The notes beneath the pieces were generated by a model. It did no database searches. It saw only the letters and a list, made by a program, of their open reading frames with translations, and had not been told where the DNA came from. From assembly GCA_020696385.1 (NCBI GenBank), contig JAEHCQ010000005.1, forward strand, positions 40,311-104,310: DNA of 64,000 nucleotides, read 5' to 3'. This DNA is from Methanobacteriota archaeon. GTDB lineage: Archaea; Thermoplasmatota; Thermoplasmata; SG8-5; JAGLSY01. Position numbers and translations under genes: made by a program. This document shows, piece after piece, positions 1-64,000 of the stretch (positions within the stretch are counted from its first letter, which is position 1; each line of letters begins with the position of its first letter).

Positions 1-228
1 AGCCATAAGGATGCTTTCAAAGGTGATGGCTCCCTCAAGGTGGACATTAAGGACAATAGCGCACTGATAACAATGAAGAACACTGCGATAAGCAAATATT
101 CCTGCCTGGCCTGGAGAGGATGTTTTATCGGCGCACTGGAGATGACGAACACAACCGGCACTGTAATAGAAAAGCAGTGCCAGCTAAAAGATGCGGACCA
201 TTGCGAATTTATTATGGAATGGTCCTAG
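1..228 (+). CDS. V4R-like (DUF2378/TIGR02265-like) protein, C-terminal part; start lies upstream of the window
   Basis: Frame 1 is open from base 1 and ends ...WRGCFIGALEM...EKQCQLKDADHCEFIMEWS, a V4R-type C-x6-C tail. Confidence 0.6.
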   Translation, partial: SHKDAFKGDGSLKVDIKDNSALITMKNTAISKYSCLAWRGCFIGALEMTNTTGTVIEKQCQLKDADHCEFIMEWS

Positions 229-413
229 CCACTGCAAATTTGTCATAGAGTGGGTCTGACCATTGCGAATTTATTATGGAATGGTCCTAGCCACTGCAAA
301 TTTGTCATAGAGTGGGTCTGACCATTGCGAATTTATTATGGAATGGTCCTAGCCACTGCAAATTTGTCATAGAGTGGGTCTGACCATTGCGAATTTATTA
401 TGGAATGGTCCTA
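196..413 (+). repeat. Perfect 62-bp tandem repeat (3.5 units) made of two alternating versions of the gene's C-terminal codons
   Basis: Units start at 196, 258, 320, 382. Half A encodes DHCEFIMEWS*, half B encodes HCKFVIEWV*. Confidence 0.95.
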
Positions 414-423
414 AAAAGCCAAA

Positions 424-502
424 CAAATTAATTTTATACACTACCACCATCCCGTCCCATGAATGTAATTGACCTTGTAGCCGAGCTTGTTTCTATACCC
501 AG
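424..502 (+). repeat. Orphan copy of the M20 peptidase promoter and 5' end
   Basis: 456-502 is identical to 798-844 (47 bp). 424-443 matches 766-785 at 16/20 with the same 342-bp offset. Confidence 0.95.
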
Positions 503-513
503 AGCACACCCAC

Positions 514-727
514 TTTTTTCTTTTAAACCTCGCTGTGCTGGATCGGGCTCCTAAATCAAGCCCATTTCATGTGCTTGATAAAATAGATGCGTGGACTTTG
601 TCCACATCTAAAAAAGAAAAAAGACGGACAAATTAAATCAAGCCAGCTGACTTGATCAAAATAAATGCGTGGGTTCAGTAGGTGAAGTCGCATTTAAAAA
701 GAAAGTCGCCCGACCCTGCTCACTCGG
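514..727 (-). mobile_element. Putative non-autonomous structured mini-element: outer stem plus two internal double-hairpin modules
   Basis: Ends align with 59921-60008. Internal modules 552-620 and 634-704 match 18514-18593 on the opposite strand. Lies between the duplicated gene starts. Confidence 0.6.
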
Positions 728-800
728 TATTGATTGAACCGTAGATTAGTAAATGAGTAAATAAGCAAAATAATTCTATATCCTAGTGCTATTCAACCCC

Positions 801-1877
801 ATGAATGTAATTGACCTTGTAGCCGAGCTTGTTTCTATACCCAGTACACTTGGAAAGACCACGGATATCGAGAACTTCGTGGCTGGCCAGTTATCCGCAA
901 TTATCGATACAGAGTTCATCGAGGTCCCGGGCAAGGGCAGGTGCGTGCTTGCCCGTTCTATCGCGGATGATAAAAAGCCGACCATAATCTTCAATGGGCA
1001 TCTGGATACTGTCGAGGTGTGCAATGGGTGGACAAAGGATCCCTTCAAGCCAGTGATCGAAGGCGATAAGATGTTCGGCCTAGGAACCGCTGACATGAAA
1101 GGCGGAGTGGCAGTTGCCATGCTGGCATTTCAAGAAGCTGTAAGAAGAGGCATCAATGCGATATTTGTCGGGACCATTGATGAGGAAGGAGATTCGGCGG
1201 GTGGCTTTGCTATCAAGGATCTGGGACTAAAAGCAGATCTGTGCCTGATAACAGAACCCAGCAATGAGAAGATAATGCAGGGCTGTCGCGGCAGGTACGT
1301 GGTGGATGTGAACGTGAGCGGAAAGAGCGCTCACGGAGCTGTGCCCGAGAAAGGGGTCAATGCGATCACAGAGGCTGGCCGCCTGCTCTCCAGATTGGAT
1401 GAGTTACCCCTAATTCATCATGATGTTCTGGGAAAGGGTTCCGTATGCCCACTCAGCGTGGGTGGAGGAACCACCACATTATCGGTTCCGGAAGAATGCC
1501 GCATTGTCATCGACAGGCATGTTGTCCCAGGCGAGACAAAGGAAAGTGTGATGCAGGACATACGCAACCTGGCTGGGAAGATAGACAGCCAGGCGACATT
1601 CGATGTGGCACTGAACCAGGAAAGACCCACACCTTTCCTGGAGCCATATATCACGCAGGATGATGAATTGACGCGCCGATTCATCAGCACAGTCAAAGGC
1701 GATATCGCCTACGGGAAGTCAGTAGGCGATTACAATATATTTGCCACCATGTGCCCCACGATAGTCCATGGGCCAGTAGGGGAGAATTGGCATTCACCAG
1801 ATGAGTGGGTGTCTATTTCTTCAATAGAAAGATGTCTGGAGAACTACATGAGATTCCTTGATGCTTTCAAGGTCTAA
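801..1877 (+). CDS. M20/ArgE/DapE-family metallopeptidase or deacylase
   Basis: FNGHLDTV, GLGTADMKGG, DEEG, GKSAHG and ENWHSPDEWV motifs. Confidence 0.9.
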   Translation: MNVIDLVAELVSIPSTLGKTTDIENFVAGQLSAIIDTEFIEVPGKGRCVLARSIADDKKPTIIFNGHLDTVEVCNGWTKDPFKPVIEGDKMFGLGTADMKGGVAVAMLAFQEAVRRGINAIFVGTIDEEGDSAGGFAIKDLGLKADLCLITEPSNEKIMQGCRGRYVVDVNVSGKSAHGAVPEKGVNAITEAGRLLSRLDELPLIHHDVLGKGSVCPLSVGGGTTTLSVPEECRIVIDRHVVPGETKESVMQDIRNLAGKIDSQATFDVALNQERPTPFLEPYITQDDELTRRFISTVKGDIAYGKSVGDYNIFATMCPTIVHGPVGENWHSPDEWVSISSIERCLENYMRFLDAFKV

Positions 1878-2029
1878 TATCTCACATTAATCGTATATCA
1901 CCATAGACTAACATATGGCTAACATATGATAGAATTTACCTATATATCATATATATGAAGATATATTCAATATATTAAGTAGATACATTTATCTATTAAT
2001 TGTCATTCAACCACCAGATAGGTGCTAAT

Positions 2030-2263
2030 ATGAAAGCGTTCAAAGCAACCGGAACCTTCCTTATGGGCAGAGACACTCAACCATTCAGTAAAGAGGTCGC
2101 TGCCAAAGACAAGGAAGATGCAGAGGAACAGGTATACTCGATCATGGGAAGCAAGCATGGTGTCAAGAGGTTCAGGATCGATATAGATAAGATCGTACCC
2201 CTGAAGCAAGAGGACATCACGGATTCCGTGATAGCTTACAAGACAAGCAAGGGTGAACAATGA
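2030..2263 (+). CDS. rpl18a: 50S ribosomal protein L18Ae (eL20/LX)
   Basis: F.KEV.A...A.E.VYS.MGSKHGVKR..I.I motif; conserved rpl18a-pfdA-ftsY order. Confidence 0.9.
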   Translation: MKAFKATGTFLMGRDTQPFSKEVAAKDKEDAEEQVYSIMGSKHGVKRFRIDIDKIVPLKQEDITDSVIAYKTSKGEQ

Positions 2264-2679
2264 ATGAAGAAGAGATCCAGCAGGCCAGTGCTCAATTAGA
2301 GAGCTACAGGGGCCAAATGGAACAAATGAAGCAGCAGAACGAGCTTCTCAAGAACCTCAATGATGAGTACATGAGAGCACGTGACACCCTTCTGGACCTC
2401 AGCAAGAGATCGCCTGATGACGAGATACTGGTACCCATTGGCGGCAATTATTTTATCTTCGCCAAGGTGGATAAACCCGATAAGGCCATTGGAAGCCTGG
2501 GAATGAACCTGGCCGCAGAAGAGAGCACGGAAAAAGCAGTCGAGAGACTGGACAAGAGGATAGCCGAGCTCAGTGATGCGGGAACCAAGATGGCCCAGTC
2601 AATGCAGGATATGGATGCCAGGTCCACGGAGCTTACCAATAAGCTCCAGGAAGAATACGCCAAGGGCAATGTACAGTAA
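2260..2679 (+). CDS. pfdA: Prefoldin subunit alpha
   Basis: Coiled coils flanking EILVPIGGNYFI; synteny. Confidence 0.9.
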   Translation: MNEEEIQQASAQLESYRGQMEQMKQQNELLKNLNDEYMRARDTLLDLSKRSPDDEILVPIGGNYFIFAKVDKPDKAIGSLGMNLAAEESTEKAVERLDKRIAELSDAGTKMAQSMQDMDARSTELTNKLQEEYAKGNVQ

Positions 2680-2693
2680 GCTTGGTATTTGCC

Positions 2694-3623
2694 ATGTTCA
2701 AATTCCTTAAGGATAAGCTGGAAGGGTTCAAAAAACAGACAAAGGAAGAATTCTCAGCAGAGGCTATATCGGAAGATGACGGCAAGCGCATAAAAGAAAG
2801 CAAGCTGGACGATATACTCTGGGATCTGGAAGTGGGGCTTCTTGAATCTGATGTGGCTATCGAGGTCATTGAGGAGCTCAAGGAGAACCTGAAGGTGGAT
2901 CTCATCAATAAGCGAGTGAAAAGAGGTTCTGATTTTGAAAAGTCTATCAATGAAAGTCTGAAAGCCTCGCTCACCAAGATACTGGACACCGAGACAATTG
3001 ATTTTGATGAGTTCATCAACACCCATGAAAAACCAGTTACATTGATGTTCGTCGGAGTGAACGGAACTGGTAAGACCACTTCCATTGCAAGGATCGCCCA
3101 CAGACTGAAGAAACAGGGGAAATCCTGTGTACTGGCAGCGGCCGACACATTCAGAGCTGGGGCCATAGAGCAATTGACAATTCATTCGGAAAATCTGGGA
3201 TTCAAGATAATAAAACATCAATCGGGTGGAGACCCGGCTGCGGTTGCCTATGATGCAGTTGCGCATGCCAAGGCCAGGTTCCGGGATGTCGTTCTCATAG
3301 ACACGGCCGGCAGGATGCAGACGAACTCCAACCTGATGGATGAGATGAAAAAGATCAATAGGGTTGTCGAGCCAGACATGGTGATATTCGTTGGTGACTC
3401 ACTAGCAGGAAATGACGCAGTGGAGCAGGCCAGGAAGTTCGAAGAGGCTATCGGATTGGATGCGGCCATACTTACGAAAATAGATGCGGACGCGAAGGGC
3501 GGAGCTGCATTATCGATCGCACATGCGGTTGGCAAGCCAATAATATTCGTGGGAACTGGCCAGGAATATGAGGACCTGGAAAAGTTCGATGCTCAATGGA
3601 TGATCGATAAGATCTTTGGATAG
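2694..3623 (+). CDS. ftsY: SRP receptor FtsY
   Basis: GVNGTGKTT, DTFRAGA, DTAGR, TKIDADAKGG, GTGQ motifs. Confidence 0.97.
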   Translation: MFKFLKDKLEGFKKQTKEEFSAEAISEDDGKRIKESKLDDILWDLEVGLLESDVAIEVIEELKENLKVDLINKRVKRGSDFEKSINESLKASLTKILDTETIDFDEFINTHEKPVTLMFVGVNGTGKTTSIARIAHRLKKQGKSCVLAAADTFRAGAIEQLTIHSENLGFKIIKHQSGGDPAAVAYDAVAHAKARFRDVVLIDTAGRMQTNSNLMDEMKKINRVVEPDMVIFVGDSLAGNDAVEQARKFEEAIGLDAAILTKIDADAKGGAALSIAHAVGKPIIFVGTGQEYEDLEKFDAQWMIDKIFG

Positions 3624-3626
3624 ATC

Positions 3627-6600
3627 TTAATTTTTAAATTTCTTAATGTTTATAAGATACATTTCCTCAGTCAAATTACCATCTTTGTAAGCCATCTCTA
3701 TTTTATCTATGATCTCTTGATTAGGATGAGGTGGCTCAGGCTCAATTGCCAGATCATCAGCACAGATCGGGCATTGTAGGCCTGGATCGATCAGGAAACC
3801 ACAAACTGGGCAGATATTTTCGACCTCAGTTGCTTGTTCTTCGTATAGATCATCTTCAGATGATACATCTTCATCAAATGAGGCGTCATCTTCGACAGGT
3901 CCATCATCTTTATTTTTACGAACAAATAGGAATGCCAGGAACAATAATATAATGAGCCAGATCAACATCCCGATGTATATCATCGGGTCTTGGTCCTTTG
4001 ACACATATTCCTCTACCCCATCTTCTGTTTCATCCAGGGGAGCAGGGTCAAATTCATCGAGTACTCCGTCATTGTCATCATCAGTGTCTTCATTGTTACC
4101 AATGCCATCCCCATCAGTATCTATTGATTCATCAGCATCAAATGGGAAAACATCATCAATATCTGGAACTCCATCATTGTCATCATCAGGGTCATCCACA
4201 TCAAGTATACCATCTCGATCATTATCTCCATGAACAACAATGATCTCAATTGTCGAGTTTATATTACCGGAATAATCTTCGACCGTGAAAGTGATACGAT
4301 AAGTTCCAGGGTCTTCAAAGATATATGATATATCATTTTGATAATTATCCAGATGACCTGGATAATCAATTGACCAATAACTATTTGCAATTCCAATATT
4401 GTCTGTTGAATTTGATCCCCAGAGATATGTTGTTTCTCCTTCGATCGTCTCTCTAGGAACATTAATGTCAATATTTGGCTTGGTTGTATCAACTACAAAA
4501 AATAGATCTGCATTCATCGGAGGGGATTCTTGATTGCCAGATATATCCTCTGCGATAGAATAGAATTGATACCAACCATCATTTGGTGCATTGGCCTCAA
4601 CATCATAATAATATGAAGGCGTATAGTTCCATTTTGCATATGTGAAATTATTATGCTCATATTTCCAGTCAGACCAGGTTATATTATCCGCACTGTACCT
4701 TGACCATAGGCTTATGCTCTCATAATAATAATGTACGGCATAAGAATAATTGATATTGACCATTGTGTTCTGCAAACCACTTGTTGAATCAGTAGCACTC
4801 CAAGAAAAATATAGATCCCCAAGATCATGCCAGAAATCTTCTTGAAAGGATAGCTTAGACACAGGATCTGAAGTATCAATACAAAGAGATATGGGTGGTT
4901 CAGAAGGGGATTCTTCATAATTCCCTACTACATCACGTGCTACAGAATATAATTGATAGAAGCCATCATTACTTGGCATTTTAAAAGACCAACTACCATT
5001 ATTTTCCTCCGCATACCTATGTGAAAAATAATCAGTCCATGTTAGATTGTCAGAGCTACGCCTATAATAAATATTAATTTGATCCAATCCAGTCAAATTA
5101 TCATGAGCATCGATTGATAGATTAAATGAACCATTGTTATGATAATATGGTACAGGAATTATCTCTGAGCTTGGATTCAGGGTATCACGAATAGTCTTTG
5201 TCTCTGAACTATTTTTACATATCTCAAAATTCCCATAATTGTCCTCAGATAAAGAATAGAACTCATAATATCCATCACCTTCAGGGAAGTCAAAAAGCCA
5301 ATTCCATTGTGAGATAGAATCCTCATTATATTGTTTCCAGGGAGTCCATGTAATATTAAATGAGCTATGGCGATACCATAATGTAACATTCTTAAGGCCA
5401 AATCCATCCAGATCCTCTGCGGTAGAATTTATAAGTTCAGACTGAGAGTTAATATATCTGGGAATCGATCGTAAAGATGATGTTGGTTTGATATGATCGT
5501 GAACTGGGTTCATCAGTGAATAATTATCACTACTAAATGCGGGATAAGAATCGATATCATATCCCGAATCACCGAATCCATCTGAACCGGATATATTCTG
5601 ACCCGGACCAGACATCAGATCTAAGCCATCATAGTCCGACCAGTAATTTCCCCCGATCGGGTATATGTTATTCCAATAATTTGTTGAATAATAATCATAG
5701 GCACCATAATTATTATCTAAAAATGAATTATGATAGACCATGTTCCAATCTGAATGAGAGAACATTAAGCCTCGAAAGTTATTCCATATTGTATTGTTGA
5801 TTATAAAATTATTAAAACAATCATATAAATATATCCCATAATATCCATAATTATATGGATACCCATTCCCATGTATCAAATTATTAGATATGGATGAATT
5901 TCTCGTACTTTCCATGCATATCCCATAATATTCATTTTCTATCGTATTGTTTTGTATTGTAATATTATTCGAATAACCAGCTAATATCCCACAGGATCCA
6001 TCCATTAATGTGAAGTTCTGAATGATCGAATCTGAACAATTCGCTAAAATGATCTGACCTGCATCAGATGGTATATTAACATCAGTTTGGTTTTTAAGAT
6101 AATATATTGGCAACCCATTGATAGTATTATTGATGAATGAATGAGTATTCCAATCCAATATAATATCATTATACCAGTATCTAATCATGATTCCAGTATT
6201 TATCAGAACATTGTCTTGGATCAGTATATATTTATTGCCGCGGATACCTATACCGACATCATAGTTATCTATTGAATTATTTATTATACTATTATTATTC
6301 CCCGGTTTCATAGTGATTCCAGTATCCCTTGTTCCAGAAAAGATATTGTTCTGTATTATGTTTCTATCACCCTGGCCTTCGATGGAGGTTTCCATAAAAA
6401 GGTTATTTTCAATTACATTATCATTACCAGTGAATGAGACACCTCGATAACTATTATGAGCGATCTGGTTATTTACCACAGTATTATTATTCCCAGTAAT
6501 AATCACTGCGTCCTCTTGATCATAGAGCTTATTATCAAATATCATAAAATTATCTGAGTTGAAAAGTTGAATTCCATTGGAACAATTCTCAATTACAATA

Positions 6601-7484
6601 TCATTGATCTGACCATTTGTACAGAATCCTAGAATGATGCTGCCGTATGTCTCTGTAAAAGTATAATTGGAGAGCACGACATTCTTGCAATCTGCATATA
6701 TTATCTGGCCTGGACCAGTTACATAAGGAGGGGTGTTAGTGTTCTTGAAATAATATATCGGCAACCCTTGAACTAAATTTGTGGTGTAAATATAATGAGT
6801 ATCCCATTCTTCGACTAAGGTTCCATAGATATGAATTCCATTGCTAAGGATATTACCTGAAAATGTATTGTGTTGGGATCGCAACATACGGATATCATCC
6901 CAATTGTTGATACTCCACCAATAGGGAGAAATATGAGTCTCAATCTGATTATTGATGATCAAATTGTAATTGCTTCCATCTAGGAACAATCCATAATATA
7001 CCGAACTAATTTGATTGTTTTCAATAAGGTTATGATCTGAATGAACAGATAGATATATCCCTCTGCTGCAATTATGGATAATATTATTGATAATATCACC
7101 ATAATCAGTATTCCATAGTTGAATCCCAGCAGCTTCCCAATATAATCCACTCCAATTAGAATAAGGAAACATCAATGTACAATTTCGGATAATGAAGTTA
7201 TCTGTCACGTTCCCCAAGTAAATGCAGGGTCCAAAAATGGTTCCATTGATCTCCCAGTTCTCGATCACCCAGGGATTGCCAGCACTCCCATTCCCACTAG
7301 ATACTCCATTAGCAAGGGTAAAATCAGCATTTGAATTTATTCGGATCTCACCGCGAGGTGTAGTTGTAATCACATATGTAGACACATCCTTGGCTTCCGT
7401 ATTATTAGCATTTGGTTCGGTAAATAATATGATGGAACTAAATATCAATAGTACCGATAGCCAAACAGTAAATGCCTTTCTCAT
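3627..7484 (-). CDS. Large membrane-anchored surface protein: NosD/CASH beta-helix repeats, Ig/PKD-like domains, TSP3-like Ca-binding repeats, TM helix, cytoplasmic zinc ribbon
   Basis: Signal peptide, NNxI repeats, GGNYWSDY, DxDxDG repeats, TM, CPVCG..CPIC; visibly AT-rich. Confidence 0.8.
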   Translation of the reverse strand: MRKAFTVWLSVLLIFSSIILFTEPNANNTEAKDVSTYVITTTPRGEIRINSNADFTLANGVSSGNGSAGNPWVIENWEINGTIFGPCIYLGNVTDNFIIRNCTLMFPYSNWSGLYWEAAGIQLWNTDYGDIINNIIHNCSRGIYLSVHSDHNLIENNQISSVYYGLFLDGSNYNLIINNQIETHISPYWWSINNWDDIRMLRSQHNTFSGNILSNGIHIYGTLVEEWDTHYIYTTNLVQGLPIYYFKNTNTPPYVTGPGQIIYADCKNVVLSNYTFTETYGSIILGFCTNGQINDIVIENCSNGIQLFNSDNFMIFDNKLYDQEDAVIITGNNNTVVNNQIAHNSYRGVSFTGNDNVIENNLFMETSIEGQGDRNIIQNNIFSGTRDTGITMKPGNNNSIINNSIDNYDVGIGIRGNKYILIQDNVLINTGIMIRYWYNDIILDWNTHSFINNTINGLPIYYLKNQTDVNIPSDAGQIILANCSDSIIQNFTLMDGSCGILAGYSNNITIQNNTIENEYYGICMESTRNSSISNNLIHGNGYPYNYGYYGIYLYDCFNNFIINNTIWNNFRGLMFSHSDWNMVYHNSFLDNNYGAYDYYSTNYWNNIYPIGGNYWSDYDGLDLMSGPGQNISGSDGFGDSGYDIDSYPAFSSDNYSLMNPVHDHIKPTSSLRSIPRYINSQSELINSTAEDLDGFGLKNVTLWYRHSSFNITWTPWKQYNEDSISQWNWLFDFPEGDGYYEFYSLSEDNYGNFEICKNSSETKTIRDTLNPSSEIIPVPYYHNNGSFNLSIDAHDNLTGLDQINIYYRRSSDNLTWTDYFSHRYAEENNGSWSFKMPSNDGFYQLYSVARDVVGNYEESPSEPPISLCIDTSDPVSKLSFQEDFWHDLGDLYFSWSATDSTSGLQNTMVNINYSYAVHYYYESISLWSRYSADNITWSDWKYEHNNFTYAKWNYTPSYYYDVEANAPNDGWYQFYSIAEDISGNQESPPMNADLFFVVDTTKPNIDINVPRETIEGETTYLWGSNSTDNIGIANSYWSIDYPGHLDNYQNDISYIFEDPGTYRITFTVEDYSGNINSTIEIIVVHGDNDRDGILDVDDPDDDNDGVPDIDDVFPFDADESIDTDGDGIGNNEDTDDDNDGVLDEFDPAPLDETEDGVEEYVSKDQDPMIYIGMLIWLIILLFLAFLFVRKNKDDGPVEDDASFDEDVSSEDDLYEEQATEVENICPVCGFLIDPGLQCPICADDLAIEPEPPHPNQEIIDKIEMAYKDGNLTEEMYLINIKKFKN

Positions 7485-7555
7485 CTTCCTCTTCCTCAGC
7501 CTAGTTTAAGAGTTTAGAGTATTTTAGGGTTGTGGAATATAAGAAAAGAAATAAG

Positions 7556-7829
7556 ATGCGGGGAACCGTGTGAACGATATGCCCTTGGCATGATGTTCAC
7601 ATCGTAGGCCATAAACCCAATTCTCGAAGCTTACGTCTTGCTTCGAGTCCAGATGAAACATAATGGTGGGTTTACGGCAACCGTTTACTACTTTCGAATC
7701 CTATAATGAAAAATGCGGGGAACCGGATTTCGCACCTACACTTCATTGCGGTGCTCTCTCGAATTTACAAGTAAATTCTCGATCGAACTTCGTTCGAATC
7801 CTATAATGAAAAATGCGGGGAACCGGATT
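7556..7829 (-). repeat. Two extra copies of the tRNA-Leu 3' end separated by hairpin-rich inserts
   Basis: 37-bp repeat 7693-7729 = 7793-7829; 13-bp copy at 7556-7568; several inverted repeats between them. Confidence 0.9.
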
Positions 7830-7897
7830 CGAACCGGCGAATCACTAAGAACTAGACCCTGAATCTAGCGCCGTTGACCAGGCTTGGCTATCCCCGC
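7814..7897 (-). tRNA. tRNA-Leu(CAG)
   Basis: GCGGGGA/TCCCCGC acceptor stem, CTAGA-TTCAGGG-TCTAG anticodon arm, long variable arm, GGTTCGAATCC T-arm; CCA not encoded. Confidence 0.95.
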
Positions 7898-8007
7898 ATG
7901 GTGTTATGGATAAGCCCTGTAAATTCAAGAGGTTTATAAAATCTTTGATTGGATTGTATAATTTTCCGCCGATATCCTTATATCATGAAATTATCATGCC
8001 GAATACA

Positions 8008-9039
8008 ATGGCCTCACTTGGCGCACTCAAAAGGAGCATGGCTCTCACCCTGATCATGATATTCGGACTTCTGTTCGTGTTCATCATGCTGATATTCGAA
8101 TTCATGATGTGGTACTACAATGGAACTATCAATATTATCGGCCAGCTTATTTTGATATTCTTCTTTGTCGGCATCTTCATGCTCATACAATGGGCGGTCT
8201 CCCCCGGTATAATAAGATGGGGGTCCAAACTTCAGTATCTAAAGCCCGGAGAATACCAGTGGCTGGAGCAGGAAGTTAGTCAATTGTCAAAACAGGCGGA
8301 TATCCCCATGCCGCGATTGGCCATCTCCCGAGACCCAACACCCAATGCCTTCGTGTTCGGAAGATCAAGAAAGAGTTCCACACTGACTGTCCACACCGGG
8401 CTATTGGAGAAGCTCAATCAGAACGAGATAAGAGGCGTTCTGGCGCATGAGATAGGACATCTGCGTCACAATGATGTCGTTGTCATGACGGTTGTAAGCG
8501 CAATACCCATGCTGGCCTGGATGCTGGCCCGAAGCTTCCTCTGGGGAGGAAGGCGCAACAGGGATGCTGGTGCGATCATCATAGTTGCCATTATCAGTTA
8601 TGTGGTCTACTTCATATCCCAATTACTTATATTGAAGCTGTCAAGACAGAGAGAGTTCTATGCTGATTCTTACTCGGCTGTCGCTACTGGTGATCCGCAC
8701 AGCCTCAGCTCGGCACTTGCCAAGATAACATTCGGACTATCACTATCAAATGAAAAGCCAGGGGCTGCCAGGGCCTTTTATATCGGGGATCCAGTTAGCG
8801 CGAAGAGGGAGATCGCCAGCATCATGCAGAATAAGAACAAGTACGATCTGGATGGAGATGGGGTTCTGGACGAAGGAGAGCTACAGAAGGCCATGGAGGA
8901 GCAGGCGAAGAGTGGGCGCGCCAGGATGGAGTTCATGTCCACCCATCCGTCCACATTCAAGAGGATACTGCTTCTCAAACAGATAGAAACTGACATTGGC
9001 CATGGTGGGGCCAATGCGAATATCTATGATCATATTTGA
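8008..9039 (+). CDS. htpX: Zinc metalloprotease HtpX (M48) with an EF-hand-like insert
   Basis: PNAF, LAHEIGH, LSRQREFYAD, STHP motifs; start may be 7996. Confidence 0.9.
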   Translation: MASLGALKRSMALTLIMIFGLLFVFIMLIFEFMMWYYNGTINIIGQLILIFFFVGIFMLIQWAVSPGIIRWGSKLQYLKPGEYQWLEQEVSQLSKQADIPMPRLAISRDPTPNAFVFGRSRKSSTLTVHTGLLEKLNQNEIRGVLAHEIGHLRHNDVVVMTVVSAIPMLAWMLARSFLWGGRRNRDAGAIIIVAIISYVVYFISQLLILKLSRQREFYADSYSAVATGDPHSLSSALAKITFGLSLSNEKPGAARAFYIGDPVSAKREIASIMQNKNKYDLDGDGVLDEGELQKAMEEQAKSGRARMEFMSTHPSTFKRILLLKQIETDIGHGGANANIYDHI

Positions 9040-9130
9040 TCTTTTATTGTTATACAAAACTCTGTACCAATTTCCTTATATAATTGAATTTACAATATAT
9101 TCATTTAATAACATTGTGGGAGATGAGTTC

Positions 9131-9496
9131 ATGTTGATCAAGATATATGCAAGAAGGATAAAGGTCTATACAGGCAGGAAGATGGAGCGCAGGGGAAAGT
9201 GGGAAAGATATGCCTGCCATGGTGGAATGTGGGCCGCAGAGGATGGATTCTTATTATACACAAATGATTTTGACATGATAAGCAGGAAGGCTATCTTGCT
9301 TATCAAAGAGCTGGCGGAAGAAAATGCACATATTGAGGATATTGAAATAAGAATAATGGACATAATGCAGAACAAGCCAGCTATCAACGCCCTGCTTGAT
9401 AATATCAAAACGATCCCCACGGTGAAGATCGGGAAGCACAAGCTGGAGGGTGTCCCCAAGAAAGAAGACCTCAGGAAGGCTTTTGGGAATAGCTGA
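9131..9496 (+). CDS. Hypothetical protein, possible thioredoxin/glutaredoxin-like fold
   Basis: C-terminal TIPTVKIG...GVP resembles the cis-Pro region of the thioredoxin fold. Confidence 0.45.
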   Translation: MLIKIYARRIKVYTGRKMERRGKWERYACHGGMWAAEDGFLLYTNDFDMISRKAILLIKELAEENAHIEDIEIRIMDIMQNKPAINALLDNIKTIPTVKIGKHKLEGVPKKEDLRKAFGNS

Positions 9497-9560
9497 ACTA
9501 CCTACAAAATAAATTGTACATACAAATAGTTTAATATACACTTGTGTCTGGTCACTATCA

Positions 9561-10267
9561 ATGACATCGATCAAAGATAATGATATAGTATTGGCGATAG
9601 AGGATCTGAAGAAGGGTAAGCCAGTCTTCATCTATGATGCCGATGGGCGAGAGGAAGAGACTGACATCGTCATGGTATCTGAATTTATGAAACCAGATGA
9701 TATCATGCTGCTCAGAAAGGACGGTGGAGGGCTTATATGCTCCACCGTGACTGATGAGATAGCAGACAAGATGGGGCTTCCATTCATGGTGGATGTTCTC
9801 AGAGGAGCGAAGGCCGAGATGCCACTTCTGGAAAGAATGATACCAGACCATCTTCCTTATGATACAAAATCCGCTTTTTCACTGACCATAAATCACAAGG
9901 ATAATTATACTGGCATCACCGACAAGGACAGGTCTATGACCGCGTCCGAATTTGGAAAACTAGTAAAGCTTATAGGCGATGATGGTTTAGTTACAGGAAG
10001 CGGTGTGGATGAGTTCACCAGCAGGTTCAGAACTCCCGGACACTTGCATTTGCTGAGGGCGGCCAAAGGTCTTTTGGACAATAGAAAAGGCCACACGGAA
10101 TTGGCAACAGCTCTTTGTCTGATGGGAAAAATATCACCATCTGCCACCATCTGTGAGATGATGGGGAATGATGGAAATGCCCTTCAGCGACCAGATGCGA
10201 TGAAATATGCCCAGGACAGGGGCTTCATCTATCTGGATGGTAAACAGATAATAGAGGAATGGAAAAT

Positions 10268-10280
<13 letters not shown>
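9561..10280 (+). CDS. ribB: 3,4-dihydroxy-2-butanone-4-phosphate synthase
   Basis: YDADGREEETD, TGITDKDR, GHTE, ICEM motifs. Confidence 0.95.
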
Positions 10281-11223
<943 letters not shown>

Positions 11224-11317
11224 TGCAGCCAATATATGATAGTATAAATATAATTCACAATATTAAAATAATAATATTAAATTCAAAGAATAATAAAAAG
11301 TAAAGGAGGAGTAAAAA

Positions 11318-11719
11318 ATGAAAATAGGAATTGTGGTATCGGAATTCAATTACGACATAACCATGAGTATGCTGGAAAGGGCCAAGGCCCATGCGGATTT
11401 CCTTGGCGCGAAGGTCGGAGAGATCATCCACGTCCCAGGGGTCTATGATATGCCCCTGGCGGTCAAGAAATTGCTTGCAAAGAAGGATATCGATGGTGTA
11501 GCCGCTCTTGGAGCAGTCATCGAGGGCGAGACAGATCATGATGATGTCGTGATCAATCAGGCCAGCAGAAAGTTGACAGATTTGTCATTGGAATTTGACA
11601 AGCCTGTTGGCCTTGGAATAACTGGACCTGGCATGTCGAGGCTTCAAGCAGAGGCAAGGATAGAGAGAGCGAAGTCTGCTGTCGAATCCATTGTCAAGAT
11701 GCACAAAGCATTGAAATAA
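11318..11719 (+). CDS. ribH: 6,7-dimethyl-8-ribityllumazine synthase
   Basis: VSEFNYDIT, VPGVYDMP, GAVIEGETDHD motifs. Confidence 0.95.
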   Translation: MKIGIVVSEFNYDITMSMLERAKAHADFLGAKVGEIIHVPGVYDMPLAVKKLLAKKDIDGVAALGAVIEGETDHDDVVINQASRKLTDLSLEFDKPVGLGITGPGMSRLQAEARIERAKSAVESIVKMHKALK

Positions 11720-11730
11720 ACAATAGGAAA

Positions 11731-11763
11731 AAGCCAGCCATTTGAAAGGCTGGCTTGTTTTTA
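11731..11763 (+). terminator. Hairpin with T-tract after ribH
   Basis: AAGCCAGCC...GGCTGGCTT followed by GTTTTT. Confidence 0.6.
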
Positions 11764-11897
11764 TATTTGCTTAATTTATATTATTGTCTATATAATATTG
11801 GATATATTATATTGATTAAATATATCTGAATATATATTTAATTCAAATTAATATTAAGATAGCGATGTGGTCGAAAGCCAAATGCCCGATCCCTTAT

Positions 11898-12584
11898 CTA
11901 TTCCTGAATGACTTCGAATCCATCTTGATCGAATATCAGTGGGAAGTATCCCCTGGCATGGTTGGATTTTCTCATCTTCGCAACACCCAGGAACAGATTG
12001 ACATTATTATCATCCCTCTTGAGATCAAGGTGAATTATTCCATCACTAAGGAAGTCCTCATCCCGGTTCAGATCACCCTGTCTGCTATCTTCTGAAATAA
12101 TAAATACAGTAACACCCAGCTCTCTAAGCCAGCCGAAGAATCTGAATAATTCCGCACGCTTGTTCTTAACATCTGCCATGACCTCGATAGCAGGCAATGA
12201 ATCTGCAACCAAGATCTCATATTCCATGCTGGCCTGGATATTCTCCGCATACATCTTGAATATCCTCATCCAGCTCTGCCCTTCCTCGGATGTGTCCACA
12301 TTGGATTTCAAATATCCCATGTCCACTATATTGACCATGTTCTCCACAGCAATATGATCCATTCCAAGCTCGGCCATATGCTCAAGCAGTGAATCTCGTC
12401 CTTGCTCGAGGGACATGTATATCCCTTTCTTACCTTCCTTTAAAGCGTTTTGATAAAGTATATTGTAGCCTATGGATGATTTCATTGTTCCTGGCTTTCC
12501 AGCCAGTAAGACCACGTGGCCCTTTGGTATTCCACCATTCAATTGCTCGTCAAGTCCCTTTATATAAGTTTTCAAACGTTCCAT
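11898..12584 (-). CDS. KaiC/RAD55-like RecA-family ATPase (single domain)
   Basis: GLDEQLNGGIP, GKPGTMKS, ADS, KMR motifs. Confidence 0.85.
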   Translation of the reverse strand: MERLKTYIKGLDEQLNGGIPKGHVVLLAGKPGTMKSSIGYNILYQNALKEGKKGIYMSLEQGRDSLLEHMAELGMDHIAVENMVNIVDMGYLKSNVDTSEEGQSWMRIFKMYAENIQASMEYEILVADSLPAIEVMADVKNKRAELFRFFGWLRELGVTVFIISEDSRQGDLNRDEDFLSDGIIHLDLKRDDNNVNLFLGVAKMRKSNHARGYFPLIFDQDGFEVIQE

Positions 12585-12763
12585 GGTATTATCCCCTACT
12601 GACGTGGTAAATATCTGTTTGTGTATAAATATTATCACCATCATTGACGATCTATTAGCGATATTGATGGATTTCAAAAACCATATTACTCAATAGATGA
12701 TCTTCATCGCACTCTACCGATTGCATAAATACTCCTTTTATATTCCCATTATGAGGTCGTGTA

Positions 12764-13876
12764 TTGGTTCCAGGCTCCAAAAAAAGGCTAATCACCATGT
12801 TATTGTTGATGGTGATCGTTTTCAGCATAGGTAATCTTATCTTCAATGTTGAGAGACTGGACATGGGCGACGAGATAATTCTAGATAACCCAGAAGCAGA
12901 GGGAGGGGGATCGTACATAGCCTCCAGCAGCACGATGGCCGAAACTGTCAGATACATGATGATAGGATTCATGGCCATCGGGATCATCATAACCATAGGC
13001 GGTATCGTCTATGGCACAGCCACCAAAGACAAGGAATTCATGAAATCCATCATGTATCCTCTGATAGGTGGTGGGTTGGCAATCCTGCTCATTGTTGGAA
13101 CATTCGCCTATCTGGAGATCGAGAAGAGTGAATACACCCAGAATGAGCTTCTGGAAGAAGGCTATACATCATCCAATAGCACAGGAGGCTCTGGAAATTA
13201 CACAGAGCCATCAAATGTGAAGCCAGACGGCATGGACATGGCAGTATCTGTTATGTTGGCCATAGGGGCTGTTGCGGGGATAGCTATTGCCATATTCGCC
13301 ATCAGCCAGATAACCCAACTCAGAACTGAATCTTTATCTGGAATAGATATGGAAGCAATGACCGAAGAAGTGGGGCAAACCATCCAGAAAGCGATGGACG
13401 ATATGACGAGTGGGACTGATGTCAGATCGTCCATAATGAGATGTTACAGTGATATGTGCAAGCTGGCGTCCAAGCATGGCATTTCCGATGAAGAGCATCT
13501 GACACCCCGTGAATTTGAATCAATGGTCGGCTCCAGGCTTCCCATAGAAGATGAGAAATTACATGATCTTATACTGATATTCGAGGAAGCCAGATACAGC
13601 GACCATGATCTGTCAGAAGAAATGCGTAATAAGGCCATTATCGCCCTTGGCAGCATAAAGGACGATCTTGTGATCGAGGAAGAAATAGATATAGAGACAG
13701 TAGATGAGATTGAGAAAGTGGATGACAAAAAGGTAGAGAAGGATAAGAACAAGAAAATAGAAACGGAGAAGAACAAGAGGATAGAGGGGGAGAAAGACAA
13801 GGAGAAAGAGAATGACGATGATCACGACACGCCCTCGGTCGTGATGATCCAGGTAGGTGATGATAATGGCAAATAA
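12764..13876 (+). CDS. DUF4129-domain membrane protein
   Basis: TM helices; LTPREF...FEEARYS motif; upstream of MoxR. Confidence 0.75.
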   Translation: MVPGSKKRLITMLLLMVIVFSIGNLIFNVERLDMGDEIILDNPEAEGGGSYIASSSTMAETVRYMMIGFMAIGIIITIGGIVYGTATKDKEFMKSIMYPLIGGGLAILLIVGTFAYLEIEKSEYTQNELLEEGYTSSNSTGGSGNYTEPSNVKPDGMDMAVSVMLAIGAVAGIAIAIFAISQITQLRTESLSGIDMEAMTEEVGQTIQKAMDDMTSGTDVRSSIMRCYSDMCKLASKHGISDEEHLTPREFESMVGSRLPIEDEKLHDLILIFEEARYSDHDLSEEMRNKAIIALGSIKDDLVIEEEIDIETVDEIEKVDDKKVEKDKNKKIETEKNKRIEGEKDKEKENDDDHDTPSVVMIQVGDDNGK

Positions 13877-14561
13877 TAATGAAGCCGCTCTTGACAGATC
13901 ATCATATGTTTCCACACACGTGGAGATCACACCATCCGATACCTTGAAACTTGTTGAGGGAAAGCTGATAGGCGAGAGTTTGCTTGGGCCTACTGGCATT
14001 AGGGAATTGTTCATCAATGCCCTGGTTCTCGTGTTCTATCTGGTCCTGCTTTCTATTCCATTTGTTTCATTTGCCTTTGTCAGTGGGGGGATGAGGTGGA
14101 TAATTGTTGTCATGGTGGTGACAACAATCGCCCTCTACACTGTCTATGTTATGAACATGGGCATCCAGAAGAAGGCATGGAAAAAGACGATCATGGAAAA
14201 GAAATACTTCTCGGGTGATCTTTCACGAGCGAATGACATAATCACAAGGGGAGCTGGCGGATATAGCTACAGCCAGCAGTTGATGAGAGAGATGATGGCG
14301 GAAGCCATGATAGAGAAGATCAGACTGGGAAGAGGAATGACCACCAGAGAGATCGAGATGGCCATTGATGAGCCTGAAAGATTCAGGGATATCGTTGATG
14401 ATGAGATTATAGCGACCTTCATACTGGCCAATCAGAAAAAGGCAGAGGGATGGAGCGATAGGATCTCCCGAAAGAAGAGTGATCGGGAGAAGACCGAGAG
14501 CGGTCGTAAATTCATGTTAGAGATCAAAGATATATTAGAAAGAGTGGAGGACTGGGAGTGA
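13866..14561 (+). CDS. Membrane protein of the MoxR/DUF58 cluster
   Basis: Two TM helices; overlaps both neighbours. Confidence 0.6.
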   Translation: MANNNEAALDRSSYVSTHVEITPSDTLKLVEGKLIGESLLGPTGIRELFINALVLVFYLVLLSIPFVSFAFVSGGMRWIIVVMVVTTIALYTVYVMNMGIQKKAWKKTIMEKKYFSGDLSRANDIITRGAGGYSYSQQLMREMMAEAMIEKIRLGRGMTTREIEMAIDEPERFRDIVDDEIIATFILANQKKAEGWSDRISRKKSDREKTESGRKFMLEIKDILERVEDWE

Positions 14562-15508
14562 ATATTAATGAACTGGCAGAAAAGTGCAATGGAATAAAGA
14601 CGGAGGTGGCCAAGGCCATCGTTGGAAAGGATGATGTCATCGATAAGGTGATACTGGCCACCCTGGCAAATGGCCACATACTATTCGAGGATTTTCCTGG
14701 ATTGGCAAAGACCCTATTGGCCAATACATTCTCAAGGGCATTGGGCTGTGGCTTCAGAAGAGTGCAGTTCACCCCGGATCTACTTCCTGCGGATATTACT
14801 GGATCATATATCCTGAACAGGCAGACCAATGAGTTCGAGCTGAGAAAAGGGCCGGTGTTCACGAACATACTGCTGGCGGATGAGATCAACAGAGCCCCAC
14901 CAAAGACTCAATCCGCTCTGTTAGAGGCAATGCAGGAGCGCCAGACGACTCTGGAAGGAGATACACACAAACTACCAGCTCCTTTCATCGTTATAGCCAC
15001 GCAGAACCCCATCGAGTACGAGGGAACATACCCGCTCCCTGAAGCTCAGATAGATCGATTCATAATGCGACTGGATATTGGCTATCCAACTCTCAAAGGG
15101 GAAGCCGAGATACTTAGAAGAAGGCGAACCAGGAAGAAAGAGGAAGTTGACATATTAGCTGTCAGCTCACCTCAGGAGATCATCTCGATGCAGGCGGCCA
15201 TCGAGGAAGTGCATGTTGAATCAGATATAGAGGAATACATAGCACAGATCGTGCAGAACACAAGAAAACACGGTCAGGTGGAGGTCGGAGCCAGTCCAAG
15301 AGGTTCACTGGCCCTTATGCAGTTGGCAATGGCACGTGCGGCCATGAATGGAAGAGACTATGTTCTTCCGGATGACATTAAGGGGATGTGTGTGCCGGCT
15401 TTGGCCCATAGAATAATCCTCAAGCCAGATCCATGGATAAAGGGCATCAAGACAGAGGTCATTGTTGACAAGGTCGTCTCTGATATTCCTGTCCCGAAGG
15501 TGAAATAA
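14558..15508 (+). CDS. MoxR-family AAA+ ATPase
   Basis: PGLAKT, RVQFTPDLLPADITG, DEINRAPPKTQSALLEAMQE motifs. Confidence 0.95.
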   Translation: MNINELAEKCNGIKTEVAKAIVGKDDVIDKVILATLANGHILFEDFPGLAKTLLANTFSRALGCGFRRVQFTPDLLPADITGSYILNRQTNEFELRKGPVFTNILLADEINRAPPKTQSALLEAMQERQTTLEGDTHKLPAPFIVIATQNPIEYEGTYPLPEAQIDRFIMRLDIGYPTLKGEAEILRRRRTRKKEEVDILAVSSPQEIISMQAAIEEVHVESDIEEYIAQIVQNTRKHGQVEVGASPRGSLALMQLAMARAAMNGRDYVLPDDIKGMCVPALAHRIILKPDPWIKGIKTEVIVDKVVSDIPVPKVK

Positions 15509-15527
15509 CTGAGATGAGTGAATCTAA

Positions 15528-16799
15528 ATGAGATCGAGAAAAGGATTCTGGATAGTGGCTTCCGCCATAGCCTGTATAGTCATGGGTGTATGGCTTCGCA
15601 GTGGTAGCCTTATTGCCATATCCTTGCCCCTGATAATTTATCTGGTGGTATCGATCACGATGTTCAAGGACCCCAATTACTCGCTGAATATCAGCCGCTC
15701 GATAGATGAGAGCAGGGTGATGACGGGTGACAATATCCAAGTCACGCTTCATTTGAAGAACACCGGAGCAGCTATCCAGTGTTTGGAGATCGAGGATCTC
15801 ATCCCGCCTTATGTAAAGGTGTCCGAGGGAAGCAATAAGGCCATTCTGACACTGAAGGAACTCGAGGAATATGATCTCGAGTATCAGATAGTCTGCCCAT
15901 ACAGAGGAAGGTTTGAGTTCAAGGGTGTGTGGATCAGAGCAAAGGATTTCATGGACTTCTACACACAACAGATGGAGATCAAGCTTCTGACAACGATCTC
16001 TGTCACATCCGAGATAGAATCCTCCAAGGGACTGAAGATCGCACCCAGAAAGACCAGGAACTGGATCGGCATGATCAAGGCTCGCAGAGTGGGTGTGGGT
16101 ACCGAGTTCTATGGAATTCGGGAATACATTGCTGGAGACGAGCTCAGAAAGATCAATTGGAAAGCATCTGCCAAACGCGACGTGTTAATGACAAATGAAT
16201 TCGAGAGCGAGTGCAGTGGTGATGTCACCATCATGCTCGATGCCAGAACAGAAACGAATGTTGGCAATACAGACAAGAACACGGTGGAACATGGAGTGAG
16301 AGCCGCCTCCACGATAGCCTCTCACATACTCATGGACAAGAACCGTGTTGGACTTATTGTATTGAGGGACATAATCGACGAGGTATATCCTGCCTTTGGG
16401 AAGAGGCAGTATTATCGCATCTCTGAAAAGCTGATGGATGTCCAGCCAGGAGGGAGCATGCCCTTTGATGATGCTCGCTGGATGGTGACCCGGCATTTCC
16501 CACTTGAATCACAGATAATCGTCATAAGCCCGCTTGTGGATTACAAGATCGTGCAGAGCATCGCGGATCTCTGTGCCAGAGGGTATGACGTAGTAGTTGT
16601 CTCGCCATCTCCGATCAAGGTCGAGGGGCAGATAATCGAGGCCTCGAATGAGTTGGAAATGGCCAAGAACCTGAAGAGATTGGAAAGAGACAATCTCATT
16701 TCAGAACTATATCGATATGCCAGGGTGGTGGATTGGGATCCATCAGAGCCACTGGCAAAAGCATTGAAGGGGGTGGAAAGATTAAGAGCGAGGTTCTAG
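15528..16799 (+). CDS. DUF58 (vWA-like) protein
   Basis: EFYGIREYIAGDELRKINWKASA motif. Confidence 0.9.
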   Translation: MRSRKGFWIVASAIACIVMGVWLRSGSLIAISLPLIIYLVVSITMFKDPNYSLNISRSIDESRVMTGDNIQVTLHLKNTGAAIQCLEIEDLIPPYVKVSEGSNKAILTLKELEEYDLEYQIVCPYRGRFEFKGVWIRAKDFMDFYTQQMEIKLLTTISVTSEIESSKGLKIAPRKTRNWIGMIKARRVGVGTEFYGIREYIAGDELRKINWKASAKRDVLMTNEFESECSGDVTIMLDARTETNVGNTDKNTVEHGVRAASTIASHILMDKNRVGLIVLRDIIDEVYPAFGKRQYYRISEKLMDVQPGGSMPFDDARWMVTRHFPLESQIIVISPLVDYKIVQSIADLCARGYDVVVVSPSPIKVEGQIIEASNELEMAKNLKRLERDNLISELYRYARVVDWDPSEPLAKALKGVERLRARF

Positions 16800-17461
16800 A
16801 GGAACAGACAGACTATGAAACTGAAATATCTGTTGATGGATATTCCACCCTCGGAACAAATGGACATGCCAAGCCAGGTATCAATCCCATGGCCATCATT
16901 TCCCTTTCCATACTTATTTGCCTGTCAATGTGGCATCTTCTGCAAACATATGAAGCAGGAGCGGATATGAATGATCATATTACCGCAATAGCATTGAGCA
17001 TTATCATTGGTGTGACTGGCCTTTTCATAAATGTTCCAGGAAAAGGAGAGTTGAGAGATTACCTGACAAACAAGCTGGAGCGCAATCGCCATCTATTGTT
17101 GGGCATCTCCTGTGTCATAATGGGAGGCATTCATTTCATGACATTCGCAAAGGCGACTGACATCGTGCCCATGTTCGGCTTCATGGTCATGCTGATCGCC
17201 TATTATGACCTGGGATCATTGGCCATCCGTACCGCGCCTTATTTGATCCTGAATGATACGAATGATAGCACCAGGCGGTTCATAAGATACTCGGGAGGCA
17301 AGATACTTGTAGCCCTCGGGATCACCTTCCTCATGTCCACATTCATGCTGTTCATATCCCTCATGGGCATAATTGGATTTACAGGGGTCTGGACTGTTCT
17401 TATTCTGGCAGCCATGCTAATGGGATCACTTGGCATGATAGTCCGGTCTGGCAATGTGTGA
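16781..17461 (+). CDS. Multi-pass membrane protein; start uncertain (possibly ATT 16781)
   Basis: About six hydrophobic segments; last gene of the MoxR operon. Confidence 0.55.
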   Translation: MKSEVLEEQTDYETEISVDGYSTLGTNGHAKPGINPMAIISLSILICLSMWHLLQTYEAGADMNDHITAIALSIIIGVTGLFINVPGKGELRDYLTNKLERNRHLLLGISCVIMGGIHFMTFAKATDIVPMFGFMVMLIAYYDLGSLAIRTAPYLILNDTNDSTRRFIRYSGGKILVALGITFLMSTFMLFISLMGIIGFTGVWTVLILAAMLMGSLGMIVRSGNV

Positions 17462-17540
17462 ATTCGGTAAACACAATAGTTTTCGGTAAGCCGAAATTTA
17501 TATATACACAATTATCATTAGGTAAATTGCAGGTGAGAAT

Positions 17541-18329
17541 TTGGAAAGCGTGACATTCGCATTATTACTGACCACCATAGCGGGTCTATCCACTGGATTG
17601 GGCGGAGCAGTCGTACTGCTACAGAAAAAGCCCAATAAAACCCTCCTCACCTTTTCCCTGGGGCTTTCAGCCGGGGTCATGGTATATGTTTCTTTCATGG
17701 AGCTTTTACCCGATGCGATCGAGGGCATTGGAGAGGTTGCTGGCATACTGGCCTTCTTCGTCGGAGTTATGTTCATAGCTCTGATCGATGCCCTTCTACC
17801 GAAACAGCTGAATCCTCATCATTTCAGCAGGATCACTGGCAGAAAATGTGAAAAGAAAAAGAAGAGAAGTGAAGCAGAATGCCGCCTAATGAGGGTGGGC
17901 ACCTTCACAGCAATTGCCATAACGATCCATAATTTCCCAGAGGGAATAGCGACCTTTAGCGCGAGCCTGACGGACATCAGACTTGGGATGGTCATTGCCA
18001 TCGCGATAGCCTTACATAATATTCCAGAGGGCATCTCGGTAGCCGCCCCCATATTCGCAGCCACAGGTGATAAGATCAAGGCCTTCAAGTACGCCTTTCT
18101 ATCTGGAATAGCAGAGCCCATTGGTGGTATATTCAGTTTTATCGTGCTCTACAATTTCATGTCTGATTCCCTTTTGGCAGGATTACTGGCCTTTGTGGCT
18201 GGAATAATGATCTACATATCTCTTGATGAGATATTACCCACAGCCCATAGCTATGGCAAGAGCCATGTTGTGCTGGCAGGTGTTATGCTGGGTATGTTCA
18301 TAATGGCAATGAGCTTACTTATGTTGTGA
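17541..18329 (+). CDS. zupT: ZIP-family zinc transporter ZupT
   Basis: HNFPEG and HNIPEG motifs; TTG start after GGTGA. Confidence 0.92.
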   Translation: MESVTFALLLTTIAGLSTGLGGAVVLLQKKPNKTLLTFSLGLSAGVMVYVSFMELLPDAIEGIGEVAGILAFFVGVMFIALIDALLPKQLNPHHFSRITGRKCEKKKKRSEAECRLMRVGTFTAIAITIHNFPEGIATFSASLTDIRLGMVIAIAIALHNIPEGISVAAPIFAATGDKIKAFKYAFLSGIAEPIGGIFSFIVLYNFMSDSLLAGLLAFVAGIMIYISLDEILPTAHSYGKSHVVLAGVMLGMFIMAMSLLML

Positions 18330-18423
18330 ACTGCCAGATATCCTGAAAATTTCCATAGATATTATGCACAAATCTAAACCAAGCTTTTATTATGGGTATT
18401 GCATTCTCGATAAAATTACCAAA

Positions 18424-18498
18424 GGGCGCGTAGCCTAGCCAGGATATGGCGCTAGCCTTCTAAGCTAGAAGCCAGGGGTTCGAATCCCCTCGCGTCCG
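18424..18498 (+). tRNA. tRNA-Arg(TCT)
   Basis: GGGCGCG/CGCGTCC acceptor stem, CTAGC-CTTCTAA-GCTAG anticodon arm, GGTTCGAATCC T-arm. Confidence 0.95.
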
Positions 18499-18503
18499 CT
18501 CTT

Positions 18504-18725
18504 TTATTTTTTTAAGATGCGACTTTATCATTTGATCCCACGCATCTTTTTTATCAAACAAATTTGTAAAAGATTCAGGTAATGAGTTTGATTCGATATG
18601 TTTAGAGGACGCGAGGTGGATGAGAACGGAGTTCGACGAGATTTTTCTGAATATAATGAAGAAAAAGCGAGCAAGACCTGGATGCTGAAAGCAGACAGGT
18701 TGCTGATCCCCTCGCGTCCGCTCTT
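18504..18725 (+). mobile_element. Structured insert downstream of tRNA-Arg, ending in a copy of the tRNA 3' end
   Basis: 18706-18725 = 18484-18503; inverted copy at 18607-18621; modules shared with 634-704 and 7725-7801. Confidence 0.6.
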
Positions 18726-18821
18726 ATTTTATTATCTTAATAAATGCGAAGTGTTGTAAACAAAACACTTATCTATTCTCTTTTGATTACTATACTATAG
18801 TTAATCCAGGGATGGACCTTA

Positions 18822-21800
18822 ATGACCAAAATACTGAACAACCTTATCGTGCTAGTTATTTCAATTGTATTATTATCATCATCATTGACATTTGTTGGAG
18901 GGTTACAGCCTGCTGAAGATATCACACCAGCAGCAGAGCCAGAATCTCCTGGACTTGATTTGTTTGACCCATGGCCGACCTTCACAGGAACGACCGTCTA
19001 CCATTCATGGGATGAGGCAGAGGCCGAGATGCTACAGATCGCTCTGGACCATCCAGACATCGTACAGCTTACCAGCCTTACCAAGACCTGGGAGAACAGG
19101 GATGTCTGGGCCTTCAAGATATCCGACAATCCTACAGTGGAAGAGTCGGATGAGCCAGAGGTATTCTTCAATTCCCTACACCATGCCAGAGAGTGGATGA
19201 CCATCGAGATCGCGCTCTATGCGATCCATTTCCTGACTGACAATTATGGTATAAATGCCACAGTTACCGATATCGTGGACAATCGACAGATCTGGATAAT
19301 ACCTGTCGTCAATCCAGATGGAAGAGTGATCGACAGCCCAGGGGATGATCCAGCAGACCATACAGCTCAACCGTATGGTTGGAGGAAGAATGCCAGGGAC
19401 AATAATGGTGACATGGTCTTCAATGAGGCGGATGATGGTGTGGATCTCAATAGAAATTATGACTGGCTATGGGGATCTTCAGGCCAGCAATCGGATCCAA
19501 CGAACTACCTATATGGTGGGCCAACAGCCTTCTCTGAACCAGAGAGCATCGCGATACGGGACCTTTGCATAGAGCATGATTTTGTCTTTGCAGTTAACTA
19601 TCACACTTACAGCCAGCTCATTCTTTACCCATGGGGCTGGACATTTGAAGATACAGAGGATCATGATCTACTGGTCACTGTCGCATGGGATCTCGAAAGC
19701 AGGATCACCAATCTAGCGGGAAGCGCGCATGATGGTTATGTTCCCGAGCAGGGTGCGGATCTTTACCCCACTTCTGGTGGAACTGATGACTGGATGTACG
19801 GCAATCAGGGTATTCTTTCCTACACCATCGAGGCCTATCCATATTATGACTGGGGTGGCGGCGGACCTGAGAGCAGCGCGGCCATTCAGGAGCCATACGA
19901 CCTTTTCCATCCAAGAGAGGATAAGGTTCTGCCAGTCTGCCAGGATAATCTGCCAGCGATCATTCGATTATGCGAGATCGCTGATAATCCCTTCCAGGTG
20001 ATGGATCATATAGAGATATCCACAGTTGATGAAGAACTGGTCATCGAGAAGGGAACTGGGGATTCAACGACAATTGATCTTCTAAACAATGGCCAGGGAG
20101 ATGGTGACTACACGATAACAACCAGCTCGATAGCTGGCTGGTCGATAACTCCTTCCCCGGCAGCCAACAATATACTGAAAGATCAGACTGTACAGTCAAC
20201 ACTGAGCATCACGGTGCCAGGAGCAGCAACACCCGGTGAATATACCATCTGGGTGAATGTGTCGATGGATACGAATTCCAGCTGCACGGACTCATGCGAG
20301 GTCACCGTCATCGTGCCTTATTCCGATGACGTTGGCGTGGATTCCATATATCCCTTCGAGGAAATGGGGATCTACCCGATGGGCGAGTACCTGATCGATG
20401 GAACTGTCAAGAATTATGGCGAGTTCCAGGTTCCATCCTTTGACACCACCTGCACGATAACCCGATTTGGTGGTGGAACTAATTACAATCTATTCTCGGA
20501 TGACATGGAGAGCGGCATGACCCAGTGGGTGACTGAGGACTGGGATGGCACTCTTACTAATGACTACTGGCATACTGTATCATCCCGCAGCAATTCTCCA
20601 TCCAACAGTATGTTCTGTGGCCCGGCTACCAGCGGCTACACGATATATTCAAATCAATTCCTTACCATTGCTGACCCAATTGACTTAAGGGATGCGGAGA
20701 CCGCGACTCTCACCTACTGGACATGGCATGAGCTTGTGAACGATGGTTACGATGCGGACTTCTGTGTGGTAGAAGGCTCTGTGGACGGTGGCCATACGTG
20801 GAGCTTTATCGACCGCTACACAGGCGATGATATGACATGGAGGGAGCGAACTAATGACCTCACCAATTTCACTGGCTACCCCGAATTCCTGCTTCGATAC
20901 AGGTTCACATCAGACAATATGGATTATGGGGATACAGGTTTCTATTTCGATGACATAAGTATAGACGCGTTCATACCCGGCGAGACCGTGGTATTCGGCC
21001 CCACCATCCAGACCACAAGCGCACCACTGGACACGCAACTTACCGAGGATCTGCAATGGCAATATAACTTCGATCAGAGTGGCACATACAGAGTGTCCAT
21101 GGAGACCCAGTATGGTGCAGATGGCAATACAGCGAATGACCTGTTGGATGTCATATTCGATATAGGCAGCACACACCTGCCAGATTTCACAGGTGTGGAT
21201 GATGTCATCAATATCGGAACTGGGGATCAGCTTGACATTTACTGGAGCGCGGCAAATGATCCGAATTTGCCGATAACCTACAGCCTTTACAGATTTGACA
21301 ATTTACCAAACGAAGCGGAGGTTAACGCTTCGTCCGCCATATGGACTGGCACAGCTCTTTCCTACAGTGATAACAGTGTGACTGCCGGGGAGACCTATTT
21401 CTACATCGTGAGGGCGAGCGACGCCCTCGGCCAGGAGGAATGGAACATGCTGGCAATAGATGGGACACCATCCATTCAGTTATTGTTCCAGGTACAATCG
21501 CCAATGGCTGGCTTCCGCGATCTCAATCAAGATACCTTTGAATCATCCATACAGATTGCGACCAGCCCGGACATAACAGGCCCGGGACAGTATCAGGTCG
21601 GAGGGGCTGATGACCATTGGCTTTCCGAAGTTTATACCAATGCCCAGCAAATGGACGGCACATGGAAATTCAATATCTGGGGACAGATGAGCAATGACAT
21701 GGCCAACTCGAACCTTTATGCAAGGGTTTACAGATACAGCGATGATGGCCTTCTTTTCCAGACCGTACTGGATGATGAAGATACCAGTGCCTTCGCAGGT

Positions 21801-23048
21801 GCCTATCACGAATTCTCATGGGAGCATACGGTGGCAGGCGTCACATTGCCCGCCAGTGACAGGTTCTATGTGGAGATATGGCTGGATGCCTCAAGTGGCG
21901 CGGCAGGTCAGTCCGGGGAGACATTGAACCCGGACTTTACCGGAAGTGCCAGCAGCTGGACATATTATGATTGGGAAGATACAGGAGGAGGAGATTCTAC
22001 AGGAGCCTGGGCTGGCTCATATATCAATGTCAGACTGGATGATGCAAATACAGGAGGTTCATCCGAGCAGACATACTCAGGATACTGGGAGCAATCCTTC
22101 GACACTGGCACAGTTCCCAATTCAGCTTATATCGAGCTTGATTGGAGCTGTACGGAATTCGATGGTGGAACTGCGAACCTTATCGCATATGCCTTCATAG
22201 ATACCGCATCAGGCTTACCATCTGTCGGAACACAGGTCTGGAGCAGCGGCCAGATAACTGGAACTACTACATGGGCCTCAACTGCTCAGATCGATGTGAG
22301 CAGTGTGATGGGAACCGGCACCACTTATTATCTCAAGGTGGGTCTCAGAGATACAAATCTTGCAAAGAATGAGGGGCAGAGAGAGGTTGGCTTTGACAAT
22401 GTGAAAGTCGTTTACGGCACACCAGCGCCTGTCTTCACATTTGCTTTCGACCATCAAGCAACACCGTCCGGCATAGAGGCCGCCCTCACTTCCATAGGCG
22501 GCGGCATAACCTATGACATTGACCTTACTGGCATAGCCGCAGATACCTGGGTGATGGCATCCTTCCCGATATTTGCGACTGGAAACCCGACCACGATCAT
22601 CGATGATGCACTTCACGGGGACGCGAACACCACATGGGATATCATCATGTGGTATGATGCCAATGATACAGACCACTGGAAGTCATATGATAAGACGCAG
22701 GCAGCTGCCGGAATTCCACAGGATCTACTAACCATTGACAATCAATATGGATTCTGGATACACATCACGTCCAATTCAGGTGATGAGCTACTGTCCATCG
22801 GAACGGGCAATCAACCCGCAACATCCAGCATAATTCTGGAAGCTGGATGGAACCTTGTTGGATATCCATCCGCCACCCCAAGGCAGGCAGATGCAACACT
22901 GCCTGGCGAGGTAACTATGATCGCCTTCTACAACGATGCACAGGCATATTCTATACAGGAATTGCCACTTGCCTCGGTGACAATGGAAAGTGGAAATGCA
23001 TACTGGGTGTATTCGACAGTGATGGTGCAGTGGGATGTGGACTGGTAA
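18822..23048 (+). CDS. Secreted M14 zinc carboxypeptidase with multiple C-terminal beta-sandwich domains
   Basis: HHAREW, NPDG, RKN, GVDLNRNY, HTYSQ motifs; C-terminal GWNLVGYP. Confidence 0.88.
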   Translation: MTKILNNLIVLVISIVLLSSSLTFVGGLQPAEDITPAAEPESPGLDLFDPWPTFTGTTVYHSWDEAEAEMLQIALDHPDIVQLTSLTKTWENRDVWAFKISDNPTVEESDEPEVFFNSLHHAREWMTIEIALYAIHFLTDNYGINATVTDIVDNRQIWIIPVVNPDGRVIDSPGDDPADHTAQPYGWRKNARDNNGDMVFNEADDGVDLNRNYDWLWGSSGQQSDPTNYLYGGPTAFSEPESIAIRDLCIEHDFVFAVNYHTYSQLILYPWGWTFEDTEDHDLLVTVAWDLESRITNLAGSAHDGYVPEQGADLYPTSGGTDDWMYGNQGILSYTIEAYPYYDWGGGGPESSAAIQEPYDLFHPREDKVLPVCQDNLPAIIRLCEIADNPFQVMDHIEISTVDEELVIEKGTGDSTTIDLLNNGQGDGDYTITTSSIAGWSITPSPAANNILKDQTVQSTLSITVPGAATPGEYTIWVNVSMDTNSSCTDSCEVTVIVPYSDDVGVDSIYPFEEMGIYPMGEYLIDGTVKNYGEFQVPSFDTTCTITRFGGGTNYNLFSDDMESGMTQWVTEDWDGTLTNDYWHTVSSRSNSPSNSMFCGPATSGYTIYSNQFLTIADPIDLRDAETATLTYWTWHELVNDGYDADFCVVEGSVDGGHTWSFIDRYTGDDMTWRERTNDLTNFTGYPEFLLRYRFTSDNMDYGDTGFYFDDISIDAFIPGETVVFGPTIQTTSAPLDTQLTEDLQWQYNFDQSGTYRVSMETQYGADGNTANDLLDVIFDIGSTHLPDFTGVDDVINIGTGDQLDIYWSAANDPNLPITYSLYRFDNLPNEAEVNASSAIWTGTALSYSDNSVTAGETYFYIVRASDALGQEEWNMLAIDGTPSIQLLFQVQSPMAGFRDLNQDTFESSIQIATSPDITGPGQYQVGGADDHWLSEVYTNAQQMDGTWKFNIWGQMSNDMANSNLYARVYRYSDDGLLFQTVLDDEDTSAFAGAYHEFSWEHTVAGVTLPASDRFYVEIWLDASSGAAGQSGETLNPDFTGSASSWTYYDWEDTGGGDSTGAWAGSYINVRLDDANTGGSSEQTYSGYWEQSFDTGTVPNSAYIELDWSCTEFDGGTANLIAYAFIDTASGLPSVGTQVWSSGQITGTTTWASTAQIDVSSVMGTGTTYYLKVGLRDTNLAKNEGQREVGFDNVKVVYGTPAPVFTFAFDHQATPSGIEAALTSIGGGITYDIDLTGIAADTWVMASFPIFATGNPTTIIDDALHGDANTTWDIIMWYDANDTDHWKSYDKTQAAAGIPQDLLTIDNQYGFWIHITSNSGDELLSIGTGNQPATSSIILEAGWNLVGYPSATPRQADATLPGEVTMIAFYNDAQAYSIQELPLASVTMESGNAYWVYSTVMVQWDVDW

Positions 23049-23069
23049 TGCTAGCGATGAAGATATAGC

Positions 23070-23819
23070 TCAAACATTAATATGCTGACAATCGCCTGCT
23101 AAAACAATTTCAGTAGAACCATCTTCCAGCTCCAGAATAAGCGCGCCTTTATCATCAATGTCCTTCGCAGTACCAGCAAGCTCATCCATCTGCCTCAGTA
23201 TTAGGACCTTCTTGCCGAGGGTGTCGGCCATATCCCTCCACTCATTCAGTATCTCTTTGTCTTTACCTTCAAGAGCCATATTGTAAAAACGCTCCAGCTC
23301 GCAAATAAGCTGGATCTCCAATTGCTTGATCTCGGTCTGGCTGCCTTTTTCCTCGATGATAGAGGTGGATACCGGGCTGAACTCATAACCTTCTTGAACA
23401 TTATTATTGACATTGATGCCCATTCCGATGATGACCCAGCGATTATCCTCGTGTAATATCGACTCTGCCAGTATCCCGGACATCTTTTTCCCGTTTATCA
23501 TAACATCATTGGGCCATTTTAATCTGGCATCAAGGCCGGACACTGCATTCACTGCCCTTGCGACTGCACAGCCAGCCATCAATGGGAGAATACCGAGCTT
23601 ATCGCCTACAAGGCCGCCTTTCGGCTTGAGAGCCACCGACACCCAGAGTCCACCCTTGGGAGACTCCCAGACGCGCTCCAGACGTCCTTTACCACCCGTC
23701 TGGATTTCGGATATGACCAGGGTGCCTTCCTCCGCACCCTGGCCTATCAGCTCTTTGGCGTATTCATTGGTCGAACCAACCTCCTCGAGGCGCACAACTA
23801 TCTTGCCGATCTCGGTCAT
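23070..23819 (-). CDS. birA: Biotin-protein ligase without HTH domain
   Basis: STN, QTGGKGRLERVW, KWPND, GMGINV motifs. Confidence 0.93.
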   Translation of the reverse strand: MTEIGKIVVRLEEVGSTNEYAKELIGQGAEEGTLVISEIQTGGKGRLERVWESPKGGLWVSVALKPKGGLVGDKLGILPLMAGCAVARAVNAVSGLDARLKWPNDVMINGKKMSGILAESILHEDNRWVIIGMGINVNNNVQEGYEFSPVSTSIIEEKGSQTEIKQLEIQLICELERFYNMALEGKDKEILNEWRDMADTLGKKVLILRQMDELAGTAKDIDDKGALILELEDGSTEIVLAGDCQHINV

Positions 23820-23843
23820 GGAAAACCACCTTTCATTCAGATA

Positions 23844-24206
23844 CTATTTCTTTTTCTTCTCTTCTTTATTGAAGATACTGAATGTTCCTGGTGTGGAGAC
23901 AGTTATGAATATTGCTTCACTGGTTCCCTTGTTCTTAGCCCAATGTGTGTCATCCGAATGGTGGAAGAGCGTGTCCCCTTCCTGGAAGATGAACTTCTCA
24001 TCTCCAACATGGTATTCTAATTCTCCTTTTACCATAAATTTTATCTCTTTACCTTTGTGGGAAAAACCCTGGGTCTTGCATTGAGGTAGAATATGAGTGA
24101 CAGTGGCTTCCATCTTTTCCTTCATCACGATATTCCTGTAAAGCACACCTGTTCTCTTCTCATCCTTCAATGACTCCCCTTTCTTCATAAGTACTGTATT
24201 TGCCAT
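23844..24206 (-). CDS. Cupin-domain protein
   Basis: H.G.E...V.KGE...GD......HW cupin motifs. Confidence 0.75.
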   Translation of the reverse strand: MANTVLMKKGESLKDEKRTGVLYRNIVMKEKMEATVTHILPQCKTQGFSHKGKEIKFMVKGELEYHVGDEKFIFQEGDTLFHHSDDTHWAKNKGTSEAIFITVSTPGTFSIFNKEEKKKK

Positions 24207-24341
24207 AAAATCTTCACCTTGTATGTATATGGATGCCGAATTATTTAAATGTTAAGCATGCACGCCCTAATTTAGTGAGTGGTAAATATATTAAAATAAA
24301 TATAATGTTAAATAAATATTTATTAGATTATTATTTTAATC

Positions 24342-24452
24342 TCAGTAACGAGCCAGCGCCCTGGATCCACATTCGGGACATTTGCCCATGCCACTGATGT
24401 ATTCCTTCCAATTATTGCGCATCCATGTATGTTTACATTTTAGACATTTCAT
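24342..24452 (-). CDS. 36-aa zinc-ribbon microprotein (below the ORF-track cutoff)
   Basis: MKCLKCKHTWMRNNWKEYISGMGKCPECGSRALARY*; TATA-like TTATATA upstream. Confidence 0.7.
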   Translation of the reverse strand: MKCLKCKHTWMRNNWKEYISGMGKCPECGSRALARY

Positions 24453-24517
24453 AGTATCATATTCAAAGTTATGTATATTCTTATATATAAGGATGGCTTG
24501 GGAATTCCCAGATGTAC

Positions 24518-24596
24518 CCACTGATGTATTCCTTCCAATTATTGCGCATCCATGTGTGTTTACATTTTAGACATTTCATAGTATCATATTCAAAGT
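24518..24596 (-). repeat. Orphan 5'-end copy of the zinc-ribbon microprotein gene
   Basis: 79 bp matching 24391-24469 with one synonymous mismatch (CAC/CAT). Confidence 0.95.
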
Positions 24597-24605
24597 AAAA
24601 TTTAT

Positions 24606-24629
24606 GAAAGGCCAGTTATCTGGCCTTTC
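24606..24629 (-). terminator. Hairpin after pycA
   Basis: GAAAGGCCAG-TTAT-CTGGCCTTTC. Confidence 0.55.
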
Positions 24630-24648
24630 ATATTATTCATGGTATAGA

Positions 24649-26094
24649 TCATCCCTGGCTTGCAGCTATCACAGTCTGAACAGCGGCCATTGCGGCGGCA
24701 GTTTTCTTATTGCCACCCTGTGCCCGCTTTTCTTCCATGTACTTGGCCACCTTAGCCATGATGTCATTGTTCTCGATATAGCTGGTATTATAGATACCGG
24801 CTTTGAACACTGGGTCATTCATGACGACCTCGTGGAATGGTATATTCGTTTTCATTCCACCTATCTGGTATTCCCAAAGTGCGCGCTTCATCCTCTCGAT
24901 AGCACGTGGGCGATCTTCTGCCCAAACAATTAGCTTGGCTGCCATTGAATCGTAGTATGGTGGGAAATCCAATCCCTGATAGACACCGGAGTCCACCCTA
25001 ACACCTGGCCCTGATGGCTCGGCGTATTTGACGATCTTGCCAGGTGATGGCATGAAGCCATTCGCTGGATCTTCAGCATTTATACGGCATTCTATGGAAT
25101 GACCCCTGCATATGATATCAGATTGCTCGTATTCCAGCTCCAGACCTGAAGCAACTCTCAGTTGTTCCCTGGCCAGGTCCACACCTGTTATCATCTCGGT
25201 TATAGGATGCTCGACCTGAAGCCTTGTGTTCATTTCCAGGAAGTAGAATTGTCCATCCTTGTACATGAACTCACAAGTTCCTGCATTCCAATATCCTGCG
25301 GTCTTGGCGGCCAGAACTGCCTGCTTCCCCATTTCCTCGCGTATTTCCTCAGATATCGCCTGGCTGGGGGTTTCCTCAATGAGCTTCTGGTTCCTTCTCT
25401 GGACACTGCATTCTCTGTCAAGGACATGGATGATATTACCTTGTTTGTCTCCGATCACCTGGAATTCAACGTGATGAGGCTCGTGAATGTATTTCTCGAT
25501 AAATACAGAATCATCCCCGAAAGAGCTTTTTGCCAGTCTTCTGACCTTTGCCAGCTCTTCTTCAATGTCCTCTGCTCGATCCACTCTGACTATACCGATC
25601 CCTCCGCCGCCAGCACTTGCCTTGAGCATCAATGGGAATCCGATCTCATGGGCTATATCCAATGCCTTTTGATGGTCGGTTATAGCCTCGGTGACACCTG
25701 CCACCACGCTAACACCTGCCTTGATCATACTCTTTTTTGAATCTATCTTCGAGCACATGAGTTCCATGGATGGCACTGGAGGTCCAATGAATTCGATATT
25801 GTTCTTCGCACACATGGTGGCGAATTCAAAATCCTCGGCCATGAAACCATAGCCAGGGTGAATACCATCGGCCCCTGTGTCGAGTGCGGCCTGGATTATC
25901 TTATCCTTGACAAGGTAGCTCTGAGCTGCTGGTGCAGGCCCTATGTGAACCTTCTCATCAGCGTATCTTGTAAAAAGAGCTGACTTGTCTGCATCGGAGT
26001 AAACTGCAACTGTTGGTATACCCAATTCCTTGCAGGCCCTCATTATCCTTATCGCTATTTCTCCTCGGTTCGCGATGAGTACTTTGCTGAGCAT
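24649..26094 (-). CDS. pycA: Pyruvate carboxylase subunit A (biotin carboxylase)
   Basis: IANRGEIA, HPGYGF, GGGGIG, EMNTRLQVEH motifs. Confidence 0.9.
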   Translation of the reverse strand: MLSKVLIANRGEIAIRIMRACKELGIPTVAVYSDADKSALFTRYADEKVHIGPAPAAQSYLVKDKIIQAALDTGADGIHPGYGFMAEDFEFATMCAKNNIEFIGPPVPSMELMCSKIDSKKSMIKAGVSVVAGVTEAITDHQKALDIAHEIGFPLMLKASAGGGGIGIVRVDRAEDIEEELAKVRRLAKSSFGDDSVFIEKYIHEPHHVEFQVIGDKQGNIIHVLDRECSVQRRNQKLIEETPSQAISEEIREEMGKQAVLAAKTAGYWNAGTCEFMYKDGQFYFLEMNTRLQVEHPITEMITGVDLAREQLRVASGLELEYEQSDIICRGHSIECRINAEDPANGFMPSPGKIVKYAEPSGPGVRVDSGVYQGLDFPPYYDSMAAKLIVWAEDRPRAIERMKRALWEYQIGGMKTNIPFHEVVMNDPVFKAGIYNTSYIENNDIMAKVAKYMEEKRAQGGNKKTAAAMAAVQTVIAASQG

Positions 26095-26103
26095 GTGGCT
26101 CCC

Positions 26104-27945
26104 TCACTCGATTCTCATCATGACATCGCCAGTTTTGACCATGTCACCTTCATTGGCGTAGATCTCTTTGACCTCACCATCGAAGTCCGATTCGATATTA
26201 GATTCCATTTTCATGACCTCGAGGATAGCGACAACATCGCCCTTCTTGACCTTGTCACCGACCTTGACGGTCAGCTTCCAGAGATTTCCCTGGCATCCAG
26301 TCTTCTGCATTCCGATTGCATTTGGATCAGGTCCGCCTGTTGCACATGGTGCTCCAGCGGCTCCACCAGCAGATGTGACGTAACCGCCTGTTGGCTCAAC
26401 CTTTACCTCAAAGAAGTCTCCGTCAACCTCGACATTGAACTCGGTTGGGATAGGTGCTGGTCCTGCGACAGTTCTTGCCTCTGGTGGTTCGGTCTCAAGG
26501 TAAACAGCTGGCAATTCGGGGAAGAAGGACTTCACCATGGCTCTGGTAGCATCATGATCCTTGTTGAGTGGAAGCTGGTCTGATGTGAATTCTGGTATAG
26601 CCTCACCCTTCAGGAATTTGAGCCCAACTTCAGGGAACAAAGTGTATGTCATTATGTTCTCGTCGGTCATATCGATACTTGGAGCAAGCTCTGCCAGTTC
26701 TTTCTTTCTGATATCCCACATGTCCTTTGCCACAAGGTCTGCCGGCCTGCAATCGATTACCTGATCTTTCCAATCAGGTCCGAGAACCAATTCCATGATC
26801 TCTGGTTTTATTGGTGCTGGTGATTTGCCATACATACCCTTACAGTAATCGATTGTCTCCTTGGGTATTTTCTTATATCTTCCGAAAAGAACGTTCATAA
26901 CAGACTGGACTCCAACAACCTGACTCGTTGGTGTAACAAGTGGTGGGTATCCCATTTCCTCACGTACGCGGGCTGTTTCATCAAGAACATCATAATATTT
27001 GTCAGTCGCACCCTGCATTTCCAGCTGGCTGACCAGATTGGAAAGCATTCCACCTGGTATCTGATGTACCATAACGGATGGATCGACCTTCATAGCTTCC
27101 TGGCGTATCAGATGTCTGTATTTGTGCCAGATCTCCATGAAATATTTTCTGATCTCGATAAGCTGGTGCATATCGTATCCGGTGTCATATTTTGTGCCTT
27201 TAAGTGCAGCCACAACACTCTCTGTTGGAACTCCACCTGTCCCGCCAGATATAGGTGACATGGACGTGTCGAGCACATCGACGCCTGCCTCACAGGCTGC
27301 CCAATATGCCATACCAGTCATTCCACTGGTGTAATGGCTGTGCAGATCGATAGGAGCTTTTGCTCCAGAATCCTTGTAACCCTTGATTATATCATATGCA
27401 ACCTGTGGAGCTATCATTCCAGCCATGTCCTTTATACAAACACTCTGGCAACCCCATTTGTCAAGCTGAATAAGATCTTGAACATACCTCTCCACAGTGT
27501 GAACCGGAGAGATCGTGTAGCTGACACATCCCTGTGCGTGACCTCCGACCTCCAATGTGGCCTCTATCGGGGTCTTCATGTTCCTAAGATCGTTCAGAGC
27601 ATCGAATATACGGAAATAATCACATCCATTCTTCTTTGCCAATCCGATGAACTTATGAACTACCTCATCAGGGAAATTCCAATATGCCACGATATTCATG
27701 GCTCTCTCAAGCATCTGTAGTTTTGTATTTGGCATGGCCTCTCGGAGAGCTCTCAAGCGCTCCCAGGGATCCTCATTAAGGAACCTTATCGGAACATCAT
27801 ATGTTGCTCCGCCCCATACTTCCATGGACCAGAATCCTATCTCATCCATTTTCTGTGCTATTGGAAGCATGTCTTCCGTTCTCATTCTCGTTGCCAAAAT
27901 AGATTGGTGCGCATCCCTCAGTGTCTGATCGTGTAGTTGTACCAT
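26104..27945 (-). CDS. pycB: Pyruvate carboxylase subunit B (carboxyltransferase plus biotinyl domain)
   Basis: LRDAHQS, WGGATYD, IKDMAG, HSH, EVMKM motifs. Confidence 0.9.
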   Translation of the reverse strand: MVQLHDQTLRDAHQSILATRMRTEDMLPIAQKMDEIGFWSMEVWGGATYDVPIRFLNEDPWERLRALREAMPNTKLQMLERAMNIVAYWNFPDEVVHKFIGLAKKNGCDYFRIFDALNDLRNMKTPIEATLEVGGHAQGCVSYTISPVHTVERYVQDLIQLDKWGCQSVCIKDMAGMIAPQVAYDIIKGYKDSGAKAPIDLHSHYTSGMTGMAYWAACEAGVDVLDTSMSPISGGTGGVPTESVVAALKGTKYDTGYDMHQLIEIRKYFMEIWHKYRHLIRQEAMKVDPSVMVHQIPGGMLSNLVSQLEMQGATDKYYDVLDETARVREEMGYPPLVTPTSQVVGVQSVMNVLFGRYKKIPKETIDYCKGMYGKSPAPIKPEIMELVLGPDWKDQVIDCRPADLVAKDMWDIRKKELAELAPSIDMTDENIMTYTLFPEVGLKFLKGEAIPEFTSDQLPLNKDHDATRAMVKSFFPELPAVYLETEPPEARTVAGPAPIPTEFNVEVDGDFFEVKVEPTGGYVTSAGGAAGAPCATGGPDPNAIGMQKTGCQGNLWKLTVKVGDKVKKGDVVAILEVMKMESNIESDFDGEVKEIYANEGDMVKTGDVMMRIE

Positions 27946-28126
27946 ATTACATACCTTCAGGTCTATTGTAAGTCCCCTATGGGGACCTTTCTGAACAGGG
28001 GCGTATCCATCATTGTATGTTTAAGCTTTTCTGTAATTATAATTATATATATGTGTGTAAAAATTATATGCATTTATTTATCGCACCTATGAAAAAGAAT
28101 ATAATACATTAACTTATTACAGAGGA

Positions 28127-28585
28127 TTGGTGGTAAGTATCTCATCAGAGGAGGAGAATGCAATTTTATCGGAGAAGATAGAGGCAGATGACGATCAGTC
28201 ATTATGCCCCATGTGCGGAGCAGATCTATCGATAGATGCGATAGAATGTCCGGAATGTGGTGAACCATTTTCCCCAGAGGCTTTCCATAAAGACCCAGAA
28301 GCGGAAAAGAAAAAGAAGACCAATAAGAAAATGTTCATAACGGGCGTTATCTTGGTCCTGATAGGCGGCCCAGGGGTATCTTTTGGTTCATGGTTGCATG
28401 ATCTATTGCAGATCCCATTCCCATCAGGATACGATGCCTGGACTACCTTTGGATGGGTCAATAAAACAGTTGCCACTGTCGGAATTGTTATATTAGTGAT
28501 TGGTATTATACTGCTGATATTATCCATATCCAGGGAGAGGCCTGAGGATTTCGTAGAGGATCAAGAGCTCTACGGAGGAAACTAG
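28127..28585 (+). CDS. Zinc-ribbon plus 2-TM membrane protein
   Basis: CPMCG..CPECG followed by two TM helices. Confidence 0.75.
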   Translation: MVVSISSEEENAILSEKIEADDDQSLCPMCGADLSIDAIECPECGEPFSPEAFHKDPEAEKKKKTNKKMFITGVILVLIGGPGVSFGSWLHDLLQIPFPSGYDAWTTFGWVNKTVATVGIVILVIGIILLILSISRERPEDFVEDQELYGGN

Positions 28586-28621
28586 GGAGAGGTTATTATT
28601 CCAGAAGACGAGACGAGTGAA

Positions 28622-30046
28622 ATGGAATATGCATGTCCAGTGTGCGGTGCAGGTGTTAGCGGAGACGCTACAGAATGTGCTAGCTGTGGTGAGAGTTTTG
28701 CCACAAATGGTTACACAGACGAGATTGTCGCAAATGGCAATATCGGTGACGATACCACAGATGGCATTGACACGGACAGCATTGAGGGAGCAAGCGAGGA
28801 AGACTCTATGGCAGAGATATCTGCCATAGATGATGAGTTGGCTGAGCTTGAAGATGATTCTGAATTTTCAGAAGAGGTCACTGTAGAGGAGACCTCCGAG
28901 TTAGAGATCCTTCCTGCAGATGATATTGATGACCCAGATGAACTCTCCGTGGGCGACCAGGATGATCTTGAGATCCCGGAAGATGATGAGATAGCCCCTG
29001 ACGACCTGGGTGAGTTACCTGTAGACTATCTAGATAAGAATACCTGCGAGGGATGTGGAGCATCATTGGGTTCGGATGATGTCGCCTGTGAGAAATGTGG
29101 AGATGCAGTTGGTGAAGTTGCAGAAGGTGATGTATGTCCCAGCTGTGGCAGCAAGGACTACACACTCCAGAAGGGTGATCTAGTATCCTGCGATAATTGT
29201 GGTAATGTTTATATTCATGAGAACAAAATAGATGGCCCAGACAATAGCTGGAAATGGAAGTTCTGGGGAGGACTTATTCTCATTCTGGTCGGGGACTTTG
29301 GATTTGCCCTGGCATCATATTTGCATAATGCTCTCAGATGGTCACCATTGGGTGACATGTATCTGGGATACGGATGGATGGACTCCATGCTCGGAGGATT
29401 AGGTGTGGTCATATTCATAGTAGGACTTGTATTATTTGCCTGGTCCTTCAAAAGGGACAGAGAGGTCGATTGCCCAAGTTGTGGCGTCCACATAAAAGAG
29501 AGTGATCTTCTCCCAATACCAGACGAGGATGAGATCGAGCCAGAGGACGAGATTAAACTATCAGATGTGATGGGCGAGATAGAGGATGTCGCGGAATGCC
29601 CACAGTGTGGAGCACCTTCCACGATATTTGATATCGAATGCAGTGATTGTGGAGCTTTATTCGACACTGAAGAATTCGATGAGGATATAATCGAAGATGA
29701 ATTCATGGAAGATGAGTTCACAGATGACGTAATTTCTGAAACTATAATAGAAGAAGAAGTTGTAGAAGAAGAAATTGCAGAGATCGAGGAATTAACAGAA
29801 GAGCAGATGATAATTGACAGCCTGGAGCTCAAAGATGATTCCGCTCTGGAACCGGAAACGGAAATTCCACTCAATGGGAAAAGCCAAGAGGTCCTTGAGG
29901 AAATGGAATCCGAGCTTGAATTAGATGAAGATGGACTTGACCTTGGCGAGGACTCAGGATATGAATGTCCTGAATGCAGTTCCGTAATTGACAAAGGCGC
30001 GAAAGAGTGTCCAGTATGTGGTAATTCAATGGCAGGAGGTGAATGA
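28622..30046 (+). CDS. Acidic multi-zinc-ribbon 2-TM membrane protein
   Basis: Five paired CxxC ribbons plus one lone CPSCG; D/E-rich linkers. Confidence 0.8.
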   Translation: MEYACPVCGAGVSGDATECASCGESFATNGYTDEIVANGNIGDDTTDGIDTDSIEGASEEDSMAEISAIDDELAELEDDSEFSEEVTVEETSELEILPADDIDDPDELSVGDQDDLEIPEDDEIAPDDLGELPVDYLDKNTCEGCGASLGSDDVACEKCGDAVGEVAEGDVCPSCGSKDYTLQKGDLVSCDNCGNVYIHENKIDGPDNSWKWKFWGGLILILVGDFGFALASYLHNALRWSPLGDMYLGYGWMDSMLGGLGVVIFIVGLVLFAWSFKRDREVDCPSCGVHIKESDLLPIPDEDEIEPEDEIKLSDVMGEIEDVAECPQCGAPSTIFDIECSDCGALFDTEEFDEDIIEDEFMEDEFTDDVISETIIEEEVVEEEIAEIEELTEEQMIIDSLELKDDSALEPETEIPLNGKSQEVLEEMESELELDEDGLDLGEDSGYECPECSSVIDKGAKECPVCGNSMAGGE

Positions 30047-33000
30047 TCATGGCTGGAGAAATGGAATCAAAGACATGCCCAGCATGTGGAGCCTTTGTTG
30101 ACCAACACGACTCATCATGTTCAATTTGTGGTGCTGCAATAGAGGAAGTATTTGATGCACCAGATGCTATTATAGAGCCAATACAGGATGAGATAGAATG
30201 CCCATCTTGCGGTGCTCATATAGCTGCTGGTTCAGAGAACTGTCCCATATGCGGAGATGACATTGACATAGTGATAGAAGAGGTCAAGGTAGAGGATGAG
30301 CCAGAGGAAGTTCATAATGAATGTCCTGAGTGTGGGGCATTGCAGGAAAATGGCTCGGACGAGTGTTTCCTATGCGGCGCAGAGATCCCAACAGTTCCTG
30401 TCGAGATCGATGAACCTATAGAGGAAGAAACTCCAGATACGGAAGCTCCTGGAGAGTCTCCGGAACTGGATGTACCAGAAGAAGCAGAGCCTGCCGAGGC
30501 GGAGATACTGGAAGACGTGCCGGAAGAAGCACCACAGGAAGAACACAATGAGTGTCCAGAGTGTGGAGCATTGCAGGAAAATGGTTCCGATGAATGCTTC
30601 CTGTGTGGTGCAGCCATTATCAAAACAGTTTCAATTTCAACAGAAGAAACAATAGAAGTTACTACAGAAGCAGAAATAGCTCCTGAAGAAGAGCTATTGG
30701 AAGAGGGTATCCCAGAGGAAGAGCCAGAAATAGAAATCGAAGAGGAAGCTCCTGTGGATATCGAGGAAACTGTAGAACCTGAGCCAGTAGAGGCAAAGAT
30801 GGAAGAACCAGTTGAGGAAGAAGTTATGGAAACCGAGACCATAACAGAACCCACAGAGGAAGTTCATATTGAATGCCACGACTGCGGAGCTTCACTTGAT
30901 ACAGATGCGAAAGATTGTTTCCTATGCGGCACAGTGGTTATCGCGGACGGAGGAGACGCTCTGGTTGAAGAAGCAGAGCCAGACATCATTGAGGAAGAGA
31001 CCTTGGAAGAAGTTGAGACCATAGAGGAAGTCATTACAATTGAAGAGGAAACAATTGAAGAGGTCTTCATAGAATCAAATGACGACCTTCCACCGCTCGA
31101 GGCAGCCCCACCAGAGGATATCAGCGAGGAGGTCGAAGAGGTTGTGGACGATATCATCGAAGAAGAGGTTTCACAGCTTGCAGAGGATGAGATGCACTGT
31201 CCATCATGTTCAAGTATTATCAAAAAGGACAATGAGAAATGTACAGAATGTTGGACCGATCTCTCATTGTATATCAATTGCGGATCATGTGATTGCCCAC
31301 TGCCAGTGGATTCCGAAACATGTCCAAATTGTTTCGCAGTGATCGAGCTTATCATCGAAGAGGAAGTTGTGGATGAATATACCCTGGAGCCCATGGAAGA
31401 AGTGGATGCTCTCATGGACATTGACCTGGATGAGACCGAGGTCACAGCCGAACTGGAACAAGAGATGTCTATTCTGGACCAGGAAGATGAGGATGACAAA
31501 GAATGTCTTGTCTGTGGAGCTCATTTCGGCCCGGATGATGATGAGTATTGCCCGATATGTGGTGTCGAGTATGGTATTGAGATAGCCGAGGAGATAGAAC
31601 CCGAGAAGGAATGGGATGGACTCGAAGCACTTGTGCAGCCAACAGCATATATCTGCCCAAGTTGTGGCGAGAAGGTCATTGGTCTTGATCGAACACCAAG
31701 AAAGGTAGAGGAAGAGACCTGGTTCTACAGAGGGATCATTACCATATTCATTGGAATATTCGCTACTTCATTTTCAGTATGGCTAAGAGGAATTGCCATG
31801 GAAAGCCAGGCGACTGGCGTAAGAGCGCCGCCTTTTGATATTGTCGCAGGCCTTGCGGGATGGGTATTGGTGCTTATCGGATTCACCTTCTGGTTCATAT
31901 CATACAGGATCGGCCAGGAGCTCATAGAATGCCCACAATGCAGTATCGAGGTCACACAGGATATGACCAACTGTATAAACTGCAACCTCACTCTGATCGA
32001 GCCTGAGGAAGGAGAGGATATCGAGCAGGAAGAAGAGAGAGAAGAATCCCTGCCAGAAGATGCTGACATGGAGGCCTTCACGGAACAGATCCTTGCAGAT
32101 GAGGAATTCGAGGAAGAGATCATTGAGGAAGTGGAGCCAGAGCCAGCTATAGAGTTCACAGAAGAAGATGATCTTGACGTCATAGAGGATGAACTTGGAC
32201 TCGACCTTCCCGAGGAATTGGGCGATGAGCCTGAACTCGAAGAACCTGAAGATCTGGAGATCCCTGAAGAGGTAGAGCCTGAAATGGAAATTGAAGAAGA
32301 ACCATTGATGGAAGAAGCTACACTTGATGAGGACATTCCAATTGAAGAGCCTTTGGCAGAAGAGCCAGAGATCACGATAGATGAACCGCTTACAGAGGAT
32401 GATCTGTCTGCTTCTTTCGAGGTAGATGAGCCAATTGAGGCTGAGCCTGAAATGGAAATTGAAGATGAAGCTCCACTTGAAGCAGAAATTGCAGATATCG
32501 AGGAAGTTGTAGAACCAGAGCCAGTGGAGGCAGATATAGAAGAACCTGCCGAAGCCGAAGTTCTGGAAGCTGAGCCAGCCATCATGGAGGAACCTATCGA
32601 GACAGAGTCCATCATGGAGGACACAACAGAAGTTGAAGAGCACATCGAATGTGCAAGTTGTGGCGCATCCCTTGAAACTGGTTCAACAGACTGCTTCCTT
32701 TGTGGAGAGATCGTAGTTGCTGCAGCTCCAGAAACTGATGAATTACCTATCGAAGCAGATACTGACATCCCTGATGTGGATGACGATATGGGTGCAGAGC
32801 TTCCAACCGAGCATGAGGATCACAAGAAATGCCCAGGATGTGGAATATTCGTAGATCTGGATGCGGCAGAGTGTCCAGTATGTGACACACTATTCGATGA
32901 GGCTGATGTTCCACAGGAGAACGGCATTGAGGTTCCAGTCATCGAGGCAGAGCCCGATATGAGCATTGAGGAATCCGCCGTTGTAGAGGCAGAGGAAGAA

Positions 33001-33210
33001 GAGCATATCGAGTGCTCGGAATGTGGGGCAAGTGTTGAATCAGATTCCACAGAATGCTTCCTATGTGGTGCCGAGCTTGCAGCTGTAGATGCAGAGGGAC
33101 TTTCAGACATATCTGATGATGGAGAAGAGAAGAAAGAATGCCCCGCTTGCGGAGCAATAGTCGGATCCTCAGATATCATATGCCCAATATGCGATGAAGC
33201 TCTTGTGTGA
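30043..33210 (+). CDS. Very large acidic multi-zinc-ribbon 2-TM membrane protein
   Basis: About 13 paired CxxC ribbons plus one lone CPSCG; E/P-rich linkers. Confidence 0.8.
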   Translation: MIMAGEMESKTCPACGAFVDQHDSSCSICGAAIEEVFDAPDAIIEPIQDEIECPSCGAHIAAGSENCPICGDDIDIVIEEVKVEDEPEEVHNECPECGALQENGSDECFLCGAEIPTVPVEIDEPIEEETPDTEAPGESPELDVPEEAEPAEAEILEDVPEEAPQEEHNECPECGALQENGSDECFLCGAAIIKTVSISTEETIEVTTEAEIAPEEELLEEGIPEEEPEIEIEEEAPVDIEETVEPEPVEAKMEEPVEEEVMETETITEPTEEVHIECHDCGASLDTDAKDCFLCGTVVIADGGDALVEEAEPDIIEEETLEEVETIEEVITIEEETIEEVFIESNDDLPPLEAAPPEDISEEVEEVVDDIIEEEVSQLAEDEMHCPSCSSIIKKDNEKCTECWTDLSLYINCGSCDCPLPVDSETCPNCFAVIELIIEEEVVDEYTLEPMEEVDALMDIDLDETEVTAELEQEMSILDQEDEDDKECLVCGAHFGPDDDEYCPICGVEYGIEIAEEIEPEKEWDGLEALVQPTAYICPSCGEKVIGLDRTPRKVEEETWFYRGIITIFIGIFATSFSVWLRGIAMESQATGVRAPPFDIVAGLAGWVLVLIGFTFWFISYRIGQELIECPQCSIEVTQDMTNCINCNLTLIEPEEGEDIEQEEEREESLPEDADMEAFTEQILADEEFEEEIIEEVEPEPAIEFTEEDDLDVIEDELGLDLPEELGDEPELEEPEDLEIPEEVEPEMEIEEEPLMEEATLDEDIPIEEPLAEEPEITIDEPLTEDDLSASFEVDEPIEAEPEMEIEDEAPLEAEIADIEEVVEPEPVEADIEEPAEAEVLEAEPAIMEEPIETESIMEDTTEVEEHIECASCGASLETGSTDCFLCGEIVVAAAPETDELPIEADTDIPDVDDDMGAELPTEHEDHKKCPGCGIFVDLDAAECPVCDTLFDEADVPQENGIEVPVIEAEPDMSIEESAVVEAEEEEHIECSECGASVESDSTECFLCGAELAAVDAEGLSDISDDGEEKKECPACGAIVGSSDIICPICDEALV

Positions 33211-33339
33211 ACTACCAGGCCATAAAAGACAGGAAGTTCCCATTCAAAGCCATTAGGCCAGCAAACTCATATCACAGCCCAGGATCACTCTGGTAAATTG
33301 AACATATCTTTTTATACCACCAGTTCTACGTCCGAACTG

Positions 33340-34167
33340 ATGGACACCCTATTGTTCCTGGTATCGGTTATAGGATTCTCTCCAGCTCTTGGAGTGGTAT
33401 GGTATAGCCTCAGGAAGTACGACCATCCTTATGTGAAAGGAACATGCTTCGATGATAGGCGAGTGTTCTTTCTTTTAGCCATTGGCATGGTGGCTGGTAC
33501 CATCCTTCTCATGATGGAAAGGCTGGTTTACCCGCTCTTCAAGGTCCCGATGGACGACGGAACCGTATATTTCAGCCCCCTCTGGTTCGTCGTGTTCTAT
33601 GTTGTCGCACTGGGGCTTGTGCACACACTGACAAAATATGTGATACTGAACTTCCCCTCCATTCAGGGCAGGATAGATTCTCAGTTCTACGGTGTGTCAC
33701 TTGGAGCCGGGATATCCGCAACCTGGATAGTTGGTTTCAGTTATATCCAGCTCACCGTGCAGGGTGGATCCAATGATATCGCGATCCTCACCTCACTGAT
33801 ATTGCTATCCTTGAACACAGCATTGATACATGCGTCGGTTGGCGCAGTTCTCGGTGTAAGCACTGCGAATAATGAGGGGATGAGAGGCATCATAGGCGGC
33901 CTTGTTCCGCATTTGATATTCGGTATGATGATGTTGCCATGGTTCTATTACGATGTCATCTGGTATACTCTTCTATTGGCAACACCCATCACCATCGTCA
34001 TCTACAGAGAAGTTTATCTGAACATAATTCCCAAGTCATTGCCTGAAGAGATCCAGCATGAGATCATGGAGAATAAGGCAAAGGCATTGAAAGCAAAAGA
34101 AGCTAAAGCAGAGGCAAAAGTAGAGACTGAAGCTGAAGCTGAAACAGAATTGGAAGAAACAGAATAG
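33340..34167 (+). CDS. PrsW-like multi-pass membrane protein with degenerate catalytic motifs
   Basis: PrsW-type topology and two His positions; EExxK region reads VHTLTK. Confidence 0.5.
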   Translation: MDTLLFLVSVIGFSPALGVVWYSLRKYDHPYVKGTCFDDRRVFFLLAIGMVAGTILLMMERLVYPLFKVPMDDGTVYFSPLWFVVFYVVALGLVHTLTKYVILNFPSIQGRIDSQFYGVSLGAGISATWIVGFSYIQLTVQGGSNDIAILTSLILLSLNTALIHASVGAVLGVSTANNEGMRGIIGGLVPHLIFGMMMLPWFYYDVIWYTLLLATPITIVIYREVYLNIIPKSLPEEIQHEIMENKAKALKAKEAKAEAKVETEAEAETELEETE

Positions 34168-34223
34168 TCTGGATGTCCTGGATCAAGATTTTTCTGTATC
34201 AAGATATTGGGTTTTAGAAATTA

Positions 34224-35153
34224 TCAGTGAGAGATATACATCCCGCAATTGCTCTTGATCTGATTTTCCTCAACTTCTCCAATGCTTAGCAATACCTCGA
34301 AACCCAGTGCTTCGAATTCATCGATCAGCCTTTTCAAATTATGCTGATGTTCATGACCCTCCTCATCGATCAGACTTTCCAGCAGATTGGCCTTGGAATT
34401 GTTAGTTGGGTTGATAGGTGTCAGTTTGATCAGGAATTTGTCTGTTGGGAACATGTCCGCGATCTTATGGGGGCTGACGGGATATCCCTGAGCCATCGCA
34501 AAGTTAAGTGTCACTTTGCGGTCACCCTCTTTGCAGAACCTCTGGCCAAATTCAGATATCTGCTCCAGGCTCATTTTATTGATTGGCATGAGCTCATCAC
34601 GCTTTTCATCATCGGTCGTGTGGATGGAGAATTGCATCTGAAACTTGCCATCGGGATAAAGCTCGTCCTTGATCTCCAATAGCTCTTCGAAGAAGGGCCA
34701 GGCTCCTGCTGGAGCCACAGTCGATATGCACGGCAGAAGCCCGGGAGCATCCAGATGTTCCGGCAGCATTCTGAGAGTCTGAAGCACATTCGGATTGAGG
34801 GCGGGCTCGCCCATTCTGGCAAATTGGATCTTGAACTTTGGGACAGGTACTTTGCCATCCGGAAATCGCGTTCTTATCAGATAATCGATCTGAGCCAGCA
34901 TTTCCTCGGCTTCCAGTTTACCACTGTAATTACCACCCGCATCGCACATCCTACACCTCACCGGGCATCCGAATAGCGAGGAGATGATTATCACCCACTT
35001 CTCCTCCCTCGGGACAGGAGGCTGGATGGATTCTGCGAATTCAACAAGATAGGGATCTTTCACATTTGAGCCAGCGGTATCTTCTTCCTCTCGGAATCTC
35101 GCGACATACACCTTGGCCAGTCCCTCATTGCCGTGCTCGGATATTATTTTCAT
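34224..35153 (-). CDS. RlmN/Cfr-like radical SAM protein lacking the N-terminal domain
   Basis: SSLFGCPVRCRMC, RMGEP, SIH and C-terminal SNCG motifs. Confidence 0.8.
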   Translation of the reverse strand: MKIISEHGNEGLAKVYVARFREEEDTAGSNVKDPYLVEFAESIQPPVPREEKWVIIISSLFGCPVRCRMCDAGGNYSGKLEAEEMLAQIDYLIRTRFPDGKVPVPKFKIQFARMGEPALNPNVLQTLRMLPEHLDAPGLLPCISTVAPAGAWPFFEELLEIKDELYPDGKFQMQFSIHTTDDEKRDELMPINKMSLEQISEFGQRFCKEGDRKVTLNFAMAQGYPVSPHKIADMFPTDKFLIKLTPINPTNNSKANLLESLIDEEGHEHQHNLKRLIDEFEALGFEVLLSIGEVEENQIKSNCGMYISH

Positions 35154-36052
35154 ATGATATCCTCCTGATTATCCGAGATACTTTCCAGAAATTTCATAAT
35201 GCCCATCGCGGCCTTGATACCGTCCCCGACAGCTATGCCCATTTGGCGATAACTGCCCTGCTGCACATCCCCCGCGATGTAGAGGCCCGGGAGTGCGTTC
35301 GCGCCCGTATCGCGTTGTAAGGGCACGATTAACTCATCGGATGGTCGCCTTCCAATGGCGACCAGTACGATATCTGCTTTTATCTGCATGTGGGGGCATT
35401 TGATAACCAGACGGCCTCCATGCATCTCGAAGGAGGCCGGATTACAATCCTGGTATATCTGGATACTTGGATCATTCTCTGCCCTTTCATAAAGCAAGGG
35501 CAGGCATCTTGGCTTGTCGGATCTCATCGCGATTCGAACACTGGCTCCCTTTTCGGAAAGATTGAGCGCATAGTCAAAGGCCGCGTCCCCGCCTCCGATG
35601 ACAACCACTTCCTTCCCGGAAATATTGTCTGGCAGGTCGGCTATCTCGTAAAAAAGATGCTTCCCCTCGATGATATCAGAGCCATCGAGGTCCAATTTGA
35701 GAGGAATAGTGCCAGTGGCGATAATAACAGTGCGGGCATCCAGTTCCTTAGGTTCGGGGTCTTCCAAGCGCACGCGGAACCCGACATCATTCCTTTCGAT
35801 GTCGGTCACTTCCGCCATCTCCACCTCGATATCCCATCTGGCAAGCTGGCCTTCCATCTCTTCCACCAGTTTCTTGCCAGGCAGTCCGTCAAAGCCAGGA
35901 TAGTTCTCCACAAGGTGGGCATTATGAAGAAGCCCACCAGTTCGCTTTCTCTCGAATATCTTGAATTTAATTCCCGCTCGTTTTAGAAAGACCGCGGCGG
36001 ATATTCCAGCCGGGCCAGCACCCACGATAATGGTGTCCAAGCTCTCGGTCAT
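35150..36052 (-). CDS. Thioredoxin-reductase-like FAD/NAD(P) oxidoreductase without CxxC
   Basis: GAGPAG, ENYPG, ATG, GGGDAA, AGD motifs. Confidence 0.85.
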   Translation of the reverse strand: MTESLDTIIVGAGPAGISAAVFLKRAGIKFKIFERKRTGGLLHNAHLVENYPGFDGLPGKKLVEEMEGQLARWDIEVEMAEVTDIERNDVGFRVRLEDPEPKELDARTVIIATGTIPLKLDLDGSDIIEGKHLFYEIADLPDNISGKEVVVIGGGDAAFDYALNLSEKGASVRIAMRSDKPRCLPLLYERAENDPSIQIYQDCNPASFEMHGGRLVIKCPHMQIKADIVLVAIGRRPSDELIVPLQRDTGANALPGLYIAGDVQQGSYRQMGIAVGDGIKAAMGIMKFLESISDNQEDII

Positions 36053-36762
36053 TGGTCATCCTCCTCTATCTCCATCATCTCAATTATCTCGGAGGTTGTC
36101 ACAGGTACTGCGAAACCATCAGCCAGTGTTCGTAAGGCCGACATGTGCAGTTCTTCAGTATCGGATGCTGTAGCATCGACCACCGCATAGACCTCCAGGT
36201 CCTGCATGAAGGCATCACGGCATGTTGATTCCACACATAGGTGGGTCTGCACGCCAGCTACTATTATTGAGCGGATTCGCATACCTGCCAATACAGAGGC
36301 CAGTGCCGTCCCTTTAAAGGCACTGTATCTTGATTTTCGTATCACCAGCTCATCGCCTTCCGGCTGCAGCTCGGGAGCTATCTGGCTCATTGTATCTGAG
36401 CCCCGGAGAACATCACCCCACCAGCGGCCCATTATTCCGGGTTCCTCGTCATCTGTGAGGGCATGTCGGGTGTAGATCACCGACATGTCATTCTGCCTGG
36501 CTATTTCGATCAACCGGGCAATATTAGGCAGAATCGCCTTCGAGGTTGGAACGAAGGCATGGCATTTTTCATCCAAAAAGAAGGACTGGCAGTCGATTAT
36601 AAGAAGAACTGAATTACTTTTATCCAGGGCGAATCTCTTCTTCGCCCTGCAATAAGATTCCAGTTCGGATATCCACCCACTGGCCTTATCCTGAATATTG
36701 CCGAGATTAGCGTACTCCTCATCCTTAATGTATCCAATATCCTTGTCTGAAACCATGTACAT
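36049..36762 (-). CDS. Isochorismatase-family cysteine hydrolase
   Basis: IDCQ, K.RYSAF, GVQTHLCVESTCRDAF motifs. Confidence 0.88.
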   Translation of the reverse strand: MYMVSDKDIGYIKDEEYANLGNIQDKASGWISELESYCRAKKRFALDKSNSVLLIIDCQSFFLDEKCHAFVPTSKAILPNIARLIEIARQNDMSVIYTRHALTDDEEPGIMGRWWGDVLRGSDTMSQIAPELQPEGDELVIRKSRYSAFKGTALASVLAGMRIRSIIVAGVQTHLCVESTCRDAFMQDLEVYAVVDATASDTEELHMSALRTLADGFAVPVTTSEIIEMMEIEEDDQ

Positions 36763-36917
36763 TCCTTCATGGTTTCCTGGTTTAGGGAGCTGGAAACTCT
36801 AAAACATTGCTCCGTATCCAGGGGTAAAATGAAACGGGTTAAAATATATTTTGGATAATATGAGGTGCGGATAAGTTTTAACTATCAATTCCACCATCAC
36901 ATCTGGAGAGTGACCAA

Positions 36918-38702
36918 ATGGCAGTAAGTTATCAGAACAAATATCTATCAATTGACTTGACAAGTGGAACAGTGGAAACAGGGGAGCCAGACCCCGCCGA
37001 GCTAGAGAAATTCCTCGGCGGCAAGGGCCTTGGCCTATCCCTGCTTTGTAAACTAGATACATCCACGGATGCGCTGGATCCTGATAATCCAATGATATTC
37101 CTTACTGGCCCGCTCACAGGCACGACCATGACCACATCCAATCGGTCATGCATTGTCACACGCTCTCCACTCACAGGCGGCTTCCTGGATTCCCATGCTG
37201 GAGGAAAATATGGAACCGCGATCAAGGGTGCTGGCTATGATTATATAATTATCAAGGGCAAGTCTCAAAAACCAGTCTATATCCACGTGACTCCCGAAGG
37301 AACCGAGATACTGGATGCAGATGGATTATGGGGAAAGGGATGCTTCGAGACAGAGGACATCATCAAGGAATCCTATCCAAAGGCAGAGATCGCCAGCATA
37401 GGACCGGCTGGCGAGAATCTTGTTAAATTCGCCTGCATCAGCACCGACAAATCGCGTCAGTTCGGCCGCGGAGGAACCGGGGCTGTCATGGGCTCGAAGA
37501 ATCTTAAAGCACTTGTCATCGAGGGCAGGGAACTTACAAATTATCACAATTCTGACAAGTTCAGGGAGCTATCGAAGACCCTGACGAAAGACGTACTGGC
37601 ACATCCAGGCAAGATCAAAAGAAATGACCTCGGCACCATGATGTGGGTGCGCATGGGGCATGAAGATGGACATTTCCTGCCAACCCGTAATTTCCAGAAG
37701 GGACAGTTCGATGGCTATGAGGGCATAACCTCCGAGGCGATGAAAAATGAACTCGGAGGATGGAAGAACACTGGATGTTTCAATTGTGCCATCCAGTGCT
37801 CGAAGGTCGCCGTCTGGGACGGCTATGAATTCGAGGGCCCAGAGTACGAGACAACGGCCTACCTAGGATCTGGCTGCGAGATAGGGGATGCCAAGGCGGT
37901 CGCGAAGGCCAATTACATGTGCGATGATCTTGGCCTGGATACGATCTCCGCAGGTGTTACGATATCCTTCGCGATGGAGGCTGCTGAGAAAGGGCTCCTG
38001 CCAGAGGAAGATAATGCCAGCATCAAATTCGGCAGCATTGAGAGCCTGCATGAGACCATACGGAAAATTGCATATCGTGAAGGCATCGGCGACATACTGG
38101 CTGAGGGCACACGCCTTGCCTCCAGAAAAATAGGCAAGGGCAGTGAGTATTTCGCCATCCAGATAGGCGGAATGGAACTGAGCGGTGTGAACCCACTGGG
38201 CAGTTATTCCATGGCACTGGCACTGGCGACATCGGACTTCGCCAGTCATACAAGATTATGGAGTTGCTCGGATGAGATGGCGGGCAACCTGGAACTGGAC
38301 ACGCTGCCGAATTATATTGCGGCTGGCCAGGATGATGTCAATATACGAAATTGCTTGATAGCCTGCGATTTCCTACCCTTTGGACTTGACAGGCTGGCTC
38401 CTCTGGTGGAAGAAGCTACTGGCTTCAGGACAACGAAGGAAAGCCTGCTTGCAATTGGTGAGAGGGTGCATAATCTGGCCAGAGAATACAATATGAGAAC
38501 TGGTCGGACGCATGATGATGATATCCTGCCAGGGAGATTCCACGAGGAAGAATCTATCGCGGGTCTGATGAATGGGCAAAGGATCTCTAAAGAATTCTTC
38601 GAAAGCCAGCTTCAGGATTATTACAAGCTCAGAGGTTGGGATGATAAAGGCAGACCGACCAGGGAGACCATGGAAAAGGCTGATCTTGGCTCATATATTT
38701 GA
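36918..38702 (+). CDS. aor: Tungsten-containing aldehyde:ferredoxin oxidoreductase family protein
   Basis: LGGKGLG, SIGPAGEN, GRGG.GAVMGSKNLKA, CxxCxxxC, EYET, DDLGLDTIS motifs. Confidence 0.9.
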   Translation: MAVSYQNKYLSIDLTSGTVETGEPDPAELEKFLGGKGLGLSLLCKLDTSTDALDPDNPMIFLTGPLTGTTMTTSNRSCIVTRSPLTGGFLDSHAGGKYGTAIKGAGYDYIIIKGKSQKPVYIHVTPEGTEILDADGLWGKGCFETEDIIKESYPKAEIASIGPAGENLVKFACISTDKSRQFGRGGTGAVMGSKNLKALVIEGRELTNYHNSDKFRELSKTLTKDVLAHPGKIKRNDLGTMMWVRMGHEDGHFLPTRNFQKGQFDGYEGITSEAMKNELGGWKNTGCFNCAIQCSKVAVWDGYEFEGPEYETTAYLGSGCEIGDAKAVAKANYMCDDLGLDTISAGVTISFAMEAAEKGLLPEEDNASIKFGSIESLHETIRKIAYREGIGDILAEGTRLASRKIGKGSEYFAIQIGGMELSGVNPLGSYSMALALATSDFASHTRLWSCSDEMAGNLELDTLPNYIAAGQDDVNIRNCLIACDFLPFGLDRLAPLVEEATGFRTTKESLLAIGERVHNLAREYNMRTGRTHDDDILPGRFHEEESIAGLMNGQRISKEFFESQLQDYYKLRGWDDKGRPTRETMEKADLGSYI

Positions 38703-38851
38703 GCTTGTTAGAGATCTGGCATAGAATAATGCCTTTGGAGTTTGTACAGGTCTCACAAAATATGAAAATGTACTTTTAATGTATGAATATTCGATATATT
38801 TATATACGGATAATACACAGCTTTATATATTCAATTGTTAATTCAGGCGTG

Positions 38852-39091
38852 ATGATGATCAGAGATGGTTATTATGGACGGGATAGCGACCATATTTTAT
38901 TTGATATTGTAAAAGATCGTATGCTTAGGTCCGACCTATCCAGTTCAGAAAATCATCCCCGAATGGAAACAACCGAGATCGGCATGCTTTACCTGAAGTC
39001 CTTCCTGAACAACCTTGAGGAGAAGGGAATGGGAGACAAGGATTATTCTCTCGCATTGGCAAAGGCATTTTTGACATCCGTGGCCGCATAA
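38852..39091 (+). CDS. Small hypothetical protein
   Basis: ORF with upstream TATA-like sequence and downstream hairpin AACTGTCTG...CAGACAGTT. Confidence 0.45.
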   Translation: MMIRDGYYGRDSDHILFDIVKDRMLRSDLSSSENHPRMETTEIGMLYLKSFLNNLEEKGMGDKDYSLALAKAFLTSVAA

Positions 39092-39200
39092 GAACTGTCT
39101 GGCATTTGTCTCAGACAGTTAACTAAGAGCATAACAATTGACAATCAATCTTTAGTTAAAATTATATATCCTACTGACTTCCCACATCAAAGGTGATATT

Positions 39201-40247
39201 ATTACTCTCAAGATAGCGATCATAGGATGCGGTGTTGTAGGCCAGGGACTCATGAAGATACTTCGTGACAAGAAAGAATTTTTGAAAGAGAGATACGGAT
39301 TCGATGCAGAGGTCGTGGCCATATCCGACAAGTTCAAAGGCTCGATACTGGTCAAGGATGGAATTGACCTGGATGCCCTTATCAAACACATGGAAAGCAC
39401 CGGCAAGGTGGATGGATTCGAGGCCACTGGCGCCATAACTGGCCTGGAGCCAATCGAGACCATCAGACAATCCGGAGCAGACATTATTGCAGAAGCTTCT
39501 TTCACAGACATCAAAACAGGCGAGCCAGCAACTTCCCATGTCAGAGAAGCACTGGGAAGCGGAAAGCATGTCGTGACAACGAACAAGGGACCAGTTGCCT
39601 TGTTCGTGAGAGAATTGGAGACATTGGCAAAACAGAACAATGTCCAGTTCAGATACGAGGGCGCGGTAATGTCCGGAACTCCCATCTTCAACCTTATCGA
39701 ATTCTGCCTCGCTGGAAATGATATCCGCGAGGTTAAAGGAATCCTCAATGGAACAACCAACTTCATCCTCACTAAAATGGAAGAGGATGACATGGCATAC
39801 GAGGATGCACTGACACTTGCTCAGAGTCTCGGATATGCAGAGGCAGACCCAACCGGCGATGTGGAAGGATACGATGCACTGGCCAAGGTCATGCAATTAT
39901 CCAATATTGTTCTTGGTGGAAGTCTGACCGAAAGCGATATTGAGCGCGAGGGAATAACTGGCATCACATCAGATATGATTAAAGCCGCAGCTTCGGAAGG
40001 CATGAGGTACAAGCTCATTGGATCAACACGAAAAGAGGGCGGTAAGATAATCGCCTATGTGAAACCGGTCAAGATGCCACTCAGTGACCCGCTGGCAGGA
40101 GTAGGCGGTGCGATAAACGCCCTCACATTCAGTTGTGACCTATCCGGTGATGTTACTATTCAAGGGCCGGGCGCAGGTCAGATGGAAACTGGATTCGCAT
40201 TGCTCATTGACATACTGGCCATAAACTCGGCTGTCAACTGTTGCTGA
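39201..40247 (+). CDS. hom: Homoserine dehydrogenase, apparently starting at ATT
   Basis: KIAIIGCGVVGQG lies upstream of the first ATG; VVTTNKG, GILNGTTN, GYAEADP motifs. Confidence 0.9.
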   Translation: MTLKIAIIGCGVVGQGLMKILRDKKEFLKERYGFDAEVVAISDKFKGSILVKDGIDLDALIKHMESTGKVDGFEATGAITGLEPIETIRQSGADIIAEASFTDIKTGEPATSHVREALGSGKHVVTTNKGPVALFVRELETLAKQNNVQFRYEGAVMSGTPIFNLIEFCLAGNDIREVKGILNGTTNFILTKMEEDDMAYEDALTLAQSLGYAEADPTGDVEGYDALAKVMQLSNIVLGGSLTESDIEREGITGITSDMIKAAASEGMRYKLIGSTRKEGGKIIAYVKPVKMPLSDPLAGVGGAINALTFSCDLSGDVTIQGPGAGQMETGFALLIDILAINSAVNCC

Positions 40248-40384
40248 ACTCCGAGCACCAGGATATACTATACAGAATGGAGATCATGCTTCGATCCGAT
40301 AGCCAATTAGAATAGATATCAATAAAGGGATTTAGGGCATAATGTTAATAATGTACCTGTCAATGGACACAAGGAGGAATGTGG

Positions 40385-41362
40385 ATGAATATTCTGATAG
40401 TTGAAGATTATGAGCCGTCGATAGACAAGCTGGGAGCGATCTTGACCAAAGCAGGTCATGAGGTCATGTCCGCCAAGAATGGAAATGACGGACTTGAGAA
40501 ATACAGAAAGGACGTGTATGATGTCGTATTCATGGACTGGACACTCCCTGACATGGATGGAAACAGGCTTGCCAGTGATATGCGTGATACCGATACAATG
40601 AGACAGAGGAATTCCTATCTCATCATGACCACTGGAAGGTCCAAAAAACATGATATGTTGGAGGCCATGGAGGCTGGCATTGATGATTTCATGCTCAAGC
40701 CCTATGATAAGGCAGTTGTAATGTCCAGGTTGACCATTGCCAAGCAGATAATGGATGCCAGGGATAATAAGACAGTCGGAGCCCCAGATATCATGGACAT
40801 ATTCGAGAAGGAGCATGAGCTGGTCAGCAGGGTGACTGGCATAATGGAGATGACATACAATATGCTGGATGAATCACGCCCCATACCCCAGAAACTCCTG
40901 ACATGGTGCACATCCTCTGCTTTCCTTTTGGACTTCCAAGTGCATGAGAGGAAAGAGGATTTCTATATCGAAAGATTCATTGAAAGAGCCAAGGAAGAGC
41001 ATGGCAAGACCTCGGAATTATTTTCCAGATCGTCAATGGCACAGATAATGAAGGAGCATGAGATAATCAAGAGGCTCCTCATAAATATGCAGAAGACCAT
41101 CAATAATAAGAATACTGATGGAGAATTTGACATACAGAAATTAATGAAATTCATTGGCCAGTATGTGGAATTGATAAGAATGCATAAGGCCCGTGAGGAC
41201 GATATCTTCTTCCCCTTTACGATGAGATATCTAAATGATGATGATATCGAGTATTTGAAGGGTGAGTTCCAGAAGATAGACGAGAAGGTGGGCATTGAAA
41301 AGATAGATGCCAGGATTAAGACACTGGGTCACCTTGAGGACGTCCTAAAGATCAAGGTATGA
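40385..41362 (+). CDS. Response-regulator receiver plus hemerythrin-like domain
   Basis: VED, MDWTLPDMDG, KPY; EH...HERKED...EH...HKAREDDIFFP. Confidence 0.8.
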   Translation: MNILIVEDYEPSIDKLGAILTKAGHEVMSAKNGNDGLEKYRKDVYDVVFMDWTLPDMDGNRLASDMRDTDTMRQRNSYLIMTTGRSKKHDMLEAMEAGIDDFMLKPYDKAVVMSRLTIAKQIMDARDNKTVGAPDIMDIFEKEHELVSRVTGIMEMTYNMLDESRPIPQKLLTWCTSSAFLLDFQVHERKEDFYIERFIERAKEEHGKTSELFSRSSMAQIMKEHEIIKRLLINMQKTINNKNTDGEFDIQKLMKFIGQYVELIRMHKAREDDIFFPFTMRYLNDDDIEYLKGEFQKIDEKVGIEKIDARIKTLGHLEDVLKIKV

Positions 41363-41447
41363 ACCAATCCAAGATTTGATTAATGTCTTCCCAAGCATTT
41401 ATCCATCTCCACTAATCGTTAAGTAAGATGGAGTATTTTCCAGTTCT

Positions 41448-42452
41448 ATGAAGGCCGACATCAATGGGAATATAGAGGATATAAGAGCAGTGTGGATGGA
41501 AGGAAAAACCGTCCAGATGATCGAGCAGAGACTACTTCCACATAAACTTGAGATATTCACTGCCAGGACAGTGGACGAGGTATGTTATTCCATAAAGGAA
41601 ATGGTTACTCGCGGTGCTCCAGCAATAGGTGTCACAGCAGCCTACGGCATGGCACTGGCAGTTCTCACAGGCGAAGATATTGATGATGCAGCAAAGAGAT
41701 TGAAGGCCACACGCCCCACAGCATACGACCTTTTTCATGCTGTGGATCACATGCTGGACAAACTGGCTAATGGCGAGGAAGCTGTTAGCGTGGCAGAGGA
41801 ATATGCAAACTCCATCGTGGAAAAATGCAGGCTGATCGGAGAATATGGTGAGCCACTAATACCAGATGGAGGAGTTGTTCTCACACACTGCAATGCAGGT
41901 GCACTGGCCACCGTGGACCACGGGACCGCACTCGCACCCATGAGAGCGGCCCATAACAAAGGAAAGAAGATCTTTGTGTTCGCGGATGAAACGCGCCCCA
42001 GACTTCAGGGCGCGGCATTGACATCCTGGGAACTGGTGCAGGAAGGCATTGACCATGCGATAATCGCTGACAATGCAGCTGGCCATTATATGCTGAGAAA
42101 GGAGGTCGACCTGTGCATAACAGGAGCAGACAGGATAACAGCCAATGGAGACTTTGCCAATAAGATAGGGACCTATGAGAAGGCGGTTGTGGCAAAGGAG
42201 AATGGGATACCGTTCTATGTAGCGGCTCCTGTGAGCACATTTGATTTCAACCTGGCATCTGGTATGGACATCCCAATTGAAGAGAGAGATCAAGACGAGG
42301 TAAGGATTGTCAATGGCGGGCTTATCTGCCACAAGGACGCGAAAGCCAGGAATCCTGCTTTCGATGTCACACCAGCTAAATTCGTAGCTGGCTTCATAAC
42401 CGAGATCGGTGTGTTGAAACCGGATGAGATCCACAAGTTAAAAGTAAAGTGA
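41448..42452 (+). CDS. mtnA: S-methyl-5-thioribose-1-phosphate isomerase
   Basis: RGAPAIG, THCNAGALAT, ETRPRLQG, NKIGTY, NPAFDVTP motifs. Confidence 0.92.
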   Translation: MKADINGNIEDIRAVWMEGKTVQMIEQRLLPHKLEIFTARTVDEVCYSIKEMVTRGAPAIGVTAAYGMALAVLTGEDIDDAAKRLKATRPTAYDLFHAVDHMLDKLANGEEAVSVAEEYANSIVEKCRLIGEYGEPLIPDGGVVLTHCNAGALATVDHGTALAPMRAAHNKGKKIFVFADETRPRLQGAALTSWELVQEGIDHAIIADNAAGHYMLRKEVDLCITGADRITANGDFANKIGTYEKAVVAKENGIPFYVAAPVSTFDFNLASGMDIPIEERDQDEVRIVNGGLICHKDAKARNPAFDVTPAKFVAGFITEIGVLKPDEIHKLKVK

Positions 42453-42583
42453 GAAAGATCAACTCAGAAATGGGTAGATATTAGAAAACTTCTTAATAAG
42501 CCAGAGACTTATGCGACTGTATTAACCATTGTTAATAAGAACGTTAATATTTAATAATAGTTAACATATTCACAATCGATAAT

Positions 42584-42850
42584 ATGGCGAGCGAAGTGTA
42601 TCAACTGGTAGAGAAAGAACTTGATTTTTTAGGTGACATACTTTGTGCCGGAATAATCAAAAAAGGATTGAGCAAGGTTCCGGCATCTCCGGATGATGCC
42701 TGTGTCGATGACATGATGATGGCATTGGACCTCCACATAAAAACAGCTCTGGTAACTTTTGTAGGTGTAGATGAGGCAAATTTGAAGATCCTCAACCTGA
42801 AAAAGAAACTGGCAGGCCTCAATGGCGGAGGTGTTTCCAATGGAAGCTAA
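42584..42850 (+). CDS. Small helical hypothetical protein
   Basis: ORF overlapping the start of the next gene, with GGAGGTG RBS in its 3' end. Confidence 0.6.
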   Translation: MASEVYQLVEKELDFLGDILCAGIIKKGLSKVPASPDDACVDDMMMALDLHIKTALVTFVGVDEANLKILNLKKKLAGLNGGGVSNGS

Positions 42851-43925
42851 AGAGTTCCTTAAAAATCCAATGATCCTTCTTCTTATCATTTTTGGGATAA
42901 TATCTACAATTGTGTATCTGGGTATTCCCGAAGACAGTGACAATTTCATTTCCATGACCTACCTTGTCTACCTTGCCTCAACATACATCAGCACAGTGAT
43001 GTTGTTCTATGTCGTCAAATTCTATGGTACGAAGAGCTTTGAGGGGAAGGTCTGGCTACTAATCTCAGTAGGTATGCTCCTTTGGGCTCTGGGTGAGACC
43101 ATTTGGTATTACTACGATGCAGTTGCTGGAGTGGATCCGTTTCCATCCATTGCGGATGTGGCCTACATTGTCGCCTATCTGCCAATTGCATTCGCCTTCA
43201 TCTATAAGGCGAAGTTCACAAAGGCAAAGTTCGATATGAAAAAGACCGCGGCGATCGCCATAATTCTAATTCTCATAGCCTTGCCCACAGCGATATATGT
43301 CGCAGGCCCGATATTGGCTGATGAAGGTGTTCTGGACATGGATGGAAATGCTATGGACGATGCCCCCTATTATTACTTCATGACTGCCGAAGATGGCGTG
43401 ATGCCAGATACTTTCATTGTGGCTGATGAAGAAGTTTATGACGTTGCCGTCAATGCGACCATCGTGATGGAGCTGGACCCAAGTGTTGATATTGACAGTG
43501 TGGAGGAGATGTTCGGCCTCTATGATATTGACTGGGAATACATTGATGGAACATTCGAATGGAATGGGACCACTGTGACATTCACACCTGACGAAGCACT
43601 TGAGCCAGGCGCGGAATATGAAGCCGAGGTTTACATCGGATATGGTTCATTGGAAAAAGGCATAAGTCTGCTATACCCCATGCTTGACCTGGTATTGCTG
43701 GCCTTCGCGTTGTTCATCGCATTCTACTGGGGCTCATCTGTATCTGGTGGGTGGTACATTGTTTCCATCGCTATTGCTCTCACCACATTGGCTGATATTG
43801 GCTTTACTTTCTTGGATTGGCAGGGATTATCCTTCCCGCCTATGGATCTTCTATGGGTGGCCAGCTACCTGGCCTTCGCCATGGGCGGAATATACCAGAA
43901 GATGCTGCATGAATCATTCATGTAA
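42840..43925 (+). CDS. Multi-pass membrane protein with an inserted extracellular Ig-like segment
   Basis: W..GE..W, PSIADVAY, YP.LDL motifs; insert ...TFTPDEALEPGAEY. Confidence 0.6.
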   Translation: MEAKEFLKNPMILLLIIFGIISTIVYLGIPEDSDNFISMTYLVYLASTYISTVMLFYVVKFYGTKSFEGKVWLLISVGMLLWALGETIWYYYDAVAGVDPFPSIADVAYIVAYLPIAFAFIYKAKFTKAKFDMKKTAAIAIILILIALPTAIYVAGPILADEGVLDMDGNAMDDAPYYYFMTAEDGVMPDTFIVADEEVYDVAVNATIVMELDPSVDIDSVEEMFGLYDIDWEYIDGTFEWNGTTVTFTPDEALEPGAEYEAEVYIGYGSLEKGISLLYPMLDLVLLAFALFIAFYWGSSVSGGWYIVSIAIALTTLADIGFTFLDWQGLSFPPMDLLWVASYLAFAMGGIYQKMLHESFM

Positions 43926-43987
43926 AGGATCTGGACAATCAAAAGATCCGCATACAAAACAATATGGACAATTCAATTCATAATAGA

Positions 43988-44051
43988 GGTAGAGCCGGAT
44001 AAGTTGTCAGGAATTAAGTAAATCAGTGATCCTCTAGCCTTTACCGGCTCC
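43988..44051 (-). ncRNA. Candidate small RNA divergent from nop5
   Basis: Terminal stem GGAGCCGG/CCGGCTCT, two CTGA motifs, BRE/TATA-like AAAAGTATTATA about 25 nt upstream. Confidence 0.35.
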
Positions 44052-44179
44052 AGTATTATTATACGTGTCTTGTCCTTATAATACTTTTGGATGAATAATC
44101 CAGCTTTTGTAACTTTGGATGAGCCTTCCATTTCCACAATAACCTTTTAAACAATCAGGTTTATCATCGCCCTGATATC

Positions 44180-45373
44180 ATGAAGCTGGTAACTACCTGG
44201 TTTGGCGTTTTCATCCTGGATGAGGACGAAATAGTCGAGAAGATCCTATTCCCCAAGGAAGCAGAGGAGATCGCCAAGAGGATGAAGACCATCCAGAACA
44301 AGCGCATACTGGCCGAAGAAGAAGAAATGGCTGGTGGCAAACAGGTGTTCGTCTTCGATGAAAGGCTGGTCATGATCGGAGAGATGTTATTTGACAATCC
44401 ACCCTTTATTTCACCAGATGACCATGATTTTTCCAGCCAATTACTAAATCAAGCAATGATAATAGTCGGCAAGGACATGGTCAGAACCAGTGGTTCTCCC
44501 GACCAGCAAATACTCCAGGCCATAAGGGCGATGGATGACTTTGACAAAACCATCAATCTTCTTTCAGAAAGATTGCATGAATGGCATGAGATCAATTTTC
44601 CAGAACTATCAAAGCTGGTCTCTGAAAAGGATTATTTCAATTTAATAGCCGAGCATGGCGACCGTGAGAGCATTCTGGCCAACTCCAAGATAGATATCCC
44701 GGATTCAATGGGCTCGGAGATAGAGCCAGAGGATGCCGAGGCCATGAAGATGATGGCCGGTAATATCCTGAAGGCGATTGAAACCAGAGAGGATCTGGAG
44801 AAGTTCGTTCAGAAACGCATGGAGGCCTTCGCACCCAATACAACTCAGATTGCTGGCCCTCTGATAGGGGCCCGATTGATATCTCTTGCTGGCAGCATGG
44901 AAAAATTGGCAAAAATGCCGACCAGTACAGTTCAGATACTGGGAGCTGAAAAAGCATTCTTCAAGCACATTAGGGAGAAGGTCAACCCACCAAAACACGG
45001 GATCATTTTCCAGAATCCCGTGATACACCGCGCTCCATACTGGCAGAGAGGGAATATATCCCGGGCATTGTCAAGTAAGATATCCATGGCCGTGAAAGTT
45101 GATTTCTTCGGCGATGGAAAGATGATCGCCGATGAATTGCAAAAGGACCTGGAAAGAAAAGTGGCGGAGATAAAGAAGAAGTATCCGGAAGCTCCTGCAA
45201 AGAAGAGGAATCCAACTCCAAGCCACAGAACGGGGCAGAAGCCAGGAGGACGCCCTGGTGGAAATAGACAGGGCGGGCATGACAATCGCAGGGACAGTAG
45301 AGGTGGTGGCGATAGGAGAAAAGGACAGTCTGGCCAGGGTCGAAAGTATGATTCCAGGCGCAAGAAGAATTGA
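44180..45373 (+). CDS. nop5: Box C/D sRNP protein Nop5
   Basis: ERLHEW...FPEL, APN, QILGAEKAFF, PKHGIIFQ motifs. Confidence 0.93.
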   Translation: MKLVTTWFGVFILDEDEIVEKILFPKEAEEIAKRMKTIQNKRILAEEEEMAGGKQVFVFDERLVMIGEMLFDNPPFISPDDHDFSSQLLNQAMIIVGKDMVRTSGSPDQQILQAIRAMDDFDKTINLLSERLHEWHEINFPELSKLVSEKDYFNLIAEHGDRESILANSKIDIPDSMGSEIEPEDAEAMKMMAGNILKAIETREDLEKFVQKRMEAFAPNTTQIAGPLIGARLISLAGSMEKLAKMPTSTVQILGAEKAFFKHIREKVNPPKHGIIFQNPVIHRAPYWQRGNISRALSSKISMAVKVDFFGDGKMIADELQKDLERKVAEIKKKYPEAPAKKRNPTPSHRTGQKPGGRPGGNRQGGHDNRRDSRGGGDRRKGQSGQGRKYDSRRKKN

Positions 45374-45516
45374 GCTTTAGGACGATCCACTCCAGTTTCA
45401 CTCACCTATTGGTCAATATACAGCCGGTATTTTCAAGTAGAGCTTTGCATAGTTCCAAAAGCTTAATTACCTTCAAGGTATTTCCAAAATATAATCCGAG
45501 CGAGGGAAGTGAGTTC

Positions 45517-46563
45517 ATGAGAGCTACAAAGAAAGACATGGGGCCAGGTGGAAGAGACAGCATATTCTTCAAGCAGAATTTGGACAGACCGTCCAATCCA
45601 GGGCAGATATCATACTACCCACCGGAACCTTCTGATGACCTGAAGAAACAGGTGAAGAAGGACAAGACTGGCGGGATAGTATTCTACGTCATCGGATTCG
45701 TAATCACGATGATGGGACTCGGGGCCGCTCTTAGTGATTCAGCAGACTTGGAAGTATATTCCGTGCTGATACCCGTATGTTTGATCATCGGGCTTTTGGC
45801 CGCTTTCTTCTATCTTTACAATAACAATGTCGCTCTGGCAAAGCTTTCACGCACTTTGCCATTGATCCTGATGGTTGCCCTACTTCTTCTTTACATCGTG
45901 GGGATCATTGGCGCGGTCATGAGCCTTGCCTCACTAGGCGGAGGTTTTGATGAACCTCAGATGCCAGATAATCCATCTCCAGAGCAGATCGCGGAATATG
46001 AGAACCTGATGGATCAATACGATCAGGACATAGAGGACATGATGAACGATATCCAGGATGGATTCGATGACCTCATGAACAGTTTACTGGCTCCTGCCTT
46101 TTTCTTCATATCAGCAGGTCTTGTAATAGCAAGAGCCGGCGGAACTCAATTATGGACATCTACAAGGATCGTTCATCAGTATATGCCAGCCACCATAATT
46201 CTGGAAGCTCCATTTGAAGCAACTGTAGCTATGCCAGTAGCAGCTGCTTCACCAGTAATAGCAACAGCACCAACAGTTGCACCTGCACCCGCTGCAGCTC
46301 CACCAGAAGACCCATGTTCAAAATGCGGACAGCCAATGAGCTTCATAGAGGAGTATGGCAGATTCTACTGTTATTCATGTCAGGATTACGAACCACTGCA
46401 AGCATCGGCAGAGCCAGCAGCAACCCCAACTGCCCCAGCTCCTATTGTTGAGGAGGAGCCAGCAGAGCCAGAAGGCCCAAAATGCAAGCATTGCGAGGGT
46501 GAATTAGAACATATTGAGGAATACGACAGATCATATTGCTATGATTGCAAAAAGTATGACTGA
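45517..46563 (+). CDS. Membrane protein with A/P-rich linker and two C-terminal zinc ribbons
   Basis: Four TM segments; CxxC...IEEYxRxYCxxC twice. Confidence 0.7.
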   Translation: MRATKKDMGPGGRDSIFFKQNLDRPSNPGQISYYPPEPSDDLKKQVKKDKTGGIVFYVIGFVITMMGLGAALSDSADLEVYSVLIPVCLIIGLLAAFFYLYNNNVALAKLSRTLPLILMVALLLLYIVGIIGAVMSLASLGGGFDEPQMPDNPSPEQIAEYENLMDQYDQDIEDMMNDIQDGFDDLMNSLLAPAFFFISAGLVIARAGGTQLWTSTRIVHQYMPATIILEAPFEATVAMPVAAASPVIATAPTVAPAPAAAPPEDPCSKCGQPMSFIEEYGRFYCYSCQDYEPLQASAEPAATPTAPAPIVEEEPAEPEGPKCKHCEGELEHIEEYDRSYCYDCKKYD

Positions 46564-46616
46564 ACATTCAATGCCAGCATAACTGCCAATCAGTAATCTC
46601 AAACCAAATAGATAGA

Positions 46617-47633
46617 TCATTCTTGATCAAATGGGTTGATGATGAGATTCAGGTCTGCGCCACAATTCTTGCATTTGCCATTGTTATGCAATAACTTGAT
46701 GACATGATATCCGATCCTCTTGATAGCTATCTGGCCGCAATCGGGACAGTAGGTGCTTTCTTCATCCCTCTGTGGCACATTTCCCATGTACACGAACTTG
46801 ACCCCGGCTTCCTTGGCTATCTTGTATGCCCTTTCAAGTGTCTTGACAGGTGTTCGCCTTATGTCCAGTGCCTTATAGTCTGGATGAAATGCAGAGAAGT
46901 GAAGTGGGGTATCGGCTCCAAGCTCATCCATCACCCATTGAGTGTATCGACCCAGCTCTTCCGGGCTGTCATTCCTTCCAGGTATGAGCAATGTGACAAG
47001 CTCGATATGGATCCCAAGCTCCTTGGCCAGCATGCATGTGTCCAGAACTGGTTGCAGTCGAGCCTTGGAATATTTTCTATAAAATTCATCTGTGAAGGCC
47101 TTCACATCTATGTTCATCGCATCCAGATGTGGTGACAACTCTCTCATGGCCTCTTCCGTGATGTAGCCATTGGTAACATAACTGGTTGCAAGGCCTGCTT
47201 GATGCGCCTGTTTGCATCCATCCAGCATGAACTCGTACCAGATGGTCGGCTCATTGTATGTCCATGAAACACTCTGGCAGTCATATTTCTCTGCCAGAAG
47301 AGGAACTTCAATGGGGGTTATTCGCTTCAATCCTCTTGTGCTGAACTGCTGGGATATCGAGAAGTTCTGACAGAAATCACATCTGAAATTACATCCAATA
47401 CTGCCAAATGAAAATGCTCTGGTGCGGGGCATGAAGTGATTGAGCGGTTTCTTCTCTATAGGGTCAGGTCCCATAGAGGATACCAGGCCATAACTGGATG
47501 CAATGAGAACATTTTTATTATTCTCCCTCACACCGCATATGCCTGACTTTCCATTGGGGATCTTACATCGGTGGGAGCAGAGACTGCATTCGATATTCCC
47601 ATCCTCCAATAACTTCCACATCCTCGCCTCCAT
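46617..47633 (-). CDS. amrS: AmmeMemoRadiSam system radical SAM enzyme
   Basis: C.LC.HRC, DPIEKKPL.HF, GCNFRCDFCQN, TYNEPTIW motifs. Confidence 0.9.
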   Translation of the reverse strand: MEARMWKLLEDGNIECSLCSHRCKIPNGKSGICGVRENNKNVLIASSYGLVSSMGPDPIEKKPLNHFMPRTRAFSFGSIGCNFRCDFCQNFSISQQFSTRGLKRITPIEVPLLAEKYDCQSVSWTYNEPTIWYEFMLDGCKQAHQAGLATSYVTNGYITEEAMRELSPHLDAMNIDVKAFTDEFYRKYSKARLQPVLDTCMLAKELGIHIELVTLLIPGRNDSPEELGRYTQWVMDELGADTPLHFSAFHPDYKALDIRRTPVKTLERAYKIAKEAGVKFVYMGNVPQRDEESTYCPDCGQIAIKRIGYHVIKLLHNNGKCKNCGADLNLIINPFDQE

Positions 47634-47634
47634 C

Positions 47635-48570
47635 TCATCGCCCCCTGAAATGTTCATAGCCCTTGTCTTCCAGAACGATATGCTGGCCACCGGATGAGAT
47701 GTGCACGATACTATCATCGACCACCCGACCAATTGGAGTCACCTTGGTTCCAGCCAGGCCATTTGATGAAATGGATCCCAGCTTCTTAGGGTCTGCGGTG
47801 AACAGAAGCTCGAACTCCCCACCCAGATGAAGACATTTCTGTTGGTCCTCATCAGATAATCCACCAATAAAAGGAATGCTTTCCATATCCAGCTCGAAAC
47901 CCACATTACCAGCCTTCTTCAGATGATGGATCGACGTGCTCAATCCATCAGAAAGATCAATGCAGGATGTCACGGCCCCGCTCTGTGCCAGCATCTGTCC
48001 TTCCCGAACTCTGGGCTGAACTCTTAGAAGGGATTCAATATCCAATTCGGCCTTTGTCTTGTACCAACCGAGTTGGCTTCCCAGCTCCCCGGTGAGGAAT
48101 ACTATATCACCAGGTTTCGCCCCGCTTCGCCTCATGATATCTTTCTTTCCGACCAGCCCCAGCGCGGTTCCAGTAATGCTGATAGTATCATTTTCCTTGG
48201 TATCTCCACCGAGGACCCTGGCTCCATGTGCCTTACAGCAATCGTCTATTCCTTTGGAAATATCATCAAGAAAGTCAATGTCCATGTCCGTAGGCAGACC
48301 CAGGGCGAATAGCATGCCCAGGGGAAATCCACCCATACTGGCAATATCACTCAGATTGATAGCTGTCACATACCATCCAATAAGCCAACCACGAGTTCCA
48401 TCGGGTATGTGTGTTCTCTGATTGATCATATCAGTTGTGGCAAGCAGGTATTCTTTTCCAAGATCCACCATCGCACAATCATCGCCGATCAGCATCTGGC
48501 CATCGGGATCGAATGTCTCCATAAGTTTTAGGATAGCCTGTTTTTCCCCCATATCGCCTAGGATGGTCAT
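47635..48570 (-). CDS. thiL: Thiamine-monophosphate kinase
   Basis: GDDCA, NLSDIASMG, GGDT, DLSDGL, GGEFELLF motifs. Confidence 0.92.
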   Translation of the reverse strand: MTILGDMGEKQAILKLMETFDPDGQMLIGDDCAMVDLGKEYLLATTDMINQRTHIPDGTRGWLIGWYVTAINLSDIASMGGFPLGMLFALGLPTDMDIDFLDDISKGIDDCCKAHGARVLGGDTKENDTISITGTALGLVGKKDIMRRSGAKPGDIVFLTGELGSQLGWYKTKAELDIESLLRVQPRVREGQMLAQSGAVTSCIDLSDGLSTSIHHLKKAGNVGFELDMESIPFIGGLSDEDQQKCLHLGGEFELLFTADPKKLGSISSNGLAGTKVTPIGRVVDDSIVHISSGGQHIVLEDKGYEHFRGR

Positions 48571-48659
48571 TGACTGGATAATGTAAGAGGATGATAAATA
48601 ATTTGTCAGCCTGGCAAACATTTAAATAAAGACAATCTTATAATTGTGTTGGTGAAAGT

Positions 48660-49763
48660 ATGGTTCAGGCAAGAAAGGTCAGACCGAAGTTCTTTCGGAA
48701 AAGATCGCAGAAGCCCTTCGAGCTAAGGCAAGAGGAAGTTGGCTCCCCCCCAGGCACACTGCTGCCATCCAGATTTCCTCGAAAGGAAAAGGCCAAGATC
48801 ACGATAATCGATTATTCACAAGATGAGTACAATGAATCCACGACCTACGATGTGGAGGATTGTGCCAAATACAAGGATTCCAAATCAGTCACATGGATAA
48901 ACATCGACAGCGTGGATGATGTGAACACTCTATCCAAACTTGGAGAGTATTTTAATGTACATCCACTGGCATTGGAAGATATCCAGGATACGGACCAGAG
49001 ACCAAAACTGGAGGAATATGATGACCTATACCTCATCGTGACAAAGTTGCTGAGGTTCAGGGATATAATCGTCAGTGAACAGGTCAGCATGCTTCTTGGC
49101 AAGAAATATGTGATCACTATCCAGATGACGGAAGAGGATTGCTTCGATCCTATCAGAGATCGTCTAAGAAGCGGGACTGGGAGGATAAGATCAATGGGCC
49201 CGGATTATCTCGCATATTCCTTAATGGATGTACTAACTGATGAATATTACCCGATACTTCAGATATATGGAGATGAGCTTGAAAGACTTGAGGACACTGT
49301 CTTCAAAGATCCTCGACCTCACATGCTTCAGAAGATCCAAAGAGGAAAAAGAGATCTCCTGCTTATTCGAAGGTCCATCTTGCCAAATCGTGAGATCCTT
49401 GGCAAGCTGATGAGAGACGATGAAACTGGCCTGATAGCCGAGTCCACCAAAAGATATCTCAGGGACTGCCAGGACAATACCATCCAGATAAGTGATATCA
49501 TCGAGACATACAGAGATATGAGCTCATCACTTCAAGACCTGTATCTATCCAGCATAAGCCACAGGATGAACGAGGTCATGAAGGTCCTTACCATCATTGC
49601 CACGATATTCATACCTCTAACTTTCATCACCGGTCTTTATGGAATGAACTTCGATGCCATGCCAGAGCTTCACTGGGAATGGGGATATTATGCTTCACTA
49701 ACGGCCATGTTTATGGTATCAATATCCATGCTGATATACTTCAAAAGGAAGAGATGGCTTTAA
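48660..49763 (+). CDS. corA: Mg/Co transporter CorA
   Basis: HPLALED, QRPK, YGMNF, MPEL motifs. Confidence 0.95.
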   Translation: MVQARKVRPKFFRKRSQKPFELRQEEVGSPPGTLLPSRFPRKEKAKITIIDYSQDEYNESTTYDVEDCAKYKDSKSVTWINIDSVDDVNTLSKLGEYFNVHPLALEDIQDTDQRPKLEEYDDLYLIVTKLLRFRDIIVSEQVSMLLGKKYVITIQMTEEDCFDPIRDRLRSGTGRIRSMGPDYLAYSLMDVLTDEYYPILQIYGDELERLEDTVFKDPRPHMLQKIQRGKRDLLLIRRSILPNREILGKLMRDDETGLIAESTKRYLRDCQDNTIQISDIIETYRDMSSSLQDLYLSSISHRMNEVMKVLTIIATIFIPLTFITGLYGMNFDAMPELHWEWGYYASLTAMFMVSISMLIYFKRKRWL

Positions 49764-49805
49764 GTCAAAGGGAAATAATGCCTGCTCGAAAATGGAGATG
49801 TCATT

Positions 49806-50246
49806 GTGAATTCAGATCGATACACGAACTTGATCAGATACAATAGGCTCAAACTGCTTTTTTCAAGAGTGCTTTTCATATCTGGCGCTTTCTTTTTATT
49901 GCTCGATTTATATTTTATTTTTAATATAAAATATTGGGAATTAAATATATTGTGGATGAACTTCTTATTGGGGTGTGCTCTGGTAATATTATCCTTCTCA
50001 AGCAAGCTGGGTCGTATGTTCAAGTCCTTCAGAAAGTCTGTGAACCCTTACACAAGAAAAGGAGATTGCAATGAATGCGGTACATGCTGTCGCCTTCCAG
50101 TCCCATGCCTTTTCTTCTTCGGGAATCGCTGTCTCATCCACAAAATAAGGCCAAAGCAATGCAAGGAATTCCCGGACGAACCGAAACAACTGGTCAGCTA
50201 TAAATGTGGATATTATTTTGATAAAGATGATAGTGCCCGCGAATGA
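49806..50246 (+). CDS. Membrane-anchored YkgJ-like CxxCxxCC cysteine-cluster protein
   Basis: CNECGTCC...C...CLIH..RP.QC..FP. Confidence 0.6.
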   Translation: MNSDRYTNLIRYNRLKLLFSRVLFISGAFFLLLDLYFIFNIKYWELNILWMNFLLGCALVILSFSSKLGRMFKSFRKSVNPYTRKGDCNECGTCCRLPVPCLFFFGNRCLIHKIRPKQCKEFPDEPKQLVSYKCGYYFDKDDSARE

Positions 50247-50335
50247 TTTATATCAACTATAATGTTCGATTCATAGACATCATAAAAGAGCATATCAGCC
50301 CAAATATTATTAAGCAAAATGCCAATGGTCTTCCA

Positions 50336-52159
50336 ATGACCATTATCAAGGTTCTTGACAATGATACAATTGACAAAATTGCTGCTGGCGAGGTTATAGA
50401 AAGGCCAGCCTCTGCTGTGAAGGAACTGGTAGAGAACTCCCTGGACGCAGGTGCGAAGGAGATAGATATAAAGATACTAAGCGCGGGCAAGAAACTAATT
50501 CAGATAGTGGATGACGGCCAGGGCATGATGCCGGAAGATGCGGAACTGGCATTCCAAAGACATGCGACATCCAAGCTGTCAAGCATCGATGATCTTGACA
50601 CCATAGCCACCATGGGATTCCGGGGTGAGGCACTTTCCAGTATCGCATCTGTTTCCGAGGTGACCATAGCCACAAGGCATGAGAGCCAGGATTCCGGAAC
50701 AAGAATTGTGTTCCGGAACGGTAAGGTCATCGAAAAAGGAGAGCTGGGCATGGATACTGGGACCAGCATCAAGATCGCGAACCTCTTCTCCAATGTTCCA
50801 GCCAGACTTAAATTTCTAAAGAGCGACAGAGTTGAAATGTCGCATATCATCAAGGTGGTCACCGAGAGAGCGCTGGCCAATCCGGATGTGTCCTTCACCC
50901 TGCAGAATGGAGAAGTTGAGATTCTCAATTGCAGGGCCAGCCAGCATCTGGAAGATAGGTTCCTTGACATATTCGGGAGAAAAGCAGCGAAGGCCAGCGT
51001 GAAGATAGACGCTGGCCATGATGATCCAATATCGGTCCACGGCATACTGGCCAAACCAGAGATCAGCAAACCATCCAAGGACGATCTGCACATATTTATC
51101 AACCTGCGCCCGATATCTGATCGCATACTGGCTGCAGCTGTTGCTGATGGTTATGCAGGTATGCTGATGAAGCATCGGCATCCAGTTGGCGTTGTCTTCA
51201 TCCAAATGCCGCCGGACAAGGTGGATATCAATGTCCATCCAACAAAGAAGCAGGCGAAGTTCTCGGATCCGAAACCGATAGCCAGCCTTTTGAAGAAGGC
51301 TGTCGCGGATGCCCTTGGAAACACCGACCTGATCAGAGAGGTCGGTGGTGACTTCCAGCGTACACTGGAATCCAGAGCTTATGTAAGCCAGCCGCCAGAA
51401 CAGAAAAAGAGAACTGGCAGAGATATGTCCGTAAGTTCTGCCGGAGTTCGCCCTATCGCGTCACGTCCTTCAACCCACTGGCCACCAAAACCCACACCCG
51501 CCCAGCCCCATCTTTTCGAAGAAGATGCAAACAGTTCAGGACAGGAAAATTGTGAAGACCATGAAGTTCCAGGATCCAGATCCATGCCTTCGATGGTTCC
51601 GATCGGCCAGATCCTGGAGACCTACATACTGGCACAGAGCGGTTCAGATCTTCTTATCATCGACCAGCACGCGGCACATGAGCGCGTGATGTTGGAAAGG
51701 CTTCGGAATGCGGACATAAAGATCGCCCAGCAGAAGCTCATCACACCCCTCACACTTGAATTGAGCCCACGCGAGAGGGAATTGGTGGATCATTATAGGC
51801 AGATCCTGGAAGATGCTGGCTTCACCATCGAGCCCTTTGGCAGAACCACCTATCTTGTGCGAGCGGTCCCGGTCTTCAGCGGAAGCCTGGAGGAGCCGGA
51901 GAATATCCTGGCCATGGTGCAGGAACTGGTTGATCTCGGCAAAGCGAGATCAATAGAGACAAAACGCGATGAGATACTGCAACTCATCGCCTGCCACTCG
52001 TCCATTCGCGCAGGTGAGAAGCTAAGCATCAGCCGGATGAAACGGCTGATAAGTGAGATGCATGAGCTGGACAATCCCTTCAATTGCGCACATGGAAGGC
52101 CGACGATAATCAAGATGACGGATAGAGATCTTGAGAAGATGTTCAAGCGGATCGTTTGA
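50336..52159 (+). CDS. mutL: DNA mismatch repair protein MutL
   Basis: IAAGEVIERP, GFRGEAL, DINVHP, DQHAAHER, ACH, CAHGRP motifs. Confidence 0.96.
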   Translation: MTIIKVLDNDTIDKIAAGEVIERPASAVKELVENSLDAGAKEIDIKILSAGKKLIQIVDDGQGMMPEDAELAFQRHATSKLSSIDDLDTIATMGFRGEALSSIASVSEVTIATRHESQDSGTRIVFRNGKVIEKGELGMDTGTSIKIANLFSNVPARLKFLKSDRVEMSHIIKVVTERALANPDVSFTLQNGEVEILNCRASQHLEDRFLDIFGRKAAKASVKIDAGHDDPISVHGILAKPEISKPSKDDLHIFINLRPISDRILAAAVADGYAGMLMKHRHPVGVVFIQMPPDKVDINVHPTKKQAKFSDPKPIASLLKKAVADALGNTDLIREVGGDFQRTLESRAYVSQPPEQKKRTGRDMSVSSAGVRPIASRPSTHWPPKPTPAQPHLFEEDANSSGQENCEDHEVPGSRSMPSMVPIGQILETYILAQSGSDLLIIDQHAAHERVMLERLRNADIKIAQQKLITPLTLELSPRERELVDHYRQILEDAGFTIEPFGRTTYLVRAVPVFSGSLEEPENILAMVQELVDLGKARSIETKRDEILQLIACHSSIRAGEKLSISRMKRLISEMHELDNPFNCAHGRPTIIKMTDRDLEKMFKRIV

Positions 52160-52254
52160 TAATATACATCATGTGCATCATATGCATCATATATCTACAC
52201 AATAAACGAAAACTTTAATATCAACAATAATATTCATCCAATTGGAAATGCCAA

Positions 52255-52932
52255 ATGCCTGACAACGATGATCCTAATAAGCTGAGCCAAAACAATAATA
52301 GTGATGATAAGCCAAAAGAAGATTTCTCCAAGAGGCTTGAACGCTGGGATATGTACGCTGATATCTCGGATGTTGGATCCATATCCAGACGTTATTTTGT
52401 CATGAACGCCTTTGATGGCGCATTGACCATGCTGGGAGTTGTTATTGGAGCCAGCATGGCTCCCGAAGCCGTTGACCCGCTGTTCATAATACTAGCAGGT
52501 CTTTCCGGAGCTTTCGCCATGTGCATATCCGGAATAAGCGGCGCGTACATGACTGAAAGCGCGGAGCGTGAAAGAGAGATAAAGTCATTGGAGCGAGCGA
52601 TGCTTTGTAAACTGGATGATTCCATACATAAAGAAGCCTCGAAATTCGCAACCATCCTTACATCACTTGTGGATGGTTTCAGCCCAGCACTGGCCGCCCT
52701 CATAGTTATCAGCCCCTTCTTCATGGTCAATATAGGCTGGATGACGATGGACATGGCTTTCCCCATCTCCATTTCCCTGACCATGCTTGTACTTCTTATC
52801 CTGGGACTTTACCTCGCCAAGATATCAGATCAGAGCCTGGCAAAATACGGATTGAGAATGCTTATCGTGGGTCTTGTGACCGCCCTGATGTGTGCCTTGG
52901 TGGCAATAGCCCTCGGTGCTCCGGCAGTTTAG
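52255..52932 (+). CDS. VIT1/CCC1-family membrane protein
   Basis: RRYFVMNAFDG...GAYMTE.AE motif. Confidence 0.75.
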   Translation: MPDNDDPNKLSQNNNSDDKPKEDFSKRLERWDMYADISDVGSISRRYFVMNAFDGALTMLGVVIGASMAPEAVDPLFIILAGLSGAFAMCISGISGAYMTESAEREREIKSLERAMLCKLDDSIHKEASKFATILTSLVDGFSPALAALIVISPFFMVNIGWMTMDMAFPISISLTMLVLLILGLYLAKISDQSLAKYGLRMLIVGLVTALMCALVAIALGAPAV

Positions 52933-53147
52933 AGATATCGATTATGCCAGACAGCAAAAAATCATTAAATAACATCACTCATTAATAATTGTTAAACGAC
53001 GTTACGATTGTTCGAAGGTTGTACCAAACCGTATATAAACACCGGGTATCATATAGTTGATTAGAGGCTTTTATCTATTATTCTGCCCACATAATAGAGC
53101 CCCTTCGCGGGGTAGCCTCCTCCATTCTCCTTTATTCAAGGTGTACT

Positions 53148-54194
53148 ATGAGGAAATTGGTTACGTTCGGAATAGTAAGTCTTCTTATCATATCCAGCCT
53201 ATTGCTTCTTTCAAGTTCTGTTATCATTGGCCAGGAGGAATATGTACCTCGCTCCAATGATTATTCATATTATGAAGTGGCGGTCGATCCACCAGACGGC
53301 CAAATAGCCTATCCAGTCATCAATTATTCGGTTTCACGCAACTCGGCCTTTGTTTCATTATTCGATGAAATAGGCATGGATAATTTCGGCGCTGGCCAGG
53401 ATTATATAGAGAACTACACAACATATTCGCACGAGGATGAATATGGTTCCCTTGTCATCCACGAGTCGCCAACCACAGCCATCGAGTTCGATTCGGATGT
53501 GGAGAACAGCCTGTATTTCACACTATCCAGAGAGACAGGCGCATTGAAAAGCGGGAATTCCGTCCTTGTTGGTAACGAGGACGTTAGCGGGACCTTCATA
53601 ATGCAGGGAGATGCAAGAGCCAATATCCTGGGAAGAACACTCACATTCACCCTGGGAGATGGTGGCAGGGTGATCTTCAGAGCCAGTCCGGAGGGAGAAG
53701 CCGTGATAGGTGAGGCTATATCCGACGGAAAGGTAGGTGGCGAGATATTCATTTCAGATGACGGTTACAGTCTGCTGGAGGACATCGTGGCCTTTGACGG
53801 TCTCACGATGCAGACGATAGCCGCAGATCCCGAGATAGACCTGAAGGTCGCGGGGGAACTGGAAGGCGGCAGTGTGATCGTCGTCCACGTGGATAAAGAG
53901 ATACTGAAATTCGATTCCATCGAAGACATGGGTGTCCAGGTAGATGGAATTTATATCAAACAGGGAAATGGCCTCAGCGAGACCCTTTATGAGGACGGAG
54001 ACGGCCATGTTTACTTCATCACGGAGAACGAATACGGATACGATGTAGTAATATATCTTTCACATTTCTCAGATCATATGATAACAATAGGAAGTGCGGA
54101 GCAAAGTATTGGAATAGATGGGTATGCTACCTTTTTATCGGCGCTTGCGATGGTGGGCATCGCCGCCGTTGCCTTGATCTACAACAGAGATTGA
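53148..54194 (+). CDS. Secreted or surface protein with C-terminal TM anchor
   Basis: Signal peptide; HFS.H.I.I motif; terminal hydrophobic helix. Confidence 0.65.
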   Translation: MRKLVTFGIVSLLIISSLLLLSSSVIIGQEEYVPRSNDYSYYEVAVDPPDGQIAYPVINYSVSRNSAFVSLFDEIGMDNFGAGQDYIENYTTYSHEDEYGSLVIHESPTTAIEFDSDVENSLYFTLSRETGALKSGNSVLVGNEDVSGTFIMQGDARANILGRTLTFTLGDGGRVIFRASPEGEAVIGEAISDGKVGGEIFISDDGYSLLEDIVAFDGLTMQTIAADPEIDLKVAGELEGGSVIVVHVDKEILKFDSIEDMGVQVDGIYIKQGNGLSETLYEDGDGHVYFITENEYGYDVVIYLSHFSDHMITIGSAEQSIGIDGYATFLSALAMVGIAAVALIYNRD

Positions 54195-54809
54195 GGCCTC
54201 AGCCAGATCCTCTTTATTGGGTCTACCATGCTTGCAATACAACCGTACTACATCCCTAGCTAGAGCCATAGCTCCAGGTCGGAATAGCATATGGGATGTT
54301 ACCTTTATCTTGTAAATATATAATTTGTACTTGCCGATCTCCAGATCCCCATAGACCCTGAACTCATCGTCTGGATCGGCATAAAAAGCCTCGGCCTTGG
54401 TAGTGCGCCCGAGATTGATGGATACCTTGACAAGAAGTTCATTGAAATATCTCGTCCAGAGAGTGCTGATATCCTCGACAAGAGCTTTATTCTTCCTCTT
54501 GTCATCGACCTCGATGCTCATGACCTGGATGCAAGTATCGCCGATCATGATCTCATCCCCTATCCTGAGCTCATGGCCAATCGGAAGCTCCACGGTGGTC
54601 TTTGTGGATTCCTCGAGCCTGCTGATGATAGTTCGAATTGACACCAACTTGGGGATCTCCACATCCAGATCAAAGCCCTTCTCACACTTCGAGCATTTGA
54701 GAACGGCCTTAACTATGTGCTTGCCAGACATTCTGCTCTTGATAACTCTACAGATAGATTCCTCGCCGCAGAAAGTGCATTTGGCATACAGGGATGATGG
54801 TATCTCCAT
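54135..54809 (-). CDS. HVO_0476-like zinc-finger protein
   Basis: CTFC...CSKC followed by duplicated beta domains; TLW motif. Confidence 0.7.
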   Translation of the reverse strand: MEIPSSLYAKCTFCGEESICRVIKSRMSGKHIVKAVLKCSKCEKGFDLDVEIPKLVSIRTIISRLEESTKTTVELPIGHELRIGDEIMIGDTCIQVMSIEVDDKRKNKALVEDISTLWTRYFNELLVKVSINLGRTTKAEAFYADPDDEFRVYGDLEIGKYKLYIYKIKVTSHMLFRPGAMALARDVVRLYCKHGRPNKEDLAEASISVVDQGNGGDAHHRKRR

Positions 54810-54847
54810 GTTACGGGTGATTCGAAAGGGGTTTAAAATGGCTTCTA

Positions 54848-55489
54848 TCACTCAAGGCTCTTTAATATCTCCATCGCCGCAGCCTTTGGGTCCTCAGCAT
54901 TGTAGATACTCCTTCCCACAATTATGAAATCCGCTCCCGCGTCGATTGTTGCCTTGGCAGATCCACCCTGAGCCCCAACTCCCGGGCTCAGTATCAGAAG
55001 ATCTTCGACGATAACACGCAACTGGCTGATCCTTTCTGGCCTGGTAGCTGGCGCTATTATTCCGGTCGCTCCAACATCGAAGGCTCGCCTTGCCATGACA
55101 TCCGCCACTGGTTTTATGAACCACTTCGCACCTGGATGGCTCATCTCGGCCACCACATAAACGTCTATTCCATCCGCGGCCTTGATACAGGCTTCCATTG
55201 AATCCATGCCAACAAATGCATGGATTATAACTCCACTGGCTCCTGCCTTGACCACTTGCTCCACTATCAGACGGCTGGTATTGTCAATATCCGCGATTTT
55301 GAAGTCGCAGATAACGGGCCCAAACTTTGCTATCTCGGTAACGATCTCCATCCCACAGCTGAGTACCAGAGGATAATTGATCTTGTAGGCATCCACCATT
55401 CCTTCCAGATTGGCAGCTACCTTCAAGGCTTTCTCTCTCTCCAGCATATCCATGGCGACTATCAGTCTTGTGCGTGGTGTCAGGGTCAT
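54848..55489 (-). CDS. pyrF: Orotidine-5'-phosphate decarboxylase
   Basis: DFKIADI, MSHPG, PGVGAQGG, VGRSI motifs. Confidence 0.95.
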   Translation of the reverse strand: MTLTPRTRLIVAMDMLEREKALKVAANLEGMVDAYKINYPLVLSCGMEIVTEIAKFGPVICDFKIADIDNTSRLIVEQVVKAGASGVIIHAFVGMDSMEACIKAADGIDVYVVAEMSHPGAKWFIKPVADVMARRAFDVGATGIIAPATRPERISQLRVIVEDLLILSPGVGAQGGSAKATIDAGADFIIVGRSIYNAEDPKAAAMEILKSLE

Positions 55490-55595
55490 GCCAGAGCATA
55501 ATGTGAGAAAGATATAAAGATTTACGGTTTGCCACGATATCACTCAGGCAAAAGGTTTTTTATCCCGCCCTGTATTGAGGGCTTCGATGACCATA

Positions 55596-56861
55596 ATGGC
55601 AGAGGCGAAATCCGGCATCACCGACCTCATCAGGCAGGTGGCCGCGGACGAGAAGATGGACCCAGAAAAATTGCGCAGGGCAGTAGCGGCTGGCTACGTT
55701 GTTATTCCCAATAACCCCATACACAACCCCATTCCAAAAGGTATCGGAGAAGGGTGCAGCATCAAGGTGAATGTGAACCTTGGCACATCCGAGGATTGTA
55801 TGGATGTGGAAGAGGAGCTGGAGAAAGCTCGAGTCGCAATGAAATTCGGAGCAGATGCCATCATGGATCTGAGCACCGGAGGAGATGTGGATGCGATCCG
55901 CGCCCGCATCATGAAAGAAGTTAATATTCCGATCGGAACGGTTCCGATTTACCAGGCGGGATTGGAGATGGCCAGGAAATGCTCTGTCGTGGATATGACA
56001 GAGGATATGATCTTCAATGGCATCGAGAAGCATGCGAAGGACGGCGTGGACTTCATGACGGTTCACACGGGCATAACCAAGGAAAGCATAGGCCGATTGA
56101 AGAAATGCGGCCGACTTACAGACATAGTCAGCCGTGGCGGCTCCTTCCTGACAGCGTGGATACTTGCCAATGACATGGAGAACCCCCTTTACGAGAATTT
56201 CGATTATCTACTGGAACTGGCTCAGAAATACGAGTTCACCCTCAGCCTGGGAGATGGGCTGAGGCCAGGCAGTATTGCTGATGCGACCGATGGTCCTCAG
56301 CTCCAAGAGCTCATCATCCTGGGCGAGTGCGTCCAGAGAGCCCGCGAGGCAAATGTACAGACAATGGTTGAAGGCCCTGGTCATGTCCCGCTCAATCAAA
56401 TAGAGGCAAATATGATCATCGAGAAGACCATATGCAAGAACGCACCCTTCTATGTTCTGGGCCCGTTGGTAACAGATATCGCACCCGGATACGACCACAT
56501 CGTGGGAGCGATCGGGGGCGCACTGGCTGCCTACCATGGCGCGGATTTCCTGTGCTATGTGACTCCTGCTGAACATCTATGTCTTCCAAATGTTGAGGAT
56601 GTCAAGATCGGAACTATCACCAGTAAGATAGCGGCTCACGCGGCCGATGTCGCGAAAGGTCGCGGTATGGAGCGCGATAATGCAATATCTCAGGGCAGGA
56701 AGGATCTTGATTGGGAAGCGATCTACAAGAATTCCATCGATCCAGAGCATGCTCGCAAGAGGCGCGGAGACAGAGAGCCAGGAGAAGAGGATGTCTGCTC
56801 GATGTGTGGGGAATATTGTGCGATTAAATTGATCAAAGAACATATGGATGATGAAATTTAA
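55596..56861 (+). CDS. thiC: Phosphomethylpyrimidine synthase (ThiC family)
   Basis: MDLSTGG, GTVPIYQ, SRGGS, EGPGHVP, PGYDH, CSMCGEYC motifs; a Bza-type paralog is not excluded. Confidence 0.88.
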   Translation: MAEAKSGITDLIRQVAADEKMDPEKLRRAVAAGYVVIPNNPIHNPIPKGIGEGCSIKVNVNLGTSEDCMDVEEELEKARVAMKFGADAIMDLSTGGDVDAIRARIMKEVNIPIGTVPIYQAGLEMARKCSVVDMTEDMIFNGIEKHAKDGVDFMTVHTGITKESIGRLKKCGRLTDIVSRGGSFLTAWILANDMENPLYENFDYLLELAQKYEFTLSLGDGLRPGSIADATDGPQLQELIILGECVQRAREANVQTMVEGPGHVPLNQIEANMIIEKTICKNAPFYVLGPLVTDIAPGYDHIVGAIGGALAAYHGADFLCYVTPAEHLCLPNVEDVKIGTITSKIAAHAADVAKGRGMERDNAISQGRKDLDWEAIYKNSIDPEHARKRRGDREPGEEDVCSMCGEYCAIKLIKEHMDDEI

Positions 56862-56900
56862 TCGAACAATATTGAGCTTGTTGCAAAGCAACATGCTCCC

Positions 56901-56948
56901 TATTGTGCAATTAAGCTGATAAAGGAACATATGGATGAAGATAAATAG
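56901..56948 (+). repeat. Orphan alternative 3' tail of thiC after a hairpin
   Basis: YCAIKLIKEHMDEDK* versus YCAIKLIKEHMDDEI* (56814-56861); hairpin at 56874-56898. Confidence 0.92.
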
Positions 56949-57098
56949 ATAGCCTGGCTGTAATATTATAATATAATAATATAAATGCAATTATATTAGA
57001 GTTTTATATTAAAACAAATATATTGACATAAAAATATTATATTGTATATAAATATAATGTGTATGCATATAATTATCAAATAAGTATTAACAATAAAA

Positions 57099-58130
57099 TC
57101 ATCCAGTGATGATCTTCAGATATTCGCCTTCCGTCATCATATCTATGCCATCAACTATTATCGAACACTTCAACATCAACAGATCGATATGATGGTGGCA
57201 TGACCATGTGGCGCCTGTCTTCTCGTGGTATGGATCTCCAAAGGCCACATGTATCGTTGGCAACTTCTCATCCTGAAGGATATTACCAACTATCTTCTCA
57301 AGGAATATATTGGTGCCTATGCCAAGCTCTCCAACCCTGGATGCACATGGCTCGCTATTGATGTACTTTGTGAAATCCTCAAGAAGTTCCTTGTTCTCAC
57401 ACTCGCAATAGGTGACATATGATCCACCATCCCGGGTCTCGACATCTATGATCAAAGGAGTCTCGGAGAAATCAACGATCTCATTGTATTTCTCGCCAAG
57501 CCAGTCACCAACCGTACCATCGACCACAAGTCTACCCTCAAGGGTAAGTGGAGCCGTGAATACCTCACCGGATGGGAGATTATCCCATTCTCCGGTCTTG
57601 GTGACCACGCCGGAGCATGGTATCCATTTCATTGAAGGATCCAGCCTTGCAATGAAGTCCGTACCTGCAGGTGATGTGACGCGTATCTCATCCGCATCCT
57701 TCACCATCCTGTAGACATTTTCAGTGATCTTCTGGACCACTTCATAATCAACACACATGCCGGATTCCATTATTTCATTGGAAACACCGACCATGTGCGC
57801 ATGTCGTGCTTTGGCCTTTATAAGTTTTAAGAAGGGTTCCCTGAGTGTTGCCAATTCCCCTTCACGGGCACCAGCAACGAAAAAAGTGACGGTTGCCTTC
57901 AATATTGCCTCTCTAAGTCCGTCTGGCATCTGTTTAAGAGGGCGGCCTCCATAAGATGGTAGGTCCACATTGAAAAATCTGACATGGTTGGTTATCTCGA
58001 GAGATGCCTTTCTGAGCGCGATACCAATATCCTTACTATCCTCGTCAGCAACTATAAGGACATAATCCTCTGGCTTCACGACCATACACTTTTCGACAGC
58101 GATCTTTGCACCTTGCTCAATAGGAACCAT
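57099..58130 (-). CDS. M29-like thermophilic aminopeptidase
   Basis: GTD, NLPSGEVF, GELGIGTN, DEK..TIHVAFG, HID motifs. Confidence 0.85.
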   Translation of the reverse strand: MVPIEQGAKIAVEKCMVVKPEDYVLIVADEDSKDIGIALRKASLEITNHVRFFNVDLPSYGGRPLKQMPDGLREAILKATVTFFVAGAREGELATLREPFLKLIKAKARHAHMVGVSNEIMESGMCVDYEVVQKITENVYRMVKDADEIRVTSPAGTDFIARLDPSMKWIPCSGVVTKTGEWDNLPSGEVFTAPLTLEGRLVVDGTVGDWLGEKYNEIVDFSETPLIIDVETRDGGSYVTYCECENKELLEDFTKYINSEPCASRVGELGIGTNIFLEKIVGNILQDEKLPTIHVAFGDPYHEKTGATWSCHHHIDLLMLKCSIIVDGIDMMTEGEYLKIITG

Positions 58131-58269
58131 CAGTCTTCCGTAAAATGGAACTAATATATAACACTTCCACCAAACAATTTTATAGTCGCCAGGCATAAAT
58201 AATAATATTAACAATATTAAGGAATATGGGATAATTTTAAATCGTTTTCCGGGATGTACAATTGATATT

Positions 58270-58641
58270 ATGCCACCACTTGGATTGATGACCTATGGAT
58301 ATGACGAAGGATCTGCAAAGAACGTCCAGAGCATGCTGGAAGCCATGCTGGGCTCAGAAATTGTGATCATCGGGGCATCGAATAAGGATGATACACTCGT
58401 CAGCCAGATACTGGAAGAAGGTCCGAATTCATCCACTTTTGAAGATCATCAGAATAAGATGTTGATGCTCCTTGGATTCGATGATGAGCAGGTCAAGATA
58501 CTATTGAAGAATTTCCCAAAAAAGGAGCGGCCTATATTTTGTGGGTTGACCGATGAGAACATCAAATGGGATATGAAATATTTGATGAAGCATCTTCTGG
58601 AAGAAAAGAAATACTGGGAATCGCAGGGAAAGCGCAACTGA
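58270..58641 (+). CDS. DUF3783-like protein
   Basis: PIFCGLT..N.KW...L..EE motif. Confidence 0.7.
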   Translation: MPPLGLMTYGYDEGSAKNVQSMLEAMLGSEIVIIGASNKDDTLVSQILEEGPNSSTFEDHQNKMLMLLGFDDEQVKILLKNFPKKERPIFCGLTDENIKWDMKYLMKHLLEEKKYWESQGKRN

Positions 58642-58702
58642 TCGAACTGATCGGTAATGAATTTCAACTCATCCGTTCCAGGCCTATTTTTCAGACAATG
58701 GC

Positions 58703-59557
58703 TTATTCAATAGGCAGAGTTTCTTCAGGATCCTCAGGCGGTTGGCCAACCGCTTGTGGCTGTTGCGGTTGTTGTGGCTGCTGCGGTTGGGCTGGTTGAA
58801 TGGGTTGAGTAGGTTGATCAGGTCTTTGATACATCGGCTGCTGGTATGCTTGCGGGTTAACAGGTTGTTGTGCCATGGGCGGATGCATGGGTTGAAGCGG
58901 GTGCGCCTGCTGCTTTTCCTTTTTCTTTCGGTCATTGTATATCGCGATGACAACAATAACGACCAGTATCAGAAGACCGATACCTCCCATGATCACCAAT
59001 CCATCCACAAGACCATCAAAGGGATCGTCCAACCAAAAATCTGCATTTGCATATTCAAAGGTCATATCCACTACAACCACACCCACAGAGTTTGCATCAT
59101 CAGGGGTGATAGCACAATTTCGATTGTCAATGATTATGAATATCGCATCATCAGGCATATCGTAATAATTCTCCGAGGTCTCAAACTCATAATTTATACG
59201 AACACGGGACACATCTTCCACGGATCCTGGCTTGTATGATATCGCTCTTGGCTCGGTATCATTATCAGAAGGTGAATAATCCCCATAATAGTATGTGGAA
59301 TATGGGTAAGCATTATCTACCTGATTATAGGACATGACATAAACATCGATATTTCCCCCATCGGTCACTGTTATATTGATCCATACTTCGCCATATTCCC
59401 AGGCATCATACGGGCCAGCCACATAGAAGCTATCATCACCGATGTAAATGGTATCTCCTTCAACTGGCTGGGCGGATGAATTACCAGATATTACAATACC
59501 TATTGAAGCACTTATTATCAAAGCAAGCACGATATAACTATAAATTCTTCCCTTCAT
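58703..59557 (-). CDS. Single-pass membrane protein with Pro/Gln-rich cytoplasmic tail
   Basis: Signal peptide, TM helix, (QQP)n low-complexity tail. Confidence 0.7.
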   Translation of the reverse strand: MKGRIYSYIVLALIISASIGIVISGNSSAQPVEGDTIYIGDDSFYVAGPYDAWEYGEVWINITVTDGGNIDVYVMSYNQVDNAYPYSTYYYGDYSPSDNDTEPRAISYKPGSVEDVSRVRINYEFETSENYYDMPDDAIFIIIDNRNCAITPDDANSVGVVVVDMTFEYANADFWLDDPFDGLVDGLVIMGGIGLLILVVIVVIAIYNDRKKKEKQQAHPLQPMHPPMAQQPVNPQAYQQPMYQRPDQPTQPIQPAQPQQPQQPQQPQAVGQPPEDPEETLPIE

Positions 59558-59691
59558 GAAGGAATATCACATAATAGAGATATAAGCCTTTGGAATAAAT
59601 GGGAATAACCTGAATATAGGCAAATGATGGATCTGAAAACTCAGCTCGGTTAAACCATCGGCCAGCTCCATGAAATTATGTTCGGGATTGC

Positions 59692-59915
59692 TTAGAATTT
59701 CTTAGATATCTCGTCCAGCACACTCTCGAATATAGCCATTCCATCCCCGAGTCCAGTTGGGAATGCTCTTGTCCAGTCCGGGTGCATTTCCCTGTCCATA
59801 ACTCTCTCCGGGTGCGGCATCATTCCAAACACATTACCCTGCGGATTACAGATACCAGCCACATTCTTTTCGGAGCCATTTGGATTCCAGAGATACCCGG
59901 CATAACTTCCATCGG
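59692..59915 (-). pseudogene. Orphan allelic copy of the purQ 3' end (224 bp)
   Basis: Colinear with 60017-60240; mostly synonymous differences; YPWN changed to YLWN. Confidence 0.92.
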
Positions 59916-59920
59916 AAGCC

Positions 59921-60008
59921 TTTTCTTTTATCCTCGCTGTGCTGGCCGGGCTCCAAAAGAACAAGTATTCCATTGCAAAAGAAAACTCGCCCGGCGCTGC
60001 TCGCTCGG
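59921..60008 (-). mobile_element. Minimal version of the structured mini-element
   Basis: TTTTCTTTTA-CCTCGCTGTGCTGG..CGGGCTCC ... AAAAGAAA..TCGCCCG..CTGCTC.CTCGG shared with 514-727. Confidence 0.6.
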
Positions 60009-60016
60009 AGATCTAC

Positions 60017-60850
60017 TCAGAATCTTTTCGATATCTCGTCCAGCACACTCTCGAATATAGCCATTCCATCCCCGAGTCCAGTTGGGAATGCTCTTGTCCA
60101 ATCTGGATGCATTTCACGATCCATAACTCTCTCAGGGTGCGGCATCATACCAAACACATTACCCCGTGGATTACAGATGCCAGCCACATTCTTTTCTGAG
60201 CCATTTGGATTCCAGGGATACCCGGCATAACTGCCATCGGGATCGACATATGAGAATACAAGCATGTCTTTCTCAGCCAGCTTTTTGTAAGCGATATCAA
60301 CTTCCGCTGAAGGGAAGATAAGCTTCCCTTCAGCGTGAGCAGATGGACACATCAGAACATCGCCCTCTGGTATCTTGGAAGTGAACATGCAATTACCCTT
60401 GTTCTCATGCTTCAGAAGTGTTGGTCGGCATTCGAATCTGGAAGAATCATTGGTAGTCAAAACTGCCTGAGGAACATCGGCCATTATCTCATCGAAGCCA
60501 GGTAGCAGACCCAGTTCGACCAATACCTGGAAGCCATTGCAGATCCCAAGGACAGCCTTTCCTTCATTCACAAAGGCTTTCAGATCATCCTTCAATCCAG
60601 CCTTCATACGAGCTGCCCATATAGCACCAGCACGAACATAATCACCGGATGAAAAGCCACCAGGGATCATCAGAATATGATAATCAGCCAAGCTTCTCTT
60701 CTCATCATCAGTGACATCCTGGCCGAGAAACTGTTTAAGGTGCACGATCTCTGGTTGTGCGCCCAGTCTCTTGAATGCCTGGAATGACTCCTGCTCGCAA
60801 TTGGTTCCCTCTATCCTCAGAACGCAGACTTTGATATCCTCGATGTTCAT
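60017..60850 (-). CDS. purQ: Phosphoribosylformylglycinamidine synthase subunit PurQ
   Basis: GTNC, PGGFS.GD, GICNGFQ, AHAEG, NPNGS, MMPHPER motifs. Confidence 0.96.
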   Translation of the reverse strand: MNIEDIKVCVLRIEGTNCEQESFQAFKRLGAQPEIVHLKQFLGQDVTDDEKRSLADYHILMIPGGFSSGDYVRAGAIWAARMKAGLKDDLKAFVNEGKAVLGICNGFQVLVELGLLPGFDEIMADVPQAVLTTNDSSRFECRPTLLKHENKGNCMFTSKIPEGDVLMCPSAHAEGKLIFPSAEVDIAYKKLAEKDMLVFSYVDPDGSYAGYPWNPNGSEKNVAGICNPRGNVFGMMPHPERVMDREMHPDWTRAFPTGLGDGMAIFESVLDEISKRF

Positions 60851-60937
60851 GGTAGATACTCCTATGTGGGGGTGAAATACGGCATAGGAATTAAGGGTTT
60901 TGATACCCCACCTGAAGCCAAGTGCGGGTTAGGGAGA

Positions 60938-62587
60938 TTATACGATCTTCTGCTTTTTTAATACAAGTATTAAGACGACTATTGCAAGTATTATACAAAT
61001 AACAATTAGAGCAGTATTGCTGCCATTACTGCTAGCCGGAGCATTGTATGGATCGGGATCTTCAAAATCAAGTATTCCATCATTATCATCGTCTGTGTCT
61101 TTATTGTTGCCTATCCCATCCCCGTCTGAATCTGTATCTTCATCAGGATTAAGTGGTAAAGCATCTAAGGAATCTATAACACCATCATTGTCATCATCGG
61201 TGTCCATCCAGTCTTGAGAATTAATTTCATCTCCATCTGGTGTTCTATCGCCATCACTGTCACGTGGATGTCTATCTCCATCTCTTGGATCAGTTCCCAA
61301 ATATTCCTCCCAGATATCCTTGAAGCCATCATTATCATCGTCTGGATCAGATGTATCTCCAATACCATCCCCATCAAAATCATCATCTGTTGGTCCTTCC
61401 AAATTGCCAGAGAACACATTATTCATGGTATTGGTAGCATTGGAGAAACTTAATACCATTCCACACAGATTATCTGATATTACATTATTCATAATTGCAG
61501 CTCCATCTGATAATATTAATGAGATCCCATACCAGGTATTATTGGATATCTCATTATCGAGGATACTGCATCTATCTGAACTCTGTAATGATACCCCATA
61601 ATATCTGTTTGAATTAATTATGTTTCTCTCGATAATAGTCAGATCTGAGTTAGAAATGGAAAGCCCATTTCCAAAGTCATTATCCGATATGTCATTATTT
61701 TTAATTTCATTACTATTGGAATTTTTGATTGATATCTGTATGGGGGCTGGATGGCTTGAGACTATATTTGAATGAGAGGCTACTATATCTATGTGTTCAA
61801 CAGTATTACCTGCTATGAGGTTATCATCAGACCCCTCTAATTTGATGCCTTGGCTCCTATAGTCTGAAGCAATATTGTTTTTAATGGTATTGTTGTTTGC
61901 TGAAATTAAATAAATACTAAATTCATTGTTAACAAAAGTATTGTTTTCAATAATATTATCATAACCTATGACTTTAATACCATTCCCAGAGCTCTCTGCT
62001 ATATTATTTAGTTTTATTATATTATGATTTCCTTGAGCCATAATACCATGATCACCTCTTTCACCGTCATCAACTCCATTGGAAGAGATTGTATTTTGAA
62101 TGATCTGAATATAATTTGAATTAGTCATACTTATCCCGTCCTTATTATTAGATGTGATCGAATTGTTAGTAATAGTGATATTATTCGAAAAATAAACTTC
62201 AATGCCAGCTCCATTATAATTAGAAGAAATGTTATTATTTTCAATTACTCCATTTTCAGTATTATAAAGATATAATCCAACATTTCCATAATACAGGCTA
62301 TCAATCCCACTTGCCTGATGCAAATAACAATCTCGAATTATAAAATGATCTGTAGTATTACCAATAAAAATACAGTCCCCTTTGCTGATTCCATTGATAT
62401 CAAATCCTTCAATTATCCATGGATTCAGTTGGGTGCCATTTCCTGGAAAACCTTTAATAGAGAATTCATAATTATTTTTTATTCTGATCGGTACATGGTC
62501 AGTATATCCTTCAGTTGGTTGCGGGATTACAATAAATACTGTAAAACACATCATTAAAATTATCACTGTTGATATAATCCTTTTCAT
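60938..62587 (-). CDS. Membrane-anchored NosD/CASH beta-helix surface protein with TSP3-like repeats
   Basis: Signal peptide, NNxI repeats, DxDxDG repeats, C-terminal TM; AT-rich. Confidence 0.8.
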   Translation of the reverse strand: MKRIISTVIILMMCFTVFIVIPQPTEGYTDHVPIRIKNNYEFSIKGFPGNGTQLNPWIIEGFDINGISKGDCIFIGNTTDHFIIRDCYLHQASGIDSLYYGNVGLYLYNTENGVIENNNISSNYNGAGIEVYFSNNITITNNSITSNNKDGISMTNSNYIQIIQNTISSNGVDDGERGDHGIMAQGNHNIIKLNNIAESSGNGIKVIGYDNIIENNTFVNNEFSIYLISANNNTIKNNIASDYRSQGIKLEGSDDNLIAGNTVEHIDIVASHSNIVSSHPAPIQISIKNSNSNEIKNNDISDNDFGNGLSISNSDLTIIERNIINSNRYYGVSLQSSDRCSILDNEISNNTWYGISLILSDGAAIMNNVISDNLCGMVLSFSNATNTMNNVFSGNLEGPTDDDFDGDGIGDTSDPDDDNDGFKDIWEEYLGTDPRDGDRHPRDSDGDRTPDGDEINSQDWMDTDDDNDGVIDSLDALPLNPDEDTDSDGDGIGNNKDTDDDNDGILDFEDPDPYNAPASSNGSNTALIVICIILAIVVLILVLKKQKIV

Positions 62588-62708
62588 TTTTCCACCTCTC
62601 TTCCATGACGGCCATCCCTTAACTAGCTTATTAGTTGTGGGCATTCCTCCACTCGCATAAGTGAATCGAAAGTCTCACTTATATGACTTTCGTTGAGTGT
62701 ATTGGATT

Positions 62709-63461
62709 TCAGCTATTCTTATTCCCACCAGAACTGTCAGCCGCTATATGCAGGAAATTCTCAAGGTGGCTTGCCAGATATTCATTGTCGGTGAATCCGC
62801 AGGTCTCCAGATCCGGCGAAGCAATGAGCGCACTGTGACTGTCCACAATGACATCCGTCGCAATGAGGCCATTCTTCCGGGTCACATTCACATCGGGGAA
62901 CACCTTCTGGCCATGAGGCGTGAGAATGGTGATCACCACACCTCGCTTCTGCGCAGATACCACCTTCTTGTCCAGCTTCTGCCTGAACTCCGACATATTG
63001 GGTGTGGACATCATGAAAGTCTCTGTCGCTTTGTCCAGCATCTCACTTATCCTATCGATGACCTTTGTTTTTCCAGTTATCGTGTAAATGAGCTGGGGCA
63101 TGCCCTGCTCCTTCAGAATCTCTCGAATGGACTCCAACTTGCTGAAAGTATCCTCGAGGCGGGTGATTATCTGCCCACCTATCTTCCGGGGTTCCTCGGG
63201 TCGGTATAATCGAGGCCTACCCTCACCAGCATGGGCGAAGCCCTTTTCTTCAAGGGTATCGAGAACTTTGTAAGCCGAAGTTCTCGGTATCTGGGCCGTT
63301 GTCGCAATGGTATCCGCATCCGATACGCCATGCGCGACAAGTGCGATGTACGCCCGGGCCTCATAATCCGACAGACCCAGTAATGCCAAATCGGCAGATA
63401 TTAGTCGATATTCCTCCATGAGGGTTTCATTGCTCTGGCTTATTACATCCACGATATCCAT
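62709..63461 (-). CDS. TrmB-family transcriptional regulator
   Basis: GLSDYEARAY, IPRTSAYKVL..L..KG, GRP..Y motifs. Confidence 0.88.
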   Translation of the reverse strand: MDIVDVISQSNETLMEEYRLISADLALLGLSDYEARAYIALVAHGVSDADTIATTAQIPRTSAYKVLDTLEEKGFAHAGEGRPRLYRPEEPRKIGGQIITRLEDTFSKLESIREILKEQGMPQLIYTITGKTKVIDRISEMLDKATETFMMSTPNMSEFRQKLDKKVVSAQKRGVVITILTPHGQKVFPDVNVTRKNGLIATDVIVDSHSALIASPDLETCGFTDNEYLASHLENFLHIAADSSGGNKNS

Positions 63462-63533
63462 AATATTACCTTTGTCGCGGTTATCGCTACAAAACACTTA
63501 AGTCTTTTCCTTAGATATACATTAGTGATTCTT

Positions 63534-64000
63534 ATGATAATAAAAGCAAGCACTTTAAAGACGGGATTGCCTAAGAAGACACCCTCTATTTGTCCAGAAT
63601 GTAAGAAGATCATTACGGCAGATATTTTTGAGAGGGATGGGAAAGTCATAATATCCAAGACATGTGAAGAACACGGCTTCTTCGAGGATATCTATTGGTC
63701 AGATGTCGAGCTATATCACAAAGCTCAAACATGGGCCTATGATGGTATCGGTGTGGAAAATCCAGCACTGCCAGTCAAGGACGGTTGTCCCTTTGATTGT
63801 GGTCTTTGCCCATCCCATACCAGCCACACTTCATTGGCTAATCTTGATCTTACCAACAGATGCAATCTGAAATGCCCGATCTGTTTTGCGAATGCGAATG
63901 ACGCAGGCTATGTCTATGAGCCGACCTTCGACCAGGTAGTTTCCATGATGGAGACCCTGAGAGCGGAGAAGCCAGTTCCTTGCACAGCCATTCAATTCGC
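63534..64000 (+). CDS. tes: Radical SAM protein, tetraether lipid synthase (Tes/MJ0619-like), truncated by the window end; absent from the ORF track
   Basis: SICPEC..KTCEEHG, CPFDCGLC..H, DLTNRCNLKCPICFANA, YVYEP, KPVPCTAIQF. Confidence 0.75.
   Translation, partial: MIIKASTLKTGLPKKTPSICPECKKIITADIFERDGKVIISKTCEEHGFFEDIYWSDVELYHKAQTWAYDGIGVENPALPVKDGCPFDCGLCPSHTSHTSLANLDLTNRCNLKCPICFANANDAGYVYEPTFDQVVSMMETLRAEKPVPCTAIQF

Follow-up and report, generated by a model that had tools for sequence, protein, structure and literature searches.

Homology-facilitated illegitimate recombination, known from transformable bacteria, combines one homologous anchor with one junction at no or very short homology. 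Elements of the IS200/IS605 family are not known to create duplications on insertion. Their TnpA enzymes are described as binding subterminal hairpins, with a guide tetranucleotide selecting the cleavage site, and their hairpins as 20-25 nt in length (PMC6006769). Here we report a short repeat, family E, that separates two copies of one gene end. Its arrangement matches none of the mobile-element families with which we compared it, and a literature search for it found no match. The phenomenon reaches far beyond the window in which it was noticed: it is genome-wide and recurs in the assemblies of relatives.

Duplicated gene ends in the window

The window, i.e. the whole stretch of 64,000 nucleotides that was analysed, contains seven loci at which a gene end is present twice. 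All seven had been listed in a preliminary description and were verified by self-BLAST of the window and by reading of the sequence. They comprise the following features (window positions, strand).

196-413, +, V4R tail and tandem array; 62-bp unit, 3.5 times, 100% identical
421-513, +, M20 orphan copy (D1); peptidase promoter region and first 58 coding bases, abutting the E 5' end
510-727, +, composite E element of the M20 locus; 5' module ~516-555, 3' module ~696-727 (BLAST to other copies)
728-762, +, spacer, E 3' end to functional M20 copy
763-1877, +, functional gene of the M20 peptidase, including its own promoter region; repeat copy (D2) 763-855
7687-7729, -, orphan 3' end of tRNA-Leu(CAG) with trailer
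7730-7786, -, F2-type insert between the functional and orphan tRNA-Leu ends (nhmmer F2 profile, C46:48018-48113)
7787-7898, -, functional tRNA-Leu(CAG) (7813-7898) with trailer; repeat copy 7787-7829
18424-18499, +, functional tRNA-Arg(TCT)
18509-18600, -, H2 hairpin modules of the tRNA-Arg locus, inverted relative to H2 inside the M20 element
18601-18699, +, F2 element of the tRNA-Arg locus
18700-18724, +, orphan 3' end of tRNA-Arg with trailer
24343-24469, -, functional small zinc-ribbon gene; repeat copy 24391-24469
24470-24517, -, unique insert, 48 bp; two short palindromes, TATA-like stretch; fold z 0.01
24518-24596, -, zinc-ribbon orphan 5' end; a single difference, synonymous
56814-56861, +, functional thiC tail
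56862-56900, +, unique 39-bp hairpin insert; fold z -5.2
56901-56947, +, thiC orphan tail with its own stop codon
59691-59915, -, purQ-type orphan (D1); last 74 codons and stop, open frame
59914-60008, +, canonical E element, 95 nt (CM match C46:100214-100323)
60009-60015, +, 7-nt spacer, E 3' end to live purQ-type stop codon
60016-60850, -, functional purQ-type (GATase_5) gene; repeat copy (D2) 60016-60240

At the M20 locus, 421-513 and 763-855 are 84% identical over 82 bp in BLAST, with no difference in the coding part up to 513/855. The tRNA-Leu repeats (7687-7729 and 7787-7829) share 95% over 43 bp; a second, older acceptor-end orphan lies at ~7556-7568. The 3' end of tRNA-Arg is repeated at 18479-18503 and 18700-18724. 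Identity amounts to 98.7% over 79 bp for the zinc-ribbon 5' end (24391-24469 and 24518-24596), to 85% over 41 bp for the thiC tail (56814-56854 and 56901-56941) and to 92% over 225 bp for the purQ-type tail (59691-59915 and 60016-60240). The purQ-type orphan differs from the live copy by 15 synonymous and 3 non-synonymous changes. In the thiC orphan we read five synonymous differences in the conserved part and three unlike residues at the very end. By eye, differences at the thiC and zinc-ribbon loci are mainly synonymous, the same pattern as at the E loci described below. Each unit of the V4R array encodes two alternative C-terminal tails, both in frame and each closed by a stop codon of its own, and an insert between the copies is absent. 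In a Pfam check of the hosts M20, ThiC and GATase_5 were clear; V4R (19.5 bits, partial protein) and the 37-aa zinc ribbon both stayed below the curated cut-offs.

Three sequence links between inserts, proposed earlier, were recovered by BLAST against the whole genome. Family E connects 514-727 with 59921-60008, module H2 connects 634-704 with ~18509-18557 (inverted, 80% over 50 bp on the minus strand), and 7725-7801 and 18618-18709 both match C46:20357-20423 (family F2). The further claim of one window-wide family did not hold. E is found at the M20 and purQ loci only, and both tRNA loci of the window carry F2, a second, tRNA-specific family, with H2 in addition at tRNA-Arg. The V4R locus has no insert, and BLAST of the whole genome found no second copy of the thiC and zinc-ribbon inserts. 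Each of the six F2 copies has a tRNA gene upstream; five had been chosen at tRNA genes and one was found blind. At tRNA-Arg the F2 5' end repeats the 3' end of the tRNA in inverted orientation; paired with the orphan, it closes a long helix (DNA fold -29.5 kcal/mol, z -7.1). The two E modules of the M20 locus correspond to the nhmmer matches C46:40826-40865 and C46:40998-41037, and the loop between them (~556-705) houses nested H2 hairpin modules.

Family E and its flanking repeats

Family E is a structured repeat, interspersed and non-autonomous, from an uncultured clade that bears the label Thermoplasmata/Methanomassiliicoccales. In the 2.28 Mb genome, nhmmer matches at E<=1 comprise 48 5' modules and 41 3' modules, which form 39 paired elements at unrelated genes; a modular element free of cargo had been predicted, and this is supported. 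A typical copy of ~95 nt consists of a C-rich leader (0-14 nt), the motif GGAAGCC, a T-tract and a hairpin. The 5' segment is conserved and T-rich. The hairpin is an interrupted stem of 16 bp that begins 18 nt downstream of the 5' boundary, and its loop of 37 nt can accommodate extra hairpin modules. Sequence varies in the inner stem while pairing is kept: 11 of the 16 pairs have changed on both sides, and none of 500 shuffles attained the covariation observed. One G-T pair is found in 21/21 copies and another in 10/21, so that one strand folds more favourably than the other. For an individual copy, hairpin stability does not exceed that of shuffled sequence (z 0.2 and 0.02 for the two strands). 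A search of Rfam matched no family.

Direct repeats of 17-314 bp with 76-100% identity flank 29 of the 39 paired copies, counting repeats that score at least 17 and end no more than 12 nt from the 5' end of E. This exceeds chance, for which mismatched flank pairs gave a median of 9 and a 95th percentile of 12 (n=229). The layout is constant: E meets the orphan copy with its 5' end and faces the intact gene with its 3' end. At 18/29 loci the orphan's end lies at most 2 nt from the start of GGAAGCC, and at 28/29 the live copy begins 0-55 nt beyond the 3' end of E. At 21/29 loci the right-hand copy continues into the flank on its right as an ORF of at least 100 aa. A left-continuing ORF is present at six; three of these are left-only, and they extend across or into the element. 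A fixed polarity had been claimed and is confirmed, but its wording as functional copy, element, orphan does not suit 5' ends, M20 among them. The element, not the gene, sets the order, which is orphan, E from 5' to 3', functional copy. Read along the gene, 3' ends appear as functional copy, E, orphan and 5' ends as orphan, E, functional copy.

Orphan and live copies differ by 94 synonymous and 43 non-synonymous changes in all 21 rows. When restricted to ORFs of 250 aa or more, the counts are 68 and 9 in 12 rows (ten from 3'-end loci, two from layers of one HypF array), compared with a random expectation of 21% synonymous. Nine loci from other genomes gave 20 and 4. Since the differences are mainly synonymous, the copies diverged as working alleles and not by decay of a duplicated target. 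Judged by their sequence, the flanking repeats are two diverged alleles of one gene end and not target-site duplications. The earlier idea of a gene end brought in from another lineage agrees with this, as the copies differ like alleles under protein-level selection.

E occurs in 32 of 151 genomes of the class, and the same geometry was observed at 18-19 of 29 unique loci from other assemblies and at 7 of 11 loci in family f6. One filled and one empty site form a pair: locus L063 in G002 is filled, and G000 C11:358528-358632 is empty. The L063 junction lies inside an 8-nt stretch common to the gene and the E 5' end. The other junctions, as read from their sequences, have 0-3 nt in common with the recurrent leader. 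No closely related strain was found; relatives reach only 50-52%.

Origin of the arrangement

For the order of events, the identity of the incoming copy and the agent of 5' joining, we infer the following. The partners would be an E-bearing and an E-less homologue of one gene, up to ~24% diverged. Homology would let the two DNAs pair on the side of the gene; on the opposite side, E would be joined by its 5' end within the resident gene, at no or very short homology. The product would consist of the resident flank, the resident gene end (now the orphan), E, the spacer, the incoming gene end and the gene. Stacked arrays could result from later unequal recombination between the repeats. Strand transfer by a resident single-copy IS200-type HUH transposase may join the 5' end; alternatively, enzyme-free template switching or end joining might do so once the hairpin is copied. 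We consider this one-ended event, homologous pairing together with joining of the E 5' end, the likeliest origin and give it about an even chance of being correct. The live purQ copy is 83.8, 78.7 and 71.3% identical to three congeners and the orphan 79.2, 77.1 and 70.9%; the live copy is thus the nearer one, and the orphan's status as the resident copy does not follow.

The sole HUH gene of the genome is a single-copy Y1_Tnp gene, an IS200-type tnpA, whose protein matches the IS200 equivalog at 119.5 bits but scores 28 bits against the RAYT model, below its cut-off of 80. Reverse transcriptase and TnpB genes were not found in the genome, which has four tyrosine recombinase genes. Orthologues of tnpA (at least 48% identity) were found in the E-bearing families f1-f4, f6 and f19 only. 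Repeat-flanked E copies are frequent in families with a tnpA orthologue and rare in f12/f15 (2/15), where it is missing, an apparent phyletic pattern that draws on few independent clades. E persists in families lacking the orthologue. A look for copies beside HUH/Y1 genes had been suggested; E lies within 3 kb of tnpA in just 1 of 12 genomes, and none of the multi-copy tnpA relatives in f6 is adjoined by E. The IS200-type transposase is a weak candidate for the enzyme acting on E, and the first interpretation as a whole is partly supported.

The repeats could instead have arisen in place, through insertion of E or through slippage of an E-spacer-gene-end unit at short homologies. They would have been identical at the outset, and allelic turnover would have followed: homologous recombination with population alleles overwrites the live gene, and the orphan stays behind as a frozen older allele. 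Repeat identity is indeed continuous from 100% to 76%, and the seven identical repeats (17-52 bp) could equally have originated inside one genome. Older E remnants to the left of the orphan, seen at ~6-8 of the 29 loci and at L063, fit a tandem duplication of the E-spacer-gene-end unit, and tandem arrays exist at C47:27148-27599, C11:530545-530815 and C2:12205-12603. The HypF array (C47:27055-27683) contains the first 47 coding bases as three alleles with a common junction, and its two orphans are identical over the 20 nt adjoining E and divergent further out, a mosaic that fits crossovers within repeats. However, 69-88% of the differences are synonymous, so that neutral decay of the orphan explains by our estimate at most ~1/10 of them despite 15-24% divergence. 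Nearly all such genes would have to be replaced swiftly by strongly diverged alleles, and an older E is not recognisable at ~20 of the 29 loci. We regard duplication in place as unlikely. A miniature integrative element, the model of the first interpretation, appears rather improbable. It would be a small circle of E, spacer and captured gene end, excised and then inserted at the matching gene position by a site-specific enzyme (IS200-type TnpA or a tyrosine recombinase), with only gene-restoring insertions surviving. Such an element would account for an anatomy that mirrors attL/attR of islands restoring tRNA or gene 3' ends, for the tRNA genes among frequent hosts (F2 6/6; E at tRNA-Ser and tRNA-Phe) and for a fairly sharp 5' boundary at 18 nt from the hairpin foot, and both enzyme types are encoded in the genome. 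It is at odds with inner junctions that show no visible common core or conserved target motif, with ragged leaders, and with enzyme genes unlinked to E. Gene-end passengers were not seen beside repeat-less E copies (a weak test), E was not found in a search of viral contigs, and inter-lineage transfer of circles of 150-450 nt is hard to imagine.

Orphans and E might also be kept for a function, as a terminator or insulator cassette or as a store of swappable alternative gene ends. E bears T-tracts on both strands and lies between genes, orphan frames are open except for one stop in the 21 rows (the C50 row, where the repeat is mostly non-coding), and the V4R array offers two different tails in its repeated units. 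Yet the hosts are housekeeping genes and tRNAs, and the copies differ mostly synonymously, so protein variety is not gained. Orphans of 3' ends have no start codon or promoter of their own, and a function leaves the formation of the junctions unexplained, which makes this reading very doubtful. Finally, strain mixtures may have been stitched into false tandem alleles: all genomes are metagenome-assembled, all junctions are known from assemblies alone, and the two copies do resemble strain alleles. A false path, however, requires sequence common to the gene interior and the E 5' end, and in the junctions that were read the gene sequence further on shows no such stretch. Moreover, polarity is uniform, the architecture recurs in assemblies with different contig naming styles, and G000 and G002 hold orthologous E copies. 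An artefact is scarcely credible.

Comparison with known systems

Like the REP/REPIN-RAYT system of bacteria, E is ~100 nt long, palindromic, extragenic, present in tens of copies and persistent across a whole order, and its genomes have a conserved, roughly syntenic single-copy HUH Y1 gene. In contrast to that system, the Y1 gene is seldom near E, its protein is not a RAYT by the model, and a GTAG-type guide at the hairpin foot was not seen in the alignments. Long, allele-like flanking repeats are not described for REPINs. With the ends of IS200/IS605 elements and their miniature derivatives E shares a hairpin with a conserved 5' flank, a fixed distance from boundary to hairpin, folding favoured on one strand and the absence of terminal inverted repeats. 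It differs by its 16-bp hairpin with a 37-nt loop, by the missing TnpB and by junctions that show no target tetranucleotide.

In integrase islands, as at E loci, the functional end adjoins the element, the displaced native end is orphaned beyond it, polarity is fixed and tRNA genes are among the hosts. Unlike these islands, E has neither cargo nor integrase, its repeats (17-314 bp) have a gene-specific length and are up to 24% diverged, and its hosts are dozens of different genes. MITEs resemble E in being small, non-coding, multi-copy, modular and non-autonomous. E, however, has no terminal inverted repeats like those of any transposon in the genome, and where MITEs are bordered by short, identical repeats, those beside E are long, variable and allele-like. 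Homology-facilitated illegitimate recombination shares with the E loci the combination of a homologous anchor with a junction nearly devoid of homology; a narrow literature search found no matching paper. What sets E apart from this process is a junction that recurs at one end of one repeat family, in one polarity, at ~28 loci.

Duplicated gene ends in the window and the repeat family E

The source genome (G000) comprises 2.28 Mb in 50 contigs, and the window corresponds to positions 40311–104310 of its contig C46. The preliminary description listed seven duplicated gene ends in the window, and all of them were recovered at the same positions by a self-BLAST of the window, Tandem Repeats Finder and direct reading. 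The protein hosts are an M20 peptidase, ThiC, a GATase_5 protein (PurQ-type), a 37-residue zinc-ribbon protein and a V4R-like tail, the latter two with scores under the curated cut-offs; the RNA hosts are the genes of tRNA-Leu(CAG) and tRNA-Arg(TCT). The inserts between the copies measure 39–260 bp and contain no ORF. The three module links proposed between inserts were likewise found in a BLAST search of the inserts against the whole genome. The same search yielded no further copies of the thiC insert, the zinc-ribbon insert or the V4R unit in G000. The two copies of the thiC tail show five synonymous differences and an altered last tripeptide, and those of the zinc-ribbon 5' end a single, synonymous difference.

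The insert of the purQ locus is a canonical member of a dispersed family of hairpin repeats at gene boundaries, referred to as E. Profiles built from 18 copies detected 48 5' modules and 41 3' modules in G000 at an E-value of at most 1, with 39 paired elements and four 5' modules without partner. The canonical length is 92–97 nt. Longer copies of 142–218 nt, among them the element of the M20 locus (510–727), contain extra hairpin modules (H2) within the loop. H2, a pair of small hairpins, was also observed at about 15 other loci of G000, nested in E loops or alone and in either orientation; in the window it occupies 556–705 and 18509–18600. Allele-like duplications like those of the E loci are also seen at thiC, the zinc-ribbon gene and V4R, where the insert is unique or absent. 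Since E is lacking there, a diverged gene-end duplication does not strictly require it; E is the most frequent and most regular partner of such duplications.

An alignment of 21 copies (A1) shows a conserved GGAAGCC in the 5' part followed by a T-tract, an interrupted hairpin of 16 base pairs starting 18 nt past the 5' boundary of the element, and a conserved 3' end, CTGCTCGCTCGG. The two ends are not inverted copies of one another. Changes on both sides were found at 11 of the 16 pairs; this level of covariation was reached by none of 500 shuffles, and slid controls dropped to about half of it or less. Of two G-T pairs, one is invariant and the other occurs in 10 of the 21 copies, so the hairpin should fold more favorably on the E strand than on the complementary one. 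The predicted fold of a single copy is no stabler than shuffled sequence (z = 0.2), and the case for the structure is therefore comparative, from covariation alone. No matching Rfam family was found: the window passes the gathering score only at its two tRNAs, and when three insert regions were scanned permissively, the highest-scoring match other than a tRNA reached 18.7 bits against a cut-off of 42.5. We also considered whether the variable inner stem acts as a guide that matches the target, and rejected this (a 6-nt match at purQ only, none at the other loci inspected by eye).

Both tRNA loci of the window carry copies of a second, tRNA-linked family, F2, for which six copies are present in G000:

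Copies of the tRNA-linked element family F2 in G000
Window 7708–7803, at tRNA-Leu
Window 18601–18724, at tRNA-Arg
C46:20367–20470, elsewhere in G000
C48:33056–33163, elsewhere in G000
C22:282710–282816, elsewhere in G000
C22:261486–261590, elsewhere in G000

Five of these were chosen for their position downstream of tRNA genes and also built the profile; the sixth, found blind by that profile, likewise lies downstream of a tRNA gene. All six copies are followed by an orphan tRNA 3' end. The 5' end of F2 contains part of the tRNA 3' end in inverted form, so that element and orphan together could form a long helix; at the tRNA-Arg locus the two are predicted to pair and close a stable one (z = -7.1). 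Two further repeat regions were observed in G000. An array of a repeat of about 39 nt outside the window (C46:8135–8396) is broken by a run of N; it may be CRISPR-like or a collapsed repeat. At C22:327992–328331 strong GC-rich hairpins form a cluster that recurs several times and is unrelated to E.

Flanking repeats as copies of a gene end

For each paired element, two 400-nt flanks, one left of the E 5' end and one right of the 3' end, were aligned with each other. With mismatched flanks the median score was 9 and the 95th percentile 12 (n = 229; the maximum of 67 came from related loci). In 29 of the 39 real pairs the score was at least 17 and the left copy ended at most 12 nt from the element. 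The repeats are 17–314 bp long and 76–100% identical; several of the 29 loci belong to three tandem arrays, and at one (C33:26112) the right copy is 330 nt distant. At 18 loci the end of the left copy and the GGAAGCC start are at most 2 nt apart. At 10 there are 3–9 extra nucleotides between them, which mostly read as a C-rich leader, and at the remaining one the repeat extends 5 nt into the element. The start of the right copy varies from 5 nt inside the E 3' end to 55 nt past it.

The arrangement has a polarity. The right copy continues into an ORF of at least 100 codons in 21 of the 29 loci (18 to the right only, three with a left-continuing ORF as well). A left-only ORF occurs in three loci, where ORFs of 120–170 codons extend across or into the element, and five loci have no qualifying ORF on either side. 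We refer to the copy that continues into the intact gene as the live copy and to the leftover copy abutting the E 5' end as the orphan. In 15 of the 21 rows used for the substitution analysis, host gene and E are on opposite strands and the stop codon adjoins the E 3' end; in the other six they share a strand, and the start or promoter of the gene is at the E 3' end. The outer edge of the repeat is often 0–2 nt from the stop codon. At C11:577127 this is explained by the native spacer of just 3 nt between convergent genes, and compact intergenic space may be the general cause. The idea that each orphan has an older E copy on its left was discarded as a general rule, such copies being significant at only about 6–8 of the 29 loci. 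A BLAST search with the flanks of E copies that have no repeat found no passenger gene-end fragments, only other repeats and paralogues. A diverged direct repeat (236 bp, 87.7%) around a 70-bp hairpin insert without E was observed at C11:60340–60881 and may be a gene-end duplication.

Differences between orphan and live copy were counted in the frame of the live gene. All 21 rows together gave 94 synonymous and 43 non-synonymous changes, and the 15 rows of 3'-end loci 69 and 24. Restricting the count to ORFs of 250 codons or more (12 rows, 10 of them of 3'-end loci and two being layers of one HypF array) gave a ratio of 68:9. This last set leaves out the short-ORF rows (C11:530640, C22:311301, C44:99361, C2:13613, C2:12399 and C50:1551) and, HypF apart, the same-strand 5'-end rows (C46:162747, the M20 locus C46:40820 and C11:662803); in the rows of M20 and C11:662803 the stop-to-stop frame counted promoter bases as codons. 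Random changes in these codons would be synonymous in 21% of cases, and by our calculation a model with the orphan in neutral decay and the live copy under purifying selection predicts about 34–38%. A stop codon was found in one orphan, that of the C50 row, whose 314-bp repeat is mostly tRNA and spacer. Nine loci of other genomes gave 20 synonymous and 4 non-synonymous changes; at ten more loci with repeats in those genomes, the DNA examined contained no long ORF. Judged from these substitutions, the two copies are alleles and not a decayed duplication. At purQ, a Pro shared by the live copy and the three congeners is Leu in the orphan, a Gln shared by the orphan and the three congeners is Arg in the live copy, and the remaining differences are synonymous; the comparison with the congeners gave a mixed signal as to which copy is native. 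A metagenome scan with the purQ-type protein, meant to supply closer strains for donor and empty-site tests, gave just two loci at 50–52% identity.

Distribution of E and candidate enzymes

A covariance model (R1) detected E in all five relatives first tested and in 32 of 151 genomes sampled from the class; the whole analysis is based on metagenome-assembled genomes. The positive genomes fall into families f1 (4/4), f2 (2/2), f3 (1/2), f4 (9/9), f6 (5/5), f12 (7/7), f15 (2/2) and f19 (1/1), and none was found among the genomes sampled from f7, f9, f11, f13, f18 and f20. Records with the E pattern are labeled as MAGs of Thermoplasmata, Methanomassiliicoccales or Methanobacteriota; viral contigs gave no match. 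The repeat geometry was present in 18–19 of 29 unique loci of other assemblies (three more had flanks that were too short). In a separate count it was seen at 7 of 11 loci in f6, 2 of 9 in f12 and none of 6 in f15 (95th percentile of the null 14.5).

Three loci carry orthologous E copies in G000 and the related genome G002, and at a fourth (L048) G000 retains only part of E. Around L048 the two genomes are 97.5–98.7% identical (C11:77841–78376 in G000, which lacks 56 nt of the E copy found in G002), against about 85% for the genes of the two species otherwise; this could point to recent transfer or to strong conservation of the region. In one clear filled/empty pair, the site holds E in G002 (L063) and is empty in G000 (C11:358528–358632), and the junction falls within 8 nt that the gene and the E 5' end have in common. 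In the window, the intergenic spacer of about 24–30 nt at 54836–54866 (C46:95146–95176) corresponds to 240 nt including an E copy in the related genome G001 (L054); that copy has no adjoining repeat, only a weak 15-nt repeat 50 nt away. The HypF-like locus C47:27055–27683 holds three tandem alleles of the first 47 coding bases. Each of its two orphans is followed by an E copy with the same junction, the orphans being identical over the 20 nt adjoining E, and an additional E copy, from another subfamily, is inserted between the units. This pattern fits crossovers inside the repeats.

Neither a reverse transcriptase nor TnpB was found in G000, which is 94% complete. Of four matches to tyrosine recombinases, none lies between the window repeats. 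One such gene was observed just after tRNA-Glu at a contig end (C47:171707–172245); listed together with this region are contigs C1 and C29, with a 573-bp contig carrying a variant tRNA-Glu and an orphan end, and C1 (30.7 kb, lower G+C) has two recombinase matches. The tRNA-Glu/recombinase loci and C1 look like ordinary integrated elements.

G000 has exactly one Y1 HUH gene (C50:1965–2396), whose product of 143 residues is related to solved TnpA structures. It matches the IS200/IS605 equivalog with 119.5 bits, and a REP-associated tyrosine transposase (RAYT) was ruled out by a score of 28.2 bits against the NCBIfam cut-off of 80. The gene is 54–80% identical across the order, where genomes with any Y1 Pfam match have one to three, and its neighborhood is partly conserved, with a local inversion in G002. 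Orthologues of at least 48% identity occur only in f1–f4, f6 and f19, all of which bear E; f12 and f15 have E without an orthologue and few repeat-flanked copies. This pattern rests on few independent clades, and we take the gene as a lead toward an E-related enzyme and not as a test. The preliminary description had proposed looking for copies next to HUH/Y1 genes; E lies within 3 kb of the Y1 gene in only one of 12 genomes, G000. No E was found beside the multi-copy Y1 relatives of f6, and a RAYT-like adjacency of E and transposase was rejected on these two counts. At locus L079 of G000 (C50:1231–2396) the last 19 codons of the Y1 gene and a tRNA-Phe gene are duplicated in the 314-bp repeat around E, both tRNA-Phe copies being called as genes by ARAGORN.

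Proposed mechanism and relation to known systems

Any mechanism has to account for the fairly sharp junction at one end of E with only 0–8 nt of common sequence, the homologous, diverged gene-end copy on the other side, the single polarity, the stacked arrays and the lack of a common target motif. We favor a one-ended event involving two homologues, one with E and one without it. On the gene side the two DNAs would pair by homology, and the 5' end of E would be joined to the resident gene at a junction that is either illegitimate or made by an enzyme. A HUH enzyme could nick single-stranded E and pass its 5' end to the displaced strand; alternatively, a polymerase just past the hairpin and T-tract could switch to the other homologue at a short match. 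Both the direction of transfer and the agent of 5' joining are inferred. More specifically, and rather doubtfully, E might be the first archaeal counterpart of REPINs, with a new mode of spreading through a domesticated, single-copy enzyme of the IS200-type HUH class. The enzyme would nick single-stranded E at its 5' boundary and transfer the nicked end into the displaced strand of the homologous gene, and the rest of the incoming strand would pair by homology. E would thereby reach a new lineage along with the gene end that replaces the resident one, which would stay as a fossil.

A duplication in place, followed by replacement of the live copy by other alleles, would also leave two diverged copies; it would require strongly diverged alleles to replace the live copies very frequently, and we consider it improbable. 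An integrative mini-circle of E and a gene end needs a site-specific core, none of which was seen, and seems to us quite improbable. E loci can be mistaken for assembly errors, and gene callers report partial pseudogenes there. An assembly artefact is unlikely: it would need sequence common to the gene interior and the E 5' end, which was not seen at the G000 junctions read, and the pattern recurs in other assemblies.

Small hairpin repeats are common in bacteria, and how they move is still poorly understood. In the E family each event leaves a trace, and the displaced gene end is an allele and not debris. If the coupling is real, a cargo-less element could invade essential genes and tRNAs harmlessly by bringing a replacement end, the spread of a mobile element would be tied to homologous recombination between diverged lineages, and orphan ends would mark the partners of DNA exchange in a clade known here only from metagenome-assembled genomes. 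If the REPIN-type reading is true as well, the stacked fossils would form a readable record of gene flow between lineages of uncultured archaea.

One paper (PMC6006769) describes recognition of hairpins and guides by Y1 transposases and gives the IS200-type subclass as the only Y1 proteins in archaea. According to a preprint, REPINs were not detected in archaea. In REP/REPIN systems the transposase is of the RAYT group and the repeats flank its gene, whereas the Y1 of G000 is an IS200/IS605 equivalog, and E lies within 3 kb of the Y1 gene in one of 12 genomes. On a single-copy, vertically kept Y1 in repeat-bearing genomes the observations point both ways: G000 has one copy and orthologues occur only in E-bearing families, but f12 and f15 have E without an orthologue. 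MITEs have short, identical target-site duplications of fixed length and terminal inverted repeats in common with an autonomous transposon; the E repeats vary in length and identity with mostly synonymous differences, the E ends are not inverted copies, and no related sequence was found beside the Y1 gene in searches that covered some of the transposase families. In IS200/IS605 elements TnpA binds a subterminal hairpin and a guide tetranucleotide determines where it cleaves. With the E boundary 18 nt 5' of the hairpin foot, the geometry would be compatible with such elements, but no conserved target was seen for E. Elements with a tyrosine integrase carry the integrase and cargo between the repeats, both absent from the ORF-less inserts here, yet they restore the gene and leave an orphan end as E does (21 of 29 loci) and as do the tRNA loci. 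Single features of E recall REP/REPIN sequences, IS200/IS605 ends, MITEs and gene-restoring islands, yet it seems to lack a defining feature of each. Our literature search, supplements apart, found no account of hairpin repeats with allele-like gene ends on both sides. E is a structured interspersed repeat, a known kind of element, with an unreported insertion signature.

Follow-up and report, generated by a model that had tools for sequence, protein, structure and literature searches.

Transfer RNA genes are classic landing sites of mobile DNA, and several described systems share part of their design with the short cassettes that we report here at tRNA genes of uncultured Thermoplasmata. Integron attC sites combine an inverse core with a core, use their distal half as the insertion site, stack, vary in their centres and present a bulged folded strand, and integron cassettes without an ORF exist. 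The cassettes described here have a comparable imperfect inverted repeat, recreation of the target, stacking and a variable centre, but their arms are locus-specific copies of 10-25 nt of a tRNA end without a common RYYYAAC/GTTRRRY core, no IntI-type integrase lies beside the arrays, the host is an archaeon, and mirror forms occur on the 5' side. The attP sites of CTX phage and IMEX offer a second analogy, with inverted target-like sites about 90 nt apart that fold to mimic the chromosomal site and a direct/inverted/direct arrangement, and a Xer-type enzyme is the only tyrosine recombinase found in G002, the sister genome of the one studied here (G000). In contrast to those systems, the cassette target is a tRNA end and not dif, and the element is gene-free and ~60-220 nt long; we found no evidence of a single-stranded circular form of the cassette. 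REP/BIME sequences, palindromic repeats that RAYT (a Y1 HUH transposase) mobilises, resemble the cassettes as short, strand-specific hairpin repeats, and G000 and G002 each have a single-copy Y1 gene; REPs, however, have a fixed sequence without target-derived arms, and one relative (G031) carries cassettes without a Y1 match.

Two kinds of RNA also invite comparison. The t-elements of plant mitochondria and mascRNA-type structures share with the cassettes an acceptor-stem and T-stem mimic that has no D or anticodon arm and adjoins another RNA, and by analogy RNase P and tRNase Z might act on the cassette. Unlike them, the cassettes have about 85 nt in place of the T-loop, those on the 5' side pair a tRNA 5' end with its full complement, and the best mascRNA match fell only on the real tRNA (18.7 bits against a threshold of 42.5 in Rfam). 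Some archaeal box C/D sRNAs, which form K-turn plus K-loop RNPs, are linked to tRNA genes, and the CUGA...UGAUGA/UGAAG loop and the tandem G.A at base and top of hairpin H1, described below, recall them; yet the boxes are spaced by 22-23 nt (7 within H1) against about 12, and the would-be guides pair with each other. Archaeal integrative elements with SSV-type or pNOB8-type integrases at tRNA genes figure in the tRNA gene disruption model as outlined by Sugahara 2012 (PMC3293823). The att duplications of such elements are like the cassettes in that the repeat runs from the T-loop to the 3' end, an intact tRNA remains and the insert is present or absent among relatives, whereas the 222-nt insert described below neither contains nor adjoins an integrase or a fragment of one, and the cassettes include an inverted copy, carry conserved, structured cores common to different tRNAs and are far smaller than any known integrative element.

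The cassette behind tRNA-Arg(TCT)

In the window, the whole 64,000-nt stretch of DNA analysed, the intact host gene for tRNA-Arg(TCT) occupies 18424-18499 on the plus strand (ARAGORN; Rfam RF00005, 65.7 bits). The native copy of its repeated end (18484-18503, +) comprises the T-loop (ATCC...), acceptor 3' strand, discriminator and trailer (GCTCTT), and the sequence ATCCCCTCGCGTCCGCTCTT occurs as a direct repeat at 18484 and 18706, a spacing of 222 nt; the direct repeat of such cassettes usually begins in the T-loop. The longest ORFs of the 222-nt insert are 48-53 aa. Comparison with relatives separates the insert into two parts. Module B (18507-18597, +) is a dispersed double-hairpin repeat in the T-rich spacer that stands outside the cassette plan: it is missing at the orthologous locus of G002, where query positions 1-91 and 173-308 match back to back, and module B itself (query 84-174) has numerous further matches across G000, G001, G002 and G003. 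REP sequences are a better fit for this module than for the cassette. The cassette proper is about 118 nt long (18604-18721, +), has the antisense segment as its tRNA-proximal arm, and is laid out as follows: a T-rich spacer leads to the antisense of the tRNA 3' end, then come three hairpins, and last a direct 3'-end copy with a new T-run. The distal, or orphan, copy of the tRNA end (18706-18725, +), with its own T-run after it, closes the cassette and recreates the target.

The preliminary description of the window had reported an antisense segment, GGACGCGAGGTGGAT (18607-18621, +), as the reverse complement of the repeated end with one bulge, and our analysis bears this out. The segment has no other match in the window even when up to two mismatches are allowed, its opening 10 bases, when reverse-complemented, give CCTCGCGTCC exactly, and after one extra base (T18617) complementarity continues through GGAT/ATCC. 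Sites of CCTCGCGTCC lie at 18488-18497 within the tRNA gene, at 18710-18719 in the orphan copy and, inverted, at 18607-18616; these three on both strands of the window compare with about 0.05 expected, and none of 100 shuffles reached three. Complementarity extends outward, across a 2-nt bulge, to AGAG against the trailer CTCT, giving an arm at 18604-18621 (+) of AGAG, GGACGCGAGG, the bulged T and GGAT, which pairs with 18706-18724 in the minimum free energy (MFE) structure and was compared with the own and with other tRNAs. It complements tRNA-Arg(TCT) from the end of the T-loop, through the 3' strands of T-stem and acceptor, to the first bases of the trailer.

Between the arm and the distal copy lie three hairpins. 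The small hairpin GAAC-GGA-GTTC (18624-18634, +) appears in the DNA fold and in the RNAalifold consensus, with 4 pairs in 5 of 5 sequences; its version in G002, TTCGAAC-AGG-GTTCGA, is an antisense T-loop paired to the 5' half of a sense T-loop. The T-loop sequence TTCGAA is self-complementary and located at the switch point between antisense and sense segments, and the cassette core lies between GTTCGA and ATCC, the two halves of the T-loop. Hairpin H1 (18637-18672, +) has a covarying stem of 7-8 bp flanked by CGAG and CGAGC and a loop of the form C-UGA-N6-UGAAG, a motif kept in 8 of the 10 strongest units shown of the alignment. Tandem G.A oppositions stand at its base and top, a pattern that resembles a K-loop or K-turn; 16 A.G oppositions occur in the stems of the nine strongest units. 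K-turn and K-loop RNAs, which L7Ae binds, have tandem sheared G.A pairs next to a 3-nt bulge or loop, and what looks like this sequence pattern can be read in other cassettes, including those of a further relative, G012. Hairpin H2 (18676-18701, +; ACCTGG...CAGGTT with an inner stem of the GCTG/CAGC type) is an exchangeable module, as its mosaic pattern of identity indicates.

A member of the same core family lies behind tRNA-Leu(CAG) (7813-7898, minus strand) at 7713-7812 (-), where the covariance model scores 30.3 bits. As had been noted earlier, its arm is reduced to GGATTCGAAC, complementary to the T-loop only. Stacked behind it is a second cassette (7556-7712, -) with a different core, the same spacer and GGATTCGAA at its start, and CGGTTCCCCGCAT at its end.

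Host-matched arms among related genomes

The covariance model recovered 19 units in 6 of 41 relatives, every one of them directly 3' of a tRNA. Within this core family, arms match their own host at Arg-TCT (two genomes), Arg-CCT, Arg-TCG, Arg-CCG, Lys-CTT (three genomes) and Gln-CTG. The Arg-CCG arm matches even an unusual T-loop, AATTCC, and that of Gln-CTG is exact over 13 nt. In comparisons by score or duplex energy, the own tRNA ranked first for Arg-TCT, Arg-CCG, Gln-CTG and Lys-CTT, and less clearly for Arg-CCT and Arg-TCG, the Arg-CCT arm of G000 carrying three mismatches. The preliminary description had proposed to test whether the part of the arm 5' of GGAT co-varies with the host tRNA 3' end in other copies, and had held that copies without target-matched antisense would speak against it; the arm does follow the host 3' end, and host-matched arms are present at several tRNAs. 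Own-matched arms also accompany unrelated cores, at Thr-GGT, Trp, Ser-CGA, Glu-TTC, Thr and Met. In G012, where the core reads GGCUAUUG...GUGAAGCC, the final 12 nt of the gene are complemented exactly by a 12-nt arm at Arg-TCT, Arg-CCG, Phe and two Met genes, and the arms keep a fixed register, 22-24 nt past the end of the tRNA call. Units at Gly-TCC, Leu-CAG/TAG, Ala-CGC, Glu-CTC and His show a T-loop/T-stem match only, or nothing own-specific (His is marginal), and the long closing stem is therefore not universal.

A scan independent of the core, which counted own-specific direct and inverted copies of the tRNA end within 300 nt, gave direct copies at 15 of 46 tRNAs and inverted copies at 7 of 46 in G000; the corresponding counts were 11 and 3 of 28 in G002, 9 and 8 of 19 in G012, and none of 34 for either orientation in the negative control G033. 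The share of scanned tRNA genes that have cassettes reaches about one half in a genome. Among exact 12-mer matches of acceptor-specific 3' probes, all 12 that fell at most 300 nt from a tRNA lay beside the cognate gene in the same orientation, and the remaining 35 were more than 1.3 kb away, with about 50 expected by chance as estimated from genome length. Mirror-image cassettes occur 5' of Gln-TTG (two genes), Gln-CTG, Thr-TGT, Lys, Glu-TTC (two loci), Asp and Cys. The position of the arm is regular, at about +20-25 on the 3' side and -34 on the 5' side, and so is its length.

Folding, turnover and known families

The preliminary description had proposed that the arm could pair either with the orphan copy or with the native tRNA 3' end. 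Both are possible, because when 307 nt are folded, beginning with the tRNA, the MFE structure joins the antisense to the orphan copy and the centroid joins it to the native 3' end. As RNA, positions 18600-18730 fold at -52 kcal/mol (z -5.7), a value that none of 200 shuffles equalled, and the minus strand at -44.3 kcal/mol; as DNA, the same segment reaches -29.5 (z -6.4). Compensatory change affects 17 of 33 pairs in the five-sequence RNAalifold consensus, and G.T outnumbers A.C by 24 to 6 on the tRNA-sense strand in stems of the nine strongest units, as counted in an alignment that was fitted to the model and includes orthologous pairs. By MFE, the tRNA-sense strand is the more stable in 15 of 22 3' cassettes, the opposite strand in 6, with one tie; the split was 2 versus 4 in G012 and 6 versus 5 for 5' cassettes, and the strand bias is family-specific. 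The arms show recurrent 1-nt bulges at the acceptor/T-stem junction, and the 5' hairpins an A.A mismatch at position 8. Inspection of the closing stems by eye found single-nucleotide bulges and no bulge-helix-bulge motif.

Close relatives differ in which sites are filled: the Arg-TCT site is empty in G003, and occupancy differs between G000 and G002. Their modules are shuffled as well. H2 of the Arg-TCT unit is 84% identical to that of the G002 Arg-CCT unit and 47% identical to that of the G000 Arg-CCT unit, while the H2 hairpins of the two Arg-CCT units are 47% identical to each other and 87% identical to that of the Lys unit of the same genome. Between G000 and G002 the unit is identical at 102 of 118 positions and the fourfold sites of the adjacent ZIP gene at 78 of 119, a divergence of 13.6% against 34.5% that could reflect recent exchange instead of selection.

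Searches for known families were negative for the unit. Rfam assigned the unit no family in the interval 17500-19500 at E up to 10, where sR4 (13.8 bits) and permuted tmRNA (15.6 bits) scored far below threshold, and no family and no C/D sRNA at eight other loci at E up to 1. A box C/D sRNA was rejected on spacers of 23 and 22 nt, against about 12, and on the gathering score of 50 for sR4; a tRNA or tRNA pseudogene was rejected since ARAGORN calls two tRNAs in the window and none at 18600-18725, and the sole Rfam tRNA match is 18424-18498. As in an att relic, a direct repeat of the tRNA 3' part flanks the insert (20 nt, at 18484 and 18706), but no integrase gene or fragment was found in or beside the 222-nt insert. 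The PF00589 matches of G000 lie on contigs C47 and C1, G002 has one, a XerA-like tyrosine recombinase sited elsewhere, and near cassette-bearing tRNAs the only match is a fragment where contig C47 ends, beside tRNA-Glu(TTC). Terminal inverted repeats of the MITE type are present (13 nt, 92% complementarity) but have the sequence of the tRNA end next to them; no target-site duplication was seen, the flanks being TTTAGA on one side and GCTCTT on the other, and all 19 model matches lie behind tRNAs and not at unrelated sites. A retro-element primer-binding site was discarded, the copies following the gene trailer (GCTCTT) and not CCA and RVT_1 (PF00078) being absent from G000 and G002, as was a casposon, which would bring a long target duplication at tRNA ends, with no Cas1 (PF01867) in either genome and insert ends without terminal repeats. 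For a miniature IS200/IS605-type element (PATE) or a REP one would expect a Y1 HUH transposase in the genome, matching hairpins on both sides of its gene, and insertion beside a fixed target of 4-5 nt with no duplication. The Y1 HUH transposase (PF01797) has one match each in G000 and G002 and occurs in 22 of 41 relatives, not including G031 (92% completeness); around the Y1 gene of G000 (C50:900-3000) there are module-B-like sequence and odd tRNA-like genes, and the cassette core is absent. A 7-kb insert behind tRNA-Pro(GGG) (G000 C48), considered as an autonomous partner, has a 42-nt direct repeat and no antisense copy of 9 nt or more. Full-text term searches of the literature did not find cassettes with inverted plus direct copies of a tRNA end described.

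Origin and possible role of the antisense arm

Many tRNA genes in an order-level group of uncultured Thermoplasmata carry one to three cassettes, with a mirror image on the 5' side. We tentatively favour, at a little under even confidence, the reading that the antisense is the structural arm of the closing stem in a small non-coding tRNA-end hairpin cassette that recombines and is probably transcribed. Wherever a distal copy is present, the antisense pairs with that copy inside the cassette, and a structural arm is therefore the simpler reading than a free guide. The plan comprises an A/T-rich spacer, an inverted copy of the last 10-25 nt of the same tRNA gene, one to three hairpins (here with the CUGA...UGAAG loop), a direct copy of the tRNA end and a fresh copy of the spacer; since the inverted and direct copies pair, each single strand can fold back on itself, and the long stem so formed has the acceptor/T-stem duplex over again. 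Recombination at the repeated tRNA end, which each insertion regenerates, would let cassettes arrive, be lost and stack, and they would persist through use of the folded tRNA-sense strand, most likely as a K-turn-type small RNA. The acceptor-like closing stem would need the arm and could give tRNA-style ends to the putative RNA. Behind this reading stand the observed plan, the restriction to cognate tRNAs, the host-matched arms, stacking, differences in occupancy, module shuffling, slow divergence and the G.T bias. Against it, transcription of the tRNA should end at the T-run that precedes the arm, and how one core family came by arms for at least nine different tRNAs is not accounted for by recombination at the repeated end.

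The same arrangement could instead be that of a folded single-strand DNA recombination site, in which the hairpin mimics the end of the tRNA gene, a recombinase acting on folded strands makes the exchange and the target is regenerated. Folded-hairpin integration leaves a direct/inverted/direct order, as in CTX phage and integron cassettes, and the succession of native copy, spacer, inverted copy, core and direct copy fits it, as do the stacked arrays, the usual start of the direct repeat in the T-loop, the stability of the DNA hairpin (z -6.4), the arm bulges and position-8 mismatch noted above and the strand bias of the core family. Candidate enzymes are the XerA-like recombinase of G002 and the single Y1 HUH genes of G000 and G002, and an archaeal XerA is reported in a review (PMC8371274) to bind stem-looped att sites weakly. 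Yet the cassettes have no linked enzyme, G031 has cassettes and no Y1 match, the arms differ at every tRNA and would thus not suit a recombinase that reads sequence, no excised form is known for a ~135-nt element, the conserved tandem G.A and CUGA...UGAAG are more reminiscent of RNA-protein motifs, and arms for new tRNAs are left unexplained here too; we consider such a site unlikely. Less readily still would we accept an arm that works as a guide, pairing with the native tRNA gene, pre-tRNA or tRNA and directing insertion, processing or modification, with the distal copy as a partial anti-guide or duplicated target. Pairing with the target is known from IS608 and IS110, and in Pyrobaculum a C/D guide RNA makes Cm56 in the T-loop. 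Arms with little or no distal copy at Trp, G000 Gln-CTG and Thr-GGT have the native tRNA end as best partner, that of Trp matching 17 of 19 positions by eye with no direct copy; the G002 arm complements the native T-loop (GGATTCGAAC), which is missing from the orphan copy; the G012 arms are exact 12-mers in fixed register; in four 5' cassettes the antisense fits the native T8 whereas the distal copy has A8; and the centroid fold joins arm and native 3' end. What makes a guide so doubtful is that the unit matches no guide-RNA architecture (the C/D spacing fails and the best Rfam C/D match has 13.8 bits against 50), that unit and neighbourhood encode no nuclease or recombinase, that the distal copy occupies the arm within the cassette in the MFE structure and that several units have lost the tRNA-specific part.

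That loss would be expected if the antisense were a functionless by-product in decay, left when a core-inserting process (break repair, template switching at the palindromic T-arm, or a transposase) copied the target end both ways. Many units have an arm whose acceptor-specific part has decayed or is absent (Gly, Leu, Ala; the three mismatches of G000 Arg-CCT), the self-complementary TTCGAA of the T-loop sits at the antisense/sense switch point, and the plan recurs with unrelated cores and at both tRNA ends, which argues for a mechanism rather than common descent. Neutral decay is nevertheless hard to square with the lower divergence of the unit (13.6% against 34.5% at fourfold sites), the excess of G.T over A.C, the compensatory pairs and the regular position and length of the arm, and no known mechanism gives direct plus inverted target copies of 12-25 nt, which leaves a mere by-product improbable. 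Least credible, to the point that we give it almost no weight, is a degenerate duplicate of tRNA-Arg, with the arm as its acceptor 5' strand, or a chance inverted repeat. GGACGCG does resemble the tRNA 5' end GGGCGCG, and the four-helix layout is cloverleaf-like; but past the 7-nt acceptor part the arm is the complement of T-stem and T-loop and not a D-arm (ATTCGAAC in G002; types ATTTGAAC and AATTGAAC elsewhere), neither ARAGORN nor Rfam calls a tRNA there, and chance predicts 0.05 occurrences where three were observed.

Beyond the structural arm that we favour, it is possible, though on balance doubtful, that the cassettes form an undescribed class of elements that copy tRNA ends both ways at a ruler-like distance of ~22-25 nt and give putative K-turn RNAs with exact antisense to their own tRNA, in an RNA-guided system for recombination, processing or modification of individual tRNAs or their genes. 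If this were true, the cassettes could seed non-canonical T-loop introns and split tRNA genes in archaea, because the distal copy is broken by the core precisely at T-loop position 58/59. A 2026 preprint (10.64898/2026.10.13.758758) describes the route of intron arrival as still open. The cassettes provide a concrete intermediate, one that can be counted, on the way from a mobile element beside a tRNA to a tRNA gene that is interrupted. They point to a mechanism of insertion or maintenance that known integrases, casposases and transposases do not explain and, if transcribed, they would be K-turn small RNAs of a new family, in which a sequence complementary to an individual tRNA is part of the molecule.

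The antisense arm of the tRNA-Arg(TCT) cassette

ARAGORN places two tRNA genes in the window, tRNA-Leu(CAG) (7813-7898, minus strand) and tRNA-Arg(TCT) (18424-18499, plus strand). The folded cassette behind the latter (18604-18721) is flanked by a ZIP transporter gene (17541-18329) and by the gene for a large Peptidase_M14 protein (from 18822). The 20-mer ATCCCCTCGCGTCCGCTCTT, which spans the T-loop, acceptor 3' strand and trailer of tRNA-Arg(TCT), occurs twice, starting at 18484 and, as the orphan copy that closes the cassette, at 18706. On the tRNA-proximal side lies the arm, GGACGCGAGGTGGAT (18607-18621), which occurs once in the window and whose first 10 bases are the exact complement of the 10-mer CCTCGCGTCC; this 10-mer is found three times over both strands of the window against 0.05 expected, and none of 100 shuffles attained three. 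The antisense copy of the tRNA end noted in the preliminary description is thus confirmed; as stated there, pairing resumes through GGAT/ATCC after a one-base bulge (T18617). Folding of 18600-18730 as RNA gave -52 kcal/mol (z -5.7) and as DNA -29.5 (z -6.4), with no equally good shuffle in either case. When the fold is begun at the tRNA start, the antisense pairs with the orphan copy in the minimum free energy structure and with the native tRNA end in the centroid, the two pairings that had been envisaged.

Cassettes at other tRNA genes

Many tRNAs in the window's own genome (G000; 2.28 Mb, 50 contigs, 94% complete) have their own 3' end repeated 70-300 nt downstream. One plan aligns the inserts behind Arg-TCT, Arg-CCT, Arg-TCG, Lys-CTT, Gly-TCC, Leu-CAG, Glu-CTC and Ala-CGC: an antisense T-loop/T-stem block, GGAT[T/G][C/A]GAAC; a 3-nt turn with GTTCGA; hairpin H1 (18637-18672 in the Arg-TCT unit), bounded by CGAG and CGAGC; hairpin H2 (18676-18701); and the tRNA end, beginning at ATCC. 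The RNAalifold consensus of five units has 33 pairs, 17 of them with compensatory change, and a covariance model built from the aligned units returned 19 matches from 6 of 41 related genomes (7 in G000, 8 in its sister G002, and one each in G001, G003, G005 and G012), all 19 directly 3' of a tRNA gene. An Rfam search of the units gave no family match.

Cassettes with unrelated cores follow the same order of tRNA, A/T-rich spacer, antisense tRNA end, hairpins, direct copy and T-run, and occur in G000, for instance, at Thr-GGT (two, in tandem), Gln-CTG, Trp, Glu-TTC, Ser-CGA and Met; a Thr unit is only ~60 nt long and has an exact 10-nt arm. In G012, from a different family of the same taxonomic order, tandem arrays at Arg-TCT and Arg-CCG each show two full units plus the beginning of another, and further units stand at Phe and two Met genes; at all five genes the arm begins 22-24 nt past the end of the ARAGORN call and is the exact complement of its last 12 nt, and the Gln-CTG arm is exact over 13 nt. 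The plan is therefore independent of the core. G031, which belongs to another family of the class, has two ~95-nt units in tandem behind tRNA-Arg(CCT) (C30:7280-7600); each contains two hairpins and ends in the tRNA-end copy TCCCCGCGCGT.

A core-blind scan, in which a tRNA counted only if its own end outscored all of that genome's non-cognate tRNAs, found own-specific direct and inverted copies at 15 and 7 of 46 tRNAs in G000, 11 and 3 of 28 in G002, and 9 and 8 of 19 in G012; the negative control G033, a complete genome from another family of the class, had neither (0/34 for both), so own-end copies are not general to tRNA genes. With acceptor-specific exact 12-mer probes, all 12 matches near a tRNA were cognate and co-oriented, and the remaining 35 were scattered, in keeping with chance.

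The arm's predicted covariation with the host tRNA 3' end held in part. When arms were locally aligned as DNA with the last 14 nt of every host tRNA, the own tRNA ranked first for Arg-TCT (both genomes), for Arg-CCG, for Gln-CTG (G012), for Lys-CTT (G000) and for Arg-CCT (G002), and RNA duplex energy added Arg-TCG, Arg-CCT (G000) and Lys (three genomes), with His marginal; the Arg-CCG arm mirrors even its host's unusual T-loop, AATTCC. For the units at Gly-TCC, Leu-CAG, Leu-TAG, Ala-CGC and Glu-CTC the match is confined to T-loop and T-stem. We also considered the arm as a tRNA 5' end and rejected this, because past the acceptor part the sequence continues into the T-arm complement (ATTCGAAC, ATTTGAAC, AATTGAAC) and not into a D-arm; the arm is true antisense of the tRNA end.

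Mirror cassettes precede tRNA 5' ends, in the order sense copy of the 5' end, loop or small core, antisense, A-rich spacer of 20-28 nt and tRNA, upstream of Gln-TTG (two genes), Gln-CTG, Thr-TGT, Lys-CTT (two units), Glu-TTC (two loci), Asp and Cys. Their antisense lies at about -34 to -23, and that of 3' cassettes starts at about +20 to +27. In four 5' hairpins an A of the distal copy faces an antisense A (tRNA T8), giving an A.A mismatch, and in these same four the antisense matches the native tRNA; several 3'-side arms have a one-base bulge where acceptor meets T-stem. At the Lys units (G000 C22:261230-261434) the leader AAAACAATACAATAT and the first 11 nt of the tRNA are repeated in two ~45-nt upstream units. 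In 5' flanks with mirror cassettes, GC-rich antisense fills the usual TATA position.

Turnover, strand and candidate enzymes

The Arg-TCT site of sister genome G003 is empty of the cassette (tRNA, T-run, ZIP gene), and G002 has the cassette but lacks 18507-18597, a separate dispersed repeat of ~90 nt that interrupts the spacer separating tRNA-Arg from the cassette. This repeat is a double hairpin (AAGATGCG...CGCATCTT, then ATCAAAC...TTTGATTCGATA) with many copies in G000, G001, G002 and G003. G000 and G002 also differ in which sites are occupied: Gly-GCC, Cys and Tyr, for example, are filled in G002 only. H2 of the Arg-CCT units is 47% identical between these genomes, while H2 of the G000 Arg-CCT unit is 87% identical to that of the G000 Lys unit, and H2 of the G002 Arg-CCT unit 84% identical to that of the G000 Arg-TCT unit; inner modules are thus shuffled. 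The Arg-TCT units of G000 and G002 share 102 of 118 positions with zero indels, and the neighbouring ZIP gene 78 of 119 at its fourfold-degenerate sites; the unit is either constrained or recently homogenised. The G002 tRNA-Arg(CCT) (C11:413150-413249) has an anticodon-loop intron, absent from the G000 orthologue, and is mislabelled Ala(AGC) by ARAGORN.

Non-Watson-Crick oppositions in the model-aligned stems comprised 24 G.T vs 6 A.C in the nine strongest units and 44 vs 13 in 19 units; A.G oppositions (16 and 29, respectively) lie at tandem G.A positions. The plus strand of the Arg-TCT unit is 8 kcal/mol more stable than the minus, and among 22 3' cassettes the more stable strand was tRNA-sense in 15, the opposite in 6 and tied in 1 (G012 alone, 2 vs 4; 5' cassettes, 6 vs 5). 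In H1 the loop C-UGA-N6-UGAAG, and in G012 the motif GGCUAUUG...GUGAAGCC, resemble K-loop/K-turn motifs. Taken together, G.T excess, strand stability and K-turn-like motifs favour, short of proof, use of a folded tRNA-sense strand in the shared-core family, most simply as RNA.

None of four candidate enzyme families could be linked to the cassettes. Tyrosine recombinase (PF00589) has four matches in G000 (one XerA-like, two on contig C1 and one fragment) and only the XerA-like match in G002. The Y1 HUH transposase (PF01797) has one match in each of G000 and G002 and occurs in 22 of 41 relatives, with no match in G031 despite its two tandem cassettes behind tRNA-Arg. Pfam searches of G000 and G002 found neither reverse transcriptase (PF00078) nor Cas1 (PF01867). 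The recombinase fragment (G000 C47:171707-172245; 32 bits) lies where a contig ends, ~100 nt past tRNA-Glu(TTC) and on the opposite strand, and may mark the border of a conventional integrated element. At G000 C50:1231-2357 the genome's only Y1 gene adjoins two tRNA-like genes of 87-88 nt, which have a GAA anticodon and a long variable arm, within a ~480-bp tandem duplication; the G002 Y1 gene likewise lies ~350 nt from a gene of this kind (C1:16359-17144). Behind tRNA-Pro(GGG), a ~7-kb insert (G000 C48:108012-115108) is flanked by a 42-nt direct repeat of just 8 nt of tRNA and 34 nt of trailer, and has no antisense copy.

Origin of the arms

The nearest counterparts are attC cassettes of integrons and the CTX-phage attP in its folded form, though the cassettes fail to qualify for either class because of the integrase and their locus-specific arms. 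Full-text literature searches returned no description of such tRNA-end cassettes. Sugahara 2012 (PMC3293823) proposes an integrating element as the cause of tRNA disruption, a review of archaeal tyrosine recombinases has XerA binding stem-looped att sites weakly (PMC8371274), and a 2026 preprint leaves open the route by which tRNA introns arrive (10.64898/2026.10.13.758758).

Recombination at the repeated tRNA end would explain the cognate-only rule, stacking, presence or absence of cassettes and the regenerated target, and selection acting on the folded strand would explain covariation, strand bias and slow divergence. The two would leave unexplained how a single core family gained arms matching nine or more tRNAs, and what holds the arms at a fixed distance and register, and for these reasons both a mechanism copying the target end in both orientations and the base-pairing guide suggested in the preliminary description stay open. 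The favoured reading of the antisense segment itself is that it forms the proximal arm of the stem closing the cassette.

Follow-up and report, generated by a model that had tools for sequence, protein, structure and literature searches.

Insertion of DNA with long target duplication is a mode of integration that Nobusato reportedly described in 2000. Integrative elements that restore the end of the gene they target are well known, and the cis-mobilizable elements of streptococcal ICEs are att-flanked remnants that have no recombinase gene. In the parts of their study drawn on here, Furuta, Abe and Kobayashi (2010, PMC2853133) describe inserts that are absent from a relative, that are flanked by long and variable direct repeats and that lack both a transposase and an integrase. 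Overlap of the repeats with the 3′ end of a gene is frequent, and a cycle of invasion, repeat use and release was hypothesised (PMC2853133). The mechanism is itself put forward as a hypothesis in which DNA cutting by the inserted restriction-modification genes is held responsible, and in the same parts of that study no archaeal case passed the screen (PMC2853133). At rhs, CDI and T6SS loci a gene can take a new 3′ end while the old one is orphaned downstream; the sections of PMC5361080 on this C-terminal displacement propose one-sided homologous recombination. In archaea, the passage on Int-pTN3 in a recent review describes a homology-dependent integrase that uses identical segments down to 104 bp (Cossu 2017, cited in PMC8371274).

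Here we describe a long-target-duplication architecture with a tiny non-coding insert that is found three times in 64 kb of the genome of an uncultured archaeon, this being the whole stretch of DNA analysed and referred to below as the window. The recurrence of one element at gene ends flanked by their own duplicates points to an unusual mode of DNA insertion. The coordinates of all features are collected in Table 1.

Table 1. Genes, repeat copies and element copies in the window
Feature	Position	Strand	Remarks
purQ	60017..60850	-	intact 277-aa ORF; glutamine amidotransferase subunit of FGAM synthase
Attached repeat copy of purQ end	60016..60240	-	last 74 purQ codons, stop TGA and 1 base
Orphan purQ 3′ end	59691..59915	-	YLWN for YPWN, stop TAA; joined to native downstream DNA
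Identical tract of the purQ copies	60030..60100 (= 59705-59775)	-	71 nt; candidate crossover or gene-conversion tract
purQ spacer (short element copy)	59916..60015	-	100-101 nt
Left module of purQ spacer	~59974-60010	-	adjoins purQ stop
Right module of purQ spacer, A-rich end	~59914-59973	-	adjoins orphan
93-aa ORF	59692..59973	-	starts inside element, runs into orphan; probably not a gene
Long element copy	508..762	-	255 nt; closing stem and four internal hairpins
Repeat copy of intact M20 peptidase gene	763..849	+	promoter region and first 16 codons; abuts element left end
Orphan M20 promoter and 5′ end	421..507	+	abuts element right end
tRNA-Arg(TCT), intact	18424..18499	+	ARAGORN/Rfam
tRNA-Arg repeat copy 1	18484-18511	+	last 16 nt of tRNA and 12 nt downstream
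Third element copy	18512..18705	+	194 nt; first hairpin pair common to 508-762 copy
Orphan tRNA-Arg 3′ end	18706..18733	+	89% identity over 28 nt, with a 20-nt identical run

The purQ locus and its relatives

The product of the intact purine-synthesis gene purQ was identified by a full-length match to the Pfam family GATase_5 (E 2.3e-68, residues 7-268), and at the amino-acid level it is 94% and 86% identical to the sole purQ product of two related genomes, L001 and L002, respectively. At the orphan end the GATase_5 match is limited to profile positions 197-255. The attached and orphan copies make up a single family of direct repeats of 225 nt with 92% identity (start-to-start distance 325), and they align ungapped and colinearly, in keeping with the preliminary description of this locus. 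With 206 of 224 bases matching, the repeat is not a product of chance. The preliminary description had also placed an element of about 90 bp between the copies; the spacer is longer than that, at 100 nt, and the presence of a real repeated element was borne out by the further copies reported below. The protein of the 93-aa ORF that begins in the spacer was found on a single contig of the protein collection, which is that of the window itself.

Both L001 and L002 have a single purQ end without an insert, and the flanks upstream and downstream of it align with those in the window, giving an empty site. Compared with these two genomes, the insert at purQ is the element plus one purQ 3′ end, 325 bp in all. 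The orphan and the DNA downstream of it are colinear with the purQ 3′ end and downstream DNA of L001 (2915-nt match, 79%) and of L002, and the orphan is therefore the copy still linked to its native downstream DNA.

Another orphan PurQ C-terminus was found in P0002, a metagenomic protein of 103 aa present on 2 contigs. Its 20-residue N-terminus matches, at the protein level only, the translation of the element directly ahead of the orphan: 9/16 residues are identical when a second frame is read (tblastn E 0.004, 701-nt target), and in the frame of the orphan ORF the first three residues are the same. Among the 13 short PurQ-like proteins found, a non-PurQ N-terminus was present in P0002 and the window's own protein only. 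P0002 shares 67/73 residues with L002 and 64/73 with the window orphan, and on this residue comparison the two orphans are not one another's closest relatives. The junction between element and orphan lies about 10 codons further upstream in P0002 than in the window, so a unit that travelled as one would have to have lost 30 nt since; the alternative, two independent events, would fit a duplication made at each insertion.

A family of short elements at gene ends

The purQ spacer belongs, as a short copy, to a family of elements that are multi-copy, non-coding and rich in hairpins. Three copies were found in the 64-kb window using nhmmer, all three are flanked by direct repeats of a gene end, and in 3/3 the left side of the element faces the intact gene. 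The left and right modules of the purQ spacer were matched with E values of 9e-9 and 1e-15, respectively. Aligned with the copy at 508-762, the purQ spacer had a Smith-Waterman score of 51 (shuffle mean 15.4; 0/500 shuffles as high); the two match at both ends and differ in the length of their interiors. The 508-762 copy was in turn matched to the copy at 18512-18705 by nhmmer and with a score of 46 (shuffle mean 17.7; 0/500 as high). Folding of the 508-762 copy gave a z-score of -3.8, with 1/200 shuffles equally stable, and the purQ spacer alone had no fold better than its shuffles (z -0.09 and +0.16). A GC-rich stem of 7-9 bp, subterminal and short, pairs the left and right modules and shows one compensated change between two copies.

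At the second locus, the intact M20 peptidase gene is an ORF at 786..1877 with its ATG read at 801. The 87-nt repeats here have 83% identity overall, with an identical run next to a promoter part in which 22/35 positions agree. All three pairs of flanking repeats contain an identical tract, of 71 nt (purQ), 47 nt (M20) and 20 nt (tRNA-Arg). No common core was found among the repeats of the three loci, which share no word above 8 nt, and recognition would therefore be by homology to each target and not through one att sequence. As the preliminary description had argued for purQ, this is unlike a target-site duplication: repeats of 28, 87 and 225 nt are too long and too variable for the transposase type. 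A general rule of base-pairing between an element and its own repeat was considered and rejected (purQ, 8 nt, equalled by 64/300 shuffles; M20, 297/300; tRNA-Arg, 10 nt, 4/300).

Two more displaced duplications were observed in the window, of a tRNA-Leu and of a small zinc-ribbon ORF. The spacers of both were examined as candidate family members and are not similar to the element, so such duplications can exist without a recognisable copy. Outside the window, positions 1-68 of L002, at a contig end, match the tRNA-Arg element copy (E 5e-6). At least one contig break in the L002 metagenome assembly falls within the element. For annotation, the element is a source of confusing orphan gene and tRNA fragments.

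The 57 window ORFs scanned include no member of an integrase or transposase family. ARAGORN, and Rfam at gathering score, gave only the two tRNAs in the window, and at E values up to 5 Rfam gave weak matches far under the cut-offs for both element regions. With the 255-nt copy as query, a search of the phage and plasmid collections in "distant" mode returned no match, and no autonomous relative of the element was found in these collections, in the window or at the four loci. A literature search found nothing joining Thermoplasmata with miniature inverted-repeat transposable elements, and a second one on long target duplication and archaea had no such element among the matches listed, as judged by titles and abstract openings.

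Derivation of the spacer from the intergenic DNA downstream of a donor purQ was considered and is not established. In local alignments, the match to the native region of the window was equalled by 12.8% of 1000 shuffles, and that to the region of L002 by 85.6%; for L001, where a 12-nt run is shared, 2.7% of shuffles were as good.

The two purQ ends differ like alleles

Over codons 3-76, the two purQ copies differ silently in 13 sense codons and differ in residue in three (orphan/attached: L/P within YPWN, Q/R and K/R), reproducing the count given in the preliminary description; the MPHPER motif it reported in the orphan, and the change there of YPWN to YLWN, are both seen in the codon table. 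The stop codons also differ, TAA in the orphan and TGA in the attached copy, and 70/73 residues of the two peptides are the same. In total there are 18 base differences in 224 positions. The identical block of about 70 bp already noticed near the stop is the longest identical run, at 71 nt. When the 18 differences were placed at random 100,000 times, a run this long came up in 1.2% of the trials, and restricting them to third codon positions gave 0.8%.

Calculation of dN/dS between the copies had been proposed with the first description, and gave 0.08 (Nei-Gojobori), with differences mostly silent. For an orphan evolving neutrally from the duplication onwards, the probability of finding 5 or fewer non-silent changes among the 18 would be 8.5e-4. 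Because of the low dN/dS and the rejection of a neutral orphan, the copies look like two alleles that have each evolved as a working gene end, and not like a duplicate decaying in place. The same silent bias would be expected if an old orphan were occasionally overwritten by working alleles from element-free strains. As for a diversity-generating retroelement, no reverse transcriptase was found among the 57 ORFs scanned, and the differing bases are not confined to adenine (A at 6/18 in the orphan and 4/18 in the attached copy).

Comparison with the related genomes gives some indication of a switch in ancestry. In the part upstream of the identical tract, L001 shares its base with the attached copy at 9 sites and with the orphan at 2; in the part downstream, it does so with the attached copy at 0 and with the orphan at 3 (Fisher p 0.027; 14 sites, one outgroup). 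Identity to L001 in the 140 nt on the upstream side of the tract is 88.6% for the attached copy and 83.6% for the orphan. With L002 as the outgroup, the same sites give 5 vs 6 upstream and 2 vs 1 downstream. The phylogenetic discordance anticipated earlier thus takes the form of a weak switch at the identical tract, seen with L001 only, and L002 is uninformative. Finally, the attached copy departs from the orphan at 4 of its last 13 bases, with differences as far as the element itself, which fits a tail that arrived together with the element.

Proposed mechanism of insertion

Our best reading, which we favour tentatively, is that the element inserts with a long, allele-like target duplication through recombination within the gene end with incoming DNA that bears the element. 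The element would enter by reciprocal recombination between the chromosome and incoming DNA in which it lies beside the purQ 3′ end of another lineage, and the simplest form of such DNA would be a small circle or a tandem copy freed by recombination between the repeats of the donor locus. We infer this intermediate, its transfer between lineages and a crossover in the 71-nt identical tract. The product would be, in order, the gene body, the donor tail with its own stop, the element, the donor head, the resident tail and the native downstream DNA. In this way the gene would be kept whole while its last codons, stop and terminator are exchanged and its old end is left as an orphan, and recombination between the repeats could later remove the insert cleanly. 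Since the element contains no gene, the enzyme would belong to the homologous recombination machinery of the host or be a homology-dependent recombinase acting in trans; that this architecture occurs with a tiny non-coding insert suggests that the host's own recombination or a trans factor suffices.

Counting against the best reading, a 325-bp circle is very small, and the arrival of the element at a new gene is left unexplained. The preliminary description had gone further and named the mobile unit as the element plus a captured flank, a claim that was not substantiated: neither a circle nor a donor was seen, and no recombinase was found among the 57 ORFs scanned.

The consequence for purQ itself is small: the gene is intact, two of its residues are replaced conservatively, and both its stop codon and the T-rich tract downstream of it are new. 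If the element truly carries gene ends between lineages, it would be a vehicle for small allele swaps at termini, promoters and terminators. A bolder idea, possible but on the unlikely side, is that this is a minimal form of selfish archaeal DNA: a gene-less structured element of 100-250 nt that travels with a copied host gene end, loops out via its repeats and re-enters at the homologous gene, swapping termini between lineages and leaving orphans behind. Were this true, stops, terminators or promoters would be exchanged between lineages, and the class of insertion with long target duplication would need no cargo-encoded nuclease.

Alternative explanations

The duplication could instead have been made as the element inserted, by staggered breaks 28-225 nt apart or by repair that copied the target twice, leaving repeats that were identical at first and that later diverged through allele exchange with other strains and gene conversion. 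Repeat lengths that differ by locus are in line with this, and a fresh duplication predicts junctions that differ between cases, as do those of the two purQ orphans; the bacterial insertions without a mobility gene also have repeats of 46-423 bp in the parts of the 2010 study drawn on here (PMC2853133). The 71-nt tract could then be a conversion tract. The later exchange would be difficult to complete, as the attached copy differs up to the element and the DNA of an element-free strain has no homology past the stop. The poorly matched promoter part of the M20 repeats, right next to their 47-nt identical run, also speaks against it, as does the weak switch at the tract, which it does not predict. 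On balance we regard duplication at insertion as unlikely.

Homology-facilitated illegitimate recombination would begin with linear foreign DNA ending in an element that lay directly behind the donor's purQ. This DNA would pair with the resident purQ, and its free end would be ligated, with no homology, to a point 224 nt upstream of the resident stop. Such an event yields a donor-type attached end, the element and an orphan that is resident throughout and has kept its native position, and hairpin-rich DNA would be a plausible breakage point. Sections of PMC5361080 propose the same model for the orphaned 3′ regions of rhs and T6SS loci. We nevertheless find it quite unlikely here, as neither the long identical tracts in the repeats nor the switch at the tract is predicted, and the rare outcome of duplication, as opposed to deletion, is needed at three loci with one polarity. 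By eye, the junctions share at most a few bases and show no clear microhomology.

The tRNA-Arg case is classic in form for an integrated element, with an intact tRNA, an insert and an orphan 3′ end that shares a 20-nt identical core. The three inserts might accordingly be scars of larger integrase-borne plasmids or viruses of the cis-mobilizable-element type, with att sites in gene ends and nearly all of their DNA since lost; the purQ and M20 copies keep both termini and vary in interior length, as internal deletions would leave them. Set against this are three targets that share no core though the inserts are of one family, the lack of an integrase in the 64 kb and of similar DNA in the phage and plasmid collections, and, in the part of the purQ repeat upstream of the tract, 140 nt of homology that has diverged, for which an att arm has no need. 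We judge the scar explanation very unlikely.

An RNA with an A-rich tail, reverse-transcribed at a staggered nick, would leave a variable target duplication in the manner of a SINE, and the A-rich right end of the element does abut the downstream repeat, duplication lengths do vary and one copy lies behind a tRNA gene. Yet the repeats differ like alleles and the 57 ORFs scanned include no reverse transcriptase, so that a retroposon-like copy is scarcely probable. To our knowledge, no such elements are known in archaea.

Finally, an assembly artefact that stitched the purQ alleles of two strains in tandem is barely credible: although the window is from one 186,657-bp contig, its closest relatives are metagenome-assembled genomes and the copies differ like strain alleles, the spacer belongs to a genuine repeat family with two more loci of the same architecture, traces of the element occur in other assemblies (L002, and P0002 on its 2 contigs), and a graph assembler would need reads containing both junctions. 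Because the element recurs between gene-end duplicates and in a related genome and P0002, an assembly chimera and a simple in-place duplication are both unlikely. Plain tandem duplication, with the spacer as scrambled purQ sequence from upstream of the repeat, was also tried directly and rejected (69% of shuffles as good), and it is disfavoured by the DNA beyond the orphan, which is unlike the spacer.

Comparison with known systems

Like miniature inverted-repeat transposable elements (MITEs), the family described here is short, non-coding, multi-copy, hairpin-forming and intergenic, with size variants that would arise by internal deletion. MITEs differ in that their target duplications are short and of one fixed length, whereas those here are 28-225 nt; the terminal inverted repeats of MITEs may have a counterpart only in the 7-9-bp subterminal stem. 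The displaced C-termini of rhs, CDI and T6SS loci differ in what is exchanged. As described in the sections of PMC5361080 drawn on here, the swaps there are of toxin domains and immunity genes, whereas the purQ ends encode a near-identical peptide and nothing but a small element is carried along.

Parallels are also found among integrative elements and att-flanked remnants, which share the order of intact gene, insert and orphan end, with the gene restored by the incoming copy. As in such remnants, the targets include a tRNA 3′ end, the insert has no recombinase gene and the repeats contain an identical core (71, 47 and 20 nt). In contrast to integrative elements, one family here occupies three unrelated targets without a common core, the window has no integrase and the inserts are 10-100 times smaller. 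Int-pTN3 resembles what the best reading would call for, being, in the review passage cited above, an archaeal enzyme able to act on any pair of identical segments, with no fixed att site (PMC8371274). The same passage concerns Thermococcales plasmids, segments of at least 104 bp and inversions, whereas the identical tracts here are 20-71 nt and no such gene is present in the window.

The architecture is that of insertion with long target duplication. The known inserts, in the parts of the 2010 study drawn on here, are kilobase-sized bacterial restriction-modification genes (PMC2853133), whereas the inserts here are a 100-255-nt non-coding family in an archaeon; the repeats here differ like alleles, and the restriction-modification cargo that the 2010 screen looked for is absent. 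In other respects the two agree: the purQ insert is absent from the aligned site of its relatives, the repeats are longer than 30 bp and both align with a single target, and the insertion is made without a mobility gene of its own.

The displaced purQ end

The two copies of the purQ 3′ end align without gaps, the upper being the end of the PurQ ORF (the attached copy) and the lower a displaced orphan, with 18 of 224 positions differing and a longest identical run of 71 nt. Placing the differences at random gave a run of that length in 1.2% of trials, or in 0.8% with the differences restricted to third positions. Codon comparison bore out the preliminary description, which had counted about 13 silent codon differences and three residue changes: 13 sense codons carry silent differences and the stops differ (TAA versus TGA), the residue differences are L/P in YPWN, Q/R and K/R, and MPHPER is retained in the orphan. 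The spacer, which had been put at about 90 bp, is slightly longer at 100 nt. The dN/dS between copies, proposed there as a check, is 0.08 by the Nei-Gojobori method (13 silent and 5 non-silent changes), a conservative count as the boundary codon is included and one double change is split. For an orphan drifting freely since an in-place duplication, the probability of 5 or fewer non-silent changes among 18 is 8.5e-4. Both copies were therefore functional gene ends for most of the time since they separated, as alleles in different genomes.

Features of the window discussed in the text
Feature	Position	Strand	Remarks
purQ, intact, 277 aa	60017..60850	minus	Pfam GATase_5, E 2.3e-68
Direct repeat at purQ	59691-59915 and 60016-60240		225 nt, 92% identity, spacing 325
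Element, M20 locus	508-762		between 763-849 (intact gene) and 421-507 (orphan)
Element, tRNA-Arg locus	18512-18705		between intact tRNA-Arg 3′ end and its orphan copy
Tandem array	196-413		hairpin-like units of 31 nt in alternation, period 62 nt, 100% identity between copies
tRNA-Leu(CAG)	7813-7898	minus	
tRNA-Leu repeat pair	7687-7729 and 7787-7829		95% identity, 37 nt identical
Zinc-ribbon repeat pair	24391-24478 and 24518-24605	minus	94% identity
thiC 3′ end repeat pair	56814-56854 and 56901-56941		
Beta-helix (NosD-like) surface protein gene	60938-62644		568 aa, adjoins purQ

A repeat element at three loci

By its alignments, the purQ spacer belongs to a family of repeat elements. A low-stringency search with it matched a second displaced repeat's spacer, at the M20 locus close to the window start, and the two have in common a left module of ~35 nt and a right module of ~50 nt that terminates in an A-rich run (local alignment score 51, shuffle mean 15.4, 0/500 shuffles as high). 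The M20 copy is 255 nt long, with ~150 nt of extra interior relative to the purQ spacer, and it aligns in turn with the 194-nt spacer at the tRNA-Arg locus (score 46, shuffle mean 17.7, again none of 500 shuffles as high). Profile searches of the 64-kb window found no element copy beyond these three. The M20 copy folds with a z of -3.8 (1/200 shuffles equally good) into four hairpins and a 9-bp closing stem joining both modules, and the purQ copy retains this stem with one compensated change. Four hairpin units from the three loci gave a two-hairpin consensus, to which compensated changes in 2 of 14 pairs lend modest support.

At the M20 locus the repeat comprises the intact M20 peptidase gene's promoter region plus its first 16 codons, the copies having a 47-nt identical run followed by 22/35 matches, while the tRNA-Arg pair has a 20-nt identical core. 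Polarity is the same in all three element copies, left side toward the intact gene and right side toward the orphan, and no core is common to the repeats of the purQ, M20 and tRNA-Arg loci. The tandem array immediately precedes the orphan M20 promoter copy on its upstream side. Within the tRNA-Arg element, 10 nt are exactly reverse-complementary to the tRNA-Arg 3′ core, a length reached by only 4/300 shuffles.

Comparison with related genomes

When species-representative genomes were scanned with PurQ, the hits comprised two close relatives, L001 and L002, at 94% and 86% amino-acid identity, and two distant relatives. Both close relatives have one purQ end and no insert, and relative to them the window has an extra 325 bases, comprising a second purQ end and the spacer. 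The orphan plus what follows aligns colinearly with L001 from its purQ end onward, in one 2915-nt match of 79%, and likewise with L002, so the orphan occupies the ancestral position.

Over 140 nt on the upstream side of the identical tract the window copies are 90% alike, and the attached copy and orphan are 88.6% and 83.6% identical to L001, making them nearer to each other than either is to L001. A phylogenetic switch at the identical tract was found with one relative of the two: at sites polarised by L001, the attached copy agrees at 9 and the orphan at 2 upstream of the tract, and at 0 and 3 downstream (Fisher p 0.027), but L002 gives no information at the same sites (5 vs 6, then 2 vs 1). 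Thin as the signal is, such a pattern would result from a reciprocal crossover in the tract.

Traces of the element were also seen outside the window. The first 68 nt of the L002 contig match the tRNA-Arg element copy (E 5e-6), upstream of what we read as a putative gcvH; a contig ending inside the element is expected if it is repeated there and breaks assemblies. In L001, an 18-21-nt left-module piece lies upstream of purQ on the other strand (5909-5929, E 0.015) and a 12-nt run matching the left module lies downstream (6929-6940, equalled by 2.7% of shuffles); these may be remnants or chance. The 93-aa ORF running from the element into the orphan retrieved 13 short PurQ-like proteins, one being the window's own, present on one 186,657-bp contig. 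Another, the metagenomic protein P0002 (103 aa, two contigs, longest 1982 bp), likewise joins a foreign N-terminus to the C-terminus of PurQ. Compared at the protein level only, this N-terminus is identical at 9/16 residues to a second frame of the element just upstream of the orphan (E 0.004, 701-nt target), and its first three residues are those in the orphan ORF's frame. Its PurQ part extends ~10 codons further upstream than the orphan of the window and is no closer to that orphan (64/73) than to L002 (67/73), so the two orphans either are independent or have been kept similar to the genes of their own genomes.

Origin of the displaced end

Our favoured reading is that the chromosome underwent reciprocal recombination, within the gene end, with an incoming DNA in which the element lay next to a purQ end from a different lineage. 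Such an event accounts for why the gene is intact and the orphan native, why the identical tract is central in the repeat, why the attached copy is diverged right up to the element (4 of the last 13 bases), why the loci have no common core, and why clean loss is easy, visible as empty sites. The scheme presumes transfer between lineages, an incoming circle or tandem, and an enzyme for the recombination. An archaeal integrase, Int-pTN3, is described as working on identity alone over at least 104 bp (PMC8371274); no integrase of this sort was seen in the window.

The main rival is a duplication made anew at every insertion and followed by allele exchange, which agrees with repeat lengths that vary and with a junction that differs in P0002 but explains less well the diverged tail beside the element. 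Other rivals are one-sided illegitimate recombination, a scar left behind by an integrase-borne element, and an origin like that of a retroposon. We regard an assembly chimera as unlikely, since the spacer family has the same architecture at three loci and is present in other assemblies.

Other repeats and neighbouring genes

Our view of this genome is the 64-kb window, compared with two close relatives. The last 17 nt of tRNA-Leu and 26 nt downstream are repeated 100 nt on, around a 57-nt spacer with an 8-bp hairpin; the architecture is that of the element loci, but the spacer is unlike the element. A small CxxC zinc-ribbon ORF has its upstream region and first ~22 codons in duplicate on either side of a 39-nt spacer, unrelated to the element and holding a TATA-like run, with an orphan 5′ end upstream of the intact gene. 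The thiC pair has a counterpart in L002 (8559-8626 and 8663-8730) and is therefore an old feature outside the element story; it may be a repeat inside a small ORF. The beta-helix gene has no DNA similarity to the corresponding 524-aa ORF in L001 (region 4203-5984), though both flanks align, and is a variable cassette next to the purQ insertion; it has acidic repeat DNA in common with the gene for a 1285-aa protein (3627-7484).

Comparison with known systems

In the openly accessible literature searched, we found no account of an element of this kind from Thermoplasmata or from archaea more widely. The purQ copies are not the template and variable repeat of a diversity-generating retroelement: no reverse transcriptase was found among the 57 ORFs scanned in the window, and the differences, by our count, are not adenine-specific. 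MITEs are similar in size and copy number, but their target duplications are unlike those seen here. In form the loci recall remnants of integrative elements flanked by att sites, but the three loci have no common core and no recombinase was found in the window. C-terminal displacement at rhs/T6SS loci leaves an orphan end likewise (PMC5361080), whereas here both ends encode nearly the same peptide. The closest described class is the "insertion with long target duplication", a class of bacterial restriction-modification genes with repeats of 46-423 bp and without a mobility gene; no archaeal case passed the screen made there (PMC2853133). The purQ case has the structure of this class but not its restriction-modification cargo.
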